Assembly (NCBI GenBank): GCA_964440465.1
Contig: CAYTSI010000005.1
Location: 151 to 64,150 of the forward strand
Source of the DNA: an uncultured Spirochaetales bacterium
GTDB lineage: Bacteria; Spirochaetota; Spirochaetia; SPDA01; CAZSGZ01
Length of the DNA: 64,000 bases
Direction of reading: 5' to 3'
Part shown: piece by piece, positions 1-64,000 of the stretch
How positions within the stretch are numbered: the first letter of the stretch is position 1
How the letters are laid out: every line of letters begins with the position of its first letter
Position numbers and translations under genes: made by a program
The notes under the pieces: generated by a model
What the model saw: the letters and a program-made list of their open reading frames with translations, nothing else
Told to the model about the DNA's origin: nothing
The model's database searches: none

Positions 1-736
1 CTTCGGTAATGCCGCCGTCGGTGATAAAGGCGTCGAAATCTTTTAAATCGGCGAAGTGGGTTGAATGCACCTTCCCGATTTTTGATGAATCGGCAACGAG
101 GATCGAAGATATACTCGAATCGATAATCGCCTTTTTTGTTTCCATCTCGTACTGGTTTGGGCAGGTAACGCCTAGATCTTTGCTGATTCCCCCGGCGGAG
201 ATAAAAGCTTTCGACGCCCTGGACCGCCGTATCAGGGAGATCCCCTCGGGGCTTTCAAACATCATCGTATTTTCATGAAGATATCCCCCGGCGAAGATGA
301 CGCGGCAGTTCTTCTTTTTCTGCAATTCCGCGAGGATGTTGAAAGAGTAGCAGATTACCGTCAGCGGCAGGTCCGCGGGAATGGAGCGCGCGATGTATTC
401 GGTAGTGGACCCGGCATCGATGCTGATAACGTCCTCCGCTTCGATGAGGGACGCGGCGTACCGGCCGATGGCTGCTTTTTCTTTCGTCTGTTTCGATCCC
501 GCCGTGATAAGGGAATAACTGATTTCACCCGATGGCGGTCCGCTGTTCTGGGCCGGATTTAAGACCGCGCCGCCGTGAAGGAGCTGGATGTAGTTTTGAT
601 CCTCGAGTTCCTGCAGGTCCCGCCGGATAGTCATGTGGGAAACGCCGAGCTTGTCGGCAAGTTCGTTTACCGACGCGGCATTATAAATCCGGAGAATTTT
701 CAGTATTTCATCTAACCGTTCCTTTTTATCGGCCAT
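1..736 (-). CDS. DeoR/GlpR-family transcriptional regulator (C-terminus cut by window edge)
   Basis: This reverse-strand ORF is not in the supplied track because it runs off the left edge. My translation from the ATG (complement of 734-736) is MADKKERLDEILKILRIYNAASVNELADKLGVSHMTIRRDLQELEDQNY..., which is a winged HTH. It is followed by DeoR-type sensor-domain motifs (ISIDAGSTT, FAGGY, FISAGGIS). The gene is divergent from the BMC operon. Confidence 0.85.
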   Translation of the reverse strand, partial: MADKKERLDEILKILRIYNAASVNELADKLGVSHMTIRRDLQELEDQNYIQLLHGGAVLNPAQNSGPPSGEISYSLITAGSKQTKEKAAIGRYAASLIEAEDVISIDAGSTTEYIARSIPADLPLTVICYSFNILAELQKKKNCRVIFAGGYLHENTMMFESPEGISLIRRSRASKAFISAGGISKDLGVTCPNQYEMETKKAIIDSSISSILVADSSKIGKVHSTHFADLKDFDAFITDGGITE

Positions 737-751
737 TTCCCCCGCCTTTAC

Positions 752-781
752 TTGACAAAAATGTATTATGGAATGTAAAAT
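752..781 (+). promoter_or_regulatory. Candidate sigma70-type promoter of the BMC operon (TTGACA, 18-nt spacer, TAAAAT)
   Basis: TTGACA lies at 752-757 and TAAAAT at 776-781, in the AT-rich DeoR/BMC divergent intergenic region. A direct repeat TATGTTAA at 793-800 and 815-822 (22-bp spacing) lies just downstream and could be an operator. Confidence 0.35.
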
Positions 782-860
782 AACTATCAATATATGTTAA
801 CAAAATACCATCGTTATGTTAAAATTATAACGTAAAACCAAGAAAAAGAAAAGGGAAGGG

Positions 861-1508
861 ATGAAAATTATGAATAATATTGATTTACGGACCTATATCT
901 ACTTAGATTCACTGCAGCCGCAGATGGCATCGTATATATCCACCATTTCCCGGGGATATTTTCCGGTGGCAGGTCAGGCGTGTATGGTCGTGGAGATCTC
1001 GCCGGGTATCGAGATCAACCGGCTGACGGACATCGCTTTAAAAGCGACGAACGTACGGCCTGGAATACAAATCGTCGAGCGGCTGTTCGGGCTCTTAGAG
1101 CTCCATTCCGACAGTCAGGCCGACGCGCGGCAGTCGGGGGAGTCGATCCTGAAAGAGCTCGACTTAACCGAAGCGGACAGGATGAAGCCGACGGTACTGA
1201 CCAGTCAGCTGATAAAAAACGTGGACGACCATCACGCTCAGCTTATCAATAAAGTGCGCTACGGCAACATGATCCTCCGGGGGGACACCCTCTATGTACT
1301 GGAGCTGCAGCCGGCGGGATATGCCTATTACGCCGCGAACGAGGCGGAAAAGGCCTCGCATATAAATATTATCAACGTGCAGGGCTACGGCAGTTACGGC
1401 CGTATTTATATAGCGGGACCGGAAGCGGAAGTTCTGGTCAGCCAGCAGATTGTTGAATCCCGCCTTTTGTCGTTAAGCGGCAGGGAAGCGGGCGGTAAAA
1501 AAGAATAA
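861..1508 (+). CDS. BMC shell protein, tandem-domain (BMC-T class)
   Basis: The 215-aa product has two BMC-like halves (ACMVVEISPGIEINRLTDIALKATNV... and TLYVLELQPAGYAYYAANEAEKASHINII...). It is the first gene of the shell operon. The start may be 861 or 870, because the RBS AGGGAAGGG abuts 861. Confidence 0.75.
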   Translation: MKIMNNIDLRTYIYLDSLQPQMASYISTISRGYFPVAGQACMVVEISPGIEINRLTDIALKATNVRPGIQIVERLFGLLELHSDSQADARQSGESILKELDLTEADRMKPTVLTSQLIKNVDDHHAQLINKVRYGNMILRGDTLYVLELQPAGYAYYAANEAEKASHINIINVQGYGSYGRIYIAGPEAEVLVSQQIVESRLLSLSGREAGGKKE

Positions 1509-1534
1509 CTAAAAGAATAACTAAAAGAATAACT
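1499..1534. repeat. Perfect tandem repeat, 12 bp x 3 (AAAAGAATAACT)
   Basis: Read directly from the sequence. The first unit contains the TAA stop of the BMC-T gene (1506-1508). The array fills the spacer before the BMC-H RBS. Confidence 0.95.
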
Positions 1535-1547
1535 AGAGGAGAAAAAA

Positions 1548-1856
1548 ATGGCAGAGGTATTTGAAAACGCATTGGGAATGATCGAAACAAAGAGCTTCGC
1601 CGCGATGGTTGAAGCATCGGACGCCATGGTCAAGGCGGCAAGGGTTGAACTGACGAACTGGGTCAACACAGGCGGCGGTTATGTAACATCCATCGTCCGG
1701 GGCGATGTCGCAGCGGTACGGGCGGCCTTAGACGCGGGCGGCCGGGCGGCTGAAAAAGTCGGTGAACTGATCAGCGTTCATATTATTCCCCGTCCCCATG
1801 ACAATGTGGACAGCGCGCTTCCGTTGGGACGGACACCGCAGGGCGGAAAGAAATAG
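1548..1856 (+). CDS. BMC shell protein, hexamer type (BMC-H, PduA/EutM-like)
   Basis: The 102-aa product reads ALGMIETKSFAAMVEASDAMVKAARVEL...GGGYVTSIVRGDVAAVRAALDAG...SVHIIPRPH, which is the canonical single BMC (PF00936-like) domain pattern. Confidence 0.9.
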   Translation: MAEVFENALGMIETKSFAAMVEASDAMVKAARVELTNWVNTGGGYVTSIVRGDVAAVRAALDAGGRAAEKVGELISVHIIPRPHDNVDSALPLGRTPQGGKK

Positions 1857-1860
1857 GTAG

Positions 1861-2160
1861 ATGGTACTCGCGAAAGTAGTCGGAACGGTTGTAGCTACCC
1901 GAAAAGAGCCGAAGATCGAAGGGATAAAATTCCTGCTGATAGAAAAACTGGACCCGGCAACCATGAAGGGAAAAAAAGACTTTCTCGTGGCCATGGACAG
2001 TGTCGGCGCCGGTCCCGGAGAGGTTGTCTTTTACGTGTCCGGAAGTTCGTCGAGAATGACCGCGACGACGGAGGGCAAACCGAGCGACGCGACCATAACG
2101 GCGATCGTGGACGTAATCGAAATGGACGGGAAGACCGTTTATCACAAGGACAGGCCTTAA
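1861..2160 (+). CDS. BMC vertex protein (BMC-P, EutN/CcmL family), paralog 1
   Basis: The 99-aa product starts [28 protein letters not shown]...[11 protein letters not shown], the typical EutN/CcmL N-terminal signature. Confidence 0.9.
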
Positions 2161-2163
2161 GCG

Positions 2164-2451
2164 ATGATTTTTGCACAAACTGTGGGAACGGTGGTGAGCA
2201 CCGCCCGAAGCGATGAGATAGAAGGGGCGAAATTCCTTTTAGTGCGGGAATGCAGCTACAAAGGAGAACTTTCTGACAATTACATGATCGCCCTCGACGC
2301 GGTGCAGACCGGCCCGGGAGAGATGGTCCTCATTGCCCAAGGCAGTTCCTGCCGTCAGACGGAAAACACCTTCCAGAAGCCGGTGGATGCCCTGATTGTG
2401 GGAATCGTCGATTCCATAGACGAGGGAGGGGACCTTGTCTTTAGAAAGTAA
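2164..2451 (+). CDS. BMC vertex protein (BMC-P), paralog 2
   Basis: The 95-aa product reads MIFAQTVGTVVSTARSDEIEGAKFLLV...DAVQTGPGEMVLI. Confidence 0.9.
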   Translation: MIFAQTVGTVVSTARSDEIEGAKFLLVRECSYKGELSDNYMIALDAVQTGPGEMVLIAQGSSCRQTENTFQKPVDALIVGIVDSIDEGGDLVFRK

Positions 2452-3790
2452 GACCGCTGTCCGTCTCGCGGAGGCGGTCCGGGAGGCGGGTATCGTCGGC
2501 GCCGGCGGCGCCGGCTTCCCCACCCATAAAAAGCTCGGCGGGACCTGCCGCACGGTAATTGCCAACGGAGCCGAGTGTGAACCCCTTCTGCAGAGCGACA
2601 AATACATTATGGAAACGGAGGCGGAGAAAATCGCCGCCGCCCTCGAGCTTGCGGTGAATGAACTGCGGGCGGAAGAGGGGATTATCGCGGTAAAGGAGAA
2701 GAACAGCCGGGCTGTGGAGCGGCTCGAAGCAGCGGCGGCATCAAGGGTTGCTCTGTCCCTCTATCACCTTGAAAACTTCTATCCAGCGGGGGACGAGCAT
2801 GTGTTAGTCCATGAGATAACCGGAAAGGTAGTGCCCGAGGGGGGTATCCCGATTGCCGTGGGTGTTGTTGTCCTGAATGTGGAAACGCTGTTGAACATCT
2901 GCAACGCGGTATATGAATCGGCCCCGGTCACCCTGCGCACCGTTACCTGTACGGGAGAGGTGAAGACGCCGAAGGTGCTGCGGGTTCCGGTCGGTACGGC
3001 CATGCGGGACGTAATTCATGAGTGCGGGGGTGCTCTGGTGGAAGAACCCGCTATAATCATCGGCGGACCGATGATGGGAAAGGTCACCACCGATGTAGAT
3101 ACGCCGGTTGATAAACTGACCGGCGGAATTATCGTTTTGCCGAGGGACCACGATTGCATTCAACGGAAAACACGGCCGTTAGAAGTGCAGGTGCGGCTCT
3201 CGCGGAGCGCCTGCTGTCAGTGCGTACTGTGCAGCGAGCTCTGTCCCCGGGAGATGCTCGGGCATAATCTGTATCCGCACTTAATTATGCGGCAGATCAA
3301 TTACGGTCTTGATTTGCCGGAAGAAGCGCTGGCAGCGGCGGCGCTCTGCTGTGAATGCGGAGTGTGCGAGGTGTTCGCGTGTCCTATGGGGCTTTCCCCC
3401 TCCTTTATCAACGGAATTATCAAACAGCGGTTTGCCGAGGGGGGGTACAAGCCGGAGTTCCCCGACAGGGAGCCTAAGCCGCATGAGATGCGGGAATACC
3501 GCAAGGTGCCGGCACAGCGGATAATAGGCCGTTTGCGGCTTAACCGCTACGACGAGCCGATGTATGACCGGGGAGGCGCCGTTACACCGGAACGGGTTGA
3601 ATTGCCGCTGCGGCAGCACATCGGGGCGCCGGCGGTGCCGGTGGTTTCCCCCGGGGCAGCGGTGAAACGGGGAGACTTAATCGGGGAAATTCCCGAAGGG
3701 AGCTTAGGGGCACGGGTGCACGCCTCGGTTACGGGGACCGTTACACTGGTGGAGGAAAGCCGGATACTTATTACGGCATCAGGGGCATAA
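2435..3790 (+). CDS. PduS/RnfC-like NAD(H)-binding iron-sulfur flavoprotein
   Basis: The 451-aa product has a GAGGAGFPTHKKL nucleotide/flavin-binding motif. It carries two ferredoxin-type clusters (CCQCVLCSELCP and CCECGVCEVFACP) and an RnfC-type barrel-like C-terminal segment. The track start is a TTG overlapping the upstream gene by 17 nt, so the exact start is uncertain. Confidence 0.8.
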   Translation: MSLESKTAVRLAEAVREAGIVGAGGAGFPTHKKLGGTCRTVIANGAECEPLLQSDKYIMETEAEKIAAALELAVNELRAEEGIIAVKEKNSRAVERLEAAAASRVALSLYHLENFYPAGDEHVLVHEITGKVVPEGGIPIAVGVVVLNVETLLNICNAVYESAPVTLRTVTCTGEVKTPKVLRVPVGTAMRDVIHECGGALVEEPAIIIGGPMMGKVTTDVDTPVDKLTGGIIVLPRDHDCIQRKTRPLEVQVRLSRSACCQCVLCSELCPREMLGHNLYPHLIMRQINYGLDLPEEALAAAALCCECGVCEVFACPMGLSPSFINGIIKQRFAEGGYKPEFPDREPKPHEMREYRKVPAQRIIGRLRLNRYDEPMYDRGGAVTPERVELPLRQHIGAPAVPVVSPGAAVKRGDLIGEIPEGSLGARVHASVTGTVTLVEESRILITASGA

Positions 3791-3793
3791 CAT

Positions 3794-4345
3794 ATGGAAT
3801 ACAGCGTAATCGGAGTACTTGAATTTTCGGCAACGGCGGCGGGCATTCTGGCCTTAGACAGCATGGTGAAGGCCGCGCCGGTGAAAATTATCGACGCGAA
3901 AACGATTTGTCCCGGCAAGTTCTATATTATCGTTACCGGAGACGTTGCCTCGGTTGATGCCGCGCTGACGGCGGGCAAAAAAGCGGGCGAGGGGTACTTG
4001 ATCGACGAGCTCTTTATTACCAACCTGCAGGAGCAGGTAATTCCGGCCATTTTAGGAACGGTGGAAACGACGAAGTGGGAATCTTTAGGCGTTATCGAAT
4101 CGTTTTCCATTGTGTCGAGTATCGTCGCGGGGGATTTGGCGGCGAAAGCGGCGGCGGTGGAGCTGCCTGAAATCAGGCTTGCTACGGGAATGGCGGGTAA
4201 ATCGTATGTAAAGATGATCGGGACGGTGCATGAGGTGGAGGTCTCCATGAAGGCGGCGAAAGAGTATGTGGGAAAGCAGGGCCTGTTATGTAAGGACGTT
4301 ATTATTCCCCACGCGCACCCGGAAATGAAGCCGTTTATTTTATAG
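3794..4345 (+). CDS. BMC shell protein, tandem-domain PduT-like (BMC-T) with candidate pore cysteine
   Basis: The 183-aa product has two BMC domains (VIGVLEFSATAAGILALDSMVKAA... and SLGVIESFSIVSSIVAGDLAAKAA...). Its length and the Cys in TICPGKF resemble PduT, whose trimer pore binds a [4Fe-4S] cluster. Confidence 0.75.
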   Translation: MEYSVIGVLEFSATAAGILALDSMVKAAPVKIIDAKTICPGKFYIIVTGDVASVDAALTAGKKAGEGYLIDELFITNLQEQVIPAILGTVETTKWESLGVIESFSIVSSIVAGDLAAKAAAVELPEIRLATGMAGKSYVKMIGTVHEVEVSMKAAKEYVGKQGLLCKDVIIPHAHPEMKPFIL

Positions 4346-4369
4346 GCACGGCGGAGGTAGGATACAGAT

Positions 4370-5815
4370 ATGCAGATAGATGAAAAAACGATACGGACGG
4401 TTGTCGAAGAGGTGTTAAAAGAGGTGAGCGCGGCGGCGGTGTCGTCCGCCTCGCCGCCCCGGACCCCTTCCCCGGCAGCCTCCTCTACATATCAGGGCTC
4501 ATTCAGTACCATGGACGCAGCCGTGCGCGCGGCGCATCAGGCGCATCTGGATTTAATGAACACGACGCTGGAAATACGGAGAAAAATGATCGATGCCATG
4601 CGGGAGACCATATGGTCCAATCTTTTTGTCCTGTCAAAAAAAGCGGTGGAGGAGACCGGCTTCGGCCGCACCGACGACAAGGTGAAGAAAAACCTTCTCG
4701 CGGCGAAGATGACACCCGGTGTGGAGGATTTAACGCCGACATCGTATACGGATGACCACGGACTTACCCTGACCGAACTCGCACCCTACGGCGTTATCGG
4801 GGCGATTGCTCCGAGTACGAACCCGACGGAGACGATTATCAGCAATGCCATTGGAATGGTAGCAGGCGGAAACACGGCGGTGTTTGGTCCCCACCCGGCC
4901 GCGAAGGAAGTTTCGAAATATACCATCTGCTTGTTAAACACGGCCATTCAGAAAGCCGGCGGACCGGCAAATGTTCTTACAACGGTGGACGAACCGACCA
5001 TCGAGGCCGCCCAGACGATGATGGACCATCCTCTCGTTTCGCTCTTAGTCGTGACCGGCGGCCCGGGAGTAGTAAAAGAGGCGATGAAACGGGCGAAAAA
5101 GGTCATTGCCGCGGGACCGGGGAACCCGCCGGTGGTGGTGGATGAAACCGCGGACATCGTGAAGGCCGGGAAAGATATCGTCGCGGGCGCGGGTTTGGAC
5201 AACAACATCATCTGTATTGACGAGAAAGAAGTCCTGGCGGTGGACTCTATTGCCGATCAGCTGAAGGCGGAAATGAAGAAAAACGGCGCCTTTGAACTGG
5301 ACCGGCAGCAGGCGGAGGCCCTGACGAAAATCGTCATTTCCGATCCCGGACGGCCGGGGCATGAAGGAATGGCGAATAAAAAATACGTGGGAAAAAACGC
5401 GTCCGTATTGGCGGACCTCATCGGCCTGAAGGTCCCCGAAGATACGCGCATCCTCATTGCCGAAGTCGACCGCGACCATCCGATGGTATGGACGGAACAG
5501 CTGATGCCCTTTATTCCGCTGGTGCGGATGAAGAGCGCCGATGAGGCGATCGATTTTGCCGTAGAATGCGAACACGGGTTTCGGCACACGGCAAGCATGC
5601 ATTCGAAAAACATCGAGCGGCTCTCAAGGATGGCGAAAGTCATGAACTGTTCCCTCTTTGTAAAAAACGGTTCGAATTTTAACGGCATGGCCTTCGGCGG
5701 CGCGGGCTACACCTCCTTTACCATTGCCAGTCCCACCGGCGACGGCTTTACCCGGGCGAGGACCTTTACCCGGGAACGGCGGTGTTCGCTCATTGATTAT
5801 TTTCGGATTGTGTAG
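4370..5815 (+). CDS. CoA-acylating aldehyde dehydrogenase (PduP/EutE-like) with N-terminal extension
   Basis: The 481-aa product belongs to the aldehyde dehydrogenase superfamily. It has the catalytic-Cys context GAGLDNNIICIDEKEV typical of EutE/PduP. An N-terminal amphipathic helix (KTIRTVVEEVLKEV) is followed by an Ala/Ser/Pro linker. Confidence 0.9.
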   Translation: MQIDEKTIRTVVEEVLKEVSAAAVSSASPPRTPSPAASSTYQGSFSTMDAAVRAAHQAHLDLMNTTLEIRRKMIDAMRETIWSNLFVLSKKAVEETGFGRTDDKVKKNLLAAKMTPGVEDLTPTSYTDDHGLTLTELAPYGVIGAIAPSTNPTETIISNAIGMVAGGNTAVFGPHPAAKEVSKYTICLLNTAIQKAGGPANVLTTVDEPTIEAAQTMMDHPLVSLLVVTGGPGVVKEAMKRAKKVIAAGPGNPPVVVDETADIVKAGKDIVAGAGLDNNIICIDEKEVLAVDSIADQLKAEMKKNGAFELDRQQAEALTKIVISDPGRPGHEGMANKKYVGKNASVLADLIGLKVPEDTRILIAEVDRDHPMVWTEQLMPFIPLVRMKSADEAIDFAVECEHGFRHTASMHSKNIERLSRMAKVMNCSLFVKNGSNFNGMAFGGAGYTSFTIASPTGDGFTRARTFTRERRCSLIDYFRIV

Positions 5816-5840
5816 GTTAAGGAAAATAGGAAGTGATGGA

Positions 5841-6113
5841 ATGAAATTAGGGAAAGTAATCGGAACGGTGGTGAGTACACAAAAGGTGGAGTCCTTCGAG
5901 GGGGTAAAGCTTCTTTTAGTACAGCCGTTAGATGAAAATTACGACGAGAAAGGCGGACCCTTAGCGGCGTGTGATACCGTTCAGGCGGGAGTTGGAGACA
6001 TTGTCCTTTATGAAGGCGGCCGGGAAGCCGCCCTGACGCTGGAAAACTGGTACAATCCGTCGGACGCGGCGGTAATGGCTATTGTCGACAGTACAAACCT
6101 GGAGGCAACCTAA
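5841..6113 (+). CDS. BMC vertex protein (BMC-P), paralog 3
   Basis: The product reads MKLGKVIGTVVSTQKVESFEGVKLLLVQP...DTVQAGVGDIVL. I trimmed the track ORF (5724) to the ATG at 5841, which is preceded by AGGAAG. The longer N-terminus overlaps the aldehyde dehydrogenase and looks non-coding. Confidence 0.85.
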   Translation: MKLGKVIGTVVSTQKVESFEGVKLLLVQPLDENYDEKGGPLAACDTVQAGVGDIVLYEGGREAALTLENWYNPSDAAVMAIVDSTNLEAT

Positions 6114-6388
6114 TGCTTGTGGCTAAAGTAATCGGAACGGTTGTCGCCACGCGGAAGCATCCCGTTTTACAGGGGTATAAGCTGTTAATTGTGCAGCCGA
6201 AGGGGCCTGACGGAACGGATGCCGGCGGGATCGAGATTGCCCTCGATACGGTACAGGCAGGGACCGGCGAAACGGTGCTGCTGTTGACGGAGGGCAACTC
6301 TTCGAGGATGATTATCGGCGACGACATGGCCCCGGTACGTGCGGTGGTGGTCGGCATTATCGATGAGGTACAGTACGATGCAGTATAA
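6113..6388 (+). CDS. BMC vertex protein (BMC-P), paralog 4
   Basis: The 91-aa product reads [29 protein letters not shown]...DTVQAGTGETVLL. Confidence 0.9.
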   Translation: MLVAKVIGTVVATRKHPVLQGYKLLIVQPKGPDGTDAGGIEIALDTVQAGTGETVLLLTEGNSSRMIIGDDMAPVRAVVVGIIDEVQYDAV

Positions 6389-6929
6389 AAGTGATTCATC
6401 CATTGTACAAAATATCGTTTCCACGCTTCACACGGCCGCGGACCGGCCGCTTCCGGTGGAGAATACCGCGAACCAGGAAGACAAGGTCCTTCGGGTTGCC
6501 CTCGGGGCGGACCACGGCGGCTTCGAGGCGAAGGAGGCCCTGCGGGAGTATCTGAAGTCCTTAGGTTACCGTGTTACCGACGTCGGGACCGACAGTACCG
6601 AAAGCGTCGACTATCCCGATTTCGCGGTAAAGGTGGCGAAAAAAGTGGCCTCCGGGGAATGCGAGCGGGGAATTATGATCGACGGCGCGGGAATCGGATC
6701 GACGATGGTATGCAACAAGGTGCGGGGCATCCGCGCGGCGCTGTGCTACGATGTGAAAACAATCAGCAACAGCAGGGTGCACAATAACGCGAACGTGCTG
6801 TGCTTAGGCGGCCCCCTGCACGGCAGAGAGGAAATTTTTGAAATGGCAAAGCTGTGGCTAACCACGCGATTCGAGGGCGGCAGACACTGGCCGCGGATTA
6901 ATAAAATGATGGCAGTTGAACGAGGATAA
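6378..6929 (+). CDS. rpiB: Ribose-5-phosphate isomerase B / sugar-phosphate isomerase (RpiB/LacAB family) with N-terminal extension
   Basis: The core reads RVALGADHGGFEAKEALREYLKSLGY...GIMIDGAGIGSTMVCNKVRGIRAALC...NANVLCLGG. The start was trimmed to ATG 6378 (in frame with the track ORF at 6339). About 35 aa (SSIVQNIVSTLHTAA plus a linker) precede the catalytic core. Confidence 0.85.
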   Translation: MQYKSDSSIVQNIVSTLHTAADRPLPVENTANQEDKVLRVALGADHGGFEAKEALREYLKSLGYRVTDVGTDSTESVDYPDFAVKVAKKVASGECERGIMIDGAGIGSTMVCNKVRGIRAALCYDVKTISNSRVHNNANVLCLGGPLHGREEIFEMAKLWLTTRFEGGRHWPRINKMMAVERG

Positions 6930-6941
6930 GAGGATAGACAG

Positions 6942-7820
6942 ATGGAGCAGAAAGATTTAGTAGAAAAATTGACGAAAGAGGTTATCGCGCGGCTTACGCA
7001 GGAAGGCAGCGGCGTTACAGGCGGCGCGCCTGCAGGCGGCAGCAGGACAACGGCCTCCGGCGGCGTCGGCGGCAATATGGGCGGCGGCCGGTCATCGGGC
7101 GCCGTACAGGAAGGCGGCTCGGCTCAGGCGGCCGGTTCCGGGGAGCTCCGTCCCTCCGACCTCAATAAATATATCGACCACACTCTGCTCAAACCGGAGG
7201 CGACGAAAGAGCAGATCGACAAGCTCTGCGATGAGGCGAAGGAATACTCTTTTTATTCGGTATGCGTCAACTCGAGCTGGGTGGAATACTGCGCGAAAAA
7301 ACTCCGCGGAAGCGGAGTCAAAATCAGTGCCGTAGTGGGGTTCCCCTTAGGCGCCATGGAAGGCCGTGCGAAGGGTTATGAAACAAGACACGTCGTCGAG
7401 GCGGGTGCCGATGAAATAGATATGGTGATGAACGTGGGCGCCCTGAAATCGGGAGACACGAAAAAGGTTGAAGAAGACATCCGCTGGGTCCGCCGGTCCA
7501 CCCGGCAGAAGACGGTTGTAAAAGTAATTATCGAAGCGGCCCTGCTGACCGATGACGAGAAGGTGCTCGCCTGTCAGATTTCGAAAAACGCCGGCGCCGA
7601 TTTCGTAAAAACGTCCACCGGGTTTGCAAAAGGCGGCGCCACCGCCGAAGATGTCGCCCTGATGCGGCGCACCGTCGGTCCGAAGACGGGCGTTAAAGCT
7701 GCCGGGGGGATCCGCTCCTTCGAAGATGCTGTGAAGATGATCAATGCCGGCGCGACTCGCTTAGGCACCAGTTCCAGCGTAGAGATTGTTACGGGGCAAA
7801 AGAGCACGTCGGCGTACTAA
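6942..7820 (+). CDS. deoC: Deoxyribose-phosphate aldolase (DERA) with ~68-aa N-terminal extension
   Basis: The core reads LNKYIDHTLLKPEAT...YSVCVN...VVGFPLG...DMVMNVG...VKVIIEAALL...ADFVKTSTGF...GVKAAGGIR, the class I aldolase DeoC pattern. The N-terminus is an amphipathic helix (DLVEKLTKEVIARL) followed by a long Gly/Ser/Ala linker. Confidence 0.9.
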   Translation: MEQKDLVEKLTKEVIARLTQEGSGVTGGAPAGGSRTTASGGVGGNMGGGRSSGAVQEGGSAQAAGSGELRPSDLNKYIDHTLLKPEATKEQIDKLCDEAKEYSFYSVCVNSSWVEYCAKKLRGSGVKISAVVGFPLGAMEGRAKGYETRHVVEAGADEIDMVMNVGALKSGDTKKVEEDIRWVRRSTRQKTVVKVIIEAALLTDDEKVLACQISKNAGADFVKTSTGFAKGGATAEDVALMRRTVGPKTGVKAAGGIRSFEDAVKMINAGATRLGTSSSVEIVTGQKSTSAY

Positions 7821-7907
7821 AGACCGGACACCAGCCTCCCAAAAAGGTCCGGCGAAACGCGAAACGCTAATATTGACAACCAGTATTCAAATCGCTATCG
7901 TTATCAT

Positions 7908-8276
7908 ATGGGGACGTTTCATATCAGCTGTAAAGTAGAAAACCATATTGACCGCGGGAAAAATACTACAGTTAAAAACCTATTAGTAGACACCGGAAGC
8001 GGATTTACCTGGCTCCCCGCCTCGGAACTGGAGAACATCGATGTTGCCCGTGAGAAAAAAGATCTGCCTTTTATTATGGCAAACGGTCAAAGGATTACCA
8101 GGGACGCCGGCTTCGCGATCATCCGTGTAGAAGACCATTTCACCATTGATGAGGTTGTATTCGCGGAGGAAGGGGACTTGCTGCTGTTAGGCGCCCGCAC
8201 TTTAGAAGGACTGAACCTCCGGGTCGATTCGGTCCGGAAGAAACTCGTGGCCGCCGGACCGCTCCCGGCCGCGTAG
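7908..8276 (+). CDS. Retropepsin-like (clan AA) aspartic protease domain protein
   Basis: The 122-aa product has the motif LLVDTGSGFTWLP (a D-T-G-S catalytic-type motif) and a C-terminal LLLLGARTLEGL segment typical of bacterial retropepsin-like proteins. Confidence 0.6.
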   Translation: MGTFHISCKVENHIDRGKNTTVKNLLVDTGSGFTWLPASELENIDVAREKKDLPFIMANGQRITRDAGFAIIRVEDHFTIDEVVFAEEGDLLLLGARTLEGLNLRVDSVRKKLVAAGPLPAA

Positions 8277-8325
8277 AATCTCCCTGTTGCCCCGCCGAGT
8301 CCTCTTTGGTATGATGGGACGGGAG

Positions 8326-8517
8326 ATGGACAATACTCCAAAGAAAGCTCCGAACTGCCTGAAATGCCGTTTTTTTTCGGTTTCCTGGGACAGACGTTAC
8401 CCCCGGGCATGTTCCGTATTTGGTATTAAATCGAAGCAGCTTCCCAGCATGGAGGTATACCGGGCCACCGGGCGGCATTGTCCAATGTTTCAAAAATCCG
8501 AAAAAATAAAGGACTAA
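8326..8517 (+). CDS. Small Cys-rich hypothetical protein
   Basis: The product reads MDNTPKKAPNCLKCRFFSVSWDRRYPRACSVFGIKSKQLPSMEVYRATGRHCPMF, giving a CxxC...C...C pattern. The start was chosen at ATG 8326, after GGGACGGGAG. No family was recognised. Confidence 0.35.
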   Translation: MDNTPKKAPNCLKCRFFSVSWDRRYPRACSVFGIKSKQLPSMEVYRATGRHCPMFQKSEKIKD

Positions 8518-8533
8518 ACTGAAGGAATACATC

Positions 8534-9682
8534 ATGAATAGAGAACGAAAAAAAAGGCGGACACTAAAAAAGAGCGGGCCGATGATGTCCCGCCTGTACG
8601 GAGACACCGGCGTTAACGTTTCCGCGTTAGGTTTCGGCGGGATGCGGTTTGAGAAACCGGACGATATCGAGCATTCCGCCGAGACGGTGTTCCACGCCTT
8701 CGAGCGGGGGATTACCTATTTCGATACGGCGCCGGGGTATTTCGACGGTAAGTCGGAGGAGGCCGTCGGTACGGCGGTAAACGAGATGAAGAAAACCGGC
8801 AGGCCTTTTTATATATCCACGAAATCAAACAAGGCGGACGGTGCCGTGGTCCGGAAAGAGCTGGAAGAAAGCCTGAAGCGGCTGAATCTCGACTGTATCG
8901 ATTTTTATAACTGCTGGTACGTACTGACATTAGAGGATTGGGAAAAACGGAAAAACGGCGGGGCAGTGGAAGCAATTCTAAAGGCGCGGGACGAGGGGCT
9001 TGTCCGCTTTCCGGTATTTTCCACCCACCTTCCGGGAGACGCGGTACGTACGGTCATTGAAGAGGGATATTTCCGCGGCGTTACCCTCGGCTATTCGGCC
9101 ATCAATTTTCCCTACCGGGAAGAGGGGATACGGGCAGCCGGAGAGAACAATCTCGGTGTTGTCGTTATGAACCCCTTAGGGGGAGGAACAATTGTAAACA
9201 ATGCCGATGCCTTTCAATTTATCAAACGGGACAGCAAACAGACCGTTTTAGAGGCGGCCCTTCATTTTCTCTGGGCCCACGATGAAATTACGGTCGCGTT
9301 AGTAGGATGCAGGAACAAGTCCGATGTGGACGATGCCGCTGCCGCCGCGGCATCGTACGTACCCTATTCGGACGAAGATATCTCTAAAATAAAGAAGAAC
9401 ATTACCCGGGACTTCAACCAGCTGTGTACAAGCTGTACCTACTGTGATGTTTGTCCCGAAGACATCCCTGTCTGGAAGTTTGTGGAAACTGCAAACCATG
9501 TTATTTTAGGCTCTTCCGCGTCACTGTCCGGACGACTGAAATACTACTGGGGGGCTGATCCGACGGCCATGGAGCGGTGTATCCGGTGCGGGCAGTGTGA
9601 AAGTGCCTGCACCCAGCATATACCGATTATGGAACGGTTTGAGATGCTGAAAACAGCATTGACGGAGGAACCTACAAAGTAA
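8534..9682 (+). CDS. Aldo/keto reductase with C-terminal 4Fe-4S ferredoxin-like tail
   Basis: The AKR barrel motifs are LGFGGMRF, ITYFDTAPGY and GVVVMNPLGGG. The C-terminal cysteine clusters are CTSCTYCDVCP and CIRCGQCESAC. An alternative start exists at 8582. Confidence 0.8.
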   Translation: MNRERKKRRTLKKSGPMMSRLYGDTGVNVSALGFGGMRFEKPDDIEHSAETVFHAFERGITYFDTAPGYFDGKSEEAVGTAVNEMKKTGRPFYISTKSNKADGAVVRKELEESLKRLNLDCIDFYNCWYVLTLEDWEKRKNGGAVEAILKARDEGLVRFPVFSTHLPGDAVRTVIEEGYFRGVTLGYSAINFPYREEGIRAAGENNLGVVVMNPLGGGTIVNNADAFQFIKRDSKQTVLEAALHFLWAHDEITVALVGCRNKSDVDDAAAAAASYVPYSDEDISKIKKNITRDFNQLCTSCTYCDVCPEDIPVWKFVETANHVILGSSASLSGRLKYYWGADPTAMERCIRCGQCESACTQHIPIMERFEMLKTALTEEPTK

Positions 9683-9813
9683 CAGCGCCGAAAAATGGCT
9701 GTAGCTTTGTCTGAGTACAGATGATGTCCCCGCGTGCAGCCGAAAAGAGGATATATCCCGGAAGATTTGATAAATCACTTGCAGATTAGCCGAAATTGTA
9801 TCAAAATAGAGGT

Positions 9814-10953
9814 ATGGAAGAAAGAAAAGTATTAATAAAAGATTTCGAGAAAAAAATCCAATCCAATGAGGAAAAAATCAGGCTGCTGCTGATACAAACG
9901 GGTGAATACCTCTTTGCAAAGGCGAAAAAAGATACCCGGTCCGCGGCGCAGGATGATTATGATGCCGCGAAACGGCAGCTGGATTCCCTGGAACAATACA
10001 AGGACAGCAAAAAACGGATTCTTGCCATTCTCGAACGGCTTTCTGAGATTAAAGAAGAGATGACCAATTCCGGCGGGCAGATTGAGATCATAGAACGGGC
10101 GAATCTGCCGGTATATGAAGTCATAGGAGAAAAGGCCTACGAACACCTGCGTCATGATCCGTCCCGGTATAATCAGTACAGCGATGTATTTGTGGATGTC
10201 AATAATCAGATAGAGGACATTGAAAATATAGAAAATGACATTGAAGCAATACACGCGCAGAAAAAGCAGCGTAAATTCTTTGAAAAAATTGCGGACACCG
10301 GTCAGGTAACCTATTTAAAGGGGATCAAGATGGTCCGGGCAAAAACAATGCCCCGGCTGTACCGGGAGGCCGGGCAAAAGCTCACGGAAACCAATTTTTT
10401 GGAAACAACAGGAAACGAAGAAATCGTAAGCGCCGCCGGACCGTACCTGCAGAACAAAGAAAAATTGAAGGAACTGCATACCCGGATGGAGCATCTCTCG
10501 GAAGAGGAAAAGAGTTTAGAGTCGGAACTGATCAATTTAGGAGTGGACAAACGGGCAGACCGGCGAACGGACGAACTCGACCGGAATATTGCCGCTGCCC
10601 AGGAGAAATACACGGAAAAGCTTCTCGCGATTGCCCGGAAGGTGCGGGAAAACACCCCGGAGGCAATTGCCTCACTGTCGGACTATAAAGAATTTCTCAA
10701 AGAAATCGCGAAATGCGAAAAGCAGAATGATCAATACCGGGAAAATATTACAAAACTCAACGCGGCAATTGAGGCGGATAATTGTGCCCGCCAGCTTGAA
10801 AGAATGAATGAAAGTATCGGCGACCGCGAGCGGCGTATTCGGGAGTACGAACAGGAAATAGAAGACCTGCAAAAACGGATAGCGGAAACGGAGAAAGAGA
10901 AAAAGCGCTACGAGGAAATCAGGGGTCCTAAGGAACTGACACTTCAGTCGTAA
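9814..10953 (+). CDS. Coiled-coil protein, unknown function
   Basis: The ~380-aa product is highly charged (E/K/R/Q-rich) with heptad-like composition throughout. The start was trimmed to ATG 9814, after an AGAGG RBS. The gene has its own terminator downstream. Confidence 0.55.
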   Translation: MEERKVLIKDFEKKIQSNEEKIRLLLIQTGEYLFAKAKKDTRSAAQDDYDAAKRQLDSLEQYKDSKKRILAILERLSEIKEEMTNSGGQIEIIERANLPVYEVIGEKAYEHLRHDPSRYNQYSDVFVDVNNQIEDIENIENDIEAIHAQKKQRKFFEKIADTGQVTYLKGIKMVRAKTMPRLYREAGQKLTETNFLETTGNEEIVSAAGPYLQNKEKLKELHTRMEHLSEEEKSLESELINLGVDKRADRRTDELDRNIAAAQEKYTEKLLAIARKVRENTPEAIASLSDYKEFLKEIAKCEKQNDQYRENITKLNAAIEADNCARQLERMNESIGDRERRIREYEQEIEDLQKRIAETEKEKKRYEEIRGPKELTLQS

Positions 10954-10990
10954 TGTCTGCCCGCGGCATCCCATAACAACCTTCCACTGA

Positions 10991-11029
10991 CAGCCCGTTC
11001 GGATAACTCCGGCCGGGCTGCTCTTTTTT
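10991..11029 (+). terminator. Rho-independent terminator candidate
   Basis: The stem CAGCCCG (10991-10997) pairs with CGGGCTG (11014-11020) and is followed by CTCTTTTTTG. Confidence 0.6.
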
Positions 11030-11046
11030 GTAAGCTGTGATAGGAT

Positions 11047-12174
11047 ATGTTCCGTATGAACCGGTTTACGATGTGCGCGGCAGCCGACTTTCACCTCGGC
11101 ATGAGGTTCTCTTCCTACCCTTCTGTGCAAAAGGAGCTGATACGGGCGAGGTTTTCCGCGCTCCGGCGGGTGGTGGACCGGGCAAATGCCGAACAATGCG
11201 CTCTTCTTGTGATAGCGGGAGATTTGTTTGATCGTATCAACATCCCGGTAAAAGAAGCGGAGGAAGTGATAGAAATTCTCGGCGGATTTCAGGGTGATTG
11301 CATTGCGGTTTTACCGGGTAACCACGATTATTTCAGCGGTGCAAAGAGCGGTGTCTGGAAAACCGTTACGGAGAATGGACCGGATAACCTCCTGCTGCTG
11401 TCGGAGAAGAAAAAATACTACCTCAATGATTTCCATTTGCCGGTTGTTTTATATGCCGGCCCATGCAGTTCTCAGCACGGACGTGAAAACGCGGTATCGT
11501 GGATCGGCCCGGCGGACCGAAAGGACAGAGAATTGTTTCATATAGGGGTAGCCCACGGCAGCATTGAGGGGATTTCCCCCGACGTAACCAAGCAGTATTT
11601 CCCGATGAACAGGAAGCAGCTGGAGTCCGCCGGTCTCGATTTGTGGATTATCGGGCACACCCATATACCCTTCCCGGAGCGGGAGGAAACGGTATCGCCT
11701 TTTATTATACCCGGCACACCCGAACCGGACGGTTTTGATTCCGGCGGGGACGGAGCTGCTTGGATTATTTCGGTAAATGATAACAAGGCGGTACACAAGA
11801 AGCGGTTTACTGCCGGCTCATACCGTTTTACGCGGCAGATAAAGGAAATACACTCCGCCGGGGACATTGAGGAGGCGGTCCGTGAAATGAGCGGAACGGC
11901 CGGTCCTTCCGTTCTCCTGCAGCTGAAACTGCGGGGCACTCTTGTGAAGGGCGATTTTCCCCTTTTAGGTCCGGCAATGGAAGAATTGGCACAGCGGTTT
12001 TTTTATACGGATATTGATACGGAAAGCGTGAAAACAAAGCTGACCCCCGGAGAAATCGGCAATGAATTCCGGGAAGGGACCTTTCCCTATATTCTTCTTT
12101 CCCGTCTCTCCGAGTACGGCGATACCGAGGCGCTCGAGCGGGCTTACAGGATCCTAGAGGAGATGAGGAAATGA
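11047..12174 (+). CDS. Metallophosphoesterase, SbcD/Mre11-like nuclease subunit (YhaO-like)
   Basis: The calcineurin-like phosphoesterase motifs are AADFHLG, IAGDLFD, LPGNHD and GHTH. The gene overlaps the downstream ATPase gene by 4 nt. Confidence 0.75.
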   Translation: MFRMNRFTMCAAADFHLGMRFSSYPSVQKELIRARFSALRRVVDRANAEQCALLVIAGDLFDRINIPVKEAEEVIEILGGFQGDCIAVLPGNHDYFSGAKSGVWKTVTENGPDNLLLLSEKKKYYLNDFHLPVVLYAGPCSSQHGRENAVSWIGPADRKDRELFHIGVAHGSIEGISPDVTKQYFPMNRKQLESAGLDLWIIGHTHIPFPEREETVSPFIIPGTPEPDGFDSGGDGAAWIISVNDNKAVHKKRFTAGSYRFTRQIKEIHSAGDIEEAVREMSGTAGPSVLLQLKLRGTLVKGDFPLLGPAMEELAQRFFYTDIDTESVKTKLTPGEIGNEFREGTFPYILLSRLSEYGDTEALERAYRILEEMRK

Positions 12175-14651
12175 TCATCCGGGACCTGCACATTCATACC
12201 TTCGGGGACTTTCAGGATGTCCGGCTGCAGTTTGCAGACGGGTGTAATATTGTCCTTGGTGAAAATGAAGCGGGTAAGTCAACGGTTTTCAATGTAATCG
12301 ATCATCTGCTGTTTACTCCCGTCAAGCTGACGAAGCGTGAAATGGAAAAAAGCTTGAATCGATGGTTTCCCGTTGGAGGCGGGGATACGTTGAGCGCGGA
12401 ATTATCTGCCGAACTCGGGGACAGAGCTGTTCGGTACTTCAAGTGCTGGGGCGGGAATCCGGAAGGAACAATTCGATTTTCACCGGGAGGGACCTATTCG
12501 GGCGATGATGCCCTCGCTGCGGAAACGGAAAAATTGTGGGGATACTCTCCGGAGACGGTGCGGCAGGTTTGCCTGCTGCGGCAGAGTACCCTCGCGGATA
12601 CGCTGCCTTCCTACCAGAATTCGAAGGAGGTATTGCAGTCTCTTACCGACATCCTGCAAAATTCTTTAATAGAAGGCGGCGGTATTTCCACCTCCGGTTT
12701 TATTGAAACTCTCCGGGACCGGTACAGCTTGTTTTTTTCAAGATGGGACAGAGACCGGAACTATCCGGAAAAAAACAGAGGGATTGAAAATCCATGGTCG
12801 GTAAACGTGGGTACGGTTTTGAAATGGTGGTATGAAATGAAGCGGGCCGAGTTAGAGGTCCGGCGGGTAGAGCAGCTGGAAGACTCAATATGTTTACTGC
12901 AGAGCAGCCAAAAAGAAAAAAAGAAGGAAACGGCAGCTCTCGAGTCGTTTCTTTCTGCCTTTGAGACAGTCTACAACACTGCCGGAGACAGAAAAAGCCT
13001 GGAATTGGAACTGCGGGAAATTATCGGTACGATGGAGCGGATAAAGAAAGACAGTCAATCCTGGGGACGGGGGAGGGATGGTCTTGAACAGGCGCTCCGG
13101 GAGCGGAAAGAAGGGAACGAAGAACTTGGAAAGCTCCGCGGGCGGATCGAAAGCAGGGATGAAGTAACGGCGAAACGGAAACGGTTCGAAAAATATCGTC
13201 GGCTGCTGGAGGTGAAAACAAAACTCGACGCCCTGGAGGCAAAGCTCAGAGAACAGCCGGCAATACCGGAAAAGGATTTGCAGGCACTCCGTGAATCAAG
13301 GTTGGCAATTCGGGAAAGTGAGGTGAAACTGCAGTCCGGAACACTCTTTGCACAGCTGACCGCGAAGAAAAATATCAGTTTTTCCTATACTCCCGGATTG
13401 GGCACTGAAAAGCGGCGTGACCTTATGGCAGGGAATTCGCTTGAAATAACGGCGGAAGGGAAAATTCGGCTGAGCCACGAAGACTGGGAGCTGGATGTTT
13501 ATTCGGGAAACGAAGATTACGAAACCGTCAAAAAGGAGCTGGAGGCAGGCAAAAAAGAGTTTAACGCTCTCTGTGAGAAGTACGGTGTTGTTTCCGTCGA
13601 GGAAGGAGAAGCACAGCGGAAGGTTTATACTGATCTGGAAGGGGAAACGGCACGGGCGCGGAAACAATTTTCCGAGGAACGCGGAGAGGACTCTTTTGAA
13701 GCCCTGAAGAAGGAAGTCGAAAGTTTTGGGGCCCTTCCTGAGGAAACCGACAGTACCGAGCTGGGAAGAGAATACGGTTCTCTCAATGAACGGCTTGCCG
13801 CGCTTGAAAAAACAATACAGGAACATCGGGAACGGTTGTCGTATTTGGAAGAGACATATGGGACGGAGGAAAAGCTTCTGGACATGCTCGCGGACCTCCG
13901 CGGCCGGCAGCGGGACTTGGAGAAACAAGTGGCTGCTCTTCCGGAAATTCCTGACCCCTTCGAAACGGCGGAAGAATTTCTTGAGGCATACAGGGAAAAA
14001 CAAAGAAAAAGGGAGACGCTCCGTCAGGAAATATTTGAGTTAGATAAGGCGGCCGCCCTTGCGGTAAAAGACCTCCCGGACATCTCCCTCGAGGAGCTCG
14101 AAGCGGACGCTGAAGCCGCGCGGCGGCGTTTTCAATCCGCGCTTTCGGAGGGGGAGACAATCGGCCGGATTCTCGAGACAGCGCTGCGGATCCAAAAAGA
14201 AATTCAGGAGAACCCCTATACCGCCTTTATGGAGGCGGCGGAAGCAAACCTTAAAAAAATGACCGGGCAGAGGCTGCAGTATAAAAGCAGATCAGGCGGG
14301 GGGGACGGTCAGGCAGCGGCCCCTTTTCACGGTGATGTTAGAAACAGCCGGGGAGAAATTCTGGCGTACGGACAGCTTTCAGGCGGAACGAAAGACGCGG
14401 TTTCTCTAGCCGTCCGGCTGGCAATGGCGGAGTATTATCTGAAAAATAAAGCAGGGTTTCTCCTCTTTGATGATCCCCTAGTGGAAATGGACCCGCGGCG
14501 CCAGAAGGCCGCCGCCGAACTGCTTTCCGAAACCGCCCGGCGCTACCAGTCGATAATCTTTACCTGTCATCCCCACATGCGCGATTTATTCCCGAATGCC
14601 AATGTAATTGAGCTGCATCGGGACGGGGAACGGAGGCGTGTTAAATTTTAA
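12171..14651 (+). CDS. SbcC/Rad50-like AAA ATPase with long central coiled coil (YhaN-like)
   Basis: Walker A (GENEAGKST) is at the N-terminus. The central ~500 aa are coiled-coil. The C-terminus carries an ABC signature (LSGGTKD) and Walker B (LLFDDPLVEMD). Confidence 0.8.
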   Translation: MIIRDLHIHTFGDFQDVRLQFADGCNIVLGENEAGKSTVFNVIDHLLFTPVKLTKREMEKSLNRWFPVGGGDTLSAELSAELGDRAVRYFKCWGGNPEGTIRFSPGGTYSGDDALAAETEKLWGYSPETVRQVCLLRQSTLADTLPSYQNSKEVLQSLTDILQNSLIEGGGISTSGFIETLRDRYSLFFSRWDRDRNYPEKNRGIENPWSVNVGTVLKWWYEMKRAELEVRRVEQLEDSICLLQSSQKEKKKETAALESFLSAFETVYNTAGDRKSLELELREIIGTMERIKKDSQSWGRGRDGLEQALRERKEGNEELGKLRGRIESRDEVTAKRKRFEKYRRLLEVKTKLDALEAKLREQPAIPEKDLQALRESRLAIRESEVKLQSGTLFAQLTAKKNISFSYTPGLGTEKRRDLMAGNSLEITAEGKIRLSHEDWELDVYSGNEDYETVKKELEAGKKEFNALCEKYGVVSVEEGEAQRKVYTDLEGETARARKQFSEERGEDSFEALKKEVESFGALPEETDSTELGREYGSLNERLAALEKTIQEHRERLSYLEETYGTEEKLLDMLADLRGRQRDLEKQVAALPEIPDPFETAEEFLEAYREKQRKRETLRQEIFELDKAAALAVKDLPDISLEELEADAEAARRRFQSALSEGETIGRILETALRIQKEIQENPYTAFMEAAEANLKKMTGQRLQYKSRSGGGDGQAAAPFHGDVRNSRGEILAYGQLSGGTKDAVSLAVRLAMAEYYLKNKAGFLLFDDPLVEMDPRRQKAAAELLSETARRYQSIIFTCHPHMRDLFPNANVIELHRDGERRRVKF

Positions 14652-14667
14652 GGCACCCGCGAAAGAA

Positions 14668-15645
14668 TTATGAATCGAAGCTGTATTCCCCGCGCCATGA
14701 AACAATGTATTCCCAGACATTTCCCCGCGGCGGCCGTACCGATCCTCCTGTGCCGGGGTCGTACGTCCACGTTCCCGTAATCCCCTTTTCCGCGGCGGCG
14801 GCTTCGAAATGATACATTGCAATTCCCGTATCGATCCGCTGTAGGTCAATGTGCTTCCTGAAAAGCCCGTAAGCTCTGTCCCTTTGCAGAAAAAAATGCA
14901 CCAGGTTCTCCGCTTTCCCGCTGCCCCGGAAGGTGATTATCAGCCGCCATGGCTGCTTGTTTGATGCCGAGGGAGCAAGTCGCACGCATTCGAGAATGAT
15001 CTTTGTTTTTTCGGAAACTTCACTGGGTTGCAGAGGTTTGAGGGGGACAGAGCTGCAGGTAACGAAAAACAGTTTTTCCCACGGTTTCCGGCGTTTCGAT
15101 CCCGCGGCAAATCTGATGAAGCGTGCAGCCGGCCGCCTACGTTCCGCCGGATATCCCACAGGTGTTATTGCAGGGATAATTTCGTTGTCTGGAAGATTGA
15201 GGTATTCTGAAAGTTTCCCGCGCTGAAAAGTTCCCCCGAGCCAGCAGGTCCCGAGGCCGAGATTCGTCAACTGCAGGATAATATGTTCAAAGGTGTAGCC
15301 GAGGTCCGTCATTTTCTGAGGGACAGAGCTGCCTTTTGAGGAATTTTCTATGTTTCGCTTCCGATTTGCAGTGTCCGCCGCGACTGATTTTTCTGTAACT
15401 GTAACAATGCCCGCGGCAAAAAGGCGTGCCCCTCGTATAAAACCGTAAGTACCAAGTGAGCTCCGCCACTCCTCCGGCATACCGGATAGGTCAATCAGCG
15501 TAAACCGGATGCGCGATCCGAACGGCGGGACAGCACCGGGATGTACGATGAGTTTTTCAATTTTATTTACCAGTTCCGGTTCGCAATGCCGCCCAGAATA
15601 AGAGCGGATCGACCTTCTCCGAAGTATTGTATCGTGTATCGTCAT
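14668..15645 (-). CDS. Nitroreductase-family protein
   Basis: The N-terminal TILRRRSIRSYSG motif and the later APSASNKQPW motif are typical of nitroreductase folds. The start was trimmed to the ATG at 15645 (MTIHDTILRRRS). Confidence 0.7.
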   Translation of the reverse strand: MTIHDTILRRRSIRSYSGRHCEPELVNKIEKLIVHPGAVPPFGSRIRFTLIDLSGMPEEWRSSLGTYGFIRGARLFAAGIVTVTEKSVAADTANRKRNIENSSKGSSVPQKMTDLGYTFEHIILQLTNLGLGTCWLGGTFQRGKLSEYLNLPDNEIIPAITPVGYPAERRRPAARFIRFAAGSKRRKPWEKLFFVTCSSVPLKPLQPSEVSEKTKIILECVRLAPSASNKQPWRLIITFRGSGKAENLVHFFLQRDRAYGLFRKHIDLQRIDTGIAMYHFEAAAAEKGITGTWTYDPGTGGSVRPPRGNVWEYIVSWRGEYSFDS

Positions 15646-15836
15646 CGTCTCTTGTCGAGGGTAATTATATTCACAGGTAGGAGAATACTCTAATTGGGAG
15701 TCTACTTCTATGGGCGACCTCAAGTTTTCCCTTACTGGTCTGGAGATGTAAAGCGTTTAGGAAAATCAGCTACTTACTCTTAATGCTCCGTCCCTCATCA
15801 ACAGCACCGGTTATCGCTCACCGGTATTCGGCATTA

Positions 15837-16343
15837 TCAGCGTAACTTCATCCAAACCCGCCGCAGGAAATCATTAGGCGGCCGCTCTAATATGTCCAGC
15901 TGTCCCTTATAGATCAAACTCATGCCGCTGTATTTATAGTCTGTCGCGTATTGGACCATTTTGGCGCGAACTGGGTTATTGGCTATATAAACAAATGTGG
16001 CAAGATATTGCAGGAAACTGTGAATTATTTTGCTTTTAAACCGCTCGTTCCATACATGGCCGGTTAGCCCAAATGTTTTATTATACTGCATCGCGAAAAC
16101 GCTTAAAACCCATTGCATAATGGCCGATAAGCTCTCATTATTCAGCGGTTTTATGATGAAATGGTAATGGTTTCCCATTATACAGAAGTTTTTGATAGTG
16201 AAGCGGTATTTTTTTTTTGCCCTTCTGATGACTTCCATAAACATTTCTTGTATTTCCGGTGTTTTGAATATTACTTCTTTGCGGTTCACTCTGGAAACTA
16301 CGTGATAACTTGCCCCATACTGTAATTGCCTTGGTTTTCTCAT
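15837..16343 (-). CDS. IS200/IS605-type Y1 (HUH) transposase-like protein, RAYT-like
   Basis: The 168-aa product has an HUH motif (GNHYHFII) and a C-terminal tyrosine region (YIANNPVRAKMV...YKYSG). The gene stands alone, with no tnpB nearby, and local GC content is lower than in the neighbouring genes. Confidence 0.8.
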   Translation of the reverse strand: MRKPRQLQYGASYHVVSRVNRKEVIFKTPEIQEMFMEVIRRAKKKYRFTIKNFCIMGNHYHFIIKPLNNESLSAIMQWVLSVFAMQYNKTFGLTGHVWNERFKSKIIHSFLQYLATFVYIANNPVRAKMVQYATDYKYSGMSLIYKGQLDILERPPNDFLRRVWMKLR

Positions 16344-16448
16344 TCTTTACCCCCTCGAATAGTCGGTATTTTTTTTTGCCTATACTTAATAAGAAGGGGT
16401 AAATAGGATTGCTGATTTTAAAATTCGGTCATTTTTTTTATTTTTTTT

Positions 16449-16458
16449 GCTCTGTCCC
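16449..16458 (-). repeat. Intergenic copy of the over-represented 10-mer GGGACAGAGC
   Basis: GCTCTGTCCC is read on the + strand, 106 bp upstream of the RAYT start codon. Confidence 0.95.
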
Positions 16459-16464
16459 CATCTT

Positions 16465-17661
16465 TTAGCTTTTTAACCGCTTGAGAAGTTCCCGGGCGAC
16501 AGCTGTCTCAACTTTATCCTCTGTCCCTAGCCCGCATACAGTACGGACCATGTGTTCATGTCCGTTTGCGGCCAGTTCTTCAGCGAACTGCTTGTCCCCT
16601 GGGAAAAGAATGCCGTTTTCGTCGGATCCGCGGAATGCAAACCCGGCGGCGGCTGCCTCGGCAATTGCGCTATAGGGAAGCCCGTGGGTTTCGGCTAAAA
16701 GCATTGCTCCGACCAGCCTATCGTCTTTGGCAAGTTTCCGTTGAAGGTCCCGGCCGACCCGGAAAATGGTATCACCCAATGCTTTATTTCGGAACCTGTT
16801 TAGAAGGTCGCCAATGTGTTCTCGGAGCGCGTCCAGAGAGAGATCGGCCGGGTACGCGGCGTGAAGGGCTTCTCCTGACTGTTCCATTGCTTTTTGTACT
16901 TTATCCTTAATTTCCGGAAGCTCAAGGGGTTCCCAGATGTAGGTAAACCCGGGTTCCTTACGATATCCGATATACGCCGCCGCCGCGTGACCCATATTAT
17001 GAATGAACAGTTTCCTGTCTACGTAGGCGGTTATATTTTCCACTGCTTTTATCTCGGGGAAATCCGGCACTTCTCGGACAAATCCGTGTTTATCAAGGAT
17101 AAGCGTATTGTATTCTTCCGAGAATACCCACAGTGGATCTTCGTTTTTGTCTTCCTCCCGCATAATCGGTACCATTTTCCCAATACTCGTTTCAACCAGG
17201 CCCACTGTTTTCTGAATGGGGAAGCCGGGAGGTAGATATTTCTGCAGTTCCCTTCTAAAAAAAGCAGCTCCGTCCCTCATATTTTCAGCAATAATGATGT
17301 CGATTTTTGCCGCTTCCGTCCGCATTTTTATCCCTTCGGCAATAACGGGGATTATATGCGGTAAGACCCCCTTCCCAACAGACGTGGCAATGTACGCCGC
17401 TTTGGAAATTTCTTCCGCTACTGCAGCTCTGTCCCTGCCGTCGACGGCTCGGACACCGGTAACGAAGACCTCTTCATCTTCCTGATTGTTCCGTTTAATA
17501 ATGACACGATAGGAGTTCCTGCTGTTCAACTCCCGTATCAGCGTTTCATCAATATCGACAAAGACAACCTCATAACCGTTGCCTGCAAACACCTTCCCGA
17601 TAAATGATCTGCCGATATTTCCGGCACCGAACTGCACTAGTTTTTTCTGTTTTTCCTGCAT
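16465..17661 (-). CDS. mtlD: Mannitol-1-phosphate 5-dehydrogenase family protein
   Basis: The product is collinear with E. coli MtlD as I recall it. Shared segments include FGAGNIGRSFIGK, IIIAENM, VDRKLFIHNMGHAAAAYIG and RFRN...RVGRDLQRKL..DDRL. Confidence 0.75.
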   Translation of the reverse strand: MQEKQKKLVQFGAGNIGRSFIGKVFAGNGYEVVFVDIDETLIRELNSRNSYRVIIKRNNQEDEEVFVTGVRAVDGRDRAAVAEEISKAAYIATSVGKGVLPHIIPVIAEGIKMRTEAAKIDIIIAENMRDGAAFFRRELQKYLPPGFPIQKTVGLVETSIGKMVPIMREEDKNEDPLWVFSEEYNTLILDKHGFVREVPDFPEIKAVENITAYVDRKLFIHNMGHAAAAYIGYRKEPGFTYIWEPLELPEIKDKVQKAMEQSGEALHAAYPADLSLDALREHIGDLLNRFRNKALGDTIFRVGRDLQRKLAKDDRLVGAMLLAETHGLPYSAIAEAAAAGFAFRGSDENGILFPGDKQFAEELAANGHEHMVRTVCGLGTEDKVETAVARELLKRLKS

Positions 17662-17738
17662 ACCCTATTATAAAGTGTTCGTGTACTCCGATACAAGCCG
17701 AGCGGGAGAGCCTGTCCTTGCCTCCGAAGGCCTTCAGT

Positions 17739-17748
17739 GCTCTGTCCC
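17739..17748 (-). repeat. Intergenic copy of the over-represented 10-mer GGGACAGAGC
   Basis: GCTCTGTCCC is read on the + strand, in the mtlD-like/pfkB divergent intergenic region. Confidence 0.95.
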
Positions 17749-17749
17749 C

Positions 17750-17774
17750 GGAATTGCCGGAATTGCGGAATTGA
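17750..17774. repeat. Three tandem copies of GGAATTGC/GGAATTGA (candidate operator)
   Basis: The sequence is GGAATTGC C GGAATTGC GGAATTGA, read directly. It lies 20-60 nt upstream of the kinase start. Confidence 0.9.
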
Positions 17775-17833
17775 ACTGTCTGCCATTGCACTAGATGATC
17801 ATATTTGAAATACTAAAGAAAAGTGAGGCTGAT

Positions 17834-18769
17834 GTGAAACCAGTAATAACTGCATATGGCGAGGCCCTGTGGGACCTTCTGCCGGAAGGCCCGGTCTTAG
17901 GCGGGGCATTGCTGAATTTTACCTACCGGGCAAAGAGCTTAGGCGCTGACGCGGAATGTATCAGCAGGCTCGGTATGGACGATTTGGGGGACAGAGCTGC
18001 CGGAAAAATGAACGACTTGGGGTTTGATATGAATTATATTCAGAGGGACAGTGCTCACTCTACCGGGACGGTCCCAGTCAGTTTTGATGAACAGAAAAAT
18101 CCCAGCTATGTCATTACCCCGGAGGTTGCGTTTGATTTTATTGAAGACACGGAAAATCTTGAGGCCAGAATACAACAATCCGACTGCCTCTGCTTCGGGA
18201 GCCTTATTCAGCGCGCTCCGGTTTCGCGGGAAACCCTCTACAAACTGATCGAGCAATTCGGGGGCAGGTACCTGCTTTTCGATATCAATTTACGAAAAGA
18301 CTGTTATTCCTCCAAAACGGTGCGCACGTCCCTGGAAAAATGTCATATTGCGAAGCTCAATGAGGACGAACTGCATGAGCTTAAAGAATTAATTGGAATT
18401 TCCGGGAATTCAGTCCGGAAACTGACGCAATCCTGTGTTGAAACCTACGGTTTGACCTATTGTCTCGTAACTTTAGGAGACAAGGGGCTTTTTGCCGCGG
18501 CTGATTCGGGGACAGAGGTGTATGTTCCGGGTATTGTCGTCGACCTTGTCGACCCGATTGGTGCCGGGGACGCCTGTACGGCAGGGTTTATTTTTTCTCT
18601 CCTGCAGGACAGTCCTCTCGATTACGCGTGCAAATATGCCAATGCAATCGGTGCGGCGGTCGCGGAAACTTCCGGGGCCACCGGTTTTGTATCGAAAGAG
18701 CGGATCGAAGCGGTCCTCCGCGGTGGGGACTATTCGGAGCCTCATCCAGAATTTCGGAGGAAGTACTGA
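17834..18769 (+). CDS. PfkB-family carbohydrate kinase
   Basis: The N-terminus AYGEALWDLLP is followed by the C-terminal DPIGAGDACTAGF anion-hole/ATP motif typical of ribokinase/PfkB kinases. The start is either GTG 17834 (RBS GTGAGG) or the track ATG at 17795. Confidence 0.8.
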   Translation: MKPVITAYGEALWDLLPEGPVLGGALLNFTYRAKSLGADAECISRLGMDDLGDRAAGKMNDLGFDMNYIQRDSAHSTGTVPVSFDEQKNPSYVITPEVAFDFIEDTENLEARIQQSDCLCFGSLIQRAPVSRETLYKLIEQFGGRYLLFDINLRKDCYSSKTVRTSLEKCHIAKLNEDELHELKELIGISGNSVRKLTQSCVETYGLTYCLVTLGDKGLFAAADSGTEVYVPGIVVDLVDPIGAGDACTAGFIFSLLQDSPLDYACKYANAIGAAVAETSGATGFVSKERIEAVLRGGDYSEPHPEFRRKY

Positions 18770-18822
18770 ACTTTTAGTTGATTTTTTTGCGCTTTACTAT
18801 TATTATATCTCGAAACAACTAA

Positions 18823-19008
<186 letters not shown>

Positions 19009-19046
19009 CACTTTTACGTAAGCAGTGTTAAGCTGCATTTTGTATG

Positions 19047-19090
19047 AAAGCTGCTGCCGGCCGTTGGTGCCGACGGCAGCTTTTTGTTTG
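19047..19090 (+). terminator. Rho-independent terminator after the ferredoxin gene
   Basis: A long GC-rich hairpin (AAAGCTGCTGCCGG...CCGACGGCAGCTTT) is followed by TTTTTGTTTG. Confidence 0.7.
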
Positions 19091-19120
19091 CCCGGCGAAG
19101 CCGGCAAACCTGCCGCGGTG

Positions 19121-19130
19121 GGGACAGAGC
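19121..19130 (+). repeat. Intergenic copy of the over-represented 10-mer GGGACAGAGC
   Basis: This is an exact match occupying the sequence block at 19121-19130. Confidence 0.95.
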
Positions 19131-19156
19131 ATGCCGATCGATGCCTAATTAATTCG

Positions 19157-19185
19157 TTGACAGGGGACAGAGCCGAAGGTAAACT
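19157..19185 (+). promoter_or_regulatory. Candidate sigma70 promoter (TTGACA, 17-nt spacer, TAAACT) with the 10-mer motif in its spacer
   Basis: TTGACA lies at 19157-19162. The 17-nt spacer GGGGACAGAGCCGAAGG contains the motif at 19164-19173. TAAACT lies at 19180-19185, followed by the RBS AAGGAG and the GTG start at 19204. Confidence 0.4.
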
Positions 19186-19203
19186 TTTTTTAAGGAGTGT
19201 GGT

Positions 19204-19875
19204 GTGAAAAAAATACTAAGTGCTCTCGTGTTGTTGTTCTTTTGCCGCGTTTTTCCTGTTTTTTCCTTCAATCCGGAGGAACTGAACACAATTACCTTTC
19301 ATAATAATACAGGTTACGATATTTACTATATTTTCCTCTCCCCGGGAGACAGCGACTTTTGGGGGCCGGAGGTGCTCGGGGCCGACCGCGTCCTTGGCGC
19401 CGGGGAAAGCCTGGGGTTTTATATTCATTACCCCGATTTTTCGAACACTTTCGATATTATGGCCATCGATGACGACGGGTATACCTTTATTCTGTGGGAC
19501 TATGAAGTCTCCGACGATGCTCCGGCGGAACTGACTTTCGATTTTGAAGACCTTTTGGACGATCCTCCGGACCTGGAGTTTATTACACTCAATGTAACAA
19601 ATGAAACGGTGCCGGTTTATCTTCTTTTCGTATCTCCCGAAGATTCAAACATGTGGGGTGTCGATTTGCTGGATGAATATACCATTTTAGAATCGGAAAA
19701 ATCCTTCAGTGTTCTCGTTCCGGTGGGTGGGACTACAACAACCTACAACGTTCTGGCGGTGGACGAGGACATGGATGAATACATCTTTGATATTCACCTC
19801 AACACCCGCTATGCCGATTCCGAAGGGACCATGTACGAGGCCGTTACCCTGGATGATTTGGTTACCGGCTACTGA
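19204..19875 (+). CDS. Secreted protein of unknown function with an internal duplication
   Basis: The N-terminus is a signal-like hydrophobic segment (MKKILSALVLLFFCRVFPVFS). Two ~100-aa repeats share the pattern Y-[IL]-[FL]-[LV]-SP-[GE]-DS-x-[FM]-WG-x-[ED]-[VL]-L and a later 'AIDDDG/AVDEDM' segment. Confidence 0.55.
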   Translation: MKKILSALVLLFFCRVFPVFSFNPEELNTITFHNNTGYDIYYIFLSPGDSDFWGPEVLGADRVLGAGESLGFYIHYPDFSNTFDIMAIDDDGYTFILWDYEVSDDAPAELTFDFEDLLDDPPDLEFITLNVTNETVPVYLLFVSPEDSNMWGVDLLDEYTILESEKSFSVLVPVGGTTTTYNVLAVDEDMDEYIFDIHLNTRYADSEGTMYEAVTLDDLVTGY

Positions 19876-21944
19876 ACCGTAAGTTCTTTCAGCGGCTGCG
19901 GTTTCGATATTTCGTACCCCTGAGCGTAGTCGACACCGATTTCCGTTAGTTTTTCGAGGATCGTACTATTTCGAACAAATTCGGCAATTGTTTCTATTCC
20001 CATGACATGACCTAACGTGTTAATAGCTTCAACCATAGCTGAGTTGACGCTGTTTTCATCCATATCTTTTACAAAGGAACCGTCTATTTTGAGGTAATCG
20101 ACAGGCATATTTTTCAGGTAATTGAAAGAGGAAAAACCGCTCCCGAAATCGTCCAATGAAAATGTACATCCCATTTTTTTCAGCTCGTGAATAAACTGGC
20201 TTGCCGTGGTCATATTGCTGATGGTGACGGTTTCGGTTATTTCAAAGCAAAAGTTTTCCGGCGCCGCGCCGCTGCTGTGAAGCTGGTTCTGTATAAACTC
20301 GAGAAAATGCTCATCCGCCATACTTTCGGCGGAAAGATTGATGGAAAATACCTTTTTCCCGGCGCCGCCGTTCAACTTGTTAAACATCCCGACCGCTGTT
20401 TTCACGACCCAGCGGTCCACGAGGGGCATTAAATTGTAGCGTTCCGCGGCGGGAAGAAAATCGATCGGGGGGATTATCCCTCCGTTTTCGTCTATCATCC
20501 GGATGAGGACCTCCATTTTTTCCGACGTGCTGGCAACCGCGTGGGGCGAAATGGGCATAATCGTCTGATAGTAGAGCTCAAACCTGTCTTCTTCCAAAGC
20601 CTTGGTTAATCGGGTTACCCACTGCATTTCTCCGCGGCGCTGTTTAAATTGTTTGTCCGATGTTTTATAGACCCGGATCCGCCTTCCCCCCTCGTCTTTT
20701 GCGATGTAGCAGGCATCGTCGGCGGCGGCTAAAACCGAATGGATGTCTTCGCTTGTATCATCGATTACAACGAGGCCGATACTCGAGTGGATGTTGAACG
20801 CGTTCTGGCCCCATACCAGGCGCCGTTCCTTCAGCCGGTTCTGCAGCCGCTCGGCGATAATGTGGGCGGTTTCCTGGTCGGTGTTGTTCAGGACAATACC
20901 GAACTCGTCGCCGCCGAGCCGCGCGCAGATGTCACTGCTTCGAAATACGTTTTTGACAATTGCCGTAGTCTCGAGCAGCAGCTCATCTCCCGCGGCGTGG
21001 CCGATGGTGTCGTTTATCAGCTTAAACTGGTCGAGGTCGAGATAGATGAGGGCGTGCTGTGCCCCTTCTTTTTTCGCGGAATTGATAAGGCCCTTCAATG
21101 CCTGTGAAAAAGCGTCCCGATTTAAAAGGCCGGTAAGAGCGTCGTGGCTTGCCTGATAGGAAATTTTGTTCGACATCTCCCTCAGTTCCGAGATGTCCCG
21201 TACTGCTATTACCTGTCCCTCGATTCCCGATTGGCTGTCCCGGATACTGGCTACCGTACCTTCGACGGGGATCGTTTCGCCGTTTTTGTTCTTGATTACC
21301 GCTTCTTTGAAGAAAAATGTTCCCTGTTGAGGGTTTTTAACGTCGATATCGGGAAGCATAATCTCTTGCTTGGTATTTTCGTCATATATCTTTATCACCG
21401 ATGCAATATGCTTTGCTTTGGCTTCGGTTTCTTCGAGTCCCGTTATCGATTCCGCAACGGGATTCATGAATTCCACGTTCCGCTGATTGTCGGTTGCAAT
21501 TATCCCGTCGGCAATGCTGTGAAGAATAGCTGAAAACCGCCGTTCCTGCCGTTTCAGGGTTTTATCCACCTGGTATTTATAGATTGCTATATCAATGGTA
21601 GTGTAGAGTTCTTTTTCTTTAAAGGGTTTGAGAATGTAGCCGAAAGGTTCCGCTTCTTTCGCCCGGTTTAAGGTCTTTTCATCGGCATAGGCCGTGAGAA
21701 AAATGACGGGTATCTGGTTCCGGTCTTTAACGATTTTTGCCGCGTCGATACCGTCGATATCACCTCCGCCAAGCATAATGTCCATAAGAATGATATCCGG
21801 GTTAAGTTCCGCCGCTTTATCTATAGCTTCCTGTCCGGTAGTGCAGAGCCCGACAACATCGTAGTCGAATTTTTCCAAACGCCGCTGCAGGTCGAGGGAA
21901 ATTATTTTTTCATCTTCAACAATAAGAATTCGTTCTTTACTCAT
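19869..21944 (-). CDS. Response-regulator receiver / PAS / GGDEF / EAL c-di-GMP signalling protein
   Basis: The receiver domain reads ILIVEDE...DIILMDIML. PAS-like and GGDEF regions follow (RLGGDEFG), then an EAL domain (the EITE variant FCFEITET, plus DDFGSG and LKIDGSF). Confidence 0.9.
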   Translation of the reverse strand: MSKERILIVEDEKIISLDLQRRLEKFDYDVVGLCTTGQEAIDKAAELNPDIILMDIMLGGGDIDGIDAAKIVKDRNQIPVIFLTAYADEKTLNRAKEAEPFGYILKPFKEKELYTTIDIAIYKYQVDKTLKRQERRFSAILHSIADGIIATDNQRNVEFMNPVAESITGLEETEAKAKHIASVIKIYDENTKQEIMLPDIDVKNPQQGTFFFKEAVIKNKNGETIPVEGTVASIRDSQSGIEGQVIAVRDISELREMSNKISYQASHDALTGLLNRDAFSQALKGLINSAKKEGAQHALIYLDLDQFKLINDTIGHAAGDELLLETTAIVKNVFRSSDICARLGGDEFGIVLNNTDQETAHIIAERLQNRLKERRLVWGQNAFNIHSSIGLVVIDDTSEDIHSVLAAADDACYIAKDEGGRRIRVYKTSDKQFKQRRGEMQWVTRLTKALEEDRFELYYQTIMPISPHAVASTSEKMEVLIRMIDENGGIIPPIDFLPAAERYNLMPLVDRWVVKTAVGMFNKLNGGAGKKVFSINLSAESMADEHFLEFIQNQLHSSGAAPENFCFEITETVTISNMTTASQFIHELKKMGCTFSLDDFGSGFSSFNYLKNMPVDYLKIDGSFVKDMDENSVNSAMVEAINTLGHVMGIETIAEFVRNSTILEKLTEIGVDYAQGYEISKPQPLKELTVQ

Positions 21945-22031
21945 AGATGCTTATCTTTTCCTTATTACGTTGTATAATATTACCATGATTATTGCAACAT
22001 CAATCTTAATAAATATATACTATTATATAAT

Positions 22032-23165
22032 ATGCAGTTTGTAAATAAAATAAATGTTATGGAGTTGCAAAAACGGGAGCGTCCACGGGAGGAAGATCTG
22101 CGGGGGGCCTTTTTCAGGGACACTACCGCTATTATTCACTCCTATCCTTTCCGAAGGCTGCGGCACAAAACACAGGTATTTTTTTCACCGAAAAACGATC
22201 ATATCTGTACGCGCATCGAACATGTCATGCATGTCGCGACTGTGGCGACCACCATCTGCAAAGCCTTGAAACTCGATACCGACCTGGCTTGGGCAATCAG
22301 CATGGGCCACGACTTAGGGCATACTCCCTTCGGGCATTCCGGCGAAAAAATTATCGAGAAGATGTTTGCCGACCGGGGAGGGTTCGCCCACGAACTCTAC
22401 TCCCTTCGGGTGGTGGACAAACTCCACAAATACGGAAAGGGAATGAACCTGACCTATGCCGTGCGGGACGGAATTGTTACCCACTGCGGAGAAAAGTTTG
22501 AGCAGTTTATTTCCCCCGACCACAGGGTAAAAGAACTTTCTTCCATTACCGACAGGGAGTCCTATCCGGCAACGTGGGAAGGGGCTGTTGTCCGGATGTC
22601 CGACAAAATTGCTTACTTAGGAAGGGACATGGAGGATGCCGTACGGCTGAATGTTATCACTCCGAAAGAGCTTCCCGATACTGTAGTACGGGTCTTAGGA
22701 ACGCGGAACAGCGATATTATTGACACCCTCGTACGTGACTGTGTAGCAACTTCGACAGCTGAGGGACAGATCGGGTTCAGCCCGCGGGTCTACTCCGCTC
22801 TTATCGATTTAAAAGATTTCAACTATGAGCATATTTATACAAGCAGGGCCCTCTCCCGCTATACAGCCTTCTTTGAAAGGATCCTTACGACATTGTTTTT
22901 GTATTTGGAGCGAATTTTTAAAGCTTACCGCTTTACATTTGCCGATTACCAGCGGGAGCATACAATTCTTGCCATCCGCTTTGGAGATTACCTGTCTAAA
23001 ATGCAGTCCTTCTACACCGCCGAGAGAGCGGGGGACGATCAGATAGTAATTGATTATGTAGCAGGAATGACCGACGATTACGCGATAGACTGTATAGAAG
23101 AGATTATGGTCCCAAAAGAGTTTGAACATTACGACAGAGAGCTGTACACAAAGTTGAATTTATGA
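22032..23165 (+). CDS. dGTPase-like HD-domain triphosphohydrolase
   Basis: The motifs FRRLRHKTQVF, RIEHVMHV and GHDLGHTPFGH match the Dgt/HD phosphohydrolase pattern. Confidence 0.8.
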   Translation: MQFVNKINVMELQKRERPREEDLRGAFFRDTTAIIHSYPFRRLRHKTQVFFSPKNDHICTRIEHVMHVATVATTICKALKLDTDLAWAISMGHDLGHTPFGHSGEKIIEKMFADRGGFAHELYSLRVVDKLHKYGKGMNLTYAVRDGIVTHCGEKFEQFISPDHRVKELSSITDRESYPATWEGAVVRMSDKIAYLGRDMEDAVRLNVITPKELPDTVVRVLGTRNSDIIDTLVRDCVATSTAEGQIGFSPRVYSALIDLKDFNYEHIYTSRALSRYTAFFERILTTLFLYLERIFKAYRFTFADYQREHTILAIRFGDYLSKMQSFYTAERAGDDQIVIDYVAGMTDDYAIDCIEEIMVPKEFEHYDRELYTKLNL

Positions 23166-23192
23166 TTTAATGCAGATATTAGAGGAAAATGA

Positions 23193-23561
23193 ATGCCGTT
23201 TAGTATTTTGGAAAAAGACAGGAAGACATTTGAATATTTTAAAAAATACGTTGAGTTTTTAGAGCTCGAGGAAAACACCTGTCTCATCCTTGACAACAAG
23301 ATACAATCCGAGGAAATCCAGGAGCATTTGCGCCGGACCGGTCATAACAGCGGAATGGATGGAAGGAAAAAAGAGATTATTTCACAGTGGATTAAAGAAA
23401 ATGCCCGTCCGTTCCGGGATTATCTGAACAGCATCAAACTTGCCTATGTCGTATGGAAATGCATGGGCAAAGAATGGTCCGAGATAACCTGGGAAGAGTT
23501 CTTCAAAATCGAAGAGCGCCTCAATTCCCTCAAGTACAAATGTCTCGATACGATTTTTTAA
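23193..23561 (+). CDS. Hypothetical protein
   Basis: This is a 122-aa ORF with a plausible RBS (AGAGGAAAA). No family was recognised. Confidence 0.4.
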   Translation: MPFSILEKDRKTFEYFKKYVEFLELEENTCLILDNKIQSEEIQEHLRRTGHNSGMDGRKKEIISQWIKENARPFRDYLNSIKLAYVVWKCMGKEWSEITWEEFFKIEERLNSLKYKCLDTIF

Positions 23562-25399
23562 GAAAACATCATGCTGTTCACGTAATCGTCCATAAACTCC
23601 GGCGAAGATGACAATTCAATATATTCGGTCTGTTCACTCAGTGCCCCGCATTCCTGTAATTTTTCCCGGGACAGCAGCGCCATAATCGCGCCGGAGCCGG
23701 CTGCATTGCCGATAACTTCAATCTTGTTTTCCAGTTCTTTGGGAATAAGGCCGATATGTATTGCGTGATGTTTATCGATATAGCTGCCGAATCCGCCCGC
23801 GAGGAACACCCGTTCGATATCATGAACGCTCTTACCGGCGGTTTTCATGAGGGTGGTTATTCCCGCTGCAATTGAAGCTTTCGCGTTTTGCACCTCCCGT
23901 ATGTCCTTCTGGGTAAGAAGAATTGCATCGCCGTGGGACGTATCTTCAGCCTTTACCAAGGTGTAGGCGGTCTGTTTGTCGAGTTTGGTCAGGTTTTCCG
24001 CTAAATGCTTTCCGGTTTCGTTTTCTATATCATCGGCATCAACCATCCTGCCGGTTTCATCGATAATACCGGCATAGAGCAGGTTGGAAATGGCATCCAC
24101 AATTCCGGAACCGCAAATGCCTAAAGGTTTTTTATCGGCAATGGTAGTACAGGATATCGATGAATCGTGAAGGGCGACCGTATCGATTGCTCCGGCTATT
24201 CCTCCGACTCCGTCCCTGATGGTGGCGCCTTCAAATGCCGGTCCGGCCGCGGTGGAACAGGAAAGCAGCCGGTCCTTGTTTCCGAGCATAATTTCACCGT
24301 TTGTTCCGATGTCGATGAGGAGGCTCAAGCTTTCTTCTTTTGCCATTCCGCTGGCCAATGTAGCGGCGGTAATGTCCGCGCCGATATAGGCTGAAATCCC
24401 GGGCAGCAGATAGATCCACCCCTGTTCGGCAATGGCAATCCCCATTTCAGCCGCGGTTGTCCGCGTCATTTCCAGACTGGCGGGGATAAAGGGCGCCGCG
24501 GCGATATTTTTCGGAGGTATTCCCGCCGCGAGGTGCATCATGGTGGAGTTCCCCACGATGGTCATGCTGTAGATGCTCTTCCGGTCAATTGCATATTTGG
24601 AGACAAGCGAATCGATGAGGTCATTCAGCTGCCCGATAATGCCGTTGTGCAGTGTTTCCAAGCCCTGTTCATTCGTCATGGTGTGATTTATCCGGGCAAT
24701 AACGTCCTGTCCGTAACTTTTCTGCACGTTCAGGCCGGAGGCCACGCCGATTTTTTTCCCGGAAGTCATGTCTAAAAGATAGACGACCACGGTTGTTGTC
24801 CCGATATCCACCGCCAGGCCGTAATTGATATCTTCGGTGTTCCCCTGCTCGATGGTCAGAATCTGCGCGTCGTTGTAGACCGCGGTAGCGGAAAAACCGT
24901 TGTCCCGAAGCACCGAGGGCAGTTTTCCGATCTCATTCAGCGTAATCCTGTGGTCCGGCAGTTTGAGTTCGTCCCGAAGCCTTTTCAGGTCGTCCCGCTG
25001 GTCTTCTAAGGTCGGCTTGGAAAGGGAAACATATTTCTTTTTAATGCATGGGTTTAGATGTTCCCGAAACTCGCTGCTGTCCTCTAATATAACGATCTGT
25101 CCGGACTTGTCGTTTAAGGTAACGGTAATGTCTCCGGTTATCTGAGTAGAACAGGCAAGTCTGTATCCCCGGGCGAGTTCGGTTTCCGACAGTTTTTTCT
25201 TTTCAATTTCGGTAACGCCGGAAGCTCCGTCCCCCTCTACACGGACAAGGCATTTGCCGCAGGTCCCCCTCCCCCCGCAGGGTGTTTCGATAAACGACCT
25301 GTATTTTTCACCCACCGCTTCTAAAATCGTAGTTTCTTTTTTGCATGATACCGTTTCTGTTTCGTTTTCGGTAATAATGGTAACGTTGTATTCTGACAT
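23558..25399 (-). CDS. Corrinoid reductive activase (RACo/RamA-like): N-terminal [2Fe-2S] ferredoxin plus ASKHA ATPase domain
   Basis: The N-terminus has a plant-type ferredoxin Cys pattern (CGGRGTCGKC...C). The remaining ~500 aa carry ASKHA-type phosphate motifs (VDIGTTT, IDIGTNGE). Confidence 0.8.
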   Translation of the reverse strand: MSEYNVTIITENETETVSCKKETTILEAVGEKYRSFIETPCGGRGTCGKCLVRVEGDGASGVTEIEKKKLSETELARGYRLACSTQITGDITVTLNDKSGQIVILEDSSEFREHLNPCIKKKYVSLSKPTLEDQRDDLKRLRDELKLPDHRITLNEIGKLPSVLRDNGFSATAVYNDAQILTIEQGNTEDINYGLAVDIGTTTVVVYLLDMTSGKKIGVASGLNVQKSYGQDVIARINHTMTNEQGLETLHNGIIGQLNDLIDSLVSKYAIDRKSIYSMTIVGNSTMMHLAAGIPPKNIAAAPFIPASLEMTRTTAAEMGIAIAEQGWIYLLPGISAYIGADITAATLASGMAKEESLSLLIDIGTNGEIMLGNKDRLLSCSTAAGPAFEGATIRDGVGGIAGAIDTVALHDSSISCTTIADKKPLGICGSGIVDAISNLLYAGIIDETGRMVDADDIENETGKHLAENLTKLDKQTAYTLVKAEDTSHGDAILLTQKDIREVQNAKASIAAGITTLMKTAGKSVHDIERVFLAGGFGSYIDKHHAIHIGLIPKELENKIEVIGNAAGSGAIMALLSREKLQECGALSEQTEYIELSSSPEFMDDYVNSMMFS

Positions 25400-25444
25400 A
25401 GGACATCCTTTCTTACATATAGAATTTTTAATATATTGATTAAT

Positions 25445-25720
25445 TTACATCGATTTTATCAATTGTTCAAGTCTGTTTTCGGTAATAATTGAACCGGCAC
25501 TGACCTGTTTTCCCCGAACAAGAAGGGCGGGAAACTGATGAATTTCAACACCGGGTACCGTGCATTCTTCATCCGCCCGGAGTTTTACATGATTTATTTG
25601 TATATCGGGATGTTTGGTCTGTATCTCACGCAATACTTCACGAACAATTTGATCGCTAATTGTGCAGGAAGCGCAATGCTGGTCTTTTGAAACAAGGGTA
25701 ATGGTAACAGGTTCAGCCAT
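25445..25720 (-). CDS. Small thioredoxin-fold protein (CxxC)
   Basis: The 91-aa product has a CASC motif after the first beta-strand-like segment (ITLVSKDQHCASC) and a later FPALLV segment. Confidence 0.5.
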   Translation of the reverse strand: MAEPVTITLVSKDQHCASCTISDQIVREVLREIQTKHPDIQINHVKLRADEECTVPGVEIHQFPALLVRGKQVSAGSIITENRLEQLIKSM

Positions 25721-26651
25721 TTCCTTCTATTGTACACGCTTTAATGCTTTGCGCAAGAGATTCTTCGCTGATGCTGCCGCGGATAAGGACGATTTTGCTG
25801 CTGTTTGCTTCGAGAAGCGCGGGAACAGGGGGTTTTTCGGAATAGACGCCGTCAATAATTTCAAAGTACTTCGGACCTTCGGGAAAGCGGAGGACCCCTT
25901 TGCCACGGAGTATTTCCGGTTGTATTTTTTTAATATACGCCTCCCATTTCCCCCGGTCGAGGAGGGCTTTCAGTTCAATACTGAAAGAGAAAAAATTATC
26001 CGGCGGTGTATCGCTGCATTTTTCGGGGACATCCTTCTGCCGCGGCGCGATTTCTTCCAGTGCGTCCCGGGAAACTTCCCCGAAACGGGCGGGAAAGATG
26101 GGGGCGGATTCATTATGTTCCCGCAGAAGCTTTTCCGTTTCTTCCAACCGCTCCGGCGTTACCGTGTCGACTTTATTCAGAATAAAGGCGTCGGCGTATT
26201 CTGCCTGGATCTGTACCGCCTCTAAGGTGGCCTCGACTTTATGAAAATTCGCCGCGTCGATAACACAGAAATTCTGTTCCAGTGATATCAGCTTATCGAG
26301 CCCGTCGAGGCGCATCATGGCATACATATCATCCACCCGGGCGATCCCGGTTGCTTCGATAAGGAGAAAATCGGGCCGCGTCTTCTCCGCTATGTTTTTC
26401 AGCTCCGCGATAAAATCGGTGCGCATGCATACGCAGAAAATGCTGCCCTTGTTGAGTTCGATTTTGTAAAAATCGCCCTCCCGTACCAGGGCGCCGTCAA
26501 TCCCGATGGACCCGAACTCATTAATCATCACCGCGAGTTTTCCGCCCCGGGTACTGTACCATTCGATAAGCCGGTTAATAAGTGTCGTTTTCCCGGCGCC
26601 TAAGAACCCCGTAACCAGGACGGTTTTAATTAGAGGATAGCTTTGATCCAT
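25713..26651 (-). CDS. COG0523/CobW-family G3E GTPase (metallochaperone-like)
   Basis: The P-loop VTGFLGAGKTTLINRLI is followed by a CVCMR Cys motif, LLIEATGIA, and a CobW-type C-terminal domain. Confidence 0.85.
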   Translation of the reverse strand: MDQSYPLIKTVLVTGFLGAGKTTLINRLIEWYSTRGGKLAVMINEFGSIGIDGALVREGDFYKIELNKGSIFCVCMRTDFIAELKNIAEKTRPDFLLIEATGIARVDDMYAMMRLDGLDKLISLEQNFCVIDAANFHKVEATLEAVQIQAEYADAFILNKVDTVTPERLEETEKLLREHNESAPIFPARFGEVSRDALEEIAPRQKDVPEKCSDTPPDNFFSFSIELKALLDRGKWEAYIKKIQPEILRGKGVLRFPEGPKYFEIIDGVYSEKPPVPALLEANSSKIVLIRGSISEESLAQSIKACTIEGNG

Positions 26652-28249
26652 TCCTTAATAACCTCTTTGTCGATTACCTTTCCGAAAGATTTGAGTTCTT
26701 TTTTAACGGAAATGACCGCCGGCAGTTTTTTTACCTTTAAATCGCGGATTTCGTCGGTATCATTAACCCGTTCGATGGTAATATTGCTTCCCAGTTCCCG
26801 CTGGGCCCTGTTGATGTTGTCGAGCAGCTCCATCGATTCGTCGGAACCGTCGTCTATAACGATCAGTTTCGAGTCGGCCCGCTTAATCCGCGCCCGTTCA
26901 ATCATCCTCTTGTAGACGGCATGGACTAAGTCTTCCCGTTTCGGGATTTGGCTGATAAAAGCAACCTGCCCGTCGATACAGATGGTGGGCACTTTTTCCA
27001 CATGCAGAGCCTCCATCAGTTCGATGGATTCCTTTGTTTTAATTTTATGTTCCCGCCATTCGACCACCCCTTCGAACTCCGGCGCGATTTCCTGCACGCT
27101 TTCCACCATGTACTGACAGGGGGCGCAGGATTCGGAGTCAAGGGTTATGATATCAACCTTGATTTTATCCAGGCCGCCGTAATCGGACATGTCCAGGTCG
27201 GAATGTTCGGCCACCTCTGTCCCCACTAACTCCATGGCAACCTGAAGCTTGTAATCGTCCTTCAGCATTTCCGAAACGGCGATAATGTTTTCCTTCGGTA
27301 CGCCGAAGGGAATATCGCATCCCGGGGCGAGGATAAATCCCGTTTTTCCGCCGGTCTGCAGGCATTCCGCCGCGTGCCGGAGGTTGTCCTTTTCATCCCC
27401 GAAGAGCATGATCGTTGTCAGGCGCATATTGCCGCCGAAGGAAACGTTGTATTTTTCAGCGGTCTCCCGAACGTAATCGAGGGGAATGTTTTCATCAATT
27501 GATACATTGTCGGGCCTGCATTTACACATGGCCTCGACATTTTTCTGGGCGTGGCCGCATACAAAAAAGGATGAGTAGGTGTTTTCCTCCCGAATATGGG
27601 AAAAAATGTCGGAGCAGTATTTTGAGACGTAGGTCCCGAAATCTTTCGGGCTTATCTGGCTTGTCATAGGATCGACAACCGCAATCACATCGCAGCCGTT
27701 TTTTATGTAGTAGGAAGCCATTTTTTTCCCAATTTCCGTACCGAATCGCATTACCTCATGGACTTTCTCCGGATTATCGTACATTTCCATAAAGATTTCC
27801 GGCCCTAACAGGTGCAGTGACAATGTAAAGGGCCCTGTTATCAGGCCGTACAGGGCCACTTCGGGGTATTTCTCCCGGATCTTCCGGGTAACTTCCATAA
27901 TCATCGGAATACGACCCTTGGTTTCATTCAATTCCGGAAGGTCCTCCAGTTTTTTTCCGCCTGTAAGGGCGTGGCTGGATACCGCCGGCGGATTGTCCCG
28001 GGCCCAGATCAGGTCGCAGCCTAAAATTTCCGCTTCCACCTGCAGGTCGAAAATGACCGGGATCCCGTCGGGCCGGTAGGTGTCAACTGCCGCGGAAATG
28101 CCCGCGATCATATTGTCTTTGCTTTTTAAAAACTCCTCGGCCCCCATTCCCAGAAGGGCCGCCGCGTGCACCCCCACAAAGGGGACATAGGGTACACGGA
28201 GGGTCTCTTTATTTTGAATAGCTGTTACTACGAGTTCTTTACCTGTCAA
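26630..28249 (-). CDS. URO-D-family (MtaA/MtbA-like) methyltransferase fused to C-terminal thioredoxin-like domains
   Basis: The N-terminal ~340 aa resemble methylcobamide methyltransferases of the uroporphyrinogen decarboxylase fold (FFVCGHA and APGCDIP candidate Zn ligands). The C-terminal ~190 aa contain a CAPC motif (ITLDSESCAPCQYM) and a second Trx-like repeat. Confidence 0.75.
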   Translation of the reverse strand: MTGKELVVTAIQNKETLRVPYVPFVGVHAAALLGMGAEEFLKSKDNMIAGISAAVDTYRPDGIPVIFDLQVEAEILGCDLIWARDNPPAVSSHALTGGKKLEDLPELNETKGRIPMIMEVTRKIREKYPEVALYGLITGPFTLSLHLLGPEIFMEMYDNPEKVHEVMRFGTEIGKKMASYYIKNGCDVIAVVDPMTSQISPKDFGTYVSKYCSDIFSHIREENTYSSFFVCGHAQKNVEAMCKCRPDNVSIDENIPLDYVRETAEKYNVSFGGNMRLTTIMLFGDEKDNLRHAAECLQTGGKTGFILAPGCDIPFGVPKENIIAVSEMLKDDYKLQVAMELVGTEVAEHSDLDMSDYGGLDKIKVDIITLDSESCAPCQYMVESVQEIAPEFEGVVEWREHKIKTKESIELMEALHVEKVPTICIDGQVAFISQIPKREDLVHAVYKRMIERARIKRADSKLIVIDDGSDESMELLDNINRAQRELGSNITIERVNDTDEIRDLKVKKLPAVISVKKELKSFGKVIDKEVIKEWIKAIL

Positions 28250-28388
28250 TATATTCTCCTTACATATGAATATACAAAAATTGCCGCTCTGGAGAAAGGA
28301 TGATCTTTCTAATTTTTGTAATTCCTCTTCCTCCGTCCCCTCATTTATGGTATTTTAGCTGTGGACCCGCAAAATAGAAGGAGAAGAT

Positions 28389-29285
28389 ATGGCACGAACG
28401 ACAATAACAGAGGCAATAGCGGCGCGGAAAGTACTCGTTTCCGACGGCGCGTGGGGAACAATGATGCAGATGGGGGGGCTCTCGCCGGGTGAATGCCCGG
28501 AGGCCTGGAACACGGAAAAGGCCGATACGGTATTCGAAATCGGCAAGGCGTATATCGATGCCGGGTCCGATATTATCGAGACAAACAGCTTCGGCGGAAC
28601 ATCATATAAATTGAAGTACTACGGTCTTGAAGACCGGGTCGAAATACTGAATAAACTGGCCGCGGAATTGTCCCGGAAGGCCGCCGGCGAGGACAGATGG
28701 GTAATGGGGTCCATGGGACCGACAGGGAAGCTAACGGTAATGGGGGACATAACGGAAGAGGAATATTTCACCGCCTTCACCGAGCAGGCAAAGGCCCTCG
28801 AGGCTGGCGGCGCGGACGCGCTGATGATAGAAACCCAAATGGCCCTTGATGAGGCGTTGGCAGCGGTCCGGGCCGGGAAAGAACATACCTCTCTCGAGAT
28901 TATCGCCTCGTTTACTTTTGAAGAAACCGAAAAAGGCGGTTTTAAAACGATGATGGGTGTAAGCCCCGCGCGGGCGGTTACGGCTGCCGTGGACGCCGGG
29001 GCCTCGATTATCGGCGCGAACTGCGGCAGAGGCTATGCAGGAATGGAACGGGTAATACGGGAGTTCAAGGAGGCCCGCCCGGATGTACCTGTCCTTATTC
29101 AGACAAATGCCGGAATTCCGAAGCAGGAGGACGGGGTAGATGTGTTCCCCGCGACACCGGAGGAGATGGCGGGACAGGTGCCGCTATGGATTGAAGCCGG
29201 GGCCTCGATTATCGGCGGCTGCTGCGGAACGACGGAACAGCATATTGCCGCGATCCGGAAAGCCGTCGATGAATATCTACGCTGA
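28389..29285 (+). CDS. Homocysteine S-methyltransferase domain protein (MetH N-terminal-like)
   Basis: The motifs LVSDGAWGTMMQ, DIIETNSFGG, GANCG and GGCCGT form the Zn-binding Cys triad pattern of Hcy-binding domains. Confidence 0.8.
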   Translation: MARTTITEAIAARKVLVSDGAWGTMMQMGGLSPGECPEAWNTEKADTVFEIGKAYIDAGSDIIETNSFGGTSYKLKYYGLEDRVEILNKLAAELSRKAAGEDRWVMGSMGPTGKLTVMGDITEEEYFTAFTEQAKALEAGGADALMIETQMALDEALAAVRAGKEHTSLEIIASFTFEETEKGGFKTMMGVSPARAVTAAVDAGASIIGANCGRGYAGMERVIREFKEARPDVPVLIQTNAGIPKQEDGVDVFPATPEEMAGQVPLWIEAGASIIGGCCGTTEQHIAAIRKAVDEYLR

Positions 29286-29299
29286 CAAAAGGACGGAAC

Positions 29300-30349
29300 A
29301 TGGACCGAAAACTGAAGCTCTCGATTAGGAAAACTGAAAATGAAAAACTCCGGGGGGAAATTCAAACCCGCCTCGACGACTTGACGAAGCCCCCGGGAAG
29401 CCTGGGACGGTTGGAAGAACTGGTTATGCAGTACTGTCTCTGCAGAGGTAATGCCGATGCCGTACTTGAAAAAATGAAGATTTTTACCTTTGCCGGGGAC
29501 CACGGGATTACCGAAGAAGGCGTCAGCCCCTATCCCTCGGAGGTTACCATGCAGATGGTGATGAACATGGCCGCCGGCGGGGCCGCTATCAGTGTGCTCT
29601 GTAAGAACGCGGGAATCGAATATTCCGTTGTGGATATCGGCGTTGCCGGGGACCTTCCGAAGATTGACGGCATTATCTATCAAAAAATTGCACGGGGGAC
29701 GGAGAATTTTGCCAAAGGGCCGGCAATGACGGAGGAGCAGTGCTTCAATGCCCTGCAGGCGGGCATTGATCTCGCCGGCGCGGGACCCCGCGACCTGTAT
29801 GGCGTCGGGGAGATGGGGATTGGCAACACTTCATCCGCTTCCGCCCTCTGTGCCCTTTTGCTGGGAATACCGGCCGAGGAAACAGTCGGTGCCGGGACCG
29901 GAGCGTCGGGAGATCTTCTGGCGCGAAAAAAAGAAGTCATACGGGCGGCGGTTCATTTTCACCGAAAGTCCTGGGACGGAAGCGGGTTTGACGCCCTGCG
30001 CCGTGTCGGGGGGTATGAACTTGCCGGAATGGCCGGTGTCATGCTGGGTGCCGCCGCGAAAAGGGTCCCGACCGTGGTCGACGGCTTTATCTCCTCCGCG
30101 GCGGCGCTGGCGGCGCTTCGTATCTGTCCCGAAACGGAGGATTATCTTATCTTTTCTCACGCATCGGCGGAACATTATCACCGGGCTTTTTTAGAAAAAC
30201 TTTCCGTCAAGCCGGTAATGGACCTGCGGATGCGTTTAGGTGAGGGGACCGGTTCCGCCCTGGCAATGCAGATTATTCAGCAGGGAATGAACTGCTATCA
30301 CCAGATGGCCACCTTCAGTTCCGCCGGGGTTTCGGGGACGGAGGAATAG
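29300..30349 (+). CDS. cobT: Nicotinate-nucleotide--dimethylbenzimidazole phosphoribosyltransferase
   Basis: The motifs [28 protein letters not shown] and [10 protein letters not shown] match the canonical CobT pattern. Confidence 0.9.
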
Positions 30350-30356
30350 CCGCGGC

Positions 30357-31271
30357 ATGCCGATTAAAATACCCGACAATTTACCCGCCCACCTTGTCTT
30401 GTCCCGGGAAAACATCTTCGTTATGGACGAGACCCGGGCAATCCATCAGGATATCAGGCCGTTAAAAATCCTTTTACTCAATTTGATGCCGACAAAAATT
30501 ACGACGGAAACCCAGGTGATGCGTCAGCTTTCCAACTCGCCCCTGCAGATCGAGGTTGAGCTGCTGCATCCGAAAACGCATATACCGAAAAACACCCCTT
30601 CCGAGCATCTGCTGGCTTTTTATAAAACCTTTGACGATGTGAAACATCAAAAATACGACGGCCTTATTATTACCGGCGCGCCTGTTGAGCGTATCGAATT
30701 TGAAGAGGTCACCTACTGGGAAGAGCTTACCCGCATTATGGAATGGTCGATACATCATGTAACGTCGACAATGCACGTCTGCTGGGCCGCCCAGGCGGGG
30801 CTGTACTATCATTACGGGATAAAAAAGCACGATCTTTCGAAAAAAATGTTCGGTGTCTTCCCGCATTCCACCCTGAACAGATCGATACCCCTAGTCCGCG
30901 GCTTCGATGACGTGTTTGTCGCCCCCCATTCGAGGCATACGGAGGTCCGGCGGGAAGAAATCGCGGCCCATCCGGAGCTCGAACTTTTAAGTGAATCCCA
31001 GGAGGCGGGAGTATACATCGTTTTGGCGAAAAACGGCATGATTTTCGTAACCGGTCATGCCGAATACGATCCCCTTACCCTGAAGGAGGAGTACGAACGG
31101 GACCGGCAGAAGGGGGAGTACATCGAATTACCGAAAAACTACTTTATCAATGATGATCCGGGACTAGGCGTTATCGTCCGCTGGCGAAGCCACGCCCAGC
31201 TCCTCTTTTCGAACTGGCTTAATTACTACGTCTACCAGCTTACCCCCTATGATATGAACCAGATCCGGTAG
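30357..31271 (+). CDS. metA: Homoserine O-acyltransferase, MetA type
   Basis: The sequence [11 protein letters not shown]...[10 protein letters not shown]...ITGAPVE...CWAAQAG...HSRHTEV matches the MetA family pattern. Confidence 0.9.
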
Positions 31272-31273
31272 CT

Positions 31274-32800
31274 TTACTCCTGAAAGATCCGTTTTGTCGC
31301 GTAGACAGGGTCCGCCGTCAAGTTTACGCCGATCCTCCTCAGTCCCGCCTCATCGCCGGGGCTCGGAATATGGGTCAGATGCATTTTGCAGCCCCGAATT
31401 TCGTGCAGTTTATCCATGCAGGCCTTGACCATCGGGGTGAGGGCGGAACTTATCGCTAAAGCGATCAGGGCCTCATCCACATCAAGACTGGGATGTTTCC
31501 CGCCTCCCACTTCCCGTTTAAAACCGGCGATGGATTCGATAATCAGCGGGGAAAGGAGGTGTATCGAATCCGGTACGCCCGCGAGTCTCTTCAGCCCGTT
31601 AATGATTGCCGCGGTTGCCGCGTGCAGCAGGTGGGAATTTTTTCCCGTTATCATTTCTCCCGAGGAAAGTTCCAAAGCGGCACCGCAGATGGTAAGTCCG
31701 TCGGCAACACCCCCTTTCGCGCCCAAACGTTCCGCTCTTTCCTCCACCGTTTTTCGGGCGGGAGTTACAACCGGCCGATACTCCGGTGTTATCCCCAGCT
31801 CCTTCAGAAGCATATGGGCTTTATTGAGAGACTCTATGTCAGCTAATCCCATCATATACTCACAGGCCGTCCGAAAATATCTGTAAACGGTTTCCTGCTT
31901 TGCCGATTCACGGGCAGCGTCGTCGTTAACAATAGCGAATCCCACGCGGTTTACCCCCATTTCCGTTGGGGACCGGTAGATCGGCCGGGAAGCGGTAATA
32001 CGTTCTAGTATCGCCTTTAAAATAGGAAAGGACTCCACGTCCCGGTTGTAGTTGATTGCACTTTCCCCCGCGGCCTCCAGGTGGAAAGGGTCGATACAAT
32101 TAACGTCCTTGAGGTCCAGTGTAGCAGCTTCGTAGGCAATATTGACGGGGTGTTTAAAGGGGAGGTTCCACACGGGGAAGGTTTCGAACTTCGCGTACAT
32201 TGCGGGGACCCCCCGTTTATAATCATGGTAAACCTGGGAGAGGCATGTTGCCATTTTCCCCGAACCGGGGCCGGGACCGGTAACCACCACCAGGGGGCTC
32301 GAGACTTCGATCCTGGGATTCGCGCCGTACCCTTCGCCGGAAACAATAAGGTCGATATCGGCAGGATAGCCGCTGATCGGCGCGTGCGTGTAGACCCTGA
32401 GTCCGCGGTTCTCCAGCTTCGTTTTGAATACTTTTGCCTGGCGCTGCCCCTCCCACCGGGTAATGACCACCGCGGACACGGCAAGACTTCTTTCGGCGAG
32501 ATCGTCGATGAGTTTCATGGCGTCGGCATCGTAGGTTATCCCGTAATCGGCCCGGATCTTCCGCTGTTCGATGGCTCCCGCGTGGATGCATAAAAGGATG
32601 TCCGCCTCCTTCTTAAGTTCCTTGAGAAGTCTGACTTTTATATTCGGATCATATCCGGGAAGGACCCGGGCGGCATGGAAGTCATTCAGCAGCTTTCCTC
32701 CGAATTCCAGGTAGAGCCTTCCTTTTGATGTACGCATCCGTTCTCTGATGCAAGAGGTCTGTTCTTGGAGGTAAATTTCGTTATCGAATGCCTTTTCCAT
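31274..32800 (-). CDS. DUF1846 (UPF0371) family protein
   Basis: The 508-aa product starts FDNEIYLQEQ...LYLEFGGKLLNDFHAARVLPGYDPN, which is characteristic of the UPF0371 family as I recall it. Confidence 0.7.
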   Translation of the reverse strand: MEKAFDNEIYLQEQTSCIRERMRTSKGRLYLEFGGKLLNDFHAARVLPGYDPNIKVRLLKELKKEADILLCIHAGAIEQRKIRADYGITYDADAMKLIDDLAERSLAVSAVVITRWEGQRQAKVFKTKLENRGLRVYTHAPISGYPADIDLIVSGEGYGANPRIEVSSPLVVVTGPGPGSGKMATCLSQVYHDYKRGVPAMYAKFETFPVWNLPFKHPVNIAYEAATLDLKDVNCIDPFHLEAAGESAINYNRDVESFPILKAILERITASRPIYRSPTEMGVNRVGFAIVNDDAARESAKQETVYRYFRTACEYMMGLADIESLNKAHMLLKELGITPEYRPVVTPARKTVEERAERLGAKGGVADGLTICGAALELSSGEMITGKNSHLLHAATAAIINGLKRLAGVPDSIHLLSPLIIESIAGFKREVGGGKHPSLDVDEALIALAISSALTPMVKACMDKLHEIRGCKMHLTHIPSPGDEAGLRRIGVNLTADPVYATKRIFQE

Positions 32801-32983
32801 GGTAACGCCTTGTCCCGGGGCAGTCTAACCGGTATCCGGTCTTTTGGGAATAGAACAGATTGAATGATGTTTATTCCCCGCCGATGTTACAACTTTTTTA
32901 CAATTGTTTTACACTGGTCTGACTAAAAAAAATCTCCGGGATATAGATTTGTAATGAAAGAATCTAATTGCAAGGAGAAAGAA

Positions 32984-34321
32984 ATGAAAAAAAGCGGTAT
33001 TATAACGGTGTTTTTGGCGGCAGCGGTCGTTATCGGCGGTGTTTTCGGAGGGACAGAGCTGTCCGCGCAGACTGTGGACTTGAAGGTTTCCGTGTCGAAC
33101 CCGTATCTGCTCGCTGGGGAGCGGCAGAGTGTCTTTCTGAAGGTGGGGCTGACCGGGTTTGAGCTGGATGGACGGATAGACAGGCCGCCCGCGAATGTTT
33201 CTATTGTGCTGGACAAGTCGGGGTCGATGGAGGGGGAAAAGCTGGTCCGGGCGAAGGAAGCGGCGCTGTTAGCGGTGGAGATGCTCGGAGACAGGGACAT
33301 TGTTTCGATTGTGACCTATTCCGATACTGTATCGGTCCTGGTGCCCGCGACACGGGTATCGGAGCGGAGTTATATCCGGCGGCGGATCGAGTCGATTTTT
33401 GCCGGGGGATCGACGGCGCTGTTTGCCGGGGTGAGCAAAGGGGCCGACGAGGTGTCGAAATTCTTAGAGCGGAACAAGGTAAACCGGGTCATTCTTCTTT
33501 CCGACGGTCTGGCGAATGTGGGGCCGGATTCGCCTATGGCGTTAGGCAGTTTGGGAGAATCGTTGAAGCGCACGGGGATTTCGGTGACCACTATCGGCCT
33601 CGGCTTGGGTTACAATGAAGACTTGATGGTTGCTTTAGCGGAACGGAGCGACGGGAACCATGCTTTTGTGGAAAATTATCGCGATTTGACAAGGATTTTT
33701 CAGTATGAGTTTCAGGACATTCTGTCCGTGGTGGCGCAGGACGTGAAAATAGAAATTATATGCGACGAACGGATTGTTCCCCGGCGGATTTTAGGCAGAA
33801 ACGCGGAAATTATCGGGAACAAAGTGTATACCAACCTCAATCAGCTTTACAGCAATCAGGAAAAGTATCTGCTTATCGAGCTCGAAGTGCCCCCGTTTCA
33901 GGAGGGGACACAGATTGATGCCGCCCGGGTAAGTATACAGTATGATAATATGGGGACATACAAGTCCGATTATCTAACGGGGGCCGCGGCCGTCAGTTTT
34001 ACCCGGTCGAAGCAGGCTGTCGACGATGCGAAGGACCGGGCGACATTGGTAGACGCGGTAAAGCAGATAGCAACGGAACGGAGTGAAGAGGCCATCAGTC
34101 TGCGGGACAAGGGAGAGGTGGAGGAAGCACGGCGGGTTTTGCAGGCGAATTCCGAGTTTTTGCTGGAAGAGGCGGAAGAACTGGCATCGCCGGAACTGGA
34201 AGGATTAAGCCAGTCGATTCAGATGGACGCGGCGGCAATTGAGGATGATGCCGAGTGGAATTCCAACCGGAAACGGATGAAGAAGGAGTCCTATGAAGTC
34301 CAGAATCAGCAGAGTTACTAA
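32984..34321 (+). CDS. Secreted von Willebrand factor A (VWA) domain protein
   Basis: A signal peptide (MKKSGIITVFLAAAVVIGGVFG) precedes a VWA MIDAS-type motif (IVLDKSGSMEG...GGSTAL...ILLSDGLAN). The start was trimmed to ATG 32984, after AAGGAG. Confidence 0.75.
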   Translation: MKKSGIITVFLAAAVVIGGVFGGTELSAQTVDLKVSVSNPYLLAGERQSVFLKVGLTGFELDGRIDRPPANVSIVLDKSGSMEGEKLVRAKEAALLAVEMLGDRDIVSIVTYSDTVSVLVPATRVSERSYIRRRIESIFAGGSTALFAGVSKGADEVSKFLERNKVNRVILLSDGLANVGPDSPMALGSLGESLKRTGISVTTIGLGLGYNEDLMVALAERSDGNHAFVENYRDLTRIFQYEFQDILSVVAQDVKIEIICDERIVPRRILGRNAEIIGNKVYTNLNQLYSNQEKYLLIELEVPPFQEGTQIDAARVSIQYDNMGTYKSDYLTGAAAVSFTRSKQAVDDAKDRATLVDAVKQIATERSEEAISLRDKGEVEEARRVLQANSEFLLEEAEELASPELEGLSQSIQMDAAAIEDDAEWNSNRKRMKKESYEVQNQQSY

Positions 34322-35954
34322 CAAAAAACTAATTGCGGTTTTTCTACTATTGACCGCGGTACCGGTAGGGCTGCTGGGCTGGCTTGCCGTAGTGGGCTAC
34401 AGGTCCGAAGCGGAACGGACTCGGCAGCAGCTCGAGGCCCTGGGGAGGGAACGCCTTACCACCGTTAATCTGCAGATAGAACACCATTTTTCTTCCCTGG
34501 AATCGGAGCTGCTGGGCCTGCCGAATCTGTATGAGGCATTTACCCGCGGCGCCGGCGAAGGCGCCGGCGCCGCGGGGACGGAGGAGCTGCGGGAACTTAC
34601 CCGTGAAAATTTTCTTTTTCGCCAGGTTTTTATCCTCGATAGCGAAAACCGCATGCTTTTCCCCGATGCTGAAATGCCGTTAAGCGAAAATGAACGTGAT
34701 TTTCTCCTTCGGACAAAGGAGATTGGGCTCTCCCGGGGGCTGTTTGAAAATAGCAGCGAGAAACGTACCGGTACACAGGAGTACGGCTGGTATACCTGGT
34801 ATTTAGGTGAAGGCATCAATTTTATTTTCTGGCAAAAAGGGGAACAAAAAGGGGGGACAGAGCAAGAAAAAAGCGTGATAACCGCTGTTGAATTAAACCG
34901 TATGGCCGTTATTTCCGGTGTTATCCGGGGACTTCCGGCAACCGACCCTAAGAGCGGTGACAGGTTTCGCGTGGTTTTAAAGGATGTCGGGAATAATGAA
35001 GTGTATATATGGGGCAGCTATGTTCCTGAAGAGGGGATTCCGCCAACGGCAACTGCTTCGGTAGTACCGCCGCTTGCCGCGTGGAGTCTCGAATATTACC
35101 TTCCGCCGGGGACAGAGGAGGCGGCCGCGGGAAGAATTATCCCGCTGTTCGGCGTAATCGGGTTTGTTTCCCTGGCGATTATCGGTTTGGCGGTGTATTT
35201 TTACCGGGAAAGTAGGAGGGAAGTCCGTGAAGCGTATAAAAAGGTCAGTTTCGTCAATCAGGTCAGCCATGAATTGAAAACTCCGTTAACGAATATCCGA
35301 ATGTACGCGGAGCTTCTCGAGAACAGGCTGCCTGAAGAGGATGAGAGGGGAAGCAGCTATCTCGATATCGTTATATCCGAAAGCAGAAGGCTGGGCAGGC
35401 TGATAGGCAATGTGCTTACCTTTGCAAGAGAGGGGCAAAACGGGGCCGCGTTTTCTCCCTCGGAGGAAGTCCCGGACCGGATCGTACAAGCGGTGGTCGG
35501 GAATTTTCGCGCCTCCCTGGAATCGAAAAAAATTCACGTTGAGTTGGACCTTCATGCCGGTACGGCGGTGATGATAGACAGGGACATTACCGAACAAATA
35601 GTGAGTAATCTAATCAGCAATGTGGAAAAGTATGCCGCCTCCGGCGAGTACCTGGGAATACAAACAAAGCAGTACGGGCAAACCGCGAAGAGCTTTACTA
35701 CTGAAATTACCGTTGTCGACAAGGGGCCGGGAATTCCGAAGGGTTTGCGGGAAAAGGTGTTTTCGCCGTTTTTCAGAATCAGCAGCAAGTCGACAGACGG
35801 GATTTCCGGGACCGGTATCGGTTTGTCGATTGTCCGCGGTCTGGCAAAGAAACACGGCGGAAGCGCGGCTGTAATTTCCGGCGGGGGGCCGGGGACAGAG
35901 CTGCGGGTTGTTTTGAAAACTGAAAGAGGACAAAATGAAAATACTGTTAGCTGA
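34293..35954 (+). CDS. Sensor histidine kinase
   Basis: Two TM segments flank a ~250-aa periplasmic region. The H-box is FVNQVSHELKTPLT, and the N/G boxes include NVEKYA and GTGIGLSIV. The gene overlaps the VWA gene by 29 nt. Confidence 0.85.
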   Translation: MKSRISRVTNKKLIAVFLLLTAVPVGLLGWLAVVGYRSEAERTRQQLEALGRERLTTVNLQIEHHFSSLESELLGLPNLYEAFTRGAGEGAGAAGTEELRELTRENFLFRQVFILDSENRMLFPDAEMPLSENERDFLLRTKEIGLSRGLFENSSEKRTGTQEYGWYTWYLGEGINFIFWQKGEQKGGTEQEKSVITAVELNRMAVISGVIRGLPATDPKSGDRFRVVLKDVGNNEVYIWGSYVPEEGIPPTATASVVPPLAAWSLEYYLPPGTEEAAAGRIIPLFGVIGFVSLAIIGLAVYFYRESRREVREAYKKVSFVNQVSHELKTPLTNIRMYAELLENRLPEEDERGSSYLDIVISESRRLGRLIGNVLTFAREGQNGAAFSPSEEVPDRIVQAVVGNFRASLESKKIHVELDLHAGTAVMIDRDITEQIVSNLISNVEKYAASGEYLGIQTKQYGQTAKSFTTEITVVDKGPGIPKGLREKVFSPFFRISSKSTDGISGTGIGLSIVRGLAKKHGGSAAVISGGGPGTELRVVLKTERGQNENTVS

Positions 35955-36621
35955 AGATGATCAGTTTACCCGGGAGGGACTATCGGAGATTTTTGAACGG
36001 GAAGGGTACAACGTAACCACCGCGGGGGACGGAGCCGCGGCAATTGAGCTGTTTCGGGAAAGTCGGCCGGATATGGTTGTTCTTGATATTATGATGCCGG
36101 AGATAAGCGGCTATGATGTCTGCAGGAAAATTAGAAAAGAGGACAAACACGTGCCCGTCATCTTTTTAAGTGCAAAATCGGAGGAAATTGACAAGGTTGT
36201 AGGGCTCGAACTGGGGGCAGACGACTATATTTCGAAGCCCTTCGGCGTGCGGGAAGTTGTCGCGCGGATCCGGGCCGTTACGAGGAGAGTGATGAATGCA
36301 GGATCAGAATCACCTGCTGCCGTTGAAACCTTCGTGCTGGGAGACCTTGAGGTATATCCGGCCGAGCTGAAGGCCCAGAGAGGGACGGAGGAAATCGATT
36401 TGAGTCTGCGTGATGTGAAAATACTGTCGCTTTTTGCCCGAAACAGGGGGAAAGTCCTTAGCCGGGACGAGATCTACAACACCGGCTGGGGAATCAGCCA
36501 CATGCCGAATTCACGGACCCTCGATCAGCATATATCACAACTGAGAAAAAAAATCGAAGTAGACCCCAAAAATCCTCAGATTATTACGACTGTCCATTCC
36601 GCGGGCTACCGGTATCCCTGA
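35935..36621 (+). CDS. OmpR-family response regulator
   Basis: The receiver domain (KILLAEDD...VVLDIMMP...SAK) is followed by a winged-helix trans_reg_C domain (LSLRDVKILSLFARNRGKVLSRDEI...GYRY). The gene overlaps the kinase gene by 20 nt. Confidence 0.9.
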   Translation: MKILLAEDDQFTREGLSEIFEREGYNVTTAGDGAAAIELFRESRPDMVVLDIMMPEISGYDVCRKIRKEDKHVPVIFLSAKSEEIDKVVGLELGADDYISKPFGVREVVARIRAVTRRVMNAGSESPAAVETFVLGDLEVYPAELKAQRGTEEIDLSLRDVKILSLFARNRGKVLSRDEIYNTGWGISHMPNSRTLDQHISQLRKKIEVDPKNPQIITTVHSAGYRYP

Positions 36622-36690
36622 GGCGGTTCGATAGGTGTTATTTGTACAGTCCTATTTCGGAAACTTGGATATCGGCATCGAATTCGGCTT

Positions 36691-36716
36691 TTGCCGCTAC
36701 TACGGCAATACTTTTT
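36691..36716. terminator. Hairpin plus T-run between convergent genes
   Basis: The stem TTGCCG/CGGCAA has a 6-nt loop and is followed by TACTTTTT. Confidence 0.4.
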
Positions 36717-36722
36717 AGGTGT

Positions 36723-37592
36723 TCAGTTTTTACATCGGGCGGTCTGCCGTTTAAAAACAATGTCCCCGAGGGTGACTCCAAGTTCCCGGGCCACGCAGAC
36801 GCATTTCGTCCTCAAAAGAAAGTAGATATTTGCTTCGAGTTCGGAGAGGGTTTCAAAGTTTGCATGCCCCTTGCTGATGATGATATCGGCACTGGAAAAG
36901 CAGTTTTTGAATTCATCGGAAGTGTGGTCCCAATGAACACCCAGATGCCCCGATCCGGTCCCGATAACCTTGACAATATCGGTCAGTCCGGCGAATTCGG
37001 CGTCTTCCATGGTTACATCGTTGATAATCGGGGCTGATTTTACAGAATATGTCAGCTCTGTCCCCAGTTCCAGCAGTTCTTCAACGAAGACCCGGTCAAA
37101 AATGATTTCTCCCGAGTTGTCTCCAATGTAAAGGACCTTTGCGCCCGGCCCGATGTCTTCGCGGAATTGTTCAATATCGTCAATTGCAAAGGTCTGTTCC
37201 GCAATCGGCAGTACGTCACGCTCGACTTTCAGGTCCGGATTAATTCCGAAATCGATAATATTTCCCGCCACGGCCATGTGGACCGCGCTGCGTAACGGGT
37301 CATCCGAGGTAAACACCAGTTTTTCCAGCGTCGGCAGCAGGTCCTTCGCCTGTCTGTTAGTCTCTGCTTTCATGCTTTTATACGGATCGGCTTCTCCGGT
37401 AACCTCCGTAACAATATCGTACACGTGCTGCGAAACTGCCGCCGGGGTGTCCCGGTCTAACACCATTTCTTTTACGCGATCGGCAAGCCGCCGGATAACT
37501 TCTTCCCATTCATCCGGATTATTCGACGCTATTTTTGATGTACGTATCGCCTGGCCGAAAATACAGGAGAGGCATTCAGGATATGCTTTCAT
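36723..37592 (-). CDS. DUF89 / ARMT1-like damage-control phosphatase family protein
   Basis: The 289-aa product shows C..C..Q at the N-terminus (CLSCIFGQA), then DNSGEIIFD, and a C-terminal KGHANFETL segment, which is the typical DUF89 pattern. Confidence 0.75.
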   Translation of the reverse strand: MKAYPECLSCIFGQAIRTSKIASNNPDEWEEVIRRLADRVKEMVLDRDTPAAVSQHVYDIVTEVTGEADPYKSMKAETNRQAKDLLPTLEKLVFTSDDPLRSAVHMAVAGNIIDFGINPDLKVERDVLPIAEQTFAIDDIEQFREDIGPGAKVLYIGDNSGEIIFDRVFVEELLELGTELTYSVKSAPIINDVTMEDAEFAGLTDIVKVIGTGSGHLGVHWDHTSDEFKNCFSSADIIISKGHANFETLSELEANIYFLLRTKCVCVARELGVTLGDIVFKRQTARCKN

Positions 37593-37693
37593 GCTGTTTC
37601 ATACCATGCCTCGGTGTCTTGTGCAAGAGCGGCTCGTTTAAAAGATTTGCCGGAATGATTGTATTTCGGCACAAATTTGCGTACTTTTATGAT

Positions 37694-40273
37694 ATGAAAA
37701 ACAGGCAAGGACGAATATGGACTGCGGTTGTCGTTTCAACATTGTTTCTCGGCTCATGTTCCTCAATGGCCGGGAGGTATATCGGGTATAGGCTGAATCC
37801 CGATACCGTACAAACAACAGGAACGATAGAAGTTGATGTCGAAGCTGACCTGCAGCAGCCGGTAACAGTATACCTGGACGATTACGCGGTGCCCCACATC
37901 CAGGCTGACAGCGAGTACGATCTCTATTTTGCCCTCGGCTATATGCAGGGGCGGGACAGGCGGTTTCAGCTCGAGATGTTCAAGATGCTTGCATACGGCA
38001 GGCTGCGGGAGTTAGTCGGCGACCGGGACAAAACGGGGATCCTTAAGCAGACTGAAATGATGAGCAGGATGCTCGGTTTTTATAAAGATGCTGAGTATCT
38101 TCTGCGGGAGGCCTCGGAAGAGGATGCGCGGCTGCTCGAGGCATTTTCGGCAGGCATCAACGAGGCGACCCGGCTCGAACCTCGGCCCATGGAATTCCGG
38201 GTGCTGGATTATCAGCCGGAGGAGTGGAAGCCGGAAGATTCGATGGTTATTTTTGCAATGATTTCCTTCGGTTTATGTAAAAACTGGGAACACGAATTGA
38301 GCAGGCTGGAACTGATAGTGCATCAGCTCAGAATCGGCCAAAGTATTGATCGAAGCTTACAGATATATAAACCCGTTTATGAATTACCGCCGTATCTTAT
38401 CAGTGACGGGGCTGCCAATACCTACTCACCAAACGGGAGCGGATACCGCTCTCCTGCCGACGGCGGCGTTTCTCTTATTTCCCCGGAGCTTGTCAGTTAT
38501 TTAGAAGCGTTTGTTGAAGATTATCCCGAACCGGACATGGAAAACCCGGCCGAAGATGCCGGACTTGTCTACAGAGGGATGGATAACTGGTACCGCGGCA
38601 ACAGCGCAAGCAACAACTGGGCGGTTGACGGCAGCTGGACCGGCACCGGCAAAGCGGCGCTGGCAACGGATTCACATATGCCGCATATGCTGCCGTCGAT
38701 GGGATATCTTTTTCACCTGGAAAAAGAGGGTGCATATTCGGCAATCGGGGCGGGCTTTACCGGCCTGCCCGCGGTCCCATTCGGGACAAACGGTAACGTT
38801 GCGTGGGGTGCGACTTCGAACTGGGCGGACGTAACGGACCTGTTTGTTGAAAAACCCGTATCGGGCGATCCGGATTTTTACTATTTTGAAGGGGAAGCTG
38901 TCCCGTTCGAAAAGCGGGTCGAGACATTTAAAATTCGCCGTGACGACGGCAGTTTTACGGAAGAAACCTATACGGTAAGGGAGTCGCGTCACGGGGTTAT
39001 CCTCAACGATTTTATAGAACGGATTGGCGGCGATTTTCCTCTTTTGGCACTGCGAAGAAACCGCATATTGGGAGAGCCCCTCAGTGCTCTCCGGCGGGCT
39101 TATAACGCTTATAATGTGGATGATGCGAGAGGGGCCTTTGAGGATTTCTATGGTTTTACCGGACACTGGGCCCTGGCGGATGTAAACGGGGACATAGGCT
39201 ATGTTGGAAGTGTCAGGCTGCCGCGGCGGCAGTTTCATCCGGGGACTCTCCCGGTACCGGGATGGATTGATCGGTATGAATGGAAGGAATATGTAGGGAC
39301 GGAGGAACTTCCGTTTATCAAAAACCCGCCGGCGGGACACCTCGGCACTGCAAATAATCAGGTCGTCGACCCTGAGTCAGTTTCATATCCGTTAAACCTG
39401 GACGGCTCTACGCCATTTCGCTATCAGCGAATAAAGGAAGTATTGGATAAAGGCAGCGAGGGCAGGGAAATATCGGAGATTATGTCGGAATTACAGATGG
39501 ACGACAAATTTATGGGCTGGGAGCTTCTCCGTTCCCGCTTTGGGGCCTTTCTAACCCCATTGTTACATGATGCTGATCCGCTTGTTGCTGATGCTTCCGC
39601 GATATTGCTGGAGTGGGACGGTCGGAATATTGATACGAGTACCGGGCCGACGATTTTTAATATTTTCCAGATCCAGGCATTCATTGCGGCCCTCGAGGAT
39701 GAGGTAAGTCCGAAAACGCTTCATTTCTACCTTTCCTTTTATAATATGGAGCCGCTTGTTTACGATCTTCTCGGTGATCCTGAAAATCCGGCCTGGGATG
39801 ATATCCGGACGTCCGGAAGGGAAACCTATGAAGAGGTCCTCGATGAGGCTTTCCGGAAGACTGTTTCCATGTGTGCCGATCTATATGGGGAAAAGGTTGA
39901 AAAATGGAGATGGGACCGGGGAGCGACCTTTATTTTAGAACACCCCTTCGGGACGGAAAAGGCCCTTGCCGGCTTTTTAAACAGGGGCCCCCTGCCGCTC
40001 CGCGGTGCTACCGACACACTGTTTGCACATCAAATCCAGAGGAGTGAAATCGACCACTTCGATATCAAAGGCGGTCCGGTTCTTCGTGTAGTCGTCGATT
40101 TTGGTGATCTTGAGCGTTCTTTTATGAGTTTACCAGGTGGTCAGTCGGGACGTCCTGTATCCGGCCACTATGACGATATACTTCCGCTGTATGTGAAAGG
40201 GAAGGGAATACCGATGTTAACCGATTTTTACCGGCTTGACTCCAACGCGAAGGGGCGGATAATTCTTTATTAG
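37694..40273 (+). CDS. Penicillin/acyl-homoserine-lactone acylase family protein (peptidase S45, Ntn hydrolase)
   Basis: A signal or lipoprotein-like N-terminus (VVVSTLFLGSCSS) is present. The alpha-subunit region includes PHIQA and GYMQGRDRRFQLE. The candidate self-processing nucleophile context is GNSASNNWAV. The start was trimmed to ATG 37694. Confidence 0.85.
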   Translation: MKNRQGRIWTAVVVSTLFLGSCSSMAGRYIGYRLNPDTVQTTGTIEVDVEADLQQPVTVYLDDYAVPHIQADSEYDLYFALGYMQGRDRRFQLEMFKMLAYGRLRELVGDRDKTGILKQTEMMSRMLGFYKDAEYLLREASEEDARLLEAFSAGINEATRLEPRPMEFRVLDYQPEEWKPEDSMVIFAMISFGLCKNWEHELSRLELIVHQLRIGQSIDRSLQIYKPVYELPPYLISDGAANTYSPNGSGYRSPADGGVSLISPELVSYLEAFVEDYPEPDMENPAEDAGLVYRGMDNWYRGNSASNNWAVDGSWTGTGKAALATDSHMPHMLPSMGYLFHLEKEGAYSAIGAGFTGLPAVPFGTNGNVAWGATSNWADVTDLFVEKPVSGDPDFYYFEGEAVPFEKRVETFKIRRDDGSFTEETYTVRESRHGVILNDFIERIGGDFPLLALRRNRILGEPLSALRRAYNAYNVDDARGAFEDFYGFTGHWALADVNGDIGYVGSVRLPRRQFHPGTLPVPGWIDRYEWKEYVGTEELPFIKNPPAGHLGTANNQVVDPESVSYPLNLDGSTPFRYQRIKEVLDKGSEGREISEIMSELQMDDKFMGWELLRSRFGAFLTPLLHDADPLVADASAILLEWDGRNIDTSTGPTIFNIFQIQAFIAALEDEVSPKTLHFYLSFYNMEPLVYDLLGDPENPAWDDIRTSGRETYEEVLDEAFRKTVSMCADLYGEKVEKWRWDRGATFILEHPFGTEKALAGFLNRGPLPLRGATDTLFAHQIQRSEIDHFDIKGGPVLRVVVDFGDLERSFMSLPGGQSGRPVSGHYDDILPLYVKGKGIPMLTDFYRLDSNAKGRIILY

Positions 40274-40300
40274 TGCCGTTTAACAAGTGCCGTTTAACAA
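40273..40300. repeat. Perfect 14-bp tandem duplication (GTGCCGTTTAACAA x2)
   Basis: Read directly. The duplication starts at the last base of the acylase stop codon. Confidence 0.95.
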
Positions 40301-40435
40301 GGGACCGCTTGCCGATACTATTTTTTCAGGAAGCCCTAAGTACAGAAATGAAAAGATATCTCTATTAATTTTCAAAAGGACCTGAAAGTTTTTATGTGGA
40401 AGTCAATACCGTTGTACTAGTTGTACTATATGTGC

Positions 40436-40472
40436 AAGAGAAACAAGGCAATGCAATTGCCTTGTTTCTCTT
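40436..40472. other. Perfect 17-bp-stem hairpin (AAGAGAAACAAGGCAAT gca ATTGCCTTGTTTCTCTT)
   Basis: Read directly. There is no flanking T-run on either strand, so it is not a canonical terminator. It lies between the convergent acylase and TRL-like genes. Confidence 0.85.
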
Positions 40473-40478
40473 GAGATA

Positions 40479-40760
40479 TTATTCGCCTGTTATAATAGTA
40501 GTTATTTTATACCCGACGAAAAACCAGTTGTATTCTATATCAACAGTACCAATCTTGGAGATACCTCCATTTTGGGCGGCTTTTCTAAGTCCGGCATCAC
40601 CGGTTGCTGGGAAAAACAGAATACTCGTCATTTCCGATCGTCCAACTTTTGATCCCACTTTGCCACTGGCGCCGGCATCAAATGGCCTTACATTAACACA
40701 AGATCCAAGTAATGCAATAATGAACACCACAGTAATAGCTAACATTACCCCTTTTTTCAT
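40479..40760 (-). CDS. TRL-like small lipoprotein
   Basis: A lipobox (MKKGVMLAITVVFIIALLGSC) is present. The C-terminal pattern GDAGLRKAAQNGGISKIGTVDIEY...YKITTIITGE matches my recollection of the TRL-like family. The start was trimmed to 40760. The overlapping + strand ORF (40396..40803) was rejected. Confidence 0.6.
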   Translation of the reverse strand: MKKGVMLAITVVFIIALLGSCVNVRPFDAGASGKVGSKVGRSEMTSILFFPATGDAGLRKAAQNGGISKIGTVDIEYNWFFVGYKITTIITGE

Positions 40761-40914
40761 GAAAATACTCCTTAGGCTAAGTTTTTTTATGCAGTTTGTA
40801 TGATATAATATTAATAAAATCATGTCAATCTGTTTTTTTTCGAACTTTTTGCGAGATTATCCAAATTTCTTTGATATTTTCTAGGCTGCTTTATACCATT
40901 TAACCTGGGTAAGC

Positions 40915-41283
40915 TTACTCGATTGGATATAACTTGTAATAGTGTTCTTCTTGGGGGCCGTAAACCCATAAAAGAGGCCACGGAGCAAAGAAGAATGGAA
41001 TACTAGCAATAATAGCCCCTGCCTTTATCTCTTTTTCCAATTGAGCAGAAACTTCTTGGTATCCTTGTTTTTTTATTTTTACGTTGTAGGTGTTGCCAGC
41101 AAAATCACTCAATTCCGTTTTCACCGGAGTAGCTCCGACGTACCTATGATTAATGAATACATCGGATCCTTTCGGTTCACTATCAATCGAAACAACTGTT
41201 GTGCAACTTATTAGCGTAGCAATTAAAATAATAGATGTAATATTCTTGACGAAAATCATAAGCCTTTTAAAATTATAATACAT
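40915..41283 (-). CDS. PEGA-domain lipoprotein
   Basis: A lipobox (IILIATLISC) is followed by a PEGA-like segment (SEPKGSDVFINHRYVGATPVKTEL...YNVKIKKQGY). An alternative start exists at 41259. Confidence 0.6.
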   Translation of the reverse strand: MYYNFKRLMIFVKNITSIILIATLISCTTVVSIDSEPKGSDVFINHRYVGATPVKTELSDFAGNTYNVKIKKQGYQEVSAQLEKEIKAGAIIASIPFFFAPWPLLWVYGPQEEHYYKLYPIE

Positions 41284-41289
41284 GGCTGC

Positions 41290-42864
41290 CTACTCCGGCG
41301 GCATGGTGGTGAGGGTTAGAAACGCCTCTCCAACTTTTACGTCGGTGCTGCCCGTCTCGCTCTGCTTTTTTCGCAGTCCCCGTGTTTGAGCGACAACCGC
41401 CTTCGCGTCTCCAAACACTTCGTAACGCTCGCCGTCAATGTAATCGATAATGACGTTTGCCGGCGGCGGTTCCTTTGAGAAGGCCGTTACCATGAGATGT
41501 TCGACGCCGTACGGCGGGACAACTTCAAATTCGTACGAGTATTTCACTACCCGGTTAACCATATCCATGCCGATATAAAAGGATTCTTCTAAAAGCACCT
41601 TTTCTCCGGTTGCCAAATCGTAGGTAAGCTGGAGGAACGCCGGCTGGTTGACCTTGAAATAGAGCTGTAGAGATTCTCCGCCTGTAAAAACGAGAACATC
41701 TCCATTTCTGCCTCTGTTTGTCCATATGTCTACCTTCAGTCCCCCGTCGGTAAAGGCGCCGTCGGCTATGGCATACTGTGTTTTCAGTGCTTCTTCGGCG
41801 TTTTGCGGTTTTATGTCATATCCCCCGGGGGCGGAGGAAACCGGAAACTCGGCAAAACCGCTGCCGAGGCTTTGCCCCGTCTCGACCGACCTCGCGACGA
41901 CCATCAGTTCAATGGAATCGCCTTTTTCCCAGTATGTGCCCCGCACTGCAATTTTGCTCTGTCCCCGTGTAAGCCGGGTATTGACGAGATTTTCAAGTTT
42001 CCGTGAAGCATAATTGCCGAAAGCGCTGGTAAAGTCGGAGTTCTGATACAAAAGAGGCGGGACTTGAAAGGAGCCGCCTTGTACCTGCTGCGTGGCGAGC
42101 ATAACGACGATTTTGTCCAGCGCGGCGTCGAGGTCGGGGACAGAGCCTTTCTGCAGGGTGGTTATTTTATTTCTAATCTCACCTTCTAAGCGGAAAAAGG
42201 TGTCCGCGTTGGTAATCCCGCCGACATTTCCCGCGGGGAAAAAACCGCTTTCGTAGCTCCCTTCCGCTAAGACATTGAAAATTGACCGGTTTTCGAGTAC
42301 ATCGGAAAAATACGGCAGTATGCCGATATATATGTCGATGGCGGACCCGATATCTCCCGCGCGTTCGGCATTTTCCGCCCGGTTTTTCCCCTGGACGATC
42401 TTTTGAAGCGCCTCCGTCCCTCTGCTCAGGAACGTATTCCGAAGCGGCCCCTTCGCGGCGTAGGCGAGGGCGTAGTGATGCTTCCAGTCGCCTGCAATTT
42501 CAAAGTCGATGTTGGTCAGTTTCATATTGCTGATGCTCCTGCTGACCATGGATACACTGGAGGACGCCGTCCCGCCGCTATCGGCCGTCGACGTGGTAAT
42601 GGTACTGGAAACCTGTACCCTGATTTTACGAATTAAATCGTCTAACGCGCCGGTTTTCGCGGCTTCCAGGGACTCGGCATCATCCGCTCCCCGCTCAGCC
42701 ATCCCGAATCCGGTAATGTGCCGCGTATCGGAGTAGGGTGATTGTAAGCCGTACTCCCGCGCCCATTCCGGCAGGCTTTGAGCGCCGGCAGGTCCGGGAA
42801 CTAGTACCGCCGCAAAGAGAAAAAGCGGCAGCGCGGCATGGAGTGTCACTTTTTTCATCATCAC
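41290..42864 (-). CDS. Secreted protein, LPP20-like N-terminal region and DUF4384-like C-terminal region (tentative)
   Basis: A signal peptide (MMMKKVTLHAALPLFLFAAVLVPGPAGA) is present. The domain calls rest on my recollection of family patterns (ITGFGMAE...AKTGALDDLIRKIRVQV and a C-terminal beta-rich segment QLYFKVNQPAFLQLTY) and were not searched. Confidence 0.5.
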   Translation of the reverse strand: MMMKKVTLHAALPLFLFAAVLVPGPAGAQSLPEWAREYGLQSPYSDTRHITGFGMAERGADDAESLEAAKTGALDDLIRKIRVQVSSTITTSTADSGGTASSSVSMVSRSISNMKLTNIDFEIAGDWKHHYALAYAAKGPLRNTFLSRGTEALQKIVQGKNRAENAERAGDIGSAIDIYIGILPYFSDVLENRSIFNVLAEGSYESGFFPAGNVGGITNADTFFRLEGEIRNKITTLQKGSVPDLDAALDKIVVMLATQQVQGGSFQVPPLLYQNSDFTSAFGNYASRKLENLVNTRLTRGQSKIAVRGTYWEKGDSIELMVVARSVETGQSLGSGFAEFPVSSAPGGYDIKPQNAEEALKTQYAIADGAFTDGGLKVDIWTNRGRNGDVLVFTGGESLQLYFKVNQPAFLQLTYDLATGEKVLLEESFYIGMDMVNRVVKYSYEFEVVPPYGVEHLMVTAFSKEPPPANVIIDYIDGERYEVFGDAKAVVAQTRGLRKKQSETGSTDVKVGEAFLTLTTMPPE

Positions 42865-42909
42865 CTCCTGTAGATAGTATAGCGCTTTTTTTCCGGAAAA
42901 CCAGGCCCC

Positions 42910-43671
42910 CTATACTCCTCGAACTTCGCAGTTGATGCCCGTTTCTCGGACGATTTCAGCCGCGCGGCGCAGTTCAGTCCCGAAATAGGGACAGAGCTCG
43001 CTGAACGCGGGGTCGAGGGTCGTGCCGGGCCTGAATTGCGTCAGAATGTACCTGCCCGCGCTTTGCGGGTCCCGGGCCGCCGAAGTATAAGCCGATTTCA
43101 GGAGTTCCGCTATTGCTGCCGCCTCCTCCGTCCCCGCTATACCCGGGGCCATGGTGGTGCGGAATTCGTGGCGCACCCCGGAAGAGATGATGATTTCAAT
43201 GCTTTGCCGCAGGGCGTTTTCCACAGTGTCGACAGCCGCGGATGCCGGAGGGACAGAGCTGCTGAGAAGGCCGTATTTCTCCGGGACCGTTTTGATGTCC
43301 ATGGCAATATAGTCGGTCCGTGCAAGCAGCGGACGAAGCAGGCGGGGAAAGCAGCCGTTCGTGTCGAGTTTTACTTTTAAACCGAGGTTTTTACAGAAAT
43401 CGATAAACCCTATCAGGTCCGTATGCAGAAGCGGTTCGCCGCCGGTAACGCAGACCCCCCCGAGGACGGAAGCGCGTTTTGCTACAAACCGCCGCACCTC
43501 TTCAATCGGCAGCAGGTCATCCGGAAACGGCGGTATAACGAGCTCGGGATTGTGGCAGTAGGGGCAGCGGAGGTTGCAGCCCGGTGTAAACACCGTGGCC
43601 GCAACCTCTCCCGGAAAGTCGATTAAGGTCGTTTTAACCAGCCCTGCCCTGGTAAGCGTCATGGCCGGCAC
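42910..43671 (-). CDS. nrdG: Anaerobic ribonucleoside-triphosphate reductase activating protein (radical SAM)
   Basis: The CNLRCPYCHN radical-SAM cluster motif is present, along with GGVCVTGGEPL, and the gene lies in the nrdD operon. Confidence 0.85.
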   Translation of the reverse strand: MPAMTLTRAGLVKTTLIDFPGEVAATVFTPGCNLRCPYCHNPELVIPPFPDDLLPIEEVRRFVAKRASVLGGVCVTGGEPLLHTDLIGFIDFCKNLGLKVKLDTNGCFPRLLRPLLARTDYIAMDIKTVPEKYGLLSSSVPPASAAVDTVENALRQSIEIIISSGVRHEFRTTMAPGIAGTEEAAAIAELLKSAYTSAARDPQSAGRYILTQFRPGTTLDPAFSELCPYFGTELRRAAEIVRETGINCEVRGV

Positions 43672-43691
43672 ACTAACCGGAGAAAACGACC

Positions 43692-44228
43692 CTAGGAGAC
43701 GCCGGCTTCCGCAAGTGAAAACACCTGCTCCATGGTTTCGGTGTTATTCGCCCGAAACACCTCGTGATCCTGGACGTCGAAAAAGATCACCGTTGGAGAG
43801 GCAAGTACCTGATGCTCTATCGCCGAATCCATTCCTTCGGGGGTATCAACATCGACGGAACTGCCGGGCATGGAAAGCTTGTTTACATATTCTTTAACCG
43901 GAGGACAATTCGGGCATGTGCCGCGGTAAAAAAACGTATAGGAAGCGGCCGATTCCGCGATGTCCCGGGGAGGGGACCCGCCGGTGCCCATCTCTTTTCC
44001 CGCGAATTCCGGCTGCCTCGAGCCGTGTTTTATCATGTTTTTCGGTTCCGAAAACAGCTTTCGGTAGTCGTATTCCTCCCGCTTCCCCTTGTTCCAATTT
44101 GCCACGGAACGGTAATATCCGACAATCCGCGTATATACTTCGGTTTTCGTACCGGTCACGCCCCGCAGATGCTGTTGTAATTCGGCTATTTCTTTGTCCA
44201 CCTGTTCAACTGTTCGTGTCGCGTTCAT
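43692..44228 (-). CDS. Stand-alone glycyl-radical domain of class III RNR fused to a CxxC thioredoxin-fold domain
   Basis: The 178-aa product contains EVYTRIVGYYRSVANWNKGKREEY, the C-terminal glycyl-radical motif normally found at the end of NrdD. The C-terminal ~90 aa read FFYRGTCPNCPPVKEYV...SPTVIFFD, which is a Trx/NrdH-like fold. Its ATG overlaps the nrdD stop (ATGA). Confidence 0.7.
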   Translation of the reverse strand: MNATRTVEQVDKEIAELQQHLRGVTGTKTEVYTRIVGYYRSVANWNKGKREEYDYRKLFSEPKNMIKHGSRQPEFAGKEMGTGGSPPRDIAESAASYTFFYRGTCPNCPPVKEYVNKLSMPGSSVDVDTPEGMDSAIEHQVLASPTVIFFDVQDHEVFRANNTETMEQVFSLAEAGVS

Positions 44229-46351
44229 TTCTTCTCTCCCTTCTGTGTTTTAACCAGTTTCTGCTTTTCTGTTTGCAGTTCATCGAGCCGCCGCTGGATT
44301 TTCTCCCGTTCTTCATCGGCGCATTTCGGGCAGGCGAAATGTTCACCGTTTAAATATCCGTGTATCGGGCAGATAGAGAACGTCGGCGAGATGGTAAAAT
44401 AGGGGAGCCTGTAATTCCAGGCAATGGCGCGCACGAGATTTCTGCATGCCTCCCAGTTGTCCACGGCTTCACCCAGAAATCCATGGAATACAGTCCCCCC
44501 TGTATATTTAATTTGAAGCTCGTCCTGATGGTCGAGGGCCTCAAAAATGTCCGAAGTAAAATCGACGGGCATCTGCGTCGAATTGGTGTAGAAGGGCTCC
44601 TGAACGCCGCTGGTAATAATGTCCGGATACCGCTCTCTGTCGTGTTTTGCCAGCCTGTAGGAGGTGCTCTCCGCGGGTGTTGCCTCAAGATTGAACAGGT
44701 CTCCCGTGTCTTCCTGCAGGTCCGCAAGGTGCCGCCGCATGTAGTCGAGAATTTCCAGAGCAAATTCGCGGCCTGTTTCGGTGGTCATGTCCTCTCCTGA
44801 AAAATTAAGAGTGCATTCGTTCATCCCCACGATGCCGATAGTCGAAAAGTGGTTGTCCAGGTGTTTCAGGTACCGTTTGGTATATGGAAACAGTCCGGCT
44901 TCCATCAGCCTGTTGATTACCTTCCGTTTAATAGTGAGGGACTCCGCGGCGGTGTCCATCAGTTCGGTAAGCCGGTGGAAGAAATCCACTTTCGTGTTCG
45001 AAAGATATCCGATTCTCGGAAGGTTGATGGTTACCACCCCGATAGACCCGGTAAACTCGTCGGAACCGAAGAGGCCGCCCCCCCGTTTCCGGAGTTCCCG
45101 CTTGTCCAGCTGCAGCCGGCAGCACATGGAGCGGACATCCCCGGGATTCAGGTCGCTGTTGACGAAATTCTGAAAGTAGGGTGTTCCGTACTTCGAGGTC
45201 ATTTCAAACAGCAGTTTCGCGTTTTCCGAATCCCAGTTGAAATCGTCGGTAATGTTGTAGGTGGGTATAGGATATTGAAACCCCCGGCCGTTGGCGTCAC
45301 CGTCAATCATAAGATGAATGAAAGCCTTGTTGATGAGGTCCATCTCCCGCTGACAGTCGCCGTAGGTAAAGTCAAGATCTTCACCCCCCACAATTGCCGG
45401 CCGTTCCTGCAGGTCGGAAGGAACATTCCAGTCCAGGGTAATGTTGGTGAACGGCGCCTGACTTCCCCAGCGGGACGGTGTATTAACACCGAAAATAAAA
45501 CTCTGGATTGCCTGTTTTACCTGTTCGAAGCTTAAATCATCAATTTTTACAAAGGGGGCCAAGTAGGTGTCGAAACTCGAAAGCGCCTGCGCGCCGGCCC
45601 ATTCGTTCTGCATAATCCCTAAAAAATTGACAATCTGCTGAATTAAGGTGTTTAAGTGCTTTGCCGGTTTCGACGTAATTTTATCGGGAACGCCGCCTAA
45701 GCCTTCCATAATCAGCTGACGCAGGGACCAGCCGGCGCAGTAGCCGGAAAACATTGACAGATCGTGGATATGAAAATCGGCATTCTGATGGGCCATGGAA
45801 ACGTCCTCGGGATAGATGTTTTTAAGCCAGTAATTTGCCGTGATGGTACCCGAATTGTGAAGGACCAGCCCGCCTAATGAAAAATTAACGTTGGCGTTTT
45901 CGTTTACCCGCCAGTCGGACTGGCTTAAGTATCCGTCCATGGTTGAGCTGATGTCCAGTGTCAGCTTTCTGGTGTCCCTTATTATCTCATGTTTGGCCCG
46001 GTAGATAATATAGGCTTTTGCAATATCGAACTGCTTCCTTTCCATCAGGACCGTTTCCACTAAGTCCTGTATCTCCTCTATTGCCGGTACCGAGTTCGGA
46101 TGCCGTGCGGACATTACCTTCCGCATCCGTTCCTCCACCTGACTTGTAAGCTCCTCTACAAAGTCGAGGTCTTCCTCTCCCCGGACTGCCCGGACCGCTT
46201 TCCCGACGGCCCCGGCAATTTTCCATCGGTCATACTTTTCCAATTTCCCGTTTCTTTTAATAACCTGCCGTATCACTGCCCCTGCAGCCGGCTTCTCGGA
46301 ACTCTCTATGCCGAGAAACTCCTCCCAATAGCTGCGTCCTGTATGCTCCAA
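44225..46351 (-). CDS. nrdD: Anaerobic ribonucleoside-triphosphate reductase, large (core) polypeptide lacking the glycyl-radical tail
   Basis: An ATP-cone (VIKRNGKLEKYDRWKI) precedes the class III core (SMCCRLQLD, GSIGVVTINLPR). The Zn-ribbon ICPIHGYLNGEHFACPKC lies near the C-terminus, and the protein then ends in a charged helix. Confidence 0.9.
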   Translation of the reverse strand: MEHTGRSYWEEFLGIESSEKPAAGAVIRQVIKRNGKLEKYDRWKIAGAVGKAVRAVRGEEDLDFVEELTSQVEERMRKVMSARHPNSVPAIEEIQDLVETVLMERKQFDIAKAYIIYRAKHEIIRDTRKLTLDISSTMDGYLSQSDWRVNENANVNFSLGGLVLHNSGTITANYWLKNIYPEDVSMAHQNADFHIHDLSMFSGYCAGWSLRQLIMEGLGGVPDKITSKPAKHLNTLIQQIVNFLGIMQNEWAGAQALSSFDTYLAPFVKIDDLSFEQVKQAIQSFIFGVNTPSRWGSQAPFTNITLDWNVPSDLQERPAIVGGEDLDFTYGDCQREMDLINKAFIHLMIDGDANGRGFQYPIPTYNITDDFNWDSENAKLLFEMTSKYGTPYFQNFVNSDLNPGDVRSMCCRLQLDKRELRKRGGGLFGSDEFTGSIGVVTINLPRIGYLSNTKVDFFHRLTELMDTAAESLTIKRKVINRLMEAGLFPYTKRYLKHLDNHFSTIGIVGMNECTLNFSGEDMTTETGREFALEILDYMRRHLADLQEDTGDLFNLEATPAESTSYRLAKHDRERYPDIITSGVQEPFYTNSTQMPVDFTSDIFEALDHQDELQIKYTGGTVFHGFLGEAVDNWEACRNLVRAIAWNYRLPYFTISPTFSICPIHGYLNGEHFACPKCADEEREKIQRRLDELQTEKQKLVKTQKGEKK

Positions 46352-46367
46352 TTGGTCCCCCTTCCCC

Positions 46368-46832
46368 TCATGACGATTTATTTGACAACTTTCCTATTTC
46401 ATCGATAAATTGATCAACATTTTCAAACATCCGGTATACCGAGGCAAACCGGACATACCCCACCATATCAACGTCGAATAATTTTGAAAGCACCATTTCC
46501 CCTAATTTCCGCGAGGTAATCTCATGGGTGCTTTTTGCCTGCATGGCCGCTTCATCTTCCAATTCGTGAAGCATTTCTTCTACTTTCAGCTGGGGGACCG
46601 GCCGTTTTTCCAGGGAAATTTGAATACCCCGTTCGAGTTTGGTCAAATCGAACTGCTGCCGCCGGCCGTCACGCTTTACAACCATCAGCTTTTTTTCTTC
46701 AATGTGTTCGTAGGATGTGAATCGATACCCGCAGTGCAGACATTCCCTCCGCCGGCGTATGGACGTGCCGCTGGCGTTCTGTCTGGACTCGAGGACCCTG
46801 TCTTCGTGACTTTCACAAAGCGGGCATTTCAC
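46368..46832 (-). CDS. nrdR: Transcriptional repressor NrdR
   Basis: The product reads (V)KCPLCESHEDRVLESRQ...RRRRECLHCGYRFTSYE, a Zn-ribbon, followed by an ATP-cone. The start was trimmed to GTG 46832, after GGGGGAAGG. The track's longer N-terminus runs through the promoter region. Confidence 0.85.
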   Translation of the reverse strand: MKCPLCESHEDRVLESRQNASGTSIRRRRECLHCGYRFTSYEHIEEKKLMVVKRDGRRQQFDLTKLERGIQISLEKRPVPQLKVEEMLHELEDEAAMQAKSTHEITSRKLGEMVLSKLFDVDMVGYVRFASVYRMFENVDQFIDEIGKLSNKSS

Positions 46833-46864
46833 AACCTTCCCCCAATTAACGCGGCCGCCCAAAA

Positions 46865-46880
46865 CCTCTATATATAGTGG
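46865..46880. promoter_or_regulatory. Candidate NrdR box 1 (CCTCTATATATAGTGG)
   Basis: This is an AT-centred 16-bp imperfect palindrome upstream of nrdR. It resembles the reported NrdR-box consensus (acaCwAtATaTwGtgt). Confidence 0.45.
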
Positions 46881-46907
46881 AATTAGCCGCAACAATATCA
46901 CTATATC

Positions 46908-46923
46908 ACACCATATATTGTGT
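46908..46923. promoter_or_regulatory. Candidate NrdR box 2 (ACACCATATATTGTGT)
   Basis: This near-perfect 16-bp palindrome matches the NrdR-box consensus well. Its centre is 43 bp from box 1. Confidence 0.55.
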
Positions 46924-47039
46924 TGCAACACAATTCTAATATTTTTATCGACATTTCTTGCCAAACCCTAAACGGATGTGTGTAAAATTTTCGGTAACGG
47001 GTATATACTGATACCAATGACCACTGTAAGGAGATATGA

Positions 47040-50000
47040 ATGAAACGGACCGTAATGCTGATTGCCCTTTTACTAGGCAGCATACTGCTTGTTTTTACCG
47101 GCTGCACCAGGGAGGAAGCCCCCGGGGCGAAACCTGCTACGGAGGAAAACACGGAGGAGATGAGTGAAAGCCAAAAAATCCAGCGGCAGCTGTATCAAGA
47201 CGCGGCAATTAACGAGGACCTAGCCTCCTATGACATTACCTACTACGAGCCGGACTCGATACAAACGGTAGCGGCGCCGGTGAAGGAATCGGACGAACCG
47301 TTTCAAATTGTCGATTACGGTCCCGTCGAGGAGCTTCCCCCGGAGGTCGTTTATCCGTCGATGTATGTCGTTTTCTCCCAGCCGGTGGTGCCTCTGCGGC
47401 AGCTGGGAGAACCTATGCGTTCGTCTGACATTATGTCAATTGACCCGCCCATACAAGGTACCTTCCGATGGTACGGGACCAGGCTTTTGAGTTTTGACGC
47501 CGATGAAAAGGCCCTTCCCCAGCGGCGTTACACCGTTTCAATTTCGGATACCGCGCGGTCATTAGGCGGCAAAGAGCTGACGGGAGAGAAATCCTTCAGT
47601 TTTCATACCGAATATCTTTCGATTCGGGACTTTTTTACCGGTACAGCGGAGGGGGACTACAGCTTAGATGATGTGCCCCCAGACGAAGCAAAAACAATCC
47701 ACATCGTATTTTCCCACAAGGTCAACCTCAATGTTATCAAAAATTATCTGTCCGTCGAAGCGGGAGGCCGCGGCTATAATTTTACCATTGCCCGTCCCGA
47801 CGACCCGGAAAATCGGCTGTCCGAAGAAATCAAGGAACGGACGGCAGTCCTGCATGTGGAAGGTCTGTTCCCTGAAGATACCGATGTTACCGTAACAGTA
47901 CGGAAAGGGGCGCGGAGTGAAGCCGATTTTATCGGTACGCCGGTGAACATAACACGGAGTTTTCATACCCTCAGGCCCTTCCGGTTTGTGGATTACGATA
48001 CCTGTTCCTGGTCCTTTCCCCGGAGCAGGCAGGGCGAAGCAAATCCGGTATATCTAAAGTTCAGTCATTCCGTAAAAGCCGAGGACCTCACGGGTAAGGT
48101 CCGCACCAATCCGGCAATGGAAATAACGGAAGAGAATGTCGAGGTTTACCGGGACCGGGTCCGGATCAACAATCTGCCCGTTGCCCCCGAGTCGGTATAC
48201 ACTCTGTTTCTGGACGCCGGTATTACCGACGTGTACGGGAGAAAACTACAAAGGAGCGAACAGGTCCGAGTCGAGGTCCCTCCGGCGGAACGCTACGCCT
48301 ATTTTCCGAATACCGGGCCCCGGATGCTGGAGGCCGCGTTCCCGAAGCGGATTATGTGGGAGCACCAGAATGTTTTCGAAGGCCTGTGGAAGGCGGATAC
48401 CGTTTCCGACCCCTACGGGACGTTCAGTCATGAGGAGCTCAGGCCCTACAATTTCGGAGAAATCGAGAGGAATAAACGGTATTTTGAGGTCTACAATTTC
48501 AAGGACTATTTGAACAGTGAAGGATACGGCTGGGTCGGCTTCTCCTGGAACTTCGGGAAGAGGAACAACGACGGCACCATGCCGACATGGACGAAACGGG
48601 ACCTTCGGCTGCAGGTTACCGATTTGGGCCTTACGGTCCGCCACGGTTACAATAAAATTATTACCCTTGTTACTTCCCTCGCGACAGGCGAGGCGGTAGA
48701 GGGTGCCGAGGTAAGCATTACGCGGAAACAGGCCGTTAAAAAGAGCACCGAAACGGATGCCGACGGCTTAGCGGTATTCGAGCTGGAAGAAGGGGAATAC
48801 TTTGAATATTTCGGGGTCCCCGGACGGACCTATGAAAATGAACTGCGGATACGGGTCAAGTACGGAAACGACAAAATAGAATTTAAACCGAATTACAGTC
48901 ACGATACGTGGCGTTCCAATATATACAACACCGCGGCGCCGACACAGATCGGGACCCCGAATATGGTCACCTATCTGTTTACCGACCGCAAACTGTACAA
49001 GCCGGGGGAAACGGTCACCTTCAGAGGTATCGACCGGAACCAGCAGTACGGTAAATACACGCCTTTTTCCGGCGGGTACGATATCGCCGTTCGTGAGTCC
49101 CGGTACCGCGGAAGAGAAATAACCCGTTTCCGCGGTGAAACAACCGGTTCCGGCGGGTTGTACGGGAGTTTTACCCTGCCGGAGGACGCGGAACCGGGGT
49201 GGTATGAAATTGCTTACAGCCGGGACGAAAAAACGGTCCGGGAGCTGTTCCAGGTGGCCCACTTCCGGCGGCTTCTCTTTTCCGTCGATATGTCGAGTCC
49301 CGACATTACCCATTATCAGGGGGACACGGTGAGTTTTACCGTTGCCTCGGAATATCTTGCAGGCGGGGCTCTCAGCCGGGGAAATTACGAGGTCTATTGG
49401 TCGAAACGTCCGGTTACCTACACGCCGCCGGGAGATGACTGGAAGGATTACCGGTTCGGACCGGAAGGGTACGACAGCAGACACAGCCTGGAAACTGCCG
49501 AAGGCAGCCTGCCGCCGACGGGTACTATCAATGTGAAGCAGAAAACATCACCCGAGGGCATCGAGGGGAGGGCCTATGTTTATGAAGCAGAAGCGCGAAT
49601 CAGCGACGTCAGCAATCAGCTTGTAGCAAAGCGGGAGGGTGTAACGGTCCATCCCGCCGCTTTTTACATCGGCGCCCGGGTGAAGGACGCTGCCGGCTCC
49701 TGGTATACCTTTGTGGAAAAGGGAAAGGAGATGGAGTGTGAGGTCCGGCTGGTTACACCGGAAGGCGGCCTTGTAAAAGACGGAGAAAAAATCAGCCTTA
49801 CAGGTGAATTGTATAAAATCGAGTGGAAACTGGCCCAGCAGCAGGGGGTGTATGATACCATCAACTCCCGCTGGGAGCGGGTGGAGACGAAAATCGCCGA
49901 CGAGGAAATAACCCTAAGCAGCGGAAAGGGGACGGCGCGGTTTACCCCCGGGGAGAGCGGTTCGTATTATATCAAATTTACCGCCGAGGACGCCATGGAG

Positions 50001-52820
50001 CGGAAAGCGGTAACGGAACTGAGCTTGTACGCCACCGGCGGCGGGTGGGTCCGCTGGGGGTCCGGAGACGCGGACATGCTGGAGCTGAAACCGGACAAGC
50101 AGCTGTATAAGCCGGGAGATACGGCGAAAATCCTGCTGCAGTCTCCCATTCCCGAAGGGGACTACCTGATAACCGTCGAGCGGGAGGGAATTTTCAATGA
50201 GAGAAAAATCAGCGTGGAAGGATCGGCGAAGCTGATCGAGGTCCCGATTACGGAGGACTATCTGCCGGTTGTGTATGTCAGCGTTTCCTCCTATACGGTG
50301 AGGACCGGCAAACCGGAGCATACCTACTTCGAACCCGATTTAGACAAGCCGAAGGGACTCTACGGCGTTACGCCGCTGCGGGTTGAAACGGCGGCGAAAT
50401 TGATCGATATCAGTATCGAACCGGCGGCACCTGCCTATTTGCCGGGGGCTGAGGCGGAAGTGGTCCTTACCGCGACACAAAACGGCAGGCCCGTGGAAAA
50501 CGCGGAGCTTACCTTTTTGGCAGTCGACCGCGGGGTTTTAGACCTCATCAACTACCATATTACGGACCCGCTTGCATTTTTCTACAGTGAAGGACGGTTT
50601 CCCCTGGCCGTGGAGGGGGCGGATTCCCGGTCCCTCTTAATCGACCCGGTTACCTACGACGTGCCCGACCTGGCAGGGGGCGACGGGAAAGACGGAGAAG
50701 ACGAGGGAGGCGCCGGTATGGGGATGAAAAGGCGGGAGGATTTTAACCCTACCGCGGTTTTCGAGCCGTTTCTCAGTACCGATGAAGAGGGCAGAGTAAC
50801 GGTGCGCTTTACCCTTCCCGATACCCTTACAACGTACCGCTTAACCGCCGTTGCGGTACGGGACAACAGCTTCGGTATTCAGGAAAAAGAGCTGAAGGTC
50901 CAGAATCCCATCAACGTAAAAACCGCCTTTCCGCGGCGTCTCCGCTACCGGGACACCGCCGTCGGCAGCGTGCTGCTTACCAATTTAGACGGCAAAGAGC
51001 ACGAAGTTACCCTGAATATCGAATCGGACATTCTCGGTATCGGAGGAAAAAACTCCAAGACCGTTGCCATACCCGCGGCGTCCACCTTGGAAGTGCCGTT
51101 TCAGCTCTTAGCTGTTTCGCCGGGTACGGCGGAAATTACGGTCACCACGAAGTCCGAAGTCCTGGAAGAACAGCTTGTGGAAACACTAATTGTTGAAAAG
51201 CCCTACATTTTCGAAACATTTGCCACTATCGGGCAGGCGGAGGACTCCGCGGGAGAGGGGATTGTACTTCCTTCCTATGTCGACGACGATGAGGGGAGCC
51301 TTACCATTAACCTTTCCGGTTCCCGGGCCGCCTCGTTAGGAGAGGCAATCGACTATGTAATCGGATATCCGTACGGCTGCATGGAGCAGCGGGCGAGCAA
51401 ACTCTTGCCGCTGGTGCTTTTAGAGGATTATGTCGACGATTTCGCTTTGGAAAATCCCGTCGGGGACATCAGGGGAACGGTGCAGGCCGACCTCGACTTG
51501 TGGGGAGCGTATCAGCGTTCCGACGGGGGGTTCCCCTTCTGGCCGGTCCGGGAAGGTGTATATTCATCCTACTATGCCACTGTCCGTGCCGGACACCTCC
51601 TGGCCCTCGCACGGGACCGGGGCTACACGATTCCGGACGGCCTCAGTGTTCCCGGGCTGCTCGACTATCTGGCCAATCCCCCCTCCTCCGCGCGGGGGAA
51701 CAATTACCTCATGCTCTACGGGCTCTATGTCCGCTCCCTCCTCGGTGCCGGAGTTTCCGGGGAGGCGGCCCGCTATTTTGCCAGGGGTGATGAAATTGGT
51801 ATTTCAGGATACGGATTTTTAGGGCTTATTTACCTGGACCAAAACCAGGACAATCAGGCGGAGCAGTGCCTGAACAGAATTAAGCAGTTTGTCCGGCCCG
51901 GTACCCGGTCCGTTGATCTAACGGAAACATACGAAAGCTCCTCGTTTTATAATTCCCAGGTTGAGCAGCTGGCGCTGTTTCTCATGCTTTACAGCCGGAT
52001 CGACCCCGAAAGCGATATGGTAACCAGGATTACCAACACCCTCATGGACAGACAGAAGGGGGGAATCTGGAAAAATACCGCCGATACAAACTGGGCCATT
52101 CAGGCCTTTACCTCATTACTGCAAGCCGAAGGCGGGGGAGGGCCCGATTTTGCCGCGGAGGTGACAATCGACGGTGAGACAATCGCGGAAGCTGAAATCG
52201 ATTCGATCGCGGAAATTTTCAACCGGAAGCTGCCCCTGTCGGGAAGCGTGCTTACGGGATTCGACCGGGACACCATGTATCCCCTTACATTTACAAAAGA
52301 GGGGGCGGGCCGCCTCTACTATACCGCGAGTCTGCGTTACGCAATTCCTTCGGAAATAAGCTACCCCCGGGACGAGGGGATAGGGATTGTCTATGAAATC
52401 AGCACCGTAGACGGGCAGAAGGTGGAGGGTGCTGCCCTTACCGTCGGTAAAACGTACCGTCTGAAAGCGGTAGTTTCCAGCCACCGCGGCCGGAGCTACG
52501 TAGCTGTCCGTCTGCCCGTGCCGTCGGGGGCGGAAATCCTCGATGCCGCTTTCGTTACCACACCGAAGTACGACGAATTTCAGGACCCGGACGTCGACTG
52601 GTCCCGGTATGTTCCATTCGGGTCGAAAATATTCGACAACGAAGTGCGCTATTTCTGGGACGAGTTCCCCCGGGGGCGGCAGGAGGTGAGTTTTCTCTTC
52701 CGGACGACCAGCGGCGGTGTTTTTCCCACGCCTCCGGCAACGGCGGAATGTATGTACGAACCGGAAATTTTCGGCCGGACCGGGGGGAGGATCTTTATTA
52801 TCAAACGGGATGAGGAGTAG
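47040..52820 (+). CDS. Alpha-2-macroglobulin family lipoprotein (thioester-containing)
   Basis: The 1926-aa product has a lipobox (LLVFTGC). A thioester motif, GCMEQ, is encoded at 51378-51389. The length and repeated beta-rich MG-like architecture are typical of bacterial A2M. Confidence 0.9.
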   Translation: MKRTVMLIALLLGSILLVFTGCTREEAPGAKPATEENTEEMSESQKIQRQLYQDAAINEDLASYDITYYEPDSIQTVAAPVKESDEPFQIVDYGPVEELPPEVVYPSMYVVFSQPVVPLRQLGEPMRSSDIMSIDPPIQGTFRWYGTRLLSFDADEKALPQRRYTVSISDTARSLGGKELTGEKSFSFHTEYLSIRDFFTGTAEGDYSLDDVPPDEAKTIHIVFSHKVNLNVIKNYLSVEAGGRGYNFTIARPDDPENRLSEEIKERTAVLHVEGLFPEDTDVTVTVRKGARSEADFIGTPVNITRSFHTLRPFRFVDYDTCSWSFPRSRQGEANPVYLKFSHSVKAEDLTGKVRTNPAMEITEENVEVYRDRVRINNLPVAPESVYTLFLDAGITDVYGRKLQRSEQVRVEVPPAERYAYFPNTGPRMLEAAFPKRIMWEHQNVFEGLWKADTVSDPYGTFSHEELRPYNFGEIERNKRYFEVYNFKDYLNSEGYGWVGFSWNFGKRNNDGTMPTWTKRDLRLQVTDLGLTVRHGYNKIITLVTSLATGEAVEGAEVSITRKQAVKKSTETDADGLAVFELEEGEYFEYFGVPGRTYENELRIRVKYGNDKIEFKPNYSHDTWRSNIYNTAAPTQIGTPNMVTYLFTDRKLYKPGETVTFRGIDRNQQYGKYTPFSGGYDIAVRESRYRGREITRFRGETTGSGGLYGSFTLPEDAEPGWYEIAYSRDEKTVRELFQVAHFRRLLFSVDMSSPDITHYQGDTVSFTVASEYLAGGALSRGNYEVYWSKRPVTYTPPGDDWKDYRFGPEGYDSRHSLETAEGSLPPTGTINVKQKTSPEGIEGRAYVYEAEARISDVSNQLVAKREGVTVHPAAFYIGARVKDAAGSWYTFVEKGKEMECEVRLVTPEGGLVKDGEKISLTGELYKIEWKLAQQQGVYDTINSRWERVETKIADEEITLSSGKGTARFTPGESGSYYIKFTAEDAMERKAVTELSLYATGGGWVRWGSGDADMLELKPDKQLYKPGDTAKILLQSPIPEGDYLITVEREGIFNERKISVEGSAKLIEVPITEDYLPVVYVSVSSYTVRTGKPEHTYFEPDLDKPKGLYGVTPLRVETAAKLIDISIEPAAPAYLPGAEAEVVLTATQNGRPVENAELTFLAVDRGVLDLINYHITDPLAFFYSEGRFPLAVEGADSRSLLIDPVTYDVPDLAGGDGKDGEDEGGAGMGMKRREDFNPTAVFEPFLSTDEEGRVTVRFTLPDTLTTYRLTAVAVRDNSFGIQEKELKVQNPINVKTAFPRRLRYRDTAVGSVLLTNLDGKEHEVTLNIESDILGIGGKNSKTVAIPAASTLEVPFQLLAVSPGTAEITVTTKSEVLEEQLVETLIVEKPYIFETFATIGQAEDSAGEGIVLPSYVDDDEGSLTINLSGSRAASLGEAIDYVIGYPYGCMEQRASKLLPLVLLEDYVDDFALENPVGDIRGTVQADLDLWGAYQRSDGGFPFWPVREGVYSSYYATVRAGHLLALARDRGYTIPDGLSVPGLLDYLANPPSSARGNNYLMLYGLYVRSLLGAGVSGEAARYFARGDEIGISGYGFLGLIYLDQNQDNQAEQCLNRIKQFVRPGTRSVDLTETYESSSFYNSQVEQLALFLMLYSRIDPESDMVTRITNTLMDRQKGGIWKNTADTNWAIQAFTSLLQAEGGGGPDFAAEVTIDGETIAEAEIDSIAEIFNRKLPLSGSVLTGFDRDTMYPLTFTKEGAGRLYYTASLRYAIPSEISYPRDEGIGIVYEISTVDGQKVEGAALTVGKTYRLKAVVSSHRGRSYVAVRLPVPSGAEILDAAFVTTPKYDEFQDPDVDWSRYVPFGSKIFDNEVRYFWDEFPRGRQEVSFLFRTTSGGVFPTPPATAECMYEPEIFGRTGGRIFIIKRDEE

Positions 52821-52833
52821 AAACAGCCGGTGA

Positions 52834-52861
52834 TTAACCCGCTCGGAAATGAGCGGGTTAA
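52834..52861 (+). terminator. Hairpin terminator candidate after the A2M gene
   Basis: The stem TTAACCCGCTC / GAGCGGGTTAA has a 6-nt loop and begins 14 nt after the stop codon. There is no strong T-run. Confidence 0.45.
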
Positions 52862-53154
52862 TTAAGTGACAAGGCCCCTCGCCCGCGGAGGGTTCCCGGC
52901 CCCGTCCTGCTACGTCTTCTGGCTGACGGTATGAAAAGTATGCGGATAGTCCTTCCCGCTCACGTGGCAGTGGACCAACCGCGTAGAAACCCTCCACCGA
53001 ACACAGCAGCGCGTCTGCAGCGGAATTACACCGCAATTCCGTATAGCAGGACGGTTAGAAATCACCAACTGTCGGCAGTATACTATTCATCCGCCGGGAA
53101 TGCAAGCAAAAATCCGGCTTGATCTTCCGGTATCCGGGGTTTATATTTGTATTA

Positions 53155-53696
53155 ATGAAAAAGACAATAATTCTCCTGCTGGTCCTGATGTGCGCGGTCC
53201 CGGTTTTCGGACTGGAGAGTATTTCCGTATATGGACGCCTGGTCGATTACGCCTGGGCGCATTCCTCGGATGAATTGGCCCTGCTGCTTTTTCGGGGGAA
53301 GGGCATCCCGATGTATATTTTTACAACGGACCTGAGCTGCTTCTGCGGACCGATGTATATCCCGGCATCATTACACTTGTAGGCTGGGATGAAGGGTACG
53401 CGTACTGCATGTCCGATGTACTCCTCGATGCGGGGATGACACAGGGTGAACGGGAGGAGTCGTACCGGAGGAGCGGAGAGGCCGAAGATGGCATTTCCTT
53501 TCGGGATTCGAAGTATTTTGTTGATGAACGGCTCAGGCTGTACCGGATCGATCCGGAAACAGGGACGGCGGTAGAATCCGAGAAATATTACAAGGAGCTG
53601 ATTAGCACTTCCTCCAGCGGTACCTACACTGTTGACTTTTCACAAATTACGCTTCCGGAGTCGGGATTCTCTCAGATTACCGTCAGCATTTTTTAA
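53155..53696 (+). pseudogene. Secreted hypothetical protein split by a frameshift (or sequencing error) near a T5/G5 run
   Basis: ORF 53155..53382 encodes a signal peptide (MKKTIILLLVLMCAVPVFG). A second frame is open from 53274 and continues to 53696. The two frames overlap across CTTTTTCGGGGGAA (53287-53300). Confidence 0.4.
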
Positions 53697-53851
53697 GCGG
53701 GCCGTATGGACCATCCCGGGCACGCCCGTCACCACCTTAAAATTGTTGAAGACCTGCCGCTGTCGCAAATAGAAGGGCTGAAAAGCGGCGCGAAGGAGAT
53801 GCTCCACGATCGGCATTTGATTCCCCTTTAAAAAAGGCGTACATTGTTGGC

Positions 53852-55759
53852 ATGAACGACAAAGAAAACCAATTTCAAAATCAATTTGACAAACTGCCCG
53901 GCTTTTCCGGCGGGGACAACGGCAACTTTTTCCGCAAATGGGGACCGCTGCTTCTCCTGCTCCTTCTGTTTACCATTCCCTGGATCGTGACCCTCTTTTC
54001 CGGAGGGGTAACCCGTACACAGGTAAGCTATTCCTTTTTTATTCAACAGCTGAACGAGGGAAATATCGAGTCCGTGCTGGTCCGCGGCGAAGAAATACAA
54101 GGAACGCTGAAGGAAAATGCCCTGACGCTGTCGACGGAAGGGGACGGCGGGGGGACGGAGGTGCGCCGGTTTACCACATTTTATCCGGCAAAGATCAGCA
54201 GTTCGCTCATTTCCGACCTCCAGGGCGGCAATGTTGTGGTATACACCCAGCCTGAAAGGGAGGGGGATTTTTTTACCGTTCTTCTGAATATTCTTCCGTT
54301 TCTTTTTATTTTCTGGATCATTTTTCGGCTTTCCAAACGGATGCGCGCCCAGGGCGGAGGGCTGTTCAATGTTGGCCGGAACAAAGCGAAAAAATATGAA
54401 AAGAAACGGCAGGAGGAAACCACCTTTGACGATGTGGCAGGGATAGAATCGGCGAAGGCCGAACTCAAGGAAATTGTCGATTTTTTAAAGAAGCCGGACA
54501 AGTACCGCAATTTCGGCGCGAAAACGCCGAAGGGAGTACTGTTAGTGGGTCCTCCGGGGACCGGAAAAACGCTCCTTGCCCGCGCGGTCGCGGGGGAGGC
54601 GGATGTGCCCTTTTTCAGCATCAGCGGTTCCGATTTTATGGAAATGTTTGTCGGTGTCGGCGCTTCACGGGTGAGAAATCTGTTTCGGGACGCAAAAAAG
54701 CAGCAGCCGAGTATTATTTTTATCGACGAACTCGACTCCATCGGCAGGAGCCGGGGCGCGGGTTTAGGGGGCGGACACGACGAGCGGGAACAGACCCTCA
54801 ATCAGCTCCTTTCCGAACTGGACGGATTCGAGCAGGACGAAAGCACAATCGTTCTAGCCGCTACCAATCGGCCGGACATTCTCGACCCCGCTCTGCAGCG
54901 CCCGGGAAGGTTTGACCGGCAGATTACCACAAATCTGCCGCCGAAGAAGGACAGAACGTCTATTCTGCGAATCCACAGTAAAAACAAACCATTGGCGGAA
55001 TCCGTGGACCTCGAGCGGCTTGCCTCGAGCACACCCGGGTTCAGCGGCGCGGATTTGGCAAACCTGCTGAACGAGGCGGCCTTGATCGCGGTAAAAAACG
55101 GGAAAAAGGAAATTGAACAGGAGGACCTTGATACGGCCAGGGACAAGGTGATACTTGGTCTTGAACGGAAAAGTGTCGTCATGAGCGACCGGGAAAAGGA
55201 GATTGTAGCGTATCACGAATCGGGGCATGCCTTAGTGGCGGCGCTCCTTCCCAATGCGGAGCCGGTCCACAAGGTCACCATTATCCCACGGGACCGTTCC
55301 ATGGGGGCGACGCAGCAGCTTCCCGAAGAAGACAGGTATCTGTATGAACTCGCCTATCTGCAGGACCGGATTTCGGTAATGATGGGAGGCCGGGCGGCTG
55401 AAAAACTGAAAACCGGTACCCTGACAAGCGGCGCGGAAAACGACTTGAAGGAGGCACAGAAACTCGCGCGGAAAATGGTCCTTGACTGGGGAATGGCGGA
55501 ACAATTCGAGAATATCGCCATGGGCAGCCAGCGGCAGAATGTTTTTTTAGGTGAACAGATCGCGGCTGAAAAAGAGTACAGCGAAGAGACAAACCGGCAC
55601 ATCGATGAAGCGGTGCAAAAACTGCTGACCGATGCTTTTAACCGGGCAACGGAAAACTTACAGGAGCAGGAGAAAGTCCTGGACGGTATTGCCGAAATAC
55701 TGCTGCGGGAAGAGGAGATATCCGGGCGGCAGATTTATGAAATGCTCCACACACAGTGA
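53852..55759 (+). CDS. ftsH: ATP-dependent zinc metalloprotease FtsH
   Basis: The AAA module has GPPGTGKT and DELD. The SRH region is present, and the HESGH zinc motif appears in [12 protein letters not shown]. There is an N-terminal TM segment. Confidence 0.95.
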
Positions 55760-55761
55760 AG

Positions 55762-55790
55762 TTGACCTGCATTTTTTCTTTTAGTATATT
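55762..55790 (+). promoter_or_regulatory. Candidate sigma70 promoter (TTGACC, 17-nt spacer, TATATT)
   Basis: Read directly. The element lies 44 nt upstream of the 55834 ORF. Confidence 0.4.
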
Positions 55791-55833
55791 TACCGTATCA
55801 GTTTCGTAGAGGAGCTGAAAGAGGAGGAGACCT

Positions 55834-56217
55834 ATGGCTACAATAGATTCAACAATAATAGAGCAGCTGCAGTCGATTATCACTTCGGGGGTGGACGACA
55901 GTGAGCAGAAGTGTAAAGCGGCGTTTAAGGAAGTAATGCCGGAAAATCTGCCCGCTGATAAAATGTTTAACGAAGCGGCGGAGAAATTTTCCGACGAAGA
56001 ACTGGCGGAAGTGTGCGGAGAGGTTGCTTTAACGGTACACGCGGGATGCACCCGTGACGATTTTCACAATTGGAACTACGATCATCTCGAGTTTATCATT
56101 GACCTTTCGAACCGTTACGATTTTGATATACCGAAAAATTTTTTAAACGGGCTTCCCGAGCAGCTGATTATCCTGGTTGATTCGGACCATGTGAAAAAGC
56201 CCGAATGCGATGATTAG
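55834..56217 (+). CDS. Hypothetical protein
   Basis: This is a 127-aa acidic ORF preceded by a GAGGAGGAG RBS. No family was recognised. Confidence 0.5.
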   Translation: MATIDSTIIEQLQSIITSGVDDSEQKCKAAFKEVMPENLPADKMFNEAAEKFSDEELAEVCGEVALTVHAGCTRDDFHNWNYDHLEFIIDLSNRYDFDIPKNFLNGLPEQLIILVDSDHVKKPECDD

Positions 56218-56229
56218 AAAACAGGCTTA

Positions 56230-58476
56230 TTGAAAAGAAACGGTAACTATATACCGGTAATTGTCGCGGGAATAATTATTTTCCTGTTTGTTACCGGAGA
56301 AATTACACTGCGGCATCTCCCCTTTCCCGAACTTGAGGCGTTTCAGAACAGGGCGTACAGTACAATAGTAACCGACAGAAACGGCACAATTCTCAGAATT
56401 CTTCCTCTCGAAGGAGGATTGAGGCGGGAATACGTTCCCCTCGAAGAACTGCGCCCGGAGATTGTCCGGATTTTTATCGAAAGCGAAGACAAGCGGTTCT
56501 CTTTTCACCGCGGTGTGGACGGTTTTGCCGTGCTGCGCGGTTTTTTTCAAAACAGACGAGCGGGACGGACGGTTTCGGGGGCGTCCACCATCTCCATGCA
56601 GCTGGCGGGTCTTGTCCGCCCGCGAAAGCAGACCGTCGGGGGCAAGGTCCTTGAAGCCTGGGACGCCCTTCGCCTGGAGGCAAAACTCTCGAAACGGGAA
56701 ATCCTCGAGCTGTGGCTAAACTCTCTCCCCTTCGGCAGGCAGGCGGAGGGTGTCGGGAGCGGCAGCAGGGCCTACTTCAATATATCCGCCGCGGACCTCT
56801 CAATTCCGGAGGCGGCCCTTCTTGCCGTTGTTCCGAGGCATCCGAAAAAGTACAGCCCCGTCGACAATCCAGAGGGCGCGTATGAAGGCGCGCTCCGCAA
56901 TGCCGGGAGGCTTCGTACGGACATTTCCGCACAGGAGCTGCGGAAGGCCGCCCGGGCCGCGGAGCCGGGAAATTTTATCTACCACGCGCCCCATTTTCTT
57001 CGTCAAATAGGGACAGAGCTCGGCGGCAAGCAGGGCGGCAGGGTAACAACCACATTGGATCTGGAACTTCAGCAGCATTTTCACCGTCTTTTGTCCACCT
57101 ATCAGCAGCGGTACGCCCAAAGCCGCATTACCAGCGCCGCCGGAATGCTCATCGACAATCATACGGGCGAAGTCCTTGCCTACGTCGGTTCACTCGACTT
57201 TTTCTCCGGCAGAGCGGGGGAGCAGCTGGACGGGGTAACCGTCCCGCGGCAGCCCGGGTCCTGTCTTAAACCCTTTCTTTACGCGGCGGCGCTGGAGGAC
57301 GGGTGGTATCCGAACACACTGCTTCCCGACGTCCCGCTCAATTTCGGCGGGGGCGAGGTATATGTGCCTTCGAATTTCACAAATTCTTTTTCCGGTCCCG
57401 TCAGGCTTCGGGTTGCCCTCGGGTCGTCTCTGAACGTACCGGCGGTCTATCTGTTGGATGAGATCGGGTTGGAACGGTTCGGGGAGCTGCTGCGGGCGGC
57501 GGGTTTTCACGTCGGAGCGGGCGCGCTTGAGAAGGCGGGCCTCGGCGCCGCGTTGGGCAATCTGGATGTCTCCCTCCTGGAACTGACCCGGGGCTTCGCC
57601 CTTTTCCCCCGGCGTGGTGTGCCCCTGGAGCTTTCATGGACACTCCCCGAAGTTTTCGAAGGGCCCTCCCCCGCGGGACGGGCCGTTTCCGAATACACCG
57701 CCGATATTATCTGCGACATCCTCTCGGACCCGGCGGCGAGGGCCCGGGGGTTCGGGTACAATTCCGCTTTTACCCTTCCCTTTCCCGCCATGTTTAAAAC
57801 CGGGACAACCGATCAGTTTCAGCACATCTGGGCCCTTGCCGCGACGCCGGATTATACCGTGGGCATATGGATGGGAAACAACACCGGGGAAACGGTAATC
57901 GGCCGGACCGGTTCCTCCGTCCCCGCGCGGATAGCGGCTGAAGTGCTTACCTTCGCGCGGAAGGGGAGGGCGGAATTCCCGGTCCCGGCGGGGGCGGTGC
58001 CGGTGGAGATCTGCACAGTATCCGGGCAGCGGGGGACGGAGCTCTGTCCCTCCGTTGTTACCGAATACCTGCCGGCGGCCGGCGGGGAAGGGGCTGTACC
58101 CGGTCCCTGTACATTTCATATACTGCGAAACGGTACGGTAACAACCGAGTATCCGGAAAAATATCATGCATGGCTGCGGGAGCTGGGCCGGTCGGGGGGA
58201 TTTTCCTTCTCCGGCGGAGAAGGCCTTGAAATTATTCACCCCCGCGGCGGAGCGGTATTTTACTATGACCCGACAGTTTCCGCCGGAGTCCAGGCGCTGC
58301 GGGTCGAGGCAGCTGCCGGCAGGCCCGGGGCCTGCACACTCTATGTAAACGGCGAAAGGGCGGGTACTGTTTTCCATCCCCCCTATGTATGGTTTTTGCC
58401 GCTTCAGCGGGGAGCGTGGGAATTGACCGTATCGAATACCGGTTCCGAGGCGACGGTGCGCGTCGAAGTCCGCTAA
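56230..58476 (+). CDS. pbpC: Penicillin-binding protein 1C-like (glycosyltransferase plus transpeptidase)
   Basis: The GT51 motifs are EDKRFSFHRGVD and GASTISMQL. The transpeptidase motifs are SCLKPF, SNF and KTGTT. A C-terminal extra domain is typical of PbpC. The start codon in the track is TTG. Confidence 0.85.
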   Translation: MKRNGNYIPVIVAGIIIFLFVTGEITLRHLPFPELEAFQNRAYSTIVTDRNGTILRILPLEGGLRREYVPLEELRPEIVRIFIESEDKRFSFHRGVDGFAVLRGFFQNRRAGRTVSGASTISMQLAGLVRPRKQTVGGKVLEAWDALRLEAKLSKREILELWLNSLPFGRQAEGVGSGSRAYFNISAADLSIPEAALLAVVPRHPKKYSPVDNPEGAYEGALRNAGRLRTDISAQELRKAARAAEPGNFIYHAPHFLRQIGTELGGKQGGRVTTTLDLELQQHFHRLLSTYQQRYAQSRITSAAGMLIDNHTGEVLAYVGSLDFFSGRAGEQLDGVTVPRQPGSCLKPFLYAAALEDGWYPNTLLPDVPLNFGGGEVYVPSNFTNSFSGPVRLRVALGSSLNVPAVYLLDEIGLERFGELLRAAGFHVGAGALEKAGLGAALGNLDVSLLELTRGFALFPRRGVPLELSWTLPEVFEGPSPAGRAVSEYTADIICDILSDPAARARGFGYNSAFTLPFPAMFKTGTTDQFQHIWALAATPDYTVGIWMGNNTGETVIGRTGSSVPARIAAEVLTFARKGRAEFPVPAGAVPVEICTVSGQRGTELCPSVVTEYLPAAGGEGAVPGPCTFHILRNGTVTTEYPEKYHAWLRELGRSGGFSFSGGEGLEIIHPRGGAVFYYDPTVSAGVQALRVEAAAGRPGACTLYVNGERAGTVFHPPYVWFLPLQRGAWELTVSNTGSEATVRVEVR

Positions 58477-58481
58477 ATACA

Positions 58482-59417
58482 ATGAAATGGCATGAAATAA
58501 TACAGAAATACTTCGGTCTCATATTTTTCGCGGCGATGGCGGCGGGATTTCTTTTTTCGGATGTTTTCCGTCCTCTTTCGGAAATTACCTATATTGTTTT
58601 AGGGGTAATTATTACCATATCCTTTCTCACCCTCGATTACCGGCAGTTCGCCCATACGCTGAAGCGCTTTTATGTTCCCGTCGGGGTGTTCATTGTCTAT
58701 AAACTGGTCATTCCCGCCGCCTTCTACTATATCATCTCTTTATGGGACAGAAATATCGCCCTTGCGGCACTCCTTCTGGCGGCCACACCCGTGGGGATGA
58801 TTACTCCGGCCCTTTCACAGCTCATCGGGGCCGATAGGGAATTTGTTCTTTCCATTGTAGTTATCACCTCATTCGCGGCCCCCTTTTATCTGCCCTTTCT
58901 TATTAAGCTGGTTGCCGGGGCCCATATCAGTGTCGATCCCGTTTCCATGATGTTTTCGCTTATCAAACTGATCTTTATCCCCTTTGCTGTTTCCCTCGTT
59001 GTGAGAAAATGGGGGAAACGGTTTATCGATACAACAAAGCACTTTCACAGCGCCCTTTCCGTTCTTTTGCTGATTTTCGTGCTGCTTGGAATTGTGGCAA
59101 AAGGCGCTCCCCATATCCGTGATAATTGGACGGTGTCTGTCGGTTTTCTCGGGATGTCCGTTGTTTTTTGCGCCGCGCTTGCCGGTCTGGGGTTCGGTCT
59201 GTTTTGGTTTTTATCGAAAGAAAAGCGGTTCGGACTTGCCGTTTCGGTCCCGTATATGAATTTGGCCATGTCCATCGTAATCGCGGCCGTTTATTTCCGG
59301 CCGGATGTTCTCCTGTTCTGCATTATGTATGAAGTTCCGGTAAATCTCCTGCCGGTCATTCTTCGCGGAATCAAGCGGAAGCCGGCCGCGGAAAGCGCGG
59401 CTGACGGAGGGGACTAA
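58482..59417 (+). CDS. Bile acid:sodium symporter (BASS/Acr3-like) family transporter
   Basis: The ~310-aa polytopic membrane protein has composition and length typical of the BASS family. The start was trimmed to ATG 58482 (MKWHEIIQKYF). Confidence 0.65.
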   Translation: MKWHEIIQKYFGLIFFAAMAAGFLFSDVFRPLSEITYIVLGVIITISFLTLDYRQFAHTLKRFYVPVGVFIVYKLVIPAAFYYIISLWDRNIALAALLLAATPVGMITPALSQLIGADREFVLSIVVITSFAAPFYLPFLIKLVAGAHISVDPVSMMFSLIKLIFIPFAVSLVVRKWGKRFIDTTKHFHSALSVLLLIFVLLGIVAKGAPHIRDNWTVSVGFLGMSVVFCAALAGLGFGLFWFLSKEKRFGLAVSVPYMNLAMSIVIAAVYFRPDVLLFCIMYEVPVNLLPVILRGIKRKPAAESAADGGD

Positions 59418-59450
59418 GTGTGTTACAATCACTACAACAGAGAATAAAAC

Positions 59451-60119
59451 GTGTTTCATATCGATAAAAACGACATTAAAAAGAAGCGGGTAGTTAAACT
59501 CTTTATAGAAGCCGCGTCGGATATTATCAGCAATGAAGGGATCGACGGAGTAACCATCCGAAAAGTTGCCGAACGTACCGGCTATAACAGTGCTTCCATC
59601 TATTCCTATTTTGATAATTTCCGGCAGCTGGTGTTCCTCGCCTCGGCGTCCTCGCTGCACGACTATGTTACCGCTATGCCGAAATATATTAAAAAGGGGA
59701 AAAACGCCCTGGATAAATTCCTGCTGATGTGGGAATGTTTCTGCCGGTATTCTTTTCAGAAGCCCCGGGATTATTACGCGGTATTTTCAGACGACATAGG
59801 GTCCGAGCCGGAGGCCCTGGTTGCCCATTATTATGAACTGTTTCCCGAAGAATTAGCGGAGGCCCCGAAGGACCTGCGTCCAATGCTTACAGAAACAGAC
59901 CTGAAGCGCAGAAACATGATTGCAATCAGCGGCTGCACGGAGGCGGGATTTTTCTCAGAAGCTGATGAAGAAGTCGTGGAGGAATCGATCCGGTTGATCT
60001 ATCAGGGGATGCTTACGCTGATGGTGAACCGCCGTGTGGAATATACGCCTGAAGAGGCGGTGAAACGGACAATGCGGAGCATTACAAAAATCGCGGAGAG
60101 TTATTCCCGGCGTTCCTGA
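59451..60119 (+). CDS. TetR-family transcriptional regulator
   Basis: The N-terminal HTH reads KLFIEAASDIISNEGIDGVTIRKVAERTGYNSASIYSYF. Confidence 0.85.
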   Translation: MFHIDKNDIKKKRVVKLFIEAASDIISNEGIDGVTIRKVAERTGYNSASIYSYFDNFRQLVFLASASSLHDYVTAMPKYIKKGKNALDKFLLMWECFCRYSFQKPRDYYAVFSDDIGSEPEALVAHYYELFPEELAEAPKDLRPMLTETDLKRRNMIAISGCTEAGFFSEADEEVVEESIRLIYQGMLTLMVNRRVEYTPEEAVKRTMRSITKIAESYSRRS

Positions 60120-60155
60120 TAACCGGCTGCCGCGGGCTGCTGTGTATAGAAAAAA

Positions 60156-60201
60156 CTCCAGCCGTAAACGGCAGGACAACTGCCGCCTGACCTGGCTGGA
60201 G
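60156..60201. terminator. Compound hairpin between the convergent TetR and MttB-family genes
   Basis: The outer stem is CTCCAGCC/GGCTGGAG and the inner stem is CGGCAG/CTGCCG. Confidence 0.45.
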
Positions 60202-60229
60202 AATTGGAAGGATTTTTACATAAACTTTT

Positions 60230-61654
60230 TTACATGTTCTTTTTTTTACTTACAAACCCTATAAGGTCTTTTTCCAGTTTTGGATCGATATCCGGTTTCT
60301 CCCATTCCTCAAGCCGCCGTTCGAGGATTTTTTCCGCGCGGTCAACCGCGAGGGGTTTACCGCTGCTTTCCCAGGAGGGGAAATCGGAAACAGTCATAAT
60401 TTCAGGATCGAAAAATTCGCTTCTGCACCGCTCGATAGTTTTGTCCTGGGTCATAAACTCTCCGCCGATTCCCGCCTCCCGGAACGCGGCGACGTCAATT
60501 TCGTCACCTGAAATTACAGTCGGCGTAATCAGTTTCCTGATCATTCCGGCAAGTTCTTCGTCGGCAAGGTATTTTTCATAACTCATTGCCAGATAGGAAC
60601 CGAGGATTCCGGCAGAATGGAGGATGAAATTGATGCCGCTTCGTATGGCCGTGGAAAGGGCCAGCGCGGACTGGGCACCGGCCTGGATGTCGGGGTAATT
60701 AGCATCCGTCAGTCCTCCGCCGCTCCGGGACGGCAGGTGGTAGTAGTGTGCCAACTGGGCGGTAAAGGAAACCAGCATGGAAAGTTCCGGCGCTCCGATG
60801 GAGAGGCCGCCGGTTTTCATGTCCATCGGTGCCGATGTGGAGCCGTAAATAACCGGCGCGCCGGGGCGAACGAGCTGGGCGAGGGTAAGCCCTGCCAGCA
60901 CTTCCGCGTTCTGCTGCGCCAATACTCCCGGCAGTGTAATAGGCCCGGAGGACCCCGCCATAATAAGGCTTGCGATAACACAAGCCTGTCCGCCGCGGAC
61001 CAAGGCAATCAGGCTCCCTGCCATCTCTTCCGAAAATCCCAGGGGAGACAGTGAATTGATCAGGGATACGGTGGCCGGGGCGCGTTCCATTTCCTCCTTT
61101 CCCCAGACAATTTCGAGCATTTCAGCGCACTCGTCCGCCCCCTGCCGTGAAACGGGGCTTCCCATAAACGGTTTATCACAGTGCAGTATATTAGCCAGCA
61201 GCATATCGAGGTGCGCGGTGGCGGCGGGAATACCCGACGGTTCGACCATCATAAAACCGTTCATATTGATGTGCCGGGATGTCTGCGCCAGTTTACAGAA
61301 GTTGTTGTAATCCTCCATGCTCGCTTCCCGCCGCGCCTTTTCCGCGGTAATAATGAATGGGGCCCCGTAGCCCGGTACAAGGGCAAAATCGTCTTTTCCA
61401 ATGGGAACACTTTTTTCAGGGTCCCGTGCCGTAACAATAAAGGTTTCCGGCGCCGAATCGAGGGCTTTCCTGATGTCCGCCTCCGATAAATAAACGACAT
61501 AACCGTCTGTTGTAACACCGTGTTTTTTAAATATCTCGATGGCCTCGTCTTCTTTAAACCGTATCCCGACCGAACTCAATATTTCCATCGAAGAAGAATG
61601 GATAAGTTCGAGGTCCGTTTTCGTCAATTCCTGTATTCGGTCATACATTGGCAT
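60230..61654 (-). CDS. MttB-superfamily methyltransferase, non-pyrrolysine type
   Basis: The 474-aa product has an N-terminus (LTKTDLELIHSSSMEILSSVGIRFKEDEAIEIFKKHG) and an overall TIM-barrel length that match the trimethylamine methyltransferase family. There is no in-frame TAG. Confidence 0.8.
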   Translation of the reverse strand: MPMYDRIQELTKTDLELIHSSSMEILSSVGIRFKEDEAIEIFKKHGVTTDGYVVYLSEADIRKALDSAPETFIVTARDPEKSVPIGKDDFALVPGYGAPFIITAEKARREASMEDYNNFCKLAQTSRHINMNGFMMVEPSGIPAATAHLDMLLANILHCDKPFMGSPVSRQGADECAEMLEIVWGKEEMERAPATVSLINSLSPLGFSEEMAGSLIALVRGGQACVIASLIMAGSSGPITLPGVLAQQNAEVLAGLTLAQLVRPGAPVIYGSTSAPMDMKTGGLSIGAPELSMLVSFTAQLAHYYHLPSRSGGGLTDANYPDIQAGAQSALALSTAIRSGINFILHSAGILGSYLAMSYEKYLADEELAGMIRKLITPTVISGDEIDVAAFREAGIGGEFMTQDKTIERCRSEFFDPEIMTVSDFPSWESSGKPLAVDRAEKILERRLEEWEKPDIDPKLEKDLIGFVSKKKNM

Positions 61655-61790
61655 TTACCCTCCTTATCTCCTTGGCTGAAATTCTACCATGGCTTTTTCC
61701 AGACGTCAATCAAGATTATTAATTAATCGCGATTATTTTGTTGTTATTTTTCATCTATACCTTTATACTGAATACAGAAGGGGGTATATA

Positions 61791-62462
61791 ATGAAAGTAA
61801 AAAAACTGATGACGCCTGCACCGATAACCGCCGGAACGAACACAAGCTACAATGAAGCCGTAAAACTGTTGCAGGAGAACGAAATTCGGCATTTGCCGGT
61901 TATCGGTAAAAAAGGAAAGCTTGTTGGAATAGTCTCTCTCGAGGACTTGTTAAGTGCAAAGCCTTCGGGAGTTTCTACATTGAGCGTTTATGAAATTGCC
62001 TCTCTGCTTGAATCCGTGAAGCTTGAAAAGGTTATGACGTCTCCGGTATATGCCGTTAGTGAAGATTGCAGTCTGACGAACGCGGCACGTTTTATGATCG
62101 AAAAAAAGATCGGCTGTCTTCCTGTTGTGCAAGATGATAAACTGATCGGCATTATTACCGACACCGATATTTTCCGCAGCTTTGTTGAAATCTCCGGAGG
62201 AGGTCAGCCGGGGACCCGAATTGAAATCAAGATGCCCGATAAAAAAGGTGAACTGGCAAAAATTATCCAGGCTTTGGCAGACGCCGGAAGCTATATTGTT
62301 TCCGTTACTCTCACGTACGAGAAAGGTGAACCGGTCTGTATTGCCGATATCAAAGAGCGGGACGGCGACGAAAAAAACCTCCGGGAGGAACTCGAAAAAC
62401 TCGAAGGGATGGAAATTACAACTTTCAGGCCCCACCGGGAGGATAAACTGCTGTCCTACTAA
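61791..62462 (+). CDS. CBS-pair plus ACT domain protein
   Basis: Two CBS motifs are present (VKKLMTPAPIT...IRHLPVI and VMTSPVYAV...IGCLPVV). An ACT-like C-terminus follows (GTRIEIKMPDKKGELAKI). The start was trimmed to ATG 61791, after GAAGGGGG. Confidence 0.75.
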   Translation: MKVKKLMTPAPITAGTNTSYNEAVKLLQENEIRHLPVIGKKGKLVGIVSLEDLLSAKPSGVSTLSVYEIASLLESVKLEKVMTSPVYAVSEDCSLTNAARFMIEKKIGCLPVVQDDKLIGIITDTDIFRSFVEISGGGQPGTRIEIKMPDKKGELAKIIQALADAGSYIVSVTLTYEKGEPVCIADIKERDGDEKNLREELEKLEGMEITTFRPHREDKLLSY

Positions 62463-62482
62463 AACGGCACAGCGCTGCCTCA

Positions 62483-63454
62483 TTAAACCGGGGGGGTAAA
62501 TTGATCAGCGGGCTTTTTCGGATGCCGGTTCCGATTTAACATGATAAAAAGCGATACCCCTCCCACCACAAAGGTCGTGCCGATCCATTGGTAGAGGGTA
62601 AAGCTTTCCGAGAACAGCAGGGATGCATACAGAAATGCAACGGGAATTTCCGCCATGGAAAGTATTCCGGCAATGCTCACCTGTAGTTTCCGCAGTGTCG
62701 CGGTGTAAAGTGCAAACGGCAGAAGTGTTGAAATAATAACGAGCCCGCCAAGCCACAGGCAGGAAACCGCGGGAAAACTTGCCGGAGGCGGAACGAAGAA
62801 CTGGATTGGAAGGAGTACCAGCGCCCCGAAACCGAAGCCGTAGGTAAGAATTGTAAAAGGATGATACTTGCCGGTAATTTTTTTTCCAAAGAGATTAAAC
62901 AGAGCATAGGCTAGTGGAATAGAGAACCCGACAATGACACCGGTTATGTTTGCCGGCCCGGGACCGCCTCTAAGCAGTCCCGACAGAAAAACGGACCCGC
63001 TAAGAGTCAGCACGACGGCGATTATTTTCCTAAAATTAAACGCTTCTTTAAAAAAAAGCCGGGCCGCGACGGCAAGGATTATCGGCATAATCGCCTGCTG
63101 TACCGTGGAAACCGCTACACCGTTTATTCCCACGCCGAAATTCCACAGCAGGTGGAACACCCCGAGGCCGAGGCCGCCGAGTGCGGCAAGCCAGGGGATG
63201 TCCTTCCGGTCAACGCGAAGCAGGTCGCGCCTGAAGATGAGGAGAATAAACAAAAGACAGAAGAACGTTGCAAGATCTCGGTAGAAGGCCAGGGAGTATT
63301 CCGATATTTCCGCCGAGGACAATGTCAGCTTGATAAAAACGCCGGATGTCGCCCACATAACTGTGGTGGCGAAAACTCCGCCGTAATTCTTGGCTTCAGA
63401 GGTCTTTGTAGGAAACTTTGTTCCCCGTCGATTGCAGAAATTTTTTAAAATCAT
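62483..63454 (-). CDS. EamA/DMT-family transporter
   Basis: The product has ten predicted hydrophobic segments and a duplicated EamA-like organisation. The track start overlaps the upstream gene by 59 nt, so the true start is uncertain. Confidence 0.7.
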   Translation of the reverse strand: MILKNFCNRRGTKFPTKTSEAKNYGGVFATTVMWATSGVFIKLTLSSAEISEYSLAFYRDLATFFCLLFILLIFRRDLLRVDRKDIPWLAALGGLGLGVFHLLWNFGVGINGVAVSTVQQAIMPIILAVAARLFFKEAFNFRKIIAVVLTLSGSVFLSGLLRGGPGPANITGVIVGFSIPLAYALFNLFGKKITGKYHPFTILTYGFGFGALVLLPIQFFVPPPASFPAVSCLWLGGLVIISTLLPFALYTATLRKLQVSIAGILSMAEIPVAFLYASLLFSESFTLYQWIGTTFVVGGVSLFIMLNRNRHPKKPADQFTPPV

Positions 63455-63884
63455 CTATGCTTATCGTTATAGTTGCCGTATTGACGTTCGGGTGAAACCC
63501 GATCCGTCCGCTTTTCAGAAGCTTGTTATCGACAATTACCTCGACTGCTTTCTTTTCGTCATTGATCAGCCCGAAAACAGATACGGCGCCTTTGGAGAGG
63601 CCGAGATGTTCTTGCAGCCTCCTGTCGGAGGCGAAACTCAGTGTTCCGGCTCCAATCTTGGATTGGAGGGACTTTATATCGAGGTTTTTCGCGCTGTCCA
63701 GAATAACAAGGAAATGACGGTTGCCTTTTTTGTTCCGAAAAAAAAGGTTTTTTGTATGGGACCCCTCGAGGGCCGCCCAGTGTTCATTTGCCTCCTCCAC
63801 CGTAAAAACCGGAGGGTGGGTTATTTTTTCGTACTCTATTCCAAGATCATTAAGTACTTCATACACGTTTTCTTCCGACGCCAT
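63396..63884 (-). CDS. YbaK/ProX-like aminoacyl-tRNA editing domain protein
   Basis: The sequence MASEENVYEVLNDLGIEYEKITHPPVFTVEEA...TKNLFFRNKKG...GAVSVFGL matches the prolyl-tRNA synthetase associated domain pattern. The start was trimmed to ATG 63884. Confidence 0.7.
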   Translation of the reverse strand: MASEENVYEVLNDLGIEYEKITHPPVFTVEEANEHWAALEGSHTKNLFFRNKKGNRHFLVILDSAKNLDIKSLQSKIGAGTLSFASDRRLQEHLGLSKGAVSVFGLINDEKKAVEVIVDNKLLKSGRIGFHPNVNTATITISIDDFKKFLQSTGNKVSYKDL

Positions 63885-64000
63885 AGCTGCCTCCTGGATA
63901 CTGTTGCTGAAAACAAGTATAGCAGAAGCATACGGGGGAGGCAAGGGAGTATCCGGCAAGGCAAACAGAAAACTGCAAAAAAGTAGTTAAATATTGTGTA

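Follow-up and report, generated by a model that had tools for sequence, protein, structure and literature searches.

The closest described relatives of this locus are the SPU microcompartments. In the catalogue of Sutter et al. 2021 (Supplementary Data 2), the only enzymes of the SPU2 subtype are AldDh, a PF01791 protein and a PF02502 protein, and its shell is made of one or two BMC-H, a BMC-P triplet with one extra BMC-P, a CcmP-like BMC-T(dp) and a BMC-T(s) in which the pore cysteine is mostly retained. PduS is found in about one quarter of SPU2 loci, PTAC or an alcohol dehydrogenase in few only, and the hosts are chiefly Spirochaetes and Bacteroidetes (Sutter et al. 2021). A first-pass annotation of the DNA studied here had stated that neither the substrate nor a phenotype of the SPU class was demonstrated. 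The statement holds for the phenotype, as we found no in-vivo report in the literature searched, and no longer holds for the substrate, since the DERA of a Chloroflexi SPU6 locus, and not of an SPU2 locus, was shown in 2024 to cleave deoxyribose-5-phosphate in vitro (PMC11585597). The RPI of the same SPU6 system showed negligible activity as a ribose-5-phosphate isomerase and bound DERA in a complex of about 1:1, and substitution of Cys66 by Asp was reported as a hallmark of SPU RPIs (PMC11585597).

We analysed a window of 64,000 nucleotides from an uncultured bacterium of a microbial mat. The open reading frame listing and Pfam searches placed 11 co-directional genes on the plus strand between positions 861 and 7820, at or near the coordinates first given (Table 1), with gaps of 39, 4, 3, 3, 24, 25 and 12 nt and overlaps of 17, 1 and 11 nt. 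The start of the third BMC-P gene was corrected to 5841 and that of the RpiB-like gene was set at 6378, a GTG at 6339 being discarded. All 11 genes are intact and tightly spaced, with ribosome-binding-like sites and with their catalytic and cofactor motifs kept, and those contigs that could be aligned share 99.8% identity over the locus. Most of the first-pass description was confirmed: the block is spaced by 40 nt or less (39 nt at most), its shell set of one BMC-H, two tandem-domain BMC-T and four BMC-P was recovered by Pfam and PDB matches, the AldDh, PduS-like, RpiB-like and DERA genes are all interleaved with the shell genes on the plus strand, and a DeoR gene (HTH_DeoR and DeoRC domains) lies upstream on the minus strand. 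The seven shell-protein genes gave E-values of 1e-24 to 1e-71 and stand among matching enzymes, which makes a chance pattern impossible.

Table 1. Features of the microcompartment locus and of its upstream region (positions in the window).
Feature	Position	Strand	Evidence or remark
DeoR-family regulator	1..736 (reading frame 2-736)	-	cut by left window edge; divergent from operon
Putative sigma-70-like promoter (TTGACA, 18 nt, TAAAAT)	752..781	+	11/12 consensus positions
Leader	782..860	+	almost invariant between strains (alignment)
BMC-T(dp), CcmP-like double-stacking gated tandem-domain trimer	861..1508	+	phmmer vs PDB; PF27545
BMC-H hexamer, main shell tile	1548..1856	+	PF00936, 98.7 bits, E=1.9e-28
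BMC-P pentamer paralogue 1	1861..2160	+	PF03319, 89.9 bits
BMC-P pentamer paralogue 2	2164..2451	+	PF03319, 86.4 bits
PduS homologue = MNdh (metabolosome NADH dehydrogenase)	2435..3790	+	FMN protein, two [4Fe-4S] clusters; domain order
PduT-like BMC-T(s) = BMC-T^SE	3794..4345	+	two PF00936 domains, 126 bits
AldDh, acylating aldehyde dehydrogenase	4370..5815	+	PF00171; NF011927 645.7 bits
BMC-P pentamer paralogue 3	5841..6113	+	PF03319, 91.5 bits
BMC-P pentamer paralogue 4	6113..6388	+	PF03319, 93 bits
RpiB-like protein	6378..6929	+	PF02502, 178 bits
DERA (deoxyribose-5-phosphate aldolase), signature enzyme	6942..7820	+	TIGR00126 deoC equivalog

The BMC-H, BMC-P and BMC-T(s) genes were assigned by Pfam matches. 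The first BMC-T remained below the PF00936 threshold (16.4 vs 24.5 bits), though it is CcmP-like: a phmmer search against the PDB aligned it with CcmP 4ht5 over 208 residues (E=1e-71), with HO-5816 (E=6e-66) and with CsoS1D (E=1e-51), it has a precomputed PF27545 match, and its residues E73/R74 (Glu-Arg) line up with the gating pair of CcmP. Of the two ATG codons at 861 and 870, the second is the more likely start of this gene, because the first is missing in the near-identical strain L085 and has a GGAAGGG ribosome-binding-like site just 2 nt upstream. The BMC-H translation contains the interface motifs KAAR and PRPH, and BMC-P paralogue 1 shares 39-43% identity with the three further BMC-P. 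The BMC-T(s) matched 3nwg (6e-39) and PduT 3pac/3n79 (1e-31 to 1e-34), and its pore cysteine motif CPGK (Cys39) lies in a KTICPGKF segment that aligns exactly with PduT. The sequences show a full shell kit, in which BMC-H and four BMC-P that diverge from one another are joined by a CcmP-like BMC-T(dp) with a gate and a PduT-like BMC-T with a pore cysteine.

The DERA scored 282.5 bits on TIGR00126 (cutoff 117), and its PDB matches, of up to E=1e-79, start at residue 73, which leaves about 70 residues as an N-terminal extension. Its residues D160, K194 and K223 correspond to D102, K167 and K201 of the E. coli enzyme and are invariant in 18 homologues, in which the N-terminal helix is also conserved. 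In the AlphaFold2 model, a helix at residues 3-22 (pLDDT ~80) is followed by disorder at 23-66 and by a TIM barrel at 71-283 (pLDDT >90), so that DERA carries a predicted targeting tail formed by the helix and the disordered linker. The catalytic domain shares about 60% identity with the housekeeping DeoC of Streptococcus, and for DERA the identity with the nearest species-representative genomes found was only 56-60%. The best PDB match of AldDh was the BMC aldehyde dehydrogenase 5jfl (E=3.7e-130), with which the segment containing the catalytic cysteine aligned (DNNIICIDEKE vs DNNLPCVAEKE). The N-termini of AldDh and of the RpiB-like protein are amphipathic, and the best N-terminal 14-mer of AldDh has a hydrophobic moment of 0.66. 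By these features AldDh, the RpiB-like protein and DERA are the predicted cargo, each with an N-terminal amphipathic helix and then a linker, the usual layout of encapsulation peptides.

The RpiB-like protein has an N-terminal extension of 37 residues with a SSIVQNIVSTL helix, and its PDB homologues align from residue 38 only. Comparison with the E. coli enzyme showed that C66 is replaced by D102 and T68 by A104 while H99 is retained. The position of C66 is an aspartate in 33/33 distinct DERA-adjacent copies (40-74% identity) and that of Thr68 an alanine in 30/33, whereas D9, H10, H99, R133 and R137 are invariant. A gene of this fold is thus present, as the first-pass annotation had it, and we rejected the reading of its product as a working pentose-phosphate isomerase, since the catalytic Cys66 is an Asp and the SPU6 RPI is nearly inactive. 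The loss of the Cys/Thr catalytic pair and the retention of the residues that bind the sugar phosphate suggest that the protein probably binds DERA as a scaffold and aids core packing, rather than acting as an isomerase. That the Asp/Ala variant is instead an active isomerase on another or an additional sugar phosphate, feeding the aldolase or taking its product, is quite unlikely. The invariant Asp and phosphate-binding and ring-opening residues do indicate a site under selection and not in decay, M. tuberculosis RpiB uses a carboxylate base, and the specificity of the RpiB fold is broad (PMC11585597). However, the proton-shuttle Thr68 is also gone, DERA is a clear deoC equivalog, the SPU6 RPI hardly isomerised ribose-5-phosphate and bound DERA, and Dwyer et al. 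give an isomerase step no role in their SPU scheme (PMC11585597).

The MNdh scored 249.5 bits on TIGR01945 (rnfC), and its translation contains a GAGGAGFPT motif and two Cys clusters, CCQCVLCSELCP and CCECGVCEVFACP. Its domains (PF01512, PF10531, PF13534 and PF13375) are in the published order (PMC11626177). The BMC-T(s) gene begins 3 nt past the MNdh gene, in agreement with the adjacency of MNdh and BMC-T^SE genes in 97% of cases (PMC11626177). With this gene pair, the locus belongs to the minority form of SPU2, which has a predicted PduS/PduT (MNdh/BMC-T^SE) module for NAD+ recycling.

The DeoR-family regulator matched PF08220 HTH_DeoR (57.8 bits) and PF00455 DeoRC (163 bits); its best NCBIfam match was E. 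coli DeoR NF007961, at 166 bits under a cutoff of 244 bits, and the full-length protein, seen in the matching contigs L001 and L085, has 262 aa. The sequence at 752-781 would serve as the operon promoter, and both its hexamers are conserved in strains L002 and L004 (DeoR ~85% identical) with a different spacer. The leader holds a repeated ATGTTAA motif at 794-825 (inverted/direct repeat), a candidate DeoR operator, and a ribosome-binding-like site. That the locus is silent or seldom used, as an acquired cassette that builds no organelles in its host, is highly improbable: its 11/11 genes are intact, the locus is nearly identical across contigs, and the promoter hexamers are retained in the more distant strains while the spacer drifts. 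These facts are to be weighed against the spread of BMC loci by horizontal transfer, the nearby transposase (see below) and the cultured SPU2 carrier Atribacter laminatus RT761, in which no microcompartments were visible under the conditions used (PMC7736352).

The DNA to the left of the window, read from the 99.8%-identical L085 contig, encodes EtfBA and a FAD-linked oxidase only, and an IS200/IS605-type transposase lies 8 kb downstream of the locus. Conservation between relatives does not extend to the flanks. Four Spirochaetota MAG loci (L006, L008, L010 and L012) share the order [H] Tdp [H] P P [Ts] AldDh P P RPI DERA, and a DeoR homologue adjoins the locus in three of them (L006, L008 and L010). 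The operon had been described as having no PduL/Pta, acetate kinase or alcohol dehydrogenase; this was borne out, and pduL, ackA and adh were found neither in the window nor in the 3 kb to its left on the L085 contig. Since few SPU2 loci have PTAC or adh, the absence of these genes is typical of the subtype and does not represent a gap. Deoxyribokinase, phosphopentomutase, nucleoside phosphorylase and nucleoside transporter genes were not linked to the locus.

The locus is probably an SPU2-subtype metabolosome that degrades deoxyribose-5-phosphate by the pathway of the published SPU model. A sugar phosphate would relieve repression by the divergent DeoR and let the promoter fire, and deoxyribose-5-phosphate would pass into the shell, where DERA would cleave it to glyceraldehyde-3-phosphate, which would exit to glycolysis, and acetaldehyde, which would be kept inside. 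AldDh would convert acetaldehyde, CoA and NAD+ to acetyl-CoA and NADH, and as there is no alcohol dehydrogenase, MNdh is proposed to regenerate NAD+ within the shell. Electrons would flow from the FMN of MNdh through its two [4Fe-4S] clusters to a further [4Fe-4S] cluster, bound by the CPGK cysteines of the BMC-T^SE trimer, before they reach an external carrier, for which ferredoxin or flavodoxin is a hypothesis of the literature. As there is no phosphotransacylase, acetyl-CoA and CoA are proposed to be exchanged through the shell; the most plausible route is the large gated pore of BMC-T(dp), also a literature hypothesis. The RpiB-like protein would bind DERA as a scaffold and aid core packing.

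The same organelle could also run in the reductive, condensing direction, with AldDh reducing acetyl-CoA to acetaldehyde as an NADH sink, MNdh reversed so that reduced ferredoxin outside supplies NADH to the lumen, and DERA condensing acetaldehyde with glyceraldehyde-3-phosphate to deoxyribose-5-phosphate as an aldehyde trap or carbon store. Operation in this direction was proposed by Nobu et al. 2016 for Atribacteria, as reported in PMC6281690, and the catalogue puts those loci under SPU2. The DERA and acylating AldDh reactions are both reversible, RnfC-type modules transfer electrons either way, and the host looks strictly anaerobic, with fermentative and corrinoid metabolism. We nevertheless consider this direction unlikely, as all characterised metabolosomes work in the aldehyde-oxidising direction, the MNdh/BMC-T^SE pair oxidised NADH in vitro (PMC11626177), and DeoR-type control and the resemblance of DERA to catabolic DeoC point to catabolism. 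Moreover, no encoded step would take deoxyribose-5-phosphate further, since the catalytic residues of the RPI are missing.

Comparison of the degradative SPU2 metabolosome favoured here with known systems showed that the SPU class given in the first-pass annotation was correct, and an item-by-item match of genes, shell set and likely taxon sharpened it to SPU2. As in SPU2 (Sutter et al. 2021; Dwyer, Sutter and Kerfeld 2024), the enzymes are limited to AldDh, a PF01791 DERA and a PF02502 RPI, the shell combines one BMC-H and four BMC-P with a CcmP-like BMC-T(dp) and a pore-Cys BMC-T(s), the optional PduS is present, PTAC and alcohol dehydrogenase are absent, N-terminal encapsulation peptides are predicted on AldDh, DERA and RPI, and the host is probably a spirochaete. 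Nothing of substance differs, and the locus is a complete, ordinary example of an already catalogued subtype.

Biochemical data exist for one SPU only, the SPU6 locus of Chloroflexi bacterium GWB2_54_36. This locus shares the DERA extension of about 70 residues and the Asp/Lys/Lys residues, the Cys66 to Asp change and N-terminal encapsulation peptide of RPI, the adjacent RPI and DERA genes, the BMC-T(dp) and several BMC-P, whereas it has no PduS/MNdh, a C-terminal encapsulation peptide on AldDh, a GntR/UTRA regulator instead of DeoR, and a BMC-T(dp) of a different clade. The MNdh/BMC-T^SE module (PNAS 2024) has the same four-domain order, gene adjacency and CP(G/S)K pore motif and likewise occurs with AldDh in a locus without alcohol dehydrogenase, but it was characterised with Clostridium botulinum proteins, while that of the present locus is predicted from its genes and has no conserved candidate acceptor gene nearby. 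The Pdu and Eut systems of Salmonella follow the same plan, in which the aldehyde made by a signature enzyme is trapped by the shell and turned by AldDh into an acyl-CoA, with internal recycling of the cofactors. Their signature enzyme is a B12 enzyme, whereas that of the present locus is a cofactor-free class I aldolase, and the locus differs further in having no PduL/EutD or PduQ/EutG, and in having four pentamer paralogues along with a gated BMC-T(dp) of the carboxysome type.

Co-directional genes in a tight block, diverging from a DeoR regulator, had been described at this locus in the first-pass annotation, and our ORF list and profile searches agreed with that description. Every gap or overlap between the operon genes was 39 nt or less, a GGAGG-like site lay 5' of most of them, and a DeoR-family gene was found on the opposite strand. 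The four PF03319 BMC-P proteins formed two adjacent pairs, with mutual identities of 39-43%. When the shell-protein calls were held to HMM thresholds, as the annotation had proposed, PF00936 and PF03319 supported all but that of the first shell gene, whose product scored 16.4 bits against PF00936 (threshold 24.5). Its exclusion from the shell on account of this score was overruled by a PDB search and a precomputed PF27545 match. The alignment with the solved beta-carboxysome CcmP extended across 208 residues and included the gating Glu-Arg pair, while that with CsoS1D was weaker (E=1e-51). The first shell gene is thereby still predicted to encode a shell protein, a permuted BMC-T(dp), which a comparison of the search E-values places in the CcmP-like clade. 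Two in-frame ATGs, 9 nt apart, are present at 861 and 870; because the ATG at 861 is mutated in L085, the contig of a 99.8%-identical strain in which this gene is called at 212 aa, the start is more likely to be at 870.

Features of the microcompartment operon and of its flanks (window coordinates unless L085 is named)
Feature	Coordinates	Strand	Basis or remark
EtfB, EtfA (N-terminal Cys-rich ferredoxin-like domain), truncated FAD-linked oxidase	L085 3-2739		co-directional with deoR, directly downstream
DeoR-family regulator	2-736	-	divergent from operon, cut by window edge
BMC-T(dp)	861-1508	+	CcmP match E=1e-71
BMC-H	1548-1856	+	PF00936, 98.7 bits
BMC-P pair	1861-2160 and 2164-2451	+	PF03319
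PduS-like flavoprotein	2435-3790	+	four domains
BMC-T(s)	3794-4345	+	two PF00936 domains
Acylating aldehyde dehydrogenase	4370-5815	+	NF011927, 645.7 bits
BMC-P pair	5841-6113 and 6113-6388	+	PF03319
RpiB-like protein	6378-6929	+	PF02502, 178 bits
DERA	6942-7820	+	TIGR00126 equivalog, 282.5 bits; PF01791, 52.8 bits
122-aa ORF	7908-8276	+	retropepsin-like aspartyl protease domains, weak sub-threshold (PF13975, 25.5 bits)
Aldo/keto reductase with C-terminal 4Fe-4S dicluster domain	8534-9682	+	PF00248 plus Fer4

The gene for deoxyribose-5-phosphate aldolase (DERA) lies 554 nt downstream of the last BMC-P gene, with the RpiB-like gene alone in between. Comparison of its product with solved DERAs in the PDB gave E=1e-79, the alignment beginning at residue 73. 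Residues D160, K194 and K223 correspond to the Asp and the Lys pair of E. coli DERA, the motifs being unambiguous; all three residues were invariant in 18 homologues. The catalytic domain is approximately 60% identical to the housekeeping DeoC of Streptococcus. In the AlphaFold2 model (mean pLDDT 83), a helix is predicted at residues 3-22, followed by a disordered Gly/Ser linker at residues 23-66 and a confident TIM barrel, and the alignment showed that the sequence of the helix is kept across homologues. A helix followed by a linker is the encapsulation-peptide layout reported for every DERA of the sugar-phosphate-utilising (SPU) loci (PMC11585597). The acylating aldehyde dehydrogenase (AldDh) matched 5jfl, a BMC aldehyde dehydrogenase of known structure (E=4e-130), the catalytic Cys of the two being aligned, and the AldDh N-terminus consists of an amphipathic helix and then a Ser/Pro-rich linker.

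Comparison of the RpiB-like protein (RPI) with E. coli RpiB showed that Cys66 is replaced by Asp (Asp102) and Thr68 by Ala (Ala104), and that His99 is kept. The Asp was present in all 33 distinct DERA-adjacent RpiB-like copies, which came from many phyla (fetched loci L005-L084), and the Ala in 30 of the 33; the sugar-phosphate-binding residues D9, H10, H99, R133 and R137 were invariant in this set. These substitutions agree with the findings of Dwyer et al. 2024 (PMC11585597), who reported the Cys66-to-Asp change in all SPU RPIs, next to no isomerase activity, and a stable complex of the RPI with DERA. The best reading of the window protein is that of a scaffold. Judged from the aligned copies, its conservation is stronger than would be expected of a decayed pseudoenzyme, and such strictness leaves room for an unrecognised activity. 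The Asp/Ala site might be a working one, which we regard as improbable: the protein would be either an isomerase acting on some sugar phosphate yet to be recognised or a sugar-phosphate-sensing partner that controls DERA, and the chemistry of SPU organelles would extend past the cleavage of deoxyribose-5-phosphate. An organelle that acts on another substrate by means of an Asp-type isomerase with activity is a possible but unsupported reading, and we retain that of a scaffold.

The domains of the PduS-like protein are, in order, Complex1_51K (PF01512), SLBB (PF10531), a 4Fe-4S dicluster and an RnfC barrel (PF13375), an order identical to that published for MNdh, the PduS-homologous metabolosome NADH dehydrogenase (PMC11626177). 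Since this is the normal MNdh order, the notion of a domain-permuted protein with RnfC_N at its C-terminus was dropped. The gene is located 3 nt upstream of the BMC-T(s) gene, whose KTICPGKF motif aligns exactly to the cluster-binding cysteine region of PduT. In the MNdh/BMC-T^SE module, MNdh adjoins a BMC-T(s) with CP(G/S)K, and the window has CPGK. For that pair, oxidation of NADH within the shell and export of the electrons via a [4Fe-4S] cluster in the pore have been reported (PMC11626177). By analogy, the window pair would explain how NAD+ could be recycled without an alcohol dehydrogenase. Because there is no phosphotransacylase (PTAC), acetyl-CoA and CoA would have to cross the shell, perhaps via BMC-T(dp), whose gated pore is wide, a route hypothesised in the literature (PMC11585597).

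The first-pass annotation had noted that the operon holds no PduL/Pta, acetate kinase or alcohol dehydrogenase, and this can be extended to the scanned window: no PTAC, TPI, alcohol dehydrogenase, pduL or ackA, and no deoB, deoK or nucleoside phosphorylase, was found in the scanned ORFs of at least 180 aa, which were those other than the 1926-aa ORF at 47040-52820 and included the 223-aa ORF at 19204-19875 for NCBIfam only. The sole sugar kinase found in the scanned ORFs, a PfkB protein (17795-18769) paired with a mannitol-1-phosphate dehydrogenase-like gene, was judged unrelated to the organelle. Exact-protein look-ups showed that several contigs from metagenomes also carry this locus. One of these, L085 (microbial mat metagenome, PRJEB25599), is 99.76% identical in nucleotide sequence to window positions 1-17820 and reaches 2,959 bp further left (L085 position 2960 is window position 1), where it completes DeoR at 262 aa. 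It allowed the DNA left of the window to be inspected for pduL, ackA and adh, as had been suggested, and all three were absent from these 3 kb. The EtfB, EtfA and FAD-linked oxidase genes found there resemble in arrangement a lactate dehydrogenase/Etf cluster. A tblastn search gave zero matches to them in the window and in the 87 further loci that were fetched, and because of this absence they are probably incidental neighbours of the operon. On a reading weaker than that of a working Asp/Ala site, likewise improbable and restricted to this organism, their products would accept the electrons exported via BMC-T^SE.

The intergenic region between deoR and the operon is 124 nt long and contains a TTGACA-18-TAAAAT site that matches the consensus at 11 of 12 positions. 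Both hexamers are kept, while the spacer varies, in strains whose DeoR is approximately 85% identical, and hardly any variation between strains is seen in the 79 nt 3' of the site, where the motif ATGTTAA is repeated. We infer a candidate promoter in the former and a candidate operator in the latter. The conserved promoter and the intact genes argue against a silent cassette, a reading which would fit the lack of visible microcompartments in Atribacter laminatus RT761, a cultured SPU2 carrier (PMC7736352). Regulation also bears on the direction in which the organelle runs. A reductive use has been proposed for Atribacteria loci of the SPU2 subtype (PMC6281690), and the AldDh of the window could likewise serve as an NADH sink while DERA condenses aldehydes; this is less likely in view of the DeoR-type regulation, a DERA of the catabolic type, the absence of any step that would take the deoxyribose-5-phosphate formed further, and the NADH oxidation demonstrated for MNdh (PMC11626177). 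The catabolic direction is thus preferred.

No site resembling an intrinsic terminator was seen between the DERA gene and the next gene, the 122-aa ORF, which is directly 3' of it and has its own promoter-like site (7873-7901, TTGACA-17-TATCGT). The genes downstream of the operon also include the aldo/keto reductase gene, present in all strains of this organism, and a gene for a 385-aa coiled-coil protein. None of the three is conserved beside other SPU2 loci; for this reason, and because of the promoter-like site of the first, they were not counted as part of the organelle. Further downstream are a pair encoding an SbcD-like metallophosphoesterase and an SbcC/Rad50-like ATPase (11047-14651, + strand, 4-nt overlap) and, 8 kb from the operon, an IS200/IS605-type Y1 transposase (approximately 15837-16343, - strand; PF01797 in the annotations of the matching contigs).

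Searches for the nearest named relatives of the window FtsH gave Spirochaetales/Spirochaetia at approximately 60% identity and Anaerolineales at 57-58%, and no rRNA gene was found in the window. The host is probably a deep-branching spirochaete, not certainly so because the Anaerolineales FtsH follows closely behind. Corrinoid-linked genes are located at 23558-31271 and 60230-61654 and encode an AcsV/RamA-like activase, a CobW-like GTPase, CobT, an MtaA/CmuA-like methyltransferase fused to thioredoxin-like domains, a homocysteine S-methyltransferase and an MttB-family methyltransferase; NrdD/NrdG/NrdR are encoded at 42910-46964. Together, these genes suggest a strictly anaerobic organism that metabolises methylated amines. 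A full-length cobalamin riboswitch (RF00174, 50.7 bits, E=1e-9) at 52892-53065 on the - strand points into the 3' end of the convergent 1926-aa alpha-2-macroglobulin-like gene, which has a GCMEQ thioester motif. No credible ORF was found downstream of it on its own strand; possibly it is an orphan riboswitch or one of the antisense-RNA type.

The SPU class was named in 2014, comprised more than 280 loci in 2021 and was characterised at the enzyme level in 2024 (PMC11585597). Its earlier description as uncharacterised thus no longer applies to the enzymes and stands for the living cell, since no in-vivo substrate or phenotype of any SPU organelle was found in the literature searched. With SPU loci among the most widely distributed types of microcompartment, the class as such is worth investigating. 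The window locus adds little to it, being a textbook case of an SPU2 operon, in an uncultured organism, with nothing newly testable. Its value is modest, as a clean, complete and compact example (approximately 7.8 kb, a single regulator) that, having MNdh/BMC-T^SE and neither PTAC nor alcohol dehydrogenase, is usable for heterologous expression of shell and cargo and suits the study of CoA recycling in a metabolosome that lacks a phosphotransacylase.

When species-representative genomes were scanned with the DERA alignment, the eight best loci were all from Spirochaetota MAGs; where the match covered the entire protein, full-length identity was 56-60%. The gene order of four of these eight loci (L006, L008, L010 and L012) is that of the window, [H] Tdp [H] P P [Ts] AldDh P P RPI DERA, and a DeoR homologue adjoins the first three of them. 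PduS was present only in the window and in the fetched locus L005, and was absent from these four loci. An all-against-all BLAST of the flanks of seven Spirochaetota loci revealed no common accessory genes beyond the core genes and DeoR.

The Kerfeld-lab catalogue distinguishes seven SPU subtypes (Sutter et al. 2021), and a PF01791 DeoC-type aldolase among shell genes is unique to SPU. The SPU2 enzymes are AldDh, PF01791 and PF02502 only, PTAC, TPI and alcohol dehydrogenase being usually absent (PTAC or alcohol dehydrogenase occurs in few loci), and the shell has one or two BMC-H, a BMC-P triplet with one extra, and a CcmP-like BMC-T(dp) (Sutter et al. 2021, Supplementary Data 2). The pore cysteine of the SPU2 BMC-T(s) is kept in 80% of loci, and this protein is beside PduS in approximately a quarter; encapsulation peptides are found N-terminally on AldDh and on part of the DERA/RPI proteins, and the hosts are mainly Spirochaetes and Bacteroidetes, with several candidate phyla (Sutter et al. 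2021). The window shares with SPU loci in general an acylating aldehyde dehydrogenase that carries an encapsulation peptide, an amphipathic-helix N-terminal extension on DERA and, beside the latter, a PF02502 RpiB-type protein whose catalytic Cys is changed to Asp; like SPU2, it has the BMC-T(s) pore cysteine, and PduS as well. The SPU-like class proposed in the first-pass annotation can thus be narrowed to the SPU2 subtype; the window, whose host is probably of a fitting taxon, matches the described enzymes, shell proteins and encapsulation peptides of that subtype item by item, with no departure in any tested respect.

Follow-up and report, generated by a model that had tools for sequence, protein, structure and literature searches.

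Sutter et al. (PNAS 2024, PMC11626177) proposed that electrons are exported from microcompartments by a pair of proteins, which they named MNdh and BMC-T(SE). It is based on work with the Clostridium botulinum GRM1 pair, ~40% identical to PduS, which was studied by activity assays, EPR, protein voltammetry and X-ray footprinting. NADH oxidation, EPR and voltammetry back the electron path, and the published experimental support is all in vitro; in vivo, knockouts of Salmonella pduS and pduT show mild growth effects only (PMC11626177). MNdh is defined by four domains, with the RnfC_N domain shifted to the C terminus, and it adjoins BMC-T(SE) in 97% of MNdh-containing loci. There are 361 loci that have the pair without an alcohol dehydrogenase, and the sugar-phosphate-utilisation (SPU) type is among those named as carrying the pair (PMC11626177).

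SPU loci are recognized in part by their shell genes, i.e., three or more BMC-P paralogues plus one or more single-layer BMC-T (PMC11585597). A BMC-T(dp) is typical of those that have no phosphotransacylase, and recycling of NAD+ by MNdh is possible in SPU organelles according to the SPU paper (Commun Biol 2024, PMC11585597).

Gene content of the locus

The window, i.e., the whole 64-kb stretch of DNA that was analysed, contains an 11-gene operon (861-7820, + strand) that includes both an MNdh and a BMC-T(SE) gene. A DeoR regulator gene in the opposite, divergent orientation forms its 5′ border. The first half of the operon encodes, in order, BMC-T(dp), BMC-H, two BMC-P, MNdh and BMC-T(SE), and the second half the acylating aldehyde dehydrogenase, two BMC-P, RpiB and deoxyribose-phosphate aldolase. 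The features are as follows.

1-736, - strand: DeoR-family transcriptional regulator (Pfam HTH_DeoR and DeoRC, 8.1e-48)
737-860, no strand assigned: spacer between the divergent genes, carrying promoter-like sites in both orientations (consensus matches only)
861-1508, + strand: BMC-T(dp), CcmP-like double-layer tandem shell protein, 215 aa (structure matches, Pfam)
1548-1856, + strand: BMC-H hexamer shell protein, 102 aa (Pfam BMC, 1.9e-28)
1861-2160, + strand: BMC-P pentamer protein, paralogue 1 (Pfam EutN_CcmL, 1.5e-25)
2164-2451, + strand: BMC-P pentamer protein, paralogue 2 (Pfam EutN_CcmL, 1.9e-24)
2435-3790, + strand: MNdh (PduS-type metabolosome NADH dehydrogenase), 451 aa (PF01512, PF10531, PF13534, PF13375)
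3794-4345, + strand: BMC-T(SE) (PduT-type single-layer tandem shell protein), 183 aa (two BMC domains, Cys39 alignment, AF2 model)
4370-5815, + strand: CoA-acylating aldehyde dehydrogenase (EutE/PduP type), 481 aa (Pfam Aldedh)
5841-6113, + strand: BMC-P pentamer protein, paralogue 3 (Pfam EutN_CcmL, 4.9e-26)
6113-6388, + strand: BMC-P pentamer protein, paralogue 4 (Pfam EutN_CcmL, 1.6e-26)
6378-6929, + strand: RpiB-type ribose-5-phosphate isomerase, 183 aa (Pfam LacAB_rpiB, 1.2e-52)
6942-7820, + strand: deoxyribose-phosphate aldolase (DERA/DeoC), 292 aa, the SPU signature enzyme (Pfam DeoC)

The 3′ end of the DeoR gene (~17 codons) lies outside the left edge of the window; complete gene calls are found in L001 and L002, two contigs of the same organism, and a DeoR gene is at the equivalent position in loci L005 and L011 to L015. 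Candidate sigma-70-like sites, based on consensus matches, are at 752-781 and 797-825 on the + strand and at 822-794 and 800-772 on the - strand.

The BMC-T(dp) protein matches the PDB structures of CcmP (4ht5, E = 1e-71) and HO-5816 (6e-66) and has a precomputed Pfam match to CsoS1D_N; its score with the NCBIfam CcmP model, 282.9 bits, is under the 340-bit cut-off. The three enzymes score above their NCBIfam cut-offs: the aldehyde dehydrogenase with PRK15398 (645.7 bits, cut-off 403), RpiB with rpiB (150 bits, cut-off 138.65) and DERA with the deoC equivalog (282.5 bits, cut-off 117.3). All three also have N-terminal extensions, and MNdh has none. Read from the sequence, the aldehyde dehydrogenase N-terminus resembles an encapsulation peptide, with a helix and a Pro/Ser-rich linker. 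The extension of RpiB is ~38 aa, with the start codon taken from the gene calls in L001 and L002, and that of DERA consists of a helix and a Gly-rich linker (~70 aa).

The locus is an SPU microcompartment locus. It encodes a DeoC-type aldolase (PF01791) and RpiB (PF02502) alongside an aldehyde dehydrogenase and shell proteins, and there are four EutN_CcmL genes, where at least three BMC-P are required, and one PduT-type single-layer BMC-T. With the SPU2 and SPU3 loci (PMC4207490, PMC8217296, PMC11585597) it shares DERA, RpiB, the aldehyde dehydrogenase, a PduS homologue, a CcmP-like BMC-T(dp), at least three BMC-P paralogues and the lack of a phosphotransacylase; it differs in having four BMC-P paralogues. 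Judged by its set of genes and its CcmP-like BMC-T(dp), the locus appears most like SPU2/SPU3.

Alcohol dehydrogenases of the Fe type (PF00465) and Zn type (PF08240/PF00107) were found neither in the operon nor in the other scanned open reading frames of the window. PduL and Pta are likewise missing from the operon, the scanned window reading frames and 3 kb upstream. The upstream sequence comes from the L001 contig, which is 99.7% identical to the window; beyond the DeoR gene it encodes EtfB, EtfA and an FAD-linked oxidase and no alcohol dehydrogenase. In total the alcohol dehydrogenase search covered ~67 kb of genome (the window and 3 kb upstream). The first-pass annotation had described the operon as having no alcohol dehydrogenase, and this holds for these Pfam families in the operon, the 64-kb window and the 3 kb upstream. 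It had also raised the possibility that a gene for a tagged alcohol dehydrogenase lies directly beyond the window edge; no such gene was found, L001 covering 3 kb on the upstream side and the downstream side being inside the window. The flanks retrieved along with the L011 and L012 operons, 16-17 kb for each, contain no alcohol dehydrogenase. As it combines an acylating aldehyde dehydrogenase with the lack of an alcohol dehydrogenase, the window locus falls in the published class of 361 loci, which had given rise to the electron-export hypothesis.

The flavoprotein and the adjacent shell protein

The MNdh open reading frame has a TTG start with GGGAGGGG ~5 nt upstream, and it shares 17 nt with the BMC-P gene before it. 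The FMN/NADH motif GAGGAGFP comprises residues 22-29 (nt 2498-2521). The first [4Fe-4S] motif is C260-x2-C263-x2-C266-x3-C270-P (nt 3212-3247) and the second is C305-x2-C308-x2-C311-x4-C316-P (nt 3347-3385). All four defining Pfam domains are present: Complex1_51K (PF01512, 7.9e-43), SLBB (PF10531, 2.1e-08), the 4Fe-4S dicluster domain Fer4_17 (PF13534, 2.5e-13) and RnfC_N (PF13375, 6.6e-15). The RnfC_N barrel domain is C-terminal, at residues 384-443 of 451.

The closest relatives of solved structure are RnfC chains of the Rnf ferredoxin:NAD+ oxidoreductase (9eri_C, 7zc6_C; E = 1e-54). The eight cluster Cys and the Gly-rich motif align with these chains (9eri_C, E = 1.2e-54), and both the FMN/NADH site and the dicluster domain are shared. 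However MNdh is circularly permuted relative to RnfC: residues 382-442 align with RnfC 29-88 and residues 3-318 with RnfC 119-420, so that the barrel-sandwich domain is N-terminal in RnfC and C-terminal here. The score with the NCBIfam rnfC subfamily model is 249.5 bits (cut-off 245.95). Unlike in Rnf, no other rnf genes are found here, and the partner of MNdh is a shell protein and not a membrane complex. The motifs that the first-pass annotation reported for this 451-aa protein, GAGGAGFP and two 4Fe-4S motifs, are thus located, and the Pfam and RnfC alignments agree with them.

The MNdh gene ends with a TAA stop codon at 3788-3790, and the BMC-T(SE) gene starts with an ATG at 3794. A 183-aa tandem-BMC protein does directly follow, as annotated initially, but the gap given as 4 nt is 3 nt, with the ATG starting 4 nt past the last base of the stop codon. 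Pfam detects two BMC domains within the 183 aa (5.2e-37). Cys39 (codon 3908-3910) is within the motif TICPGKF, and the Cys39-Pro-Gly-Lys segment is encoded by nt 3908-3919. In alignments, Cys39 corresponds to the Cys of SKTICPGKF in Citrobacter freundii PduT (3pac) and to Ser38 of the Salmonella enterica PduT C38S mutant (3n79). At the level of sequence, therefore, the proposal that this Cys is at the PduT cluster-ligand position is sustained, as Cys39 aligns with PduT Cys38. In an alignment of the window protein with 38 homologues, 36 of the 39 sequences have Cys39.

The AF2 monomer model of BMC-T(SE) has a pLDDT of 94.4. Against the single-layer trimers 3nwg, 3pac and 5dih its TM-scores are 0.83-0.91, with 0.91 to 3nwg and 0.84 to PduT 3pac. 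In this monomer model, Cys39 is predicted to be at the tip of a hairpin formed by strands 31-39 and 42-48, as in PduT. Together with the Cys38 alignment, the model addresses indirectly whether the Cys is at the symmetry axis of the trimer, as the first-pass annotation would require.

PduT of the S. enterica and C. freundii Pdu systems has 184 aa with SKTICPGKF, whereas the window protein has 183 aa with AKTICPGKF, and the two are ~37% identical. The score with the NCBIfam eut_PduT equivalog model (TIGR02526) is 108 bits, under the cut-off of 250.3; thus by that model BMC-T(SE) is a relative within the PduT family and not an orthologue. Pdu loci also encode the PduQ alcohol dehydrogenase, the PduL phosphotransacylase and a B12-dependent diol dehydratase, and the window locus has none of the three. 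Another close counterpart is the C. botulinum GRM1 pair. Both have a four-domain, circularly permuted flavoprotein with an FMN/NADH motif and two [4Fe-4S] motifs, and in both the flavoprotein is directly beside a single-layer tandem BMC-T with CP(G/S)K. The window pair differs in belonging to an SPU and not a GRM1 locus, in its host lineage, and in being also without a phosphotransacylase.

Related loci

A scan of genome contigs for close relatives yielded two loci only, one of them on a short contig of a 74%-identical Spirochaetales MAG, and a scan of metagenome contigs yielded satellite pairs only, at 43-45% identity. Close syntenic loci were obtained through exact-protein look-ups of shell-protein homologues. 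This type of operon is found in spirochaete-affiliated MAGs and in metagenome contigs, including those of microbial mats.

The gene order of the window operon recurs in loci L011, L012 and L013, with one additional BMC-H gene before BMC-T(dp) in L013. In L005 the order matches through the aldehyde dehydrogenase gene, where the contig ends. The MNdh and BMC-T(SE) genes are adjacent in L005 to L013, and in the more distant loci (43-45% identity) a CPGK BMC-T gene still directly follows the MNdh gene. The MNdh proteins of L012 and L013 are 51-54% identical to that of the window, and there the pair is intact, with all cofactor motifs and the same operon position. Such conservation at this level of identity argues for selection on the redox function.

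The pore Cys is lost in L014 and in L015. MNdh of L015 has also lost its FMN motif and the greater part of the first cluster motif, and this joint loss fits MNdh and BMC-T(SE) acting as a unit. Alcohol dehydrogenase domains are found near two of the related loci: L014 has an AFOR::Fe-ADH fusion gene immediately after DERA, and L013 has a Zn-ADH gene 2 kb upstream, in a different and non-conserved gene cluster.

Proposed electron export and alternative explanations

The pair probably serves as the MNdh/BMC-T(SE) module for cofactor recycling in an SPU microcompartment and exports electrons through the shell. Its host, an uncultured bacterium found in microbial-mat metagenomes, is probably a spirochaete. 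Encapsulated DERA would cleave deoxyribose 5-phosphate into glyceraldehyde 3-phosphate and acetaldehyde, and the acylating aldehyde dehydrogenase would convert acetaldehyde, CoA and NAD+ to acetyl-CoA and NADH. MNdh, docked to the BMC-T(SE) trimer from the lumenal side, would take the electrons of NADH at its FMN and pass them along both of its own [4Fe-4S] clusters to a third such cluster at the trimer pore, held by three Cys39 residues. The shell cluster may then reduce a cytosolic acceptor, e.g., ferredoxin or flavodoxin, and NAD+ would be regenerated in the lumen without diversion of acetaldehyde to ethanol. From homology and published work we infer that the cofactors bind, that MNdh docks on the shell protein, which way the electrons flow and what the substrate is. 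The first-pass proposal that electron export replaces recycling by alcohol dehydrogenase is supported by the published model, and every sequence-level feature that was tested is consistent with it. As such the pair is an ordinary example of the published module, and the interpretation is already known.

Other explanations should also be considered. The pair may be auxiliary, i.e., a redox valve, sensor or oxygen scavenger and not the main recycling route, which we regard as unlikely and which is compatible with electron export by the pair. As no phosphotransacylase is found at the locus, CoA and acetyl-CoA must cross the shell, presumably via the pore of the BMC-T(dp) encoded at 861-1508; if molecules of this size cross, NAD(H) might cross too, and electron export would be less essential. 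The authors of the MNdh model allow that cofactors may pass larger pores and that O2 can accept electrons in vitro (PMC11626177). However the retention of the pair with all its cofactor motifs in L012 and L013 speaks against an auxiliary role. That a conventional alcohol dehydrogenase encoded at a satellite locus enters the organelle and recycles the cofactor, leaving the pair redundant as in Salmonella Pdu, is quite unlikely. Both systems occur together in 1,725 surveyed loci (PMC11626177), Fe-ADH is found in some SPU2, SPU4 and SPU6 loci (PMC11585597), and the L014 fusion and the L013 Zn-ADH are examples among the related loci. Yet the window, the 3 kb upstream and the L011 and L012 flanks have no such gene, and the L013 gene belongs to its own non-conserved cluster.

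An inward flow, in which cytosolic ferredoxin reduces the shell cluster and the flavoprotein reduces lumenal NAD+, would make this a reductive, condensing organelle that converts acetyl-CoA to acetaldehyde and then to deoxyribose 5-phosphate. RnfC-type modules are reversible in Rnf complexes, and the DERA and acylating aldehyde dehydrogenase reactions are reversible as well. Axen et al. considered that PduS possibly accepts electrons from PduT (PMC4207490). But the published EPR and voltammetry favor the path from NADH to FMN, Fe-S and the shell cluster (PMC11626177), and the DeoR regulator together with DERA and RpiB suggests catabolism of nucleoside-derived sugars; inward flow is thus very improbable. 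Corrin reductase was the role first described for PduS (cited in PMC4207490 and PMC11626177). By analogy the flavoprotein might be a cobalamin reductase, which would keep a B12-dependent enzyme supplied with regenerated cob(I)alamin while the shell protein brings in or drains electrons for this purpose. RACo, CobW, CobT and methyltransferase genes are indeed in the window, 20-26 kb away, but these corrinoid genes form separate methyltransferase clusters and are absent from the L011 and L012 flanks. The operon itself has no B12-dependent enzyme, adenosyltransferase, or diol or ethanolamine lyase, the signature enzyme is a DeoC-type aldolase that does not need cobalamin (PMC4207490), and the MNdh fold has little space for cobalamin (PMC11626177). 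A cobalamin reductase is therefore extremely improbable.

In a further reading, which is very doubtful, the organelle of this lineage, with neither an alcohol dehydrogenase nor a phosphotransacylase, would depend entirely on electron export, and a neighboring redox protein would be the dedicated cytosolic acceptor of the shell cluster; if true, such an acceptor would be the missing piece of the published model. The candidates in this case would be an AKR::2x[4Fe-4S] fusion (8534-9682) and a ferredoxin-domain EtfAB with the FAD-linked oxidase upstream of DeoR. The AKR fusion was considered as a conserved partner, either an aldehyde reductase or an acceptor, and rejected: it is found only in L001 and L002, it is absent from the L011, L012 and L013 flanks, and its N terminus does not resemble an encapsulation peptide. 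The EtfB, EtfA and FAD-linked oxidase genes, which are in L001 outside the window, were also rejected as acceptor, as this neighborhood is not conserved. On the DeoR side, a CorA and an AlgH-like gene are found in L005 and L011, and RtcB and archease genes in L012. The EtfB/EtfA/FAD-linked oxidase arrangement resembles a lactate dehydrogenase/Etf cluster, which we take to be adjacent by chance. Comparison of the L011, L012 and L013 flanks revealed no conserved candidate acceptor encoded near the locus.

The pair is a further instance of the published idea that an electron-conducting shell separates lumenal and cytosolic redox pools, and it is nothing new in kind; its practical value is modest. 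With no competing recycling route in the sequence covered, this compact, conserved SPU operon without alcohol dehydrogenase and phosphotransacylase could serve as a clean natural test of aldehyde dehydrogenase turnover that depends on export only. The L014 and L015 loci, in which the pore Cys is lost, are natural variants for probing the coupling between the two partners.

The microcompartment operon

The flavoprotein and shell protein genes are found within a compact 11-gene operon (861-7820, + strand), listed below with the divergent regulator.

Genes of the operon and the adjacent regulator
1-736, - strand, DeoR-family regulator, divergent from the operon
861-1508, + strand, CcmP-like BMC-T(dp) (4ht5, E = 1e-71)
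1548-1856, + strand, BMC-H (hexamer shell protein)
1861-2160 and 2164-2451, + strand, two BMC-P (pentamer proteins)
2435-3790, + strand, flavoprotein (MNdh, PduS type)
3794-4345, + strand, shell protein (BMC-T(SE), PduT type)
4370-5815, + strand, EutE/PduP-type acylating aldehyde dehydrogenase
5841-6113 and 6113-6388, + strand, a further pair of BMC-P
6378-6929, + strand, RpiB
6942-7820, + strand, deoxyribose-phosphate aldolase (DERA)

This gene content is the definition of the sugar-phosphate-utilisation (SPU) microcompartment (PMC4207490, PMC8217296, PMC11585597), and the operon is an SPU locus. The presence of a CcmP-like BMC-T(dp), RPI and a PduS homologue and the lack of a phosphotransacylase would fit subtypes SPU2/SPU3. 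Three enzymes, the aldehyde dehydrogenase, RpiB and DERA, begin with a helix and then a low-complexity linker, which by sequence reading resemble an encapsulation peptide; no such N-terminal extension is present on the flavoprotein. The four BMC-P paralogues (1861-2451 and 5841-6388) form two adjacent pairs with a mutual identity of only 35-45%, and the two-pair layout is kept in all close relatives. SPU loci carry at least a BMC-P triplet, for which the literature gives no reason.

Anatomy of the flavoprotein and shell protein

The flavoprotein open reading frame encodes 451 aa from a TTG start, with GGGAGGGG before the start, and shares 17 nt with the preceding BMC-P gene. Residues 22-29 read GAGGAGFP, and two ferredoxin-type motifs follow, C260xxC263xxC266xxxC270P and C305xxC308xxC311xxxxC316P. 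Pfam domains are Complex1_51K (7.9e-43), SLBB, Fer4_17 and RnfC_N, the last at the C-terminal end (residues 384-443). The nearest solved structures are RnfC subunits (9eri_C, 1.2e-54; 7zc6_C, 7e-53), with which the Gly-rich motif and all eight cluster cysteines align. The C-terminal domain matches the N-terminal domain of RnfC, so the flavoprotein is circularly permuted. The first-pass annotation had described a 451-aa protein with GAGGAGFP and two 4Fe-4S motifs, and the reading frame, motif positions, Pfam domains and RnfC alignment bear this out.

The shell protein has 183 aa and two BMC domains (Pfam). It does directly follow the flavoprotein, as had been proposed, but the spacing given as 4 nt is 3 nt, counted from the TAA stop of the flavoprotein gene. 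Cys39 (AKTICPGKF) occupies the alignment position of the SKTICPGKF Cys in Citrobacter freundii PduT (3pac) and of the Ser in the Salmonella enterica PduT C38S mutant (3n79); the proposed equivalence of the TICPGKF cysteine to the PduT cluster ligand is upheld by these alignments. An AlphaFold2 monomer model, computed from 39 aligned sequences (the window protein and 38 homologues), has a mean pLDDT of 94.4 and TM scores of 0.91 to 3nwg and 0.84 to PduT 3pac. In this model Cys39 is at the tip of the hairpin that joins strands 31-39 and 42-48, a loop that lines the central pore in BMC-domain oligomers. The pore Cys is kept in 36 of the 39 aligned sequences. The protein scores 108 bits against the NCBIfam eut_PduT equivalog, below the cut-off of 250 bits, and is thus a relative within the PduT family and not an orthologue.

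A second cysteine, Cys166 (GLLC; nt 4289-4291), does not vary among the 39 aligned BMC-T(SE) sequences of the clade. The corresponding position is Val in PduT (3pac, 3n79) and in 3nwg.

Proposed electron export and its alternatives

Pfam scans of the operon and of the other sizeable window ORFs detected no Fe-ADH, Zn-ADH, PduL or Pta, in agreement with the earlier statement that the operon has no alcohol dehydrogenase. The only loosely related enzymes in the window are a mannitol-dehydrogenase-family protein (16465-17661, - strand) and an aldo/keto reductase::dicluster ferredoxin fusion (8534-9682, + strand). The window matches two metagenome contigs (microbial-mat, JGI samples) at 99.7-99.97% identity, and one of these, L001, reaches 3 kb upstream of it. 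No alcohol dehydrogenase, tagged or otherwise, is found beyond DeoR in these 3 kb, the place where one would have counted against the first-pass annotation. An unlinked alcohol dehydrogenase could still be encoded elsewhere in the genome.

The mechanism proposed in that annotation, export of electrons through the shell, is the MNdh/BMC-T(SE) model of Sutter et al. (PNAS 2024, PMC11626177), supported there by NADH-oxidation assays, EPR, voltammetry and X-ray footprinting of a C. botulinum pair. MNdh as defined in that study has the four domains and the circular permutation found in the window flavoprotein. BMC-T(SE) adjoins MNdh in 97% of 2,172 MNdh-containing loci, the CP(G/S)K motif is reported as universal in BMC-T(SE), the pair is present without alcohol dehydrogenase in 361 loci, and SPU is named among the microcompartment types that carry it (PMC11626177). 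Axen et al. had already found it puzzling in 2014 that SPU loci lacking an alcohol dehydrogenase have a PduS homologue (PMC4207490). With the exception of the eut_PduT equivalog, all sequence-level features tested for membership are found here. The original observation is accurate; its interpretation is sound and already published, and the locus is an ordinary member of the described system.

In the most likely order of events, DERA would yield acetaldehyde and the aldehyde dehydrogenase would produce acetyl-CoA and NADH. MNdh, bound to the lumenal side of the BMC-T(SE) trimer, would oxidise the NADH, and electrons would pass from FMN through its two [4Fe-4S] clusters, then through the cluster at the pore, to a cytosolic acceptor. 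The analysis shows the anatomy of the module and its conservation; that the proteins bind their cofactors, that MNdh docks on the shell and which way the electrons flow are predicted from homology. The main caveat is the lack of a phosphotransacylase: exchange of NAD(H) across the shell is a live alternative, since such a locus must let CoA-sized molecules cross the shell, presumably via BMC-T(dp); this exchange and electron export are not mutually exclusive. Since the operon encodes no B12-dependent enzyme, a role of the flavoprotein in reducing cobalamin is very unlikely.

Related loci and neighbouring genes

Looking up shell-protein homologues by exact protein match led to three long contigs, L011, L012 (Spirochaetes) and L013, with shell proteins 87%, 70% and 67% identical to that of the window. 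L005 is a Spirochaetales MAG contig with a 74% identical flavoprotein. The module is conserved in all four, in the order DeoR, then BMC-T(dp), BMC-H, two BMC-P, MNdh, BMC-T(SE), aldehyde dehydrogenase, two BMC-P, RpiB and DERA; L005 stops within the aldehyde dehydrogenase gene, and L013 has one additional BMC-H gene ahead of BMC-T(dp). No alcohol dehydrogenase or phosphotransacylase is present in the operons of L011, L012 and L013, nor in L005 as far as the contig reaches. In remoter loci (43-45% identity) a CPGK BMC-T gene comes directly after the flavoprotein gene, and the two form an isolated satellite pair; the sole genome-derived one is L006, from an Elusimicrobiales MAG.

Two related SPU loci, L015 (6700-8561) and L014 (6662-8555), have NPGK and not CPGK in the BMC-T beside the MNdh-like gene, and are exceptions to the motif reported as universal next to MNdh. 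The L015 MNdh-like protein no longer has GAGGAGFP; only one Cys of four is left in its first cluster motif, and its second has lost the terminal Cys-Pro. L014 has intact MNdh motifs, but carries a 959-aa AFOR::Fe-ADH fusion after DERA and a Zn-ADH next to DeoR. In these loci the MNdh/BMC-T module may have decayed jointly or been replaced, and the NPGK variants are possibly worth following up.

Just outside the left edge of the window, on its upstream side, L001 (3-2739, - strand) has EtfB, an EtfA whose N terminus bears a Cys-rich ferredoxin-like segment, and an FAD-linked (FAD_binding_4) oxidase adjoining the DeoR gene, a layout like that of a lactate dehydrogenase/Etf cluster. The aldo/keto reductase fusion, with its C-terminal 4Fe-4S dicluster domain, begins about 700 nt 3′ of DERA, and a small retropepsin-like ORF (7908-8276, + strand) lies between them. 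The fusion is seen only in this organism's contigs. The flanks of L005 and L011-L013 differ and have neither the Etf genes nor the fusion, thus both were rejected as conserved partners.

A corrinoid-dependent methyltransferase cluster (23558-30349: RACo activase, CobW, a URO-D-like methyltransferase::thioredoxin-domain fusion, a homocysteine S-methyltransferase-family protein and CobT) and a separate MttB-family gene (60230-61654) are unrelated to the microcompartment operon. NrdD, the anaerobic ribonucleotide reductase (43692-46351, - strand), is seemingly split: a 708-aa ORF spans Pfam NRDD positions 1-538, and the next, overlapping by 4 nt, has positions 532-562, the glycyl-radical motif RIVGYYR and a CxxC thioredoxin-like tail. 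The break may be genuine or may reflect a frameshift in the assembly. An IS200-type Y1 transposase gene (15837-16343, - strand) is located between the SbcCD-like genes/nitroreductase block and the mannitol-dehydrogenase/PfkB kinase pair.

Follow-up and report, generated by a model that had tools for sequence, protein, structure and literature searches.

A short DNA word dispersed over a 64-kb bacterial region is probably the cognate word of a domesticated RAYT transposase

The window, by which we mean the whole 64-kb stretch of DNA that was analysed, holds 46 copies of the word GGGAC[AG]GAG, against about one expected, and a single gene for a RAYT-type HUH/Y1 transposase of 168 aa (15837..16343, minus strand), which the preliminary description of this DNA overlooked. 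We consider it probable that the cognate word of this domesticated RAYT (TnpA-REP)-type protein is the extended form, RGGGAC[AG]GAG[CG], used without the REP hairpin and kept by selection or drive.

Abundance and form of the word

The abundance of this 9-10-base word in the window is confirmed as real. The exact 10-mer GGGACAGAGC occurs 22 times on the two strands, against 0.13 expected, and every coordinate and strand previously given for it was correct. Dinucleotide-preserving shuffles yielded a mean of 0.13 copies and a maximum of 2, and Markov models of order 0 to 4 predicted at most 0.36. The excess also stands under the codon-aware null model that had been proposed: with proteins fixed, synonymous codon shuffling predicted 0.59 genic copies for the 10-mer, where 18 were observed, and 3.8 for the 9-mer, where 40 were observed. 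In the same analysis, the tripeptide G-T-E appeared 23 times instead of 7.3, and 19 of these 23 were encoded by GGG-AC[AG]-GAG.

The word is both sharper and broader than first described. Two single-substitution variants of the 10-mer recur, A6 to G (seven copies) and C10 to G (four copies), while each of the remaining ones has 0 or 1 copy; GGGAC[AG]GAG has 46 copies. As reported, G precedes GGGACAGAGC in 13 copies and A in nine; T follows in 14 of the 22, the figure previously claimed for TG or TC, which together account for 13. The earlier list of GGGACGGAGC needs 11747 in place of 11757 and 58033 in place of 58028, and it missed a seventh copy at 15785-15794 (minus strand); the reported plus-strand starts of GGGACAGAGG have to be moved forward by one base, to 18509 and 35109. 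Flank homology stops about 1 base from the core on the 5′ side and 2-3 bases from it on the 3′ side, so the copies indeed lie outside longer repeats. No hairpin was found to accompany them, and local fold energies are only slightly lower than in controls, which were not GC-matched.

Distribution along the window

Words of this kind stand about once per 1.4 kb, and genes hold most of them. The 46 copies comprise 30 in sense, 10 in antisense and six in intergenic DNA. Codon usage alone predicts a sense-to-antisense ratio of about 4.2:1; allowing for this, sense copies are enriched about 28-fold and antisense copies about 39-fold, a roughly equal enrichment of both orientations. Enrichment in both orientations and the synonymous shuffling bear out the proposal that what is maintained is the DNA word itself, and neither a composition effect nor a peptide motif. 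The reported use of all six frames holds for the 46-copy set only; the exact 10-mer, with 18 genic and four intergenic copies as stated before, fills five of the six orientation and frame classes in genes, antisense frame 2 being empty.

To the left of the RAYT gene, GGGACAGAGC lies antisense in the RnfC-like gene (2750..2759 and 3238..3247, both minus), and GGGACGGAG(C), with the tenth base in brackets, lies antisense in a DeoC-family gene (7146..7154, minus). The nitroreductase gene carries GGGACAGAGC in sense (14873..14882, minus) and twice in antisense, read as S-S-V-P (15044..15053 and 15320..15329, plus). To the right, GGGACAGAGC occurs in sense in the mannitol-dehydrogenase-like gene (R-D-R-A; 17426..17435, minus), between divergent genes (17739..17748, minus) and as an intergenic direct pair 43 nt apart (19121..19130 and 19164..19173, plus), and GGGACAGAG(G) in sense in the pfkB kinase gene (G-T-E; 18509..18517, plus). 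Further sense copies are GGGACGGAG(C) in the RACo-like gene (25225..25233, minus), GGGACAGAG(G) in the URO-D/thioredoxin gene (27215..27223, minus), and GGGACGGAG(A) within the DBI_PRT (CobT-like) gene (29696..29704, plus) and GGGACGGAG(G) at its end (G-T-E-E-stop; 30335..30343, plus); an intergenic GGGACGGAG(G) lies at 28331..28339 (minus).

The VWA gene has GGGACAGAGC in sense (G-T-E-L; 33050..33059, plus). The histidine kinase gene has four sense copies on the plus strand, GGGACGGAG(G) at 34575..34583, GGGACAGAGC at 34854..34863 and 35892..35901 and GGGACAGAG(G) at 35109..35117, and the response regulator gene has two, GGGACGGAG(C) at 36026..36034 and GGGACGGAG(G) at 36382..36390. Sense copies are also found in the ARMT1-like (DUF89) gene (GGGACAGAGC; 37055..37064, minus) and the penicillin-amidase-family gene (GGGACGGAG(G); 39296..39304, plus). 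The LPP20 lipoprotein gene carries GGGACAGAGC in sense (R-G-Q-S; 41956..41965, minus) and antisense (42137..42146, plus) and GGGACGGAG(G) in sense (42412..42420, minus), and nrdG carries GGGACAGAGC twice in antisense (42988..42997 and 43250..43259, plus) and GGGACGGAG(G) in sense (43126..43134, minus). The last copies are in ftsH (GGGACGGAG(G), sense; 54152..54160, plus) and pbpC, which has GGGACAGAGC in sense (57010..57019, plus), GGGACGGAG(G) in antisense (57915..57923, minus) and an overlapping inverted pair, GGGACGGAG(C) in sense (58033..58041, plus) and GGGACAGAGC in antisense (58041..58050, minus), that forms the palindrome GGGACGGAGCTCTGTCCC.

With 26 copies on the plus strand and 20 on the minus strand, strong polarity is absent along the window, as had been noted. 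The copies are clumped (index of dispersion 2.7 in 4-kb bins, p=4e-4). None lies in 43.3-54.1 kb or 58.05-64 kb of the window or in the 9.45 kb past its right end; since the coverage of the source genome is about 74 kb and 15 kb on the right-hand side are free of copies, we claim this spread for the region and not genome-wide.

Origin and conservation of the copies

Comparison with orthologues shows that the copies arise by base substitution in pre-existing sequence, not by insertion, and that these substitutions often alter amino acids at variable positions. In gap-free alignments, word sites face non-motif codons of orthologues, and close relatives differ at them mostly by single bases. For instance, GGGACGGAG(C) in the mannitol-dehydrogenase-like gene (R-D-G-A, sense; 17268..17276, minus) corresponds gap-free to GTAATGGCG (R-N-G-A) in the related locus L092, where the sites matching GGGACAGAG(G) of the same gene (G-T-E, sense; 16519..16527, minus) and GGGACAGAGC of the pfkB kinase gene (G-D-R-A, sense; 17988..17997, plus) both read GGGACGGAG, the latter as G-D-G-A. 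In sbcC, GGGACAGAG(A) (sense; 12745..12753, plus) is GGGACAGAGC in L083, and GGGACGGAG(G) (G-T-E, sense; 13860..13868, plus) is GGAACGGAG there, one base different.

Once present, copies are conserved far better than adjacent 9-mers: between relatives diverged by 7-12%, 32 of 37 word sites are identical, against 10 expected. Conserved examples include the sense copies GGGACGGAG(C) in sbcD (G-D-G-A; 11747..11755, plus) and GGGACAGAGC in sbcC (G-D-R-A; 12418..12427, plus), both retained in L083, and GGGACGGAG(T) in the RACo-like gene (sense; 24208..24216, minus), identical in L092. We found no account in the searchable literature of coding sequence being filled by such a word through base substitution.

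Association with RAYT genes

The RAYT gene matches Pfam PF01797 and NCBIfam NF047646 (REP-associated tyrosine transposase; 80.2 bits, cut-off 80), and its product matches TnpArep (PDB 4ER8) at E=1.3e-3. Throughout 32 homologues the HUH histidines H59/H61 and the tyrosine Y119 (YIxNNP) are unchanged, and in L092 and L084 the gene has the same neighbours as in the window. Two intergenic copies bracket it, GGGACAGAGC 106 nt upstream of the ATG (16449..16458, minus) and GGGACGGAG(C) 42 nt downstream of the stop codon (15786..15794, minus), and within 4 kb of it density reaches 2.0 copies per kb. In the upstream region (16344..16464, minus), where no strong sigma-70 consensus was found, an A-rich stretch and then conserved blocks, AATCAGCA / TTTACCC, come after the word; the order word, A-rich stretch, TGAAGCA-like block and ATG recurs in about 45 homologous loci.

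Across 75 homologous loci (48-80% identity, GC 25-68%), the word is tied to the RAYT gene family in very different genomes. In 55 of them an exact GGGAC[AG]GAG is found in the 300 bp upstream of the RAYT gene, and none of the other neighbouring genes is conserved throughout the set. Word variants cluster on the RAYT tree, and the variant beside the gene is usually the locally abundant one: GGGACAGACC in L141/L163, GGGACGGAGG in L121/L122, GGGACAGAGC in L147/L168 and GGGACGGAGC in L092.

The word is 10-100 times more frequent in RAYT-bearing lineages than in controls. Beyond 1 kb from the RAYT gene its density is 0.34 copies/kb, against 0.018/kb in 80 FtsH-centred control loci drawn from a different collection (p=4e-12), and some lineages reach 1.6-1.9 copies per kb, chiefly intragenic (32 copies in 18 kb in L182, 27 of them intragenic; 28 of GGGACAGACC in 14.6 kb in L175). 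Density falls modestly with distance in these heterogeneous, metagenomic loci selected via the RAYT gene, from 76 copies at 0.5-4.5 kb to 43 at 5.5-9.5 kb (p=0.003); the near interval has more copies in 14 flanks and the far one in four. The upstream copy is present even where others are nearly absent (L103/L106, L132, L149, L186); L103, L132, L149 and L186 have the gene and its upstream copy without wider enrichment, so the RAYT gene alone is not sufficient.

Possible roles of the word

The preliminary description preferred an analogy with DNA-uptake sequences. We regard this as unlikely: an uptake signal predicts neither a core word just upstream of RAYT genes nor variants that track RAYT phylogeny and match the locally abundant form, nor a decay of density away from the gene. 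Its contrast with a mobile element is likewise not supported, given the link to a RAYT-type Y1 transposase gene, and of its alternative, a protein-binding or methylation-linked word, protein recognition is the part that the evidence favours. Its statement that no such motif had been described was nearly right; a shorter consensus, GGGG[AT][CG]A[CG], is reported as common to the flanks of RAYT-like "TIRYT" genes (PMC3733652, PMC6006769), and GGGGACAG matches it. Against a RAYT-linked word, characterised TnpA-REP enzymes require a hairpin and GTAG (PMC8266576), and the copies here lack a hairpin; unlike classical REP/REPIN elements, they are bare words of 9-12 nt that did not spread by insertion.

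We know of no Y1 chemistry that would explain the spread of a word by substitution. If the word is, as we think probable, the cognate word of the RAYT protein, the protein would read it, probably as single-stranded DNA like its characterised relatives, and would cleave and rejoin it. Copies fitting its specificity may then be favoured through selection, if RAYT acting at these sites serves the host, or, alternatively, through a RAYT-dependent fixation bias that would be stronger near the gene.

A DNA word maintained in coding sequence

The most frequent 10-mer of the window is GGGACAGAGC, with 22 copies, compared with a mean of 0.13 and never more than two in dinucleotide-preserving shuffles, and an expectation of at most 0.36 under Markov models up to order 4. 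All 22 lie at the coordinates and on the strands listed in the preliminary description; among its variant copies, those placed at 11757 and 58028 are in fact at 11747 and 58033, and one at 15785-15794 had been missed. Two single-base variants of the 10-mer recur, A6 to G with 7 copies and C10 to G with 4, every other change being found once or not at all, and GGGACGGAGG accounts for a further 10 copies in the window. As a working definition of the word we used GGGAC[AG]GAG, which gives 46 copies, or one per 1.4 kb (0.7 per kb). The bias in the flanks is weak (R at -1, C or G at +1, and T or A at +2), and there is no flank similarity beyond it, so that the copies are not pieces of a longer dispersed repeat. 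Longer homologous flanks had been named in the preliminary description as one of the observations that would refute its proposal, and similarity stops just outside the core: the conserved sequence is at most about 12 nt long and contains no GTAG. A G precedes the core in 27 of the 46 copies, most copies begin GGGGACAG or GGGGACGG, and those upstream of the transposase gene discussed below agree with this.

ORF calling gave 55 ORFs covering 93% of the window. Forty copies of the word (87%) are genic, 30 in sense and 10 in antisense orientation, and 6 are intergenic; for the exact 10-mer, the corresponding numbers are 10 sense, 8 antisense, and 4 intergenic. Nineteen copies encode G-T-E, ten encode [GR]-D-[RG]-[AV], and one encodes W-D-R-D. 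The genes contain 18 copies of the 10-mer and 40 of the 9-mer, where shuffling synonymous codons within each gene, with the proteins unchanged, predicts 0.59 and 3.8, and shuffling the codon order 0.13 and 1.25. The tripeptide G-T-E is itself about threefold over-represented (23 occurrences against 7.3 expected), and 19 of the 23 are spelled GGG-AC[AG]-GAG, a codon triple expected in about 6% of cases. The direction of influence is from the DNA word to the proteins and not from the proteins to the word, and this codon-aware null model bears out the earlier view that the word is maintained at the DNA level.

The strong polarity that the preliminary description had not found is indeed lacking, with 26 copies on the (+) strand and 20 on the (-) strand in a window where GC skew is mostly positive. 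Random codon strings drawn from the codon usage of the window give a sense to antisense ratio of 4.2:1, and the enrichment is about 28-fold in sense and about 39-fold in antisense. Since codon usage alone predicts such a ratio, the 30:10 sense bias needs no transcription signal, and a transcription- or RNA-level signal, considered because of that bias, was rejected. Inside pbpC, at 58033-58050, two inverted copies overlap and form the 18-nt palindrome GGGACGGAGCTCTGTCCC.

A RAYT gene and its association with the word

The gene tables of matching contigs revealed that the window encodes a Y1 transposase protein of 168 aa at 15837-16343 (-), which had been overlooked in the preliminary description. 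The called gene matches Pfam PF01797 (Y1_Tnp, IS200-like, HUH domain) and, with 80.2 bits against a cut-off of 80, NCBIfam NF047646 (REP-associated tyrosine transposase, RAYT), and residues 10-140 match PDB 4ER8, the structure of E. coli TnpA-REP (E=1.3e-3). Both the HUH motif and the catalytic-tyrosine signature of class 2, Y---NP (PMC6006769 Table 1), are present in the protein, in which NHYH (H59, H61) and Y119-I-A-N-N-P are invariant or nearly so across 32 aligned homologues; precomputed Pfam annotation and NCBIfam gave no domain beyond Y1. There is one copy of the gene in the 64 kb, and its neighbours, a nitroreductase and a mannitol dehydrogenase gene, are the same in L092 and L084, two related loci with an 80% identical RAYT protein. 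Two copies of the word flank the gene in its own orientation, one upstream at 16449-16458, 106 nt from the ATG, and one downstream at 15786-15794, 42 nt from the stop codon. A scan for sigma-70 promoters and terminators around the gene found nothing convincing.

We compared 83 further loci with RAYT homologues, which have 48-80% identity, a GC content of 25-68%, and differing neighbour genes. Of the 75 in which the upstream sequence extends over 150 bp or more, 55 carry an exact GGGAC[AG]GAG in the 300 bp preceding the RAYT gene, and many of the remaining ones have one-base variants there (GGGACAGTG, GGGACAGAC, GGGACGGCG, or GGGACAGGG), often in several copies. The upstream copy is present even at loci that have practically no others (L103/L106, L132, L149, and L186, which is from a contig of 3.79 Mb), and thus it is not spill-over from general abundance. 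The layout also recurs, with the word followed by an A-rich stretch, a TGAAGCA-like block, and the ATG, and the loci have no other conserved neighbour gene in common. The upstream word variants form clades on a neighbour-joining tree of the RAYT proteins, and the variant adjoining the gene is usually the one that is abundant across the rest of the locus. A downstream copy was found in just 10 of 80 loci, mostly in direct rather than inverted orientation, and for this reason we dropped the idea of an element with two ends, in which that copy would have been the second transposon end.

Some upstream regions have arrays of their own. For instance, L148 has five GGGACGGCG with a 9-nt period at about 9836-9880, and L185 has five GGGACAGAG spaced by 20-47 nt at about 398-535. 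Three loci with 64% GC (L127, L130, and L148) contain 5-6 copies each of GGGACAGTCC / GGGACTGTCC, which correspond to the near-palindrome GGGACWGTCCC, a self-complementary relative of the word.

Distribution and dialects

The copies are clumped along the window (index of dispersion 2.7 in 4-kb bins, p=4e-4), and the densest stretch is around the RAYT gene, with 2.0 copies per kb within 4 kb. There are none in nrdD, in the 5.8-kb alpha-2-macroglobulin gene, or in the last 6 kb of the window and the 9.45 kb past its right end, which together form a copy-free stretch of about 15 kb; because of the latter region, a uniform genome-wide spread is not demonstrable from the approximately 74 kb of genome covered. 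When non-redundant loci are pooled, there are about 1.0 copies per kb at 1-2 kb from the RAYT gene, compared with 0.1-0.5 per kb at 7-10 kb, and a paired comparison within the same flanks gives 76 copies at 0.5-4.5 kb against 43 at 5.5-9.5 kb (binomial p=0.003), with more copies near the gene in 14 flanks and far from it in 4. This distance effect, which is moderate and comes from heterogeneous data, is predicted by a dependence on the RAYT gene, but not by an uptake signal or a general host word.

The window matches contigs of microbial-mat metagenomes (ENA PRJEB25599, JGI 3300012009), and the best relatives of its FtsH in GTDB are from uncultured Spirochaetales, with at most 63% identity among the 80 matches listed. 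The 80 loci centred on FtsH, which served only as controls and for placing the organism among spirochaete-like bacteria, were scored as lacking the motif, with an overall word density of 0.018 copies per kb, compared with 0.34 at more than 1 kb from the RAYT gene in the RAYT loci, an 18-fold difference (Mann-Whitney p=4e-12). Thus, with the copies upstream of the gene in 55 of 75 loci and this background, RAYT is flanked by an over-represented sequence. Individual RAYT loci range from none to 1.6 copies per kb (L182, with 32 copies in 18 kb), and L175 has 28 GGGACAGACC in 14.6 kb, or 1.9 per kb. Copies are mostly within ORFs in L182, L147, L153, and L095, in both orientations in the first three and with 14 sense and 2 antisense in the last, and are mostly intergenic in the very AT-rich L121/L122. 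Given this abundance and the intra-ORF copies in other RAYT lineages, the window is one instance of a phenomenon that recurs in unrelated lineages with this RAYT clade.

Closer relatives were retrieved through SbcC. In L083, which is 89% identical, three of the four window sites of the SbcCD region are shared and the fourth has a one-base difference. L084 and L092, in which SbcC is 50% identical, have 8 and 11 copies, all of them the variant GGGACGGAG and mostly GGGGACGGAGCT; this is a dialect of the word. L085 (45% identical) has one copy. In L192 (1-2800; JGI 3300077746), from another strain or relative, the left flank by the DeoR/microcompartment locus is different, with a HigB-like toxin, an AAA_14 ATPase, a GC content of 42%, and no copy of the word.

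Origin and persistence of the copies

When the proteins of the window are aligned with their orthologues in L083, L092/L093, L085, and L095, ordinary codons stand opposite the motif sites without gaps, for example R-N-G-A (GTAATGGCG) opposite R-D-G-A (GGGACGGAG), and Q-D-E, S-V-D, or G-A-A opposite G-T-E, which indicates that the copies were made by substitution at variable protein positions and not by insertion. For the same reason, we rejected the idea that the extra G-T-E came from inserted mini-elements of 9 or 12 nt. At two of the three sites common to the window and L092, the switch between A and G at core position 6 follows the dialect of each lineage, in one case at the cost of an Arg/Gly change.

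Once made, the copies persist: 32 of 37 motif sites are identical between relatives that have diverged by 7-12% at the DNA level, where random 9-mers of the same alignments predict 10, and the differences are mostly single bases. At one site (alignment column 4864), L148 has GGGACAGAG and L130 has GGGGCCGCC, a difference of four substitutions that all lie inside the 9-mer; the adjoining bases are identical over 12 and 14 positions, and the genomes are about 10% diverged. Contigs 99.9% identical to the window differ from it by about 60 SNPs, none of them in the motif, a number that is uninformative. Two strains differ by an in-frame segment of 27 nt (TCGAAGTGGTCGAAGT plus a second GGGGACAGAGG), which is found between two direct copies of the word in L184 (6594-6640, with the copies at 6594 and 6621) and is missing in L182 (at 14952); it lies in a 9-nt periodic repeat and may have arisen by replication slippage. 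Segments of 69 nt around the copies fold with slightly greater stability than random windows that were not GC-matched (-18.4 against -14.9 kcal/mol), and we did not accept a REP-like hairpin around the copies.

Possible causes of the abundance

In the best-supported reading of these sequence comparisons, the RAYT-type enzyme has the word as its putative cognate sequence, much as TnpA-REP has REPs, except that the word is bare and asymmetric, and the most likely cause of its abundance would be the domesticated transposase in the same window. Selection, or a bias that depends on RAYT, could keep the word in coding as well as non-coding DNA, and the enzyme may bind or cut it, perhaps in its single-stranded form. 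Among the candidate mechanisms are an advantage to the host of having RAYT sites at regular places, the loss under selection of near-cognate sites at which a cut is not resealed, and short-patch replacement. It is conceivable, although we propose it only tentatively, that the HUH/Y1 enzyme spreads its own 9-10-nt word over the chromosome, ORFs included, with no DNA inserted, through short-patch replacement or a RAYT-dependent fixation bias that would be strongest near its own gene. Such propagation, in which the replicating unit would be the bare word and not an element, is hinted at by the decay of density with distance and by the four substitutions within a single 9-mer that separate L148 and L130.

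Several other explanations deserve consideration. The comparison with DNA-uptake sequences made in the preliminary description would imply that a competence receptor prefers the word, that transformation bias accumulates its copies, and that the copy adjacent to the RAYT gene is incidental. The uptake sequences of Neisseria (DUS) and the Pasteurellaceae (USS) are about 10 nt long, occur on both strands at about one per kb, including coding DNA in preferred frames, have dialects, arise by point substitution, and are conserved. The word resembles them in its length, its 46 copies in 64 kb on both strands and in several frames, its equal enrichment in both orientations, its dialects in related species (the GGGACGGAGC of L084/L092), and its substitution-born, conserved copies. 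Thus, uptake explains the density, strand symmetry, dialects, and conservation, but it does not explain the link with RAYT or the distribution. A lineage-specific uptake signal does not predict a core word upstream of RAYT homologues in unrelated genomes of 25-68% GC, even in those without other copies, nor variants that follow the RAYT tree, and the spread is not even and independent of genes, as shown by the strong clumping, the decay from the RAYT gene, and the copy-free 15 kb. The search for com/pil genes that had been suggested found no competence or pilus genes among the approximately 55 genes of the window, which is a weak point against uptake given that about 74 kb of genome is covered. 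The analogy is therefore probably wrong, and we regard uptake as a quite improbable cause. It is also unlikely that the word is the recognition site of another host system, such as a nucleoid or segregation protein, a Chi-like signal, or a "self" marker for defence or repair, which RAYT merely shares or borrows. The strong excess and the conservation irrespective of coding would suit such a system, as would GGGAC, a known type IIS recognition core (BsmFI); in addition, abundance may be controlled by another factor, since there are genomes with RAYT but no enrichment. Nevertheless, no other gene is conserved next to the word across loci, the orientation tracks coding compatibility, with no polarity along the window, unlike Chi or KOPS, and densities of 0.7-1.9 copies per kb are far above those of known nucleoid-protein site sets, while the co-variation with RAYT clades and the decay from its gene point to RAYT itself.

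A classical insertion-driven element (REP, REPIN, or MITE), of which the 10-mer would be the best-conserved segment, would account for the presence of a RAYT gene flanked by the word, for occasional REPIN-like intergenic inverted doublets (L182 13563/13591, L092 6500/6543), and for the 27-nt polymorphism between two direct copies. We consider it very improbable, because conservation ends within about 12 nt around the copies, 40 of the 46 are intragenic, the orthologue comparisons are almost all gap-free with no DNA added, the word has no palindrome or hairpin, and the polymorphism itself could be slippage. As for the word being a by-product of protein sequence or composition, through recurrent G-T-E or G-D-R-A, codon bias, or mutational bias, the peptides that most sense copies encode and the sense orientation favoured by codon usage are in its favour, but it is already contradicted by the synonymous shuffle with fixed proteins and by the use of one codon triple for 19 of the 23 G-T-E. 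Antisense and intergenic copies are equally enriched and the word is lacking in related genomes of similar GC, and we give this explanation practically no credence.

Comparison with known systems

The association shares the known logic of the REP/REPIN-RAYT systems (REPtrons), such as E. coli TnpA-REP with REP/BIME and the REPINs of Pseudomonas fluorescens, but the structure of the unit, its location, and its mode of spread differ. In both cases, an HUH/Y1 gene is flanked by a short over-represented sequence, the protein and the sequence variant co-evolve, and the copy number varies widely between lineages; in the REP/REPIN systems, the transposase is single-copy and vertically inherited (PMC2817692, PMC3116915, PMC5581495, PMC8266576). 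Whereas REPs are imperfect palindromes of 20-40 bp with GT[AG]G that are extragenic and inserted as inverted doublets, here we find a bare 9-12-nt word without a GT[AG]G head or a 20-40-bp hairpin, 87% intragenic in both orientations (as also seen in L182, L147, and L153) and arising by substitution, with rare inverted doublets and a downstream flank copy that is rare and mostly direct.

Another group of interest is that of the domesticated Y1 genes without canonical REPs, known as TIRYT or TnpA-Y1 subclass 2.1 and equivalent to Bertels Group 1 (PMC3733652, PMC6006769). Di Nocera et al. described TIRYT genes flanked by inverted repeats sharing GGGG[AT][CG]A[CG] (GGGGWSAS) (PMC3733652), and Quentin et al. 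assigned most of them to subclass 2.1, with no REP-like structures nearby (PMC6006769). This consensus fits GGGGACAG, the 5′ part of the word, while GGGGACGG is off it at one position. However, the proteins of subclass 2.1 are longer (median about 238 aa), carry a C-terminal HTH domain, and have YIELNP or Y[IV]HLNP as their Y motif, and their flanks carry terminal inverted repeats of moderate abundance, with no intragenic spread of a word reported (PMC3733652, PMC6006769). The protein of the window, in contrast, has 168 aa, NHYH and YIANNP, and no sign of an HTH in precomputed Pfam annotation, and its Y motif more nearly resembles YIxNNP, the signature of subclass 2.4. The gene is not bracketed by terminal inverted repeats.

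As for other over-represented words, DUS and USS share the features already discussed, but the word here is tied to a transposase family across unrelated genomes, decays from its gene, and is clumped, with no uptake machinery seen in the window. Chi and KOPS/AIMS are also over-represented G-rich oligomers, in their case read by a DNA-processing machine, but they are 5-8 nt long, less dense, and strongly skewed with the direction of replication, whereas here the strands are at 26:20 and the orientation follows codon compatibility. HIP1 (GCGATCGC) of cyanobacteria is a palindrome tied to DNA methyltransferases, unlike the present word, which is asymmetric and tied to a Y1 transposase gene. Both are hyper-abundant short words of coding sequence that are made by substitution and conserved, as described for HIP1 (bioRxiv 10.64898/2026.06.24.733823). 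In open-access papers and bioRxiv we found no description of the word or of an intragenic, substitution-made RAYT word, and no link between RAYT and hyper-abundant intragenic words; when these sources were searched for the 10-mer and the 9-mers on both strands, the hits were only to eukaryotic primers and similar sequences.

Other features of the window and of the compared contigs

The region 861-7820 of the window is a bacterial microcompartment locus with CsoS1D-like and BMC shell proteins, four EutN/CcmL genes, an RnfC-like flavoprotein, an aldehyde dehydrogenase, RpiB, and DeoC, next to a divergent DeoR regulator at 1-790. A cobalamin riboswitch (Rfam RF00174, 50.7 bits), the only Rfam match, lies at 52892-53065 (-) just after the alpha-2-macroglobulin gene, where the regulated gene is not obvious. 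Between nrdD and nrdG, a separate ORF of 178 aa at 43692-44228 (-) has weak NRDD similarity, and the anaerobic ribonucleotide reductase may thus have a split-off or additional C-terminal portion here. Repeated words were also observed in other contigs. A Ca. Promineifilaceae MAG (L038, JBHIWP010000138.1, 1-13737) has about 17 dispersed sites of the palindromic decamer AACGGCCGTT in 13.7 kb, a HIP1-like hyper-abundant palindrome in a Chloroflexota genome, and Balneolaceae and Bacteroidota contigs contain tandem arrays of the 7-nt units GGTTCAA and CAGTTGT (L029, 331-430 and 4678-4730; L058, 8332-8436).

Significance

The function of RAYTs, and why bacteria retain them, is a long-standing question, and the systems studied so far have hairpin REPs that are found only between genes. 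The RAYT clade described here goes with a word of 9-10 nt that has no hairpin, and in several unrelated lineages substitutions have saturated coding DNA with this word; the lineages include very AT-rich and GC-rich genomes and, as some contig names suggest, termite-gut metagenomes. A mostly intragenic 10-mer would escape both the search by Bertels et al. for 16-mers that are abundant in extragenic flanks (PMC5581495) and searches for hairpins (PMC6006769), and this may explain the RAYT groups that seem to lack REPs. The case is also a simple one, consisting of one small protein and one 10-mer. Furthermore, hyper-abundant words that resemble uptake sequences can have another cause, a point of relevance wherever competence is deduced from DUS-like words in metagenome-assembled genomes. 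Finally, as the threefold over-representation of G-T-E illustrates, a word maintained at the DNA level can reshape protein sequence.
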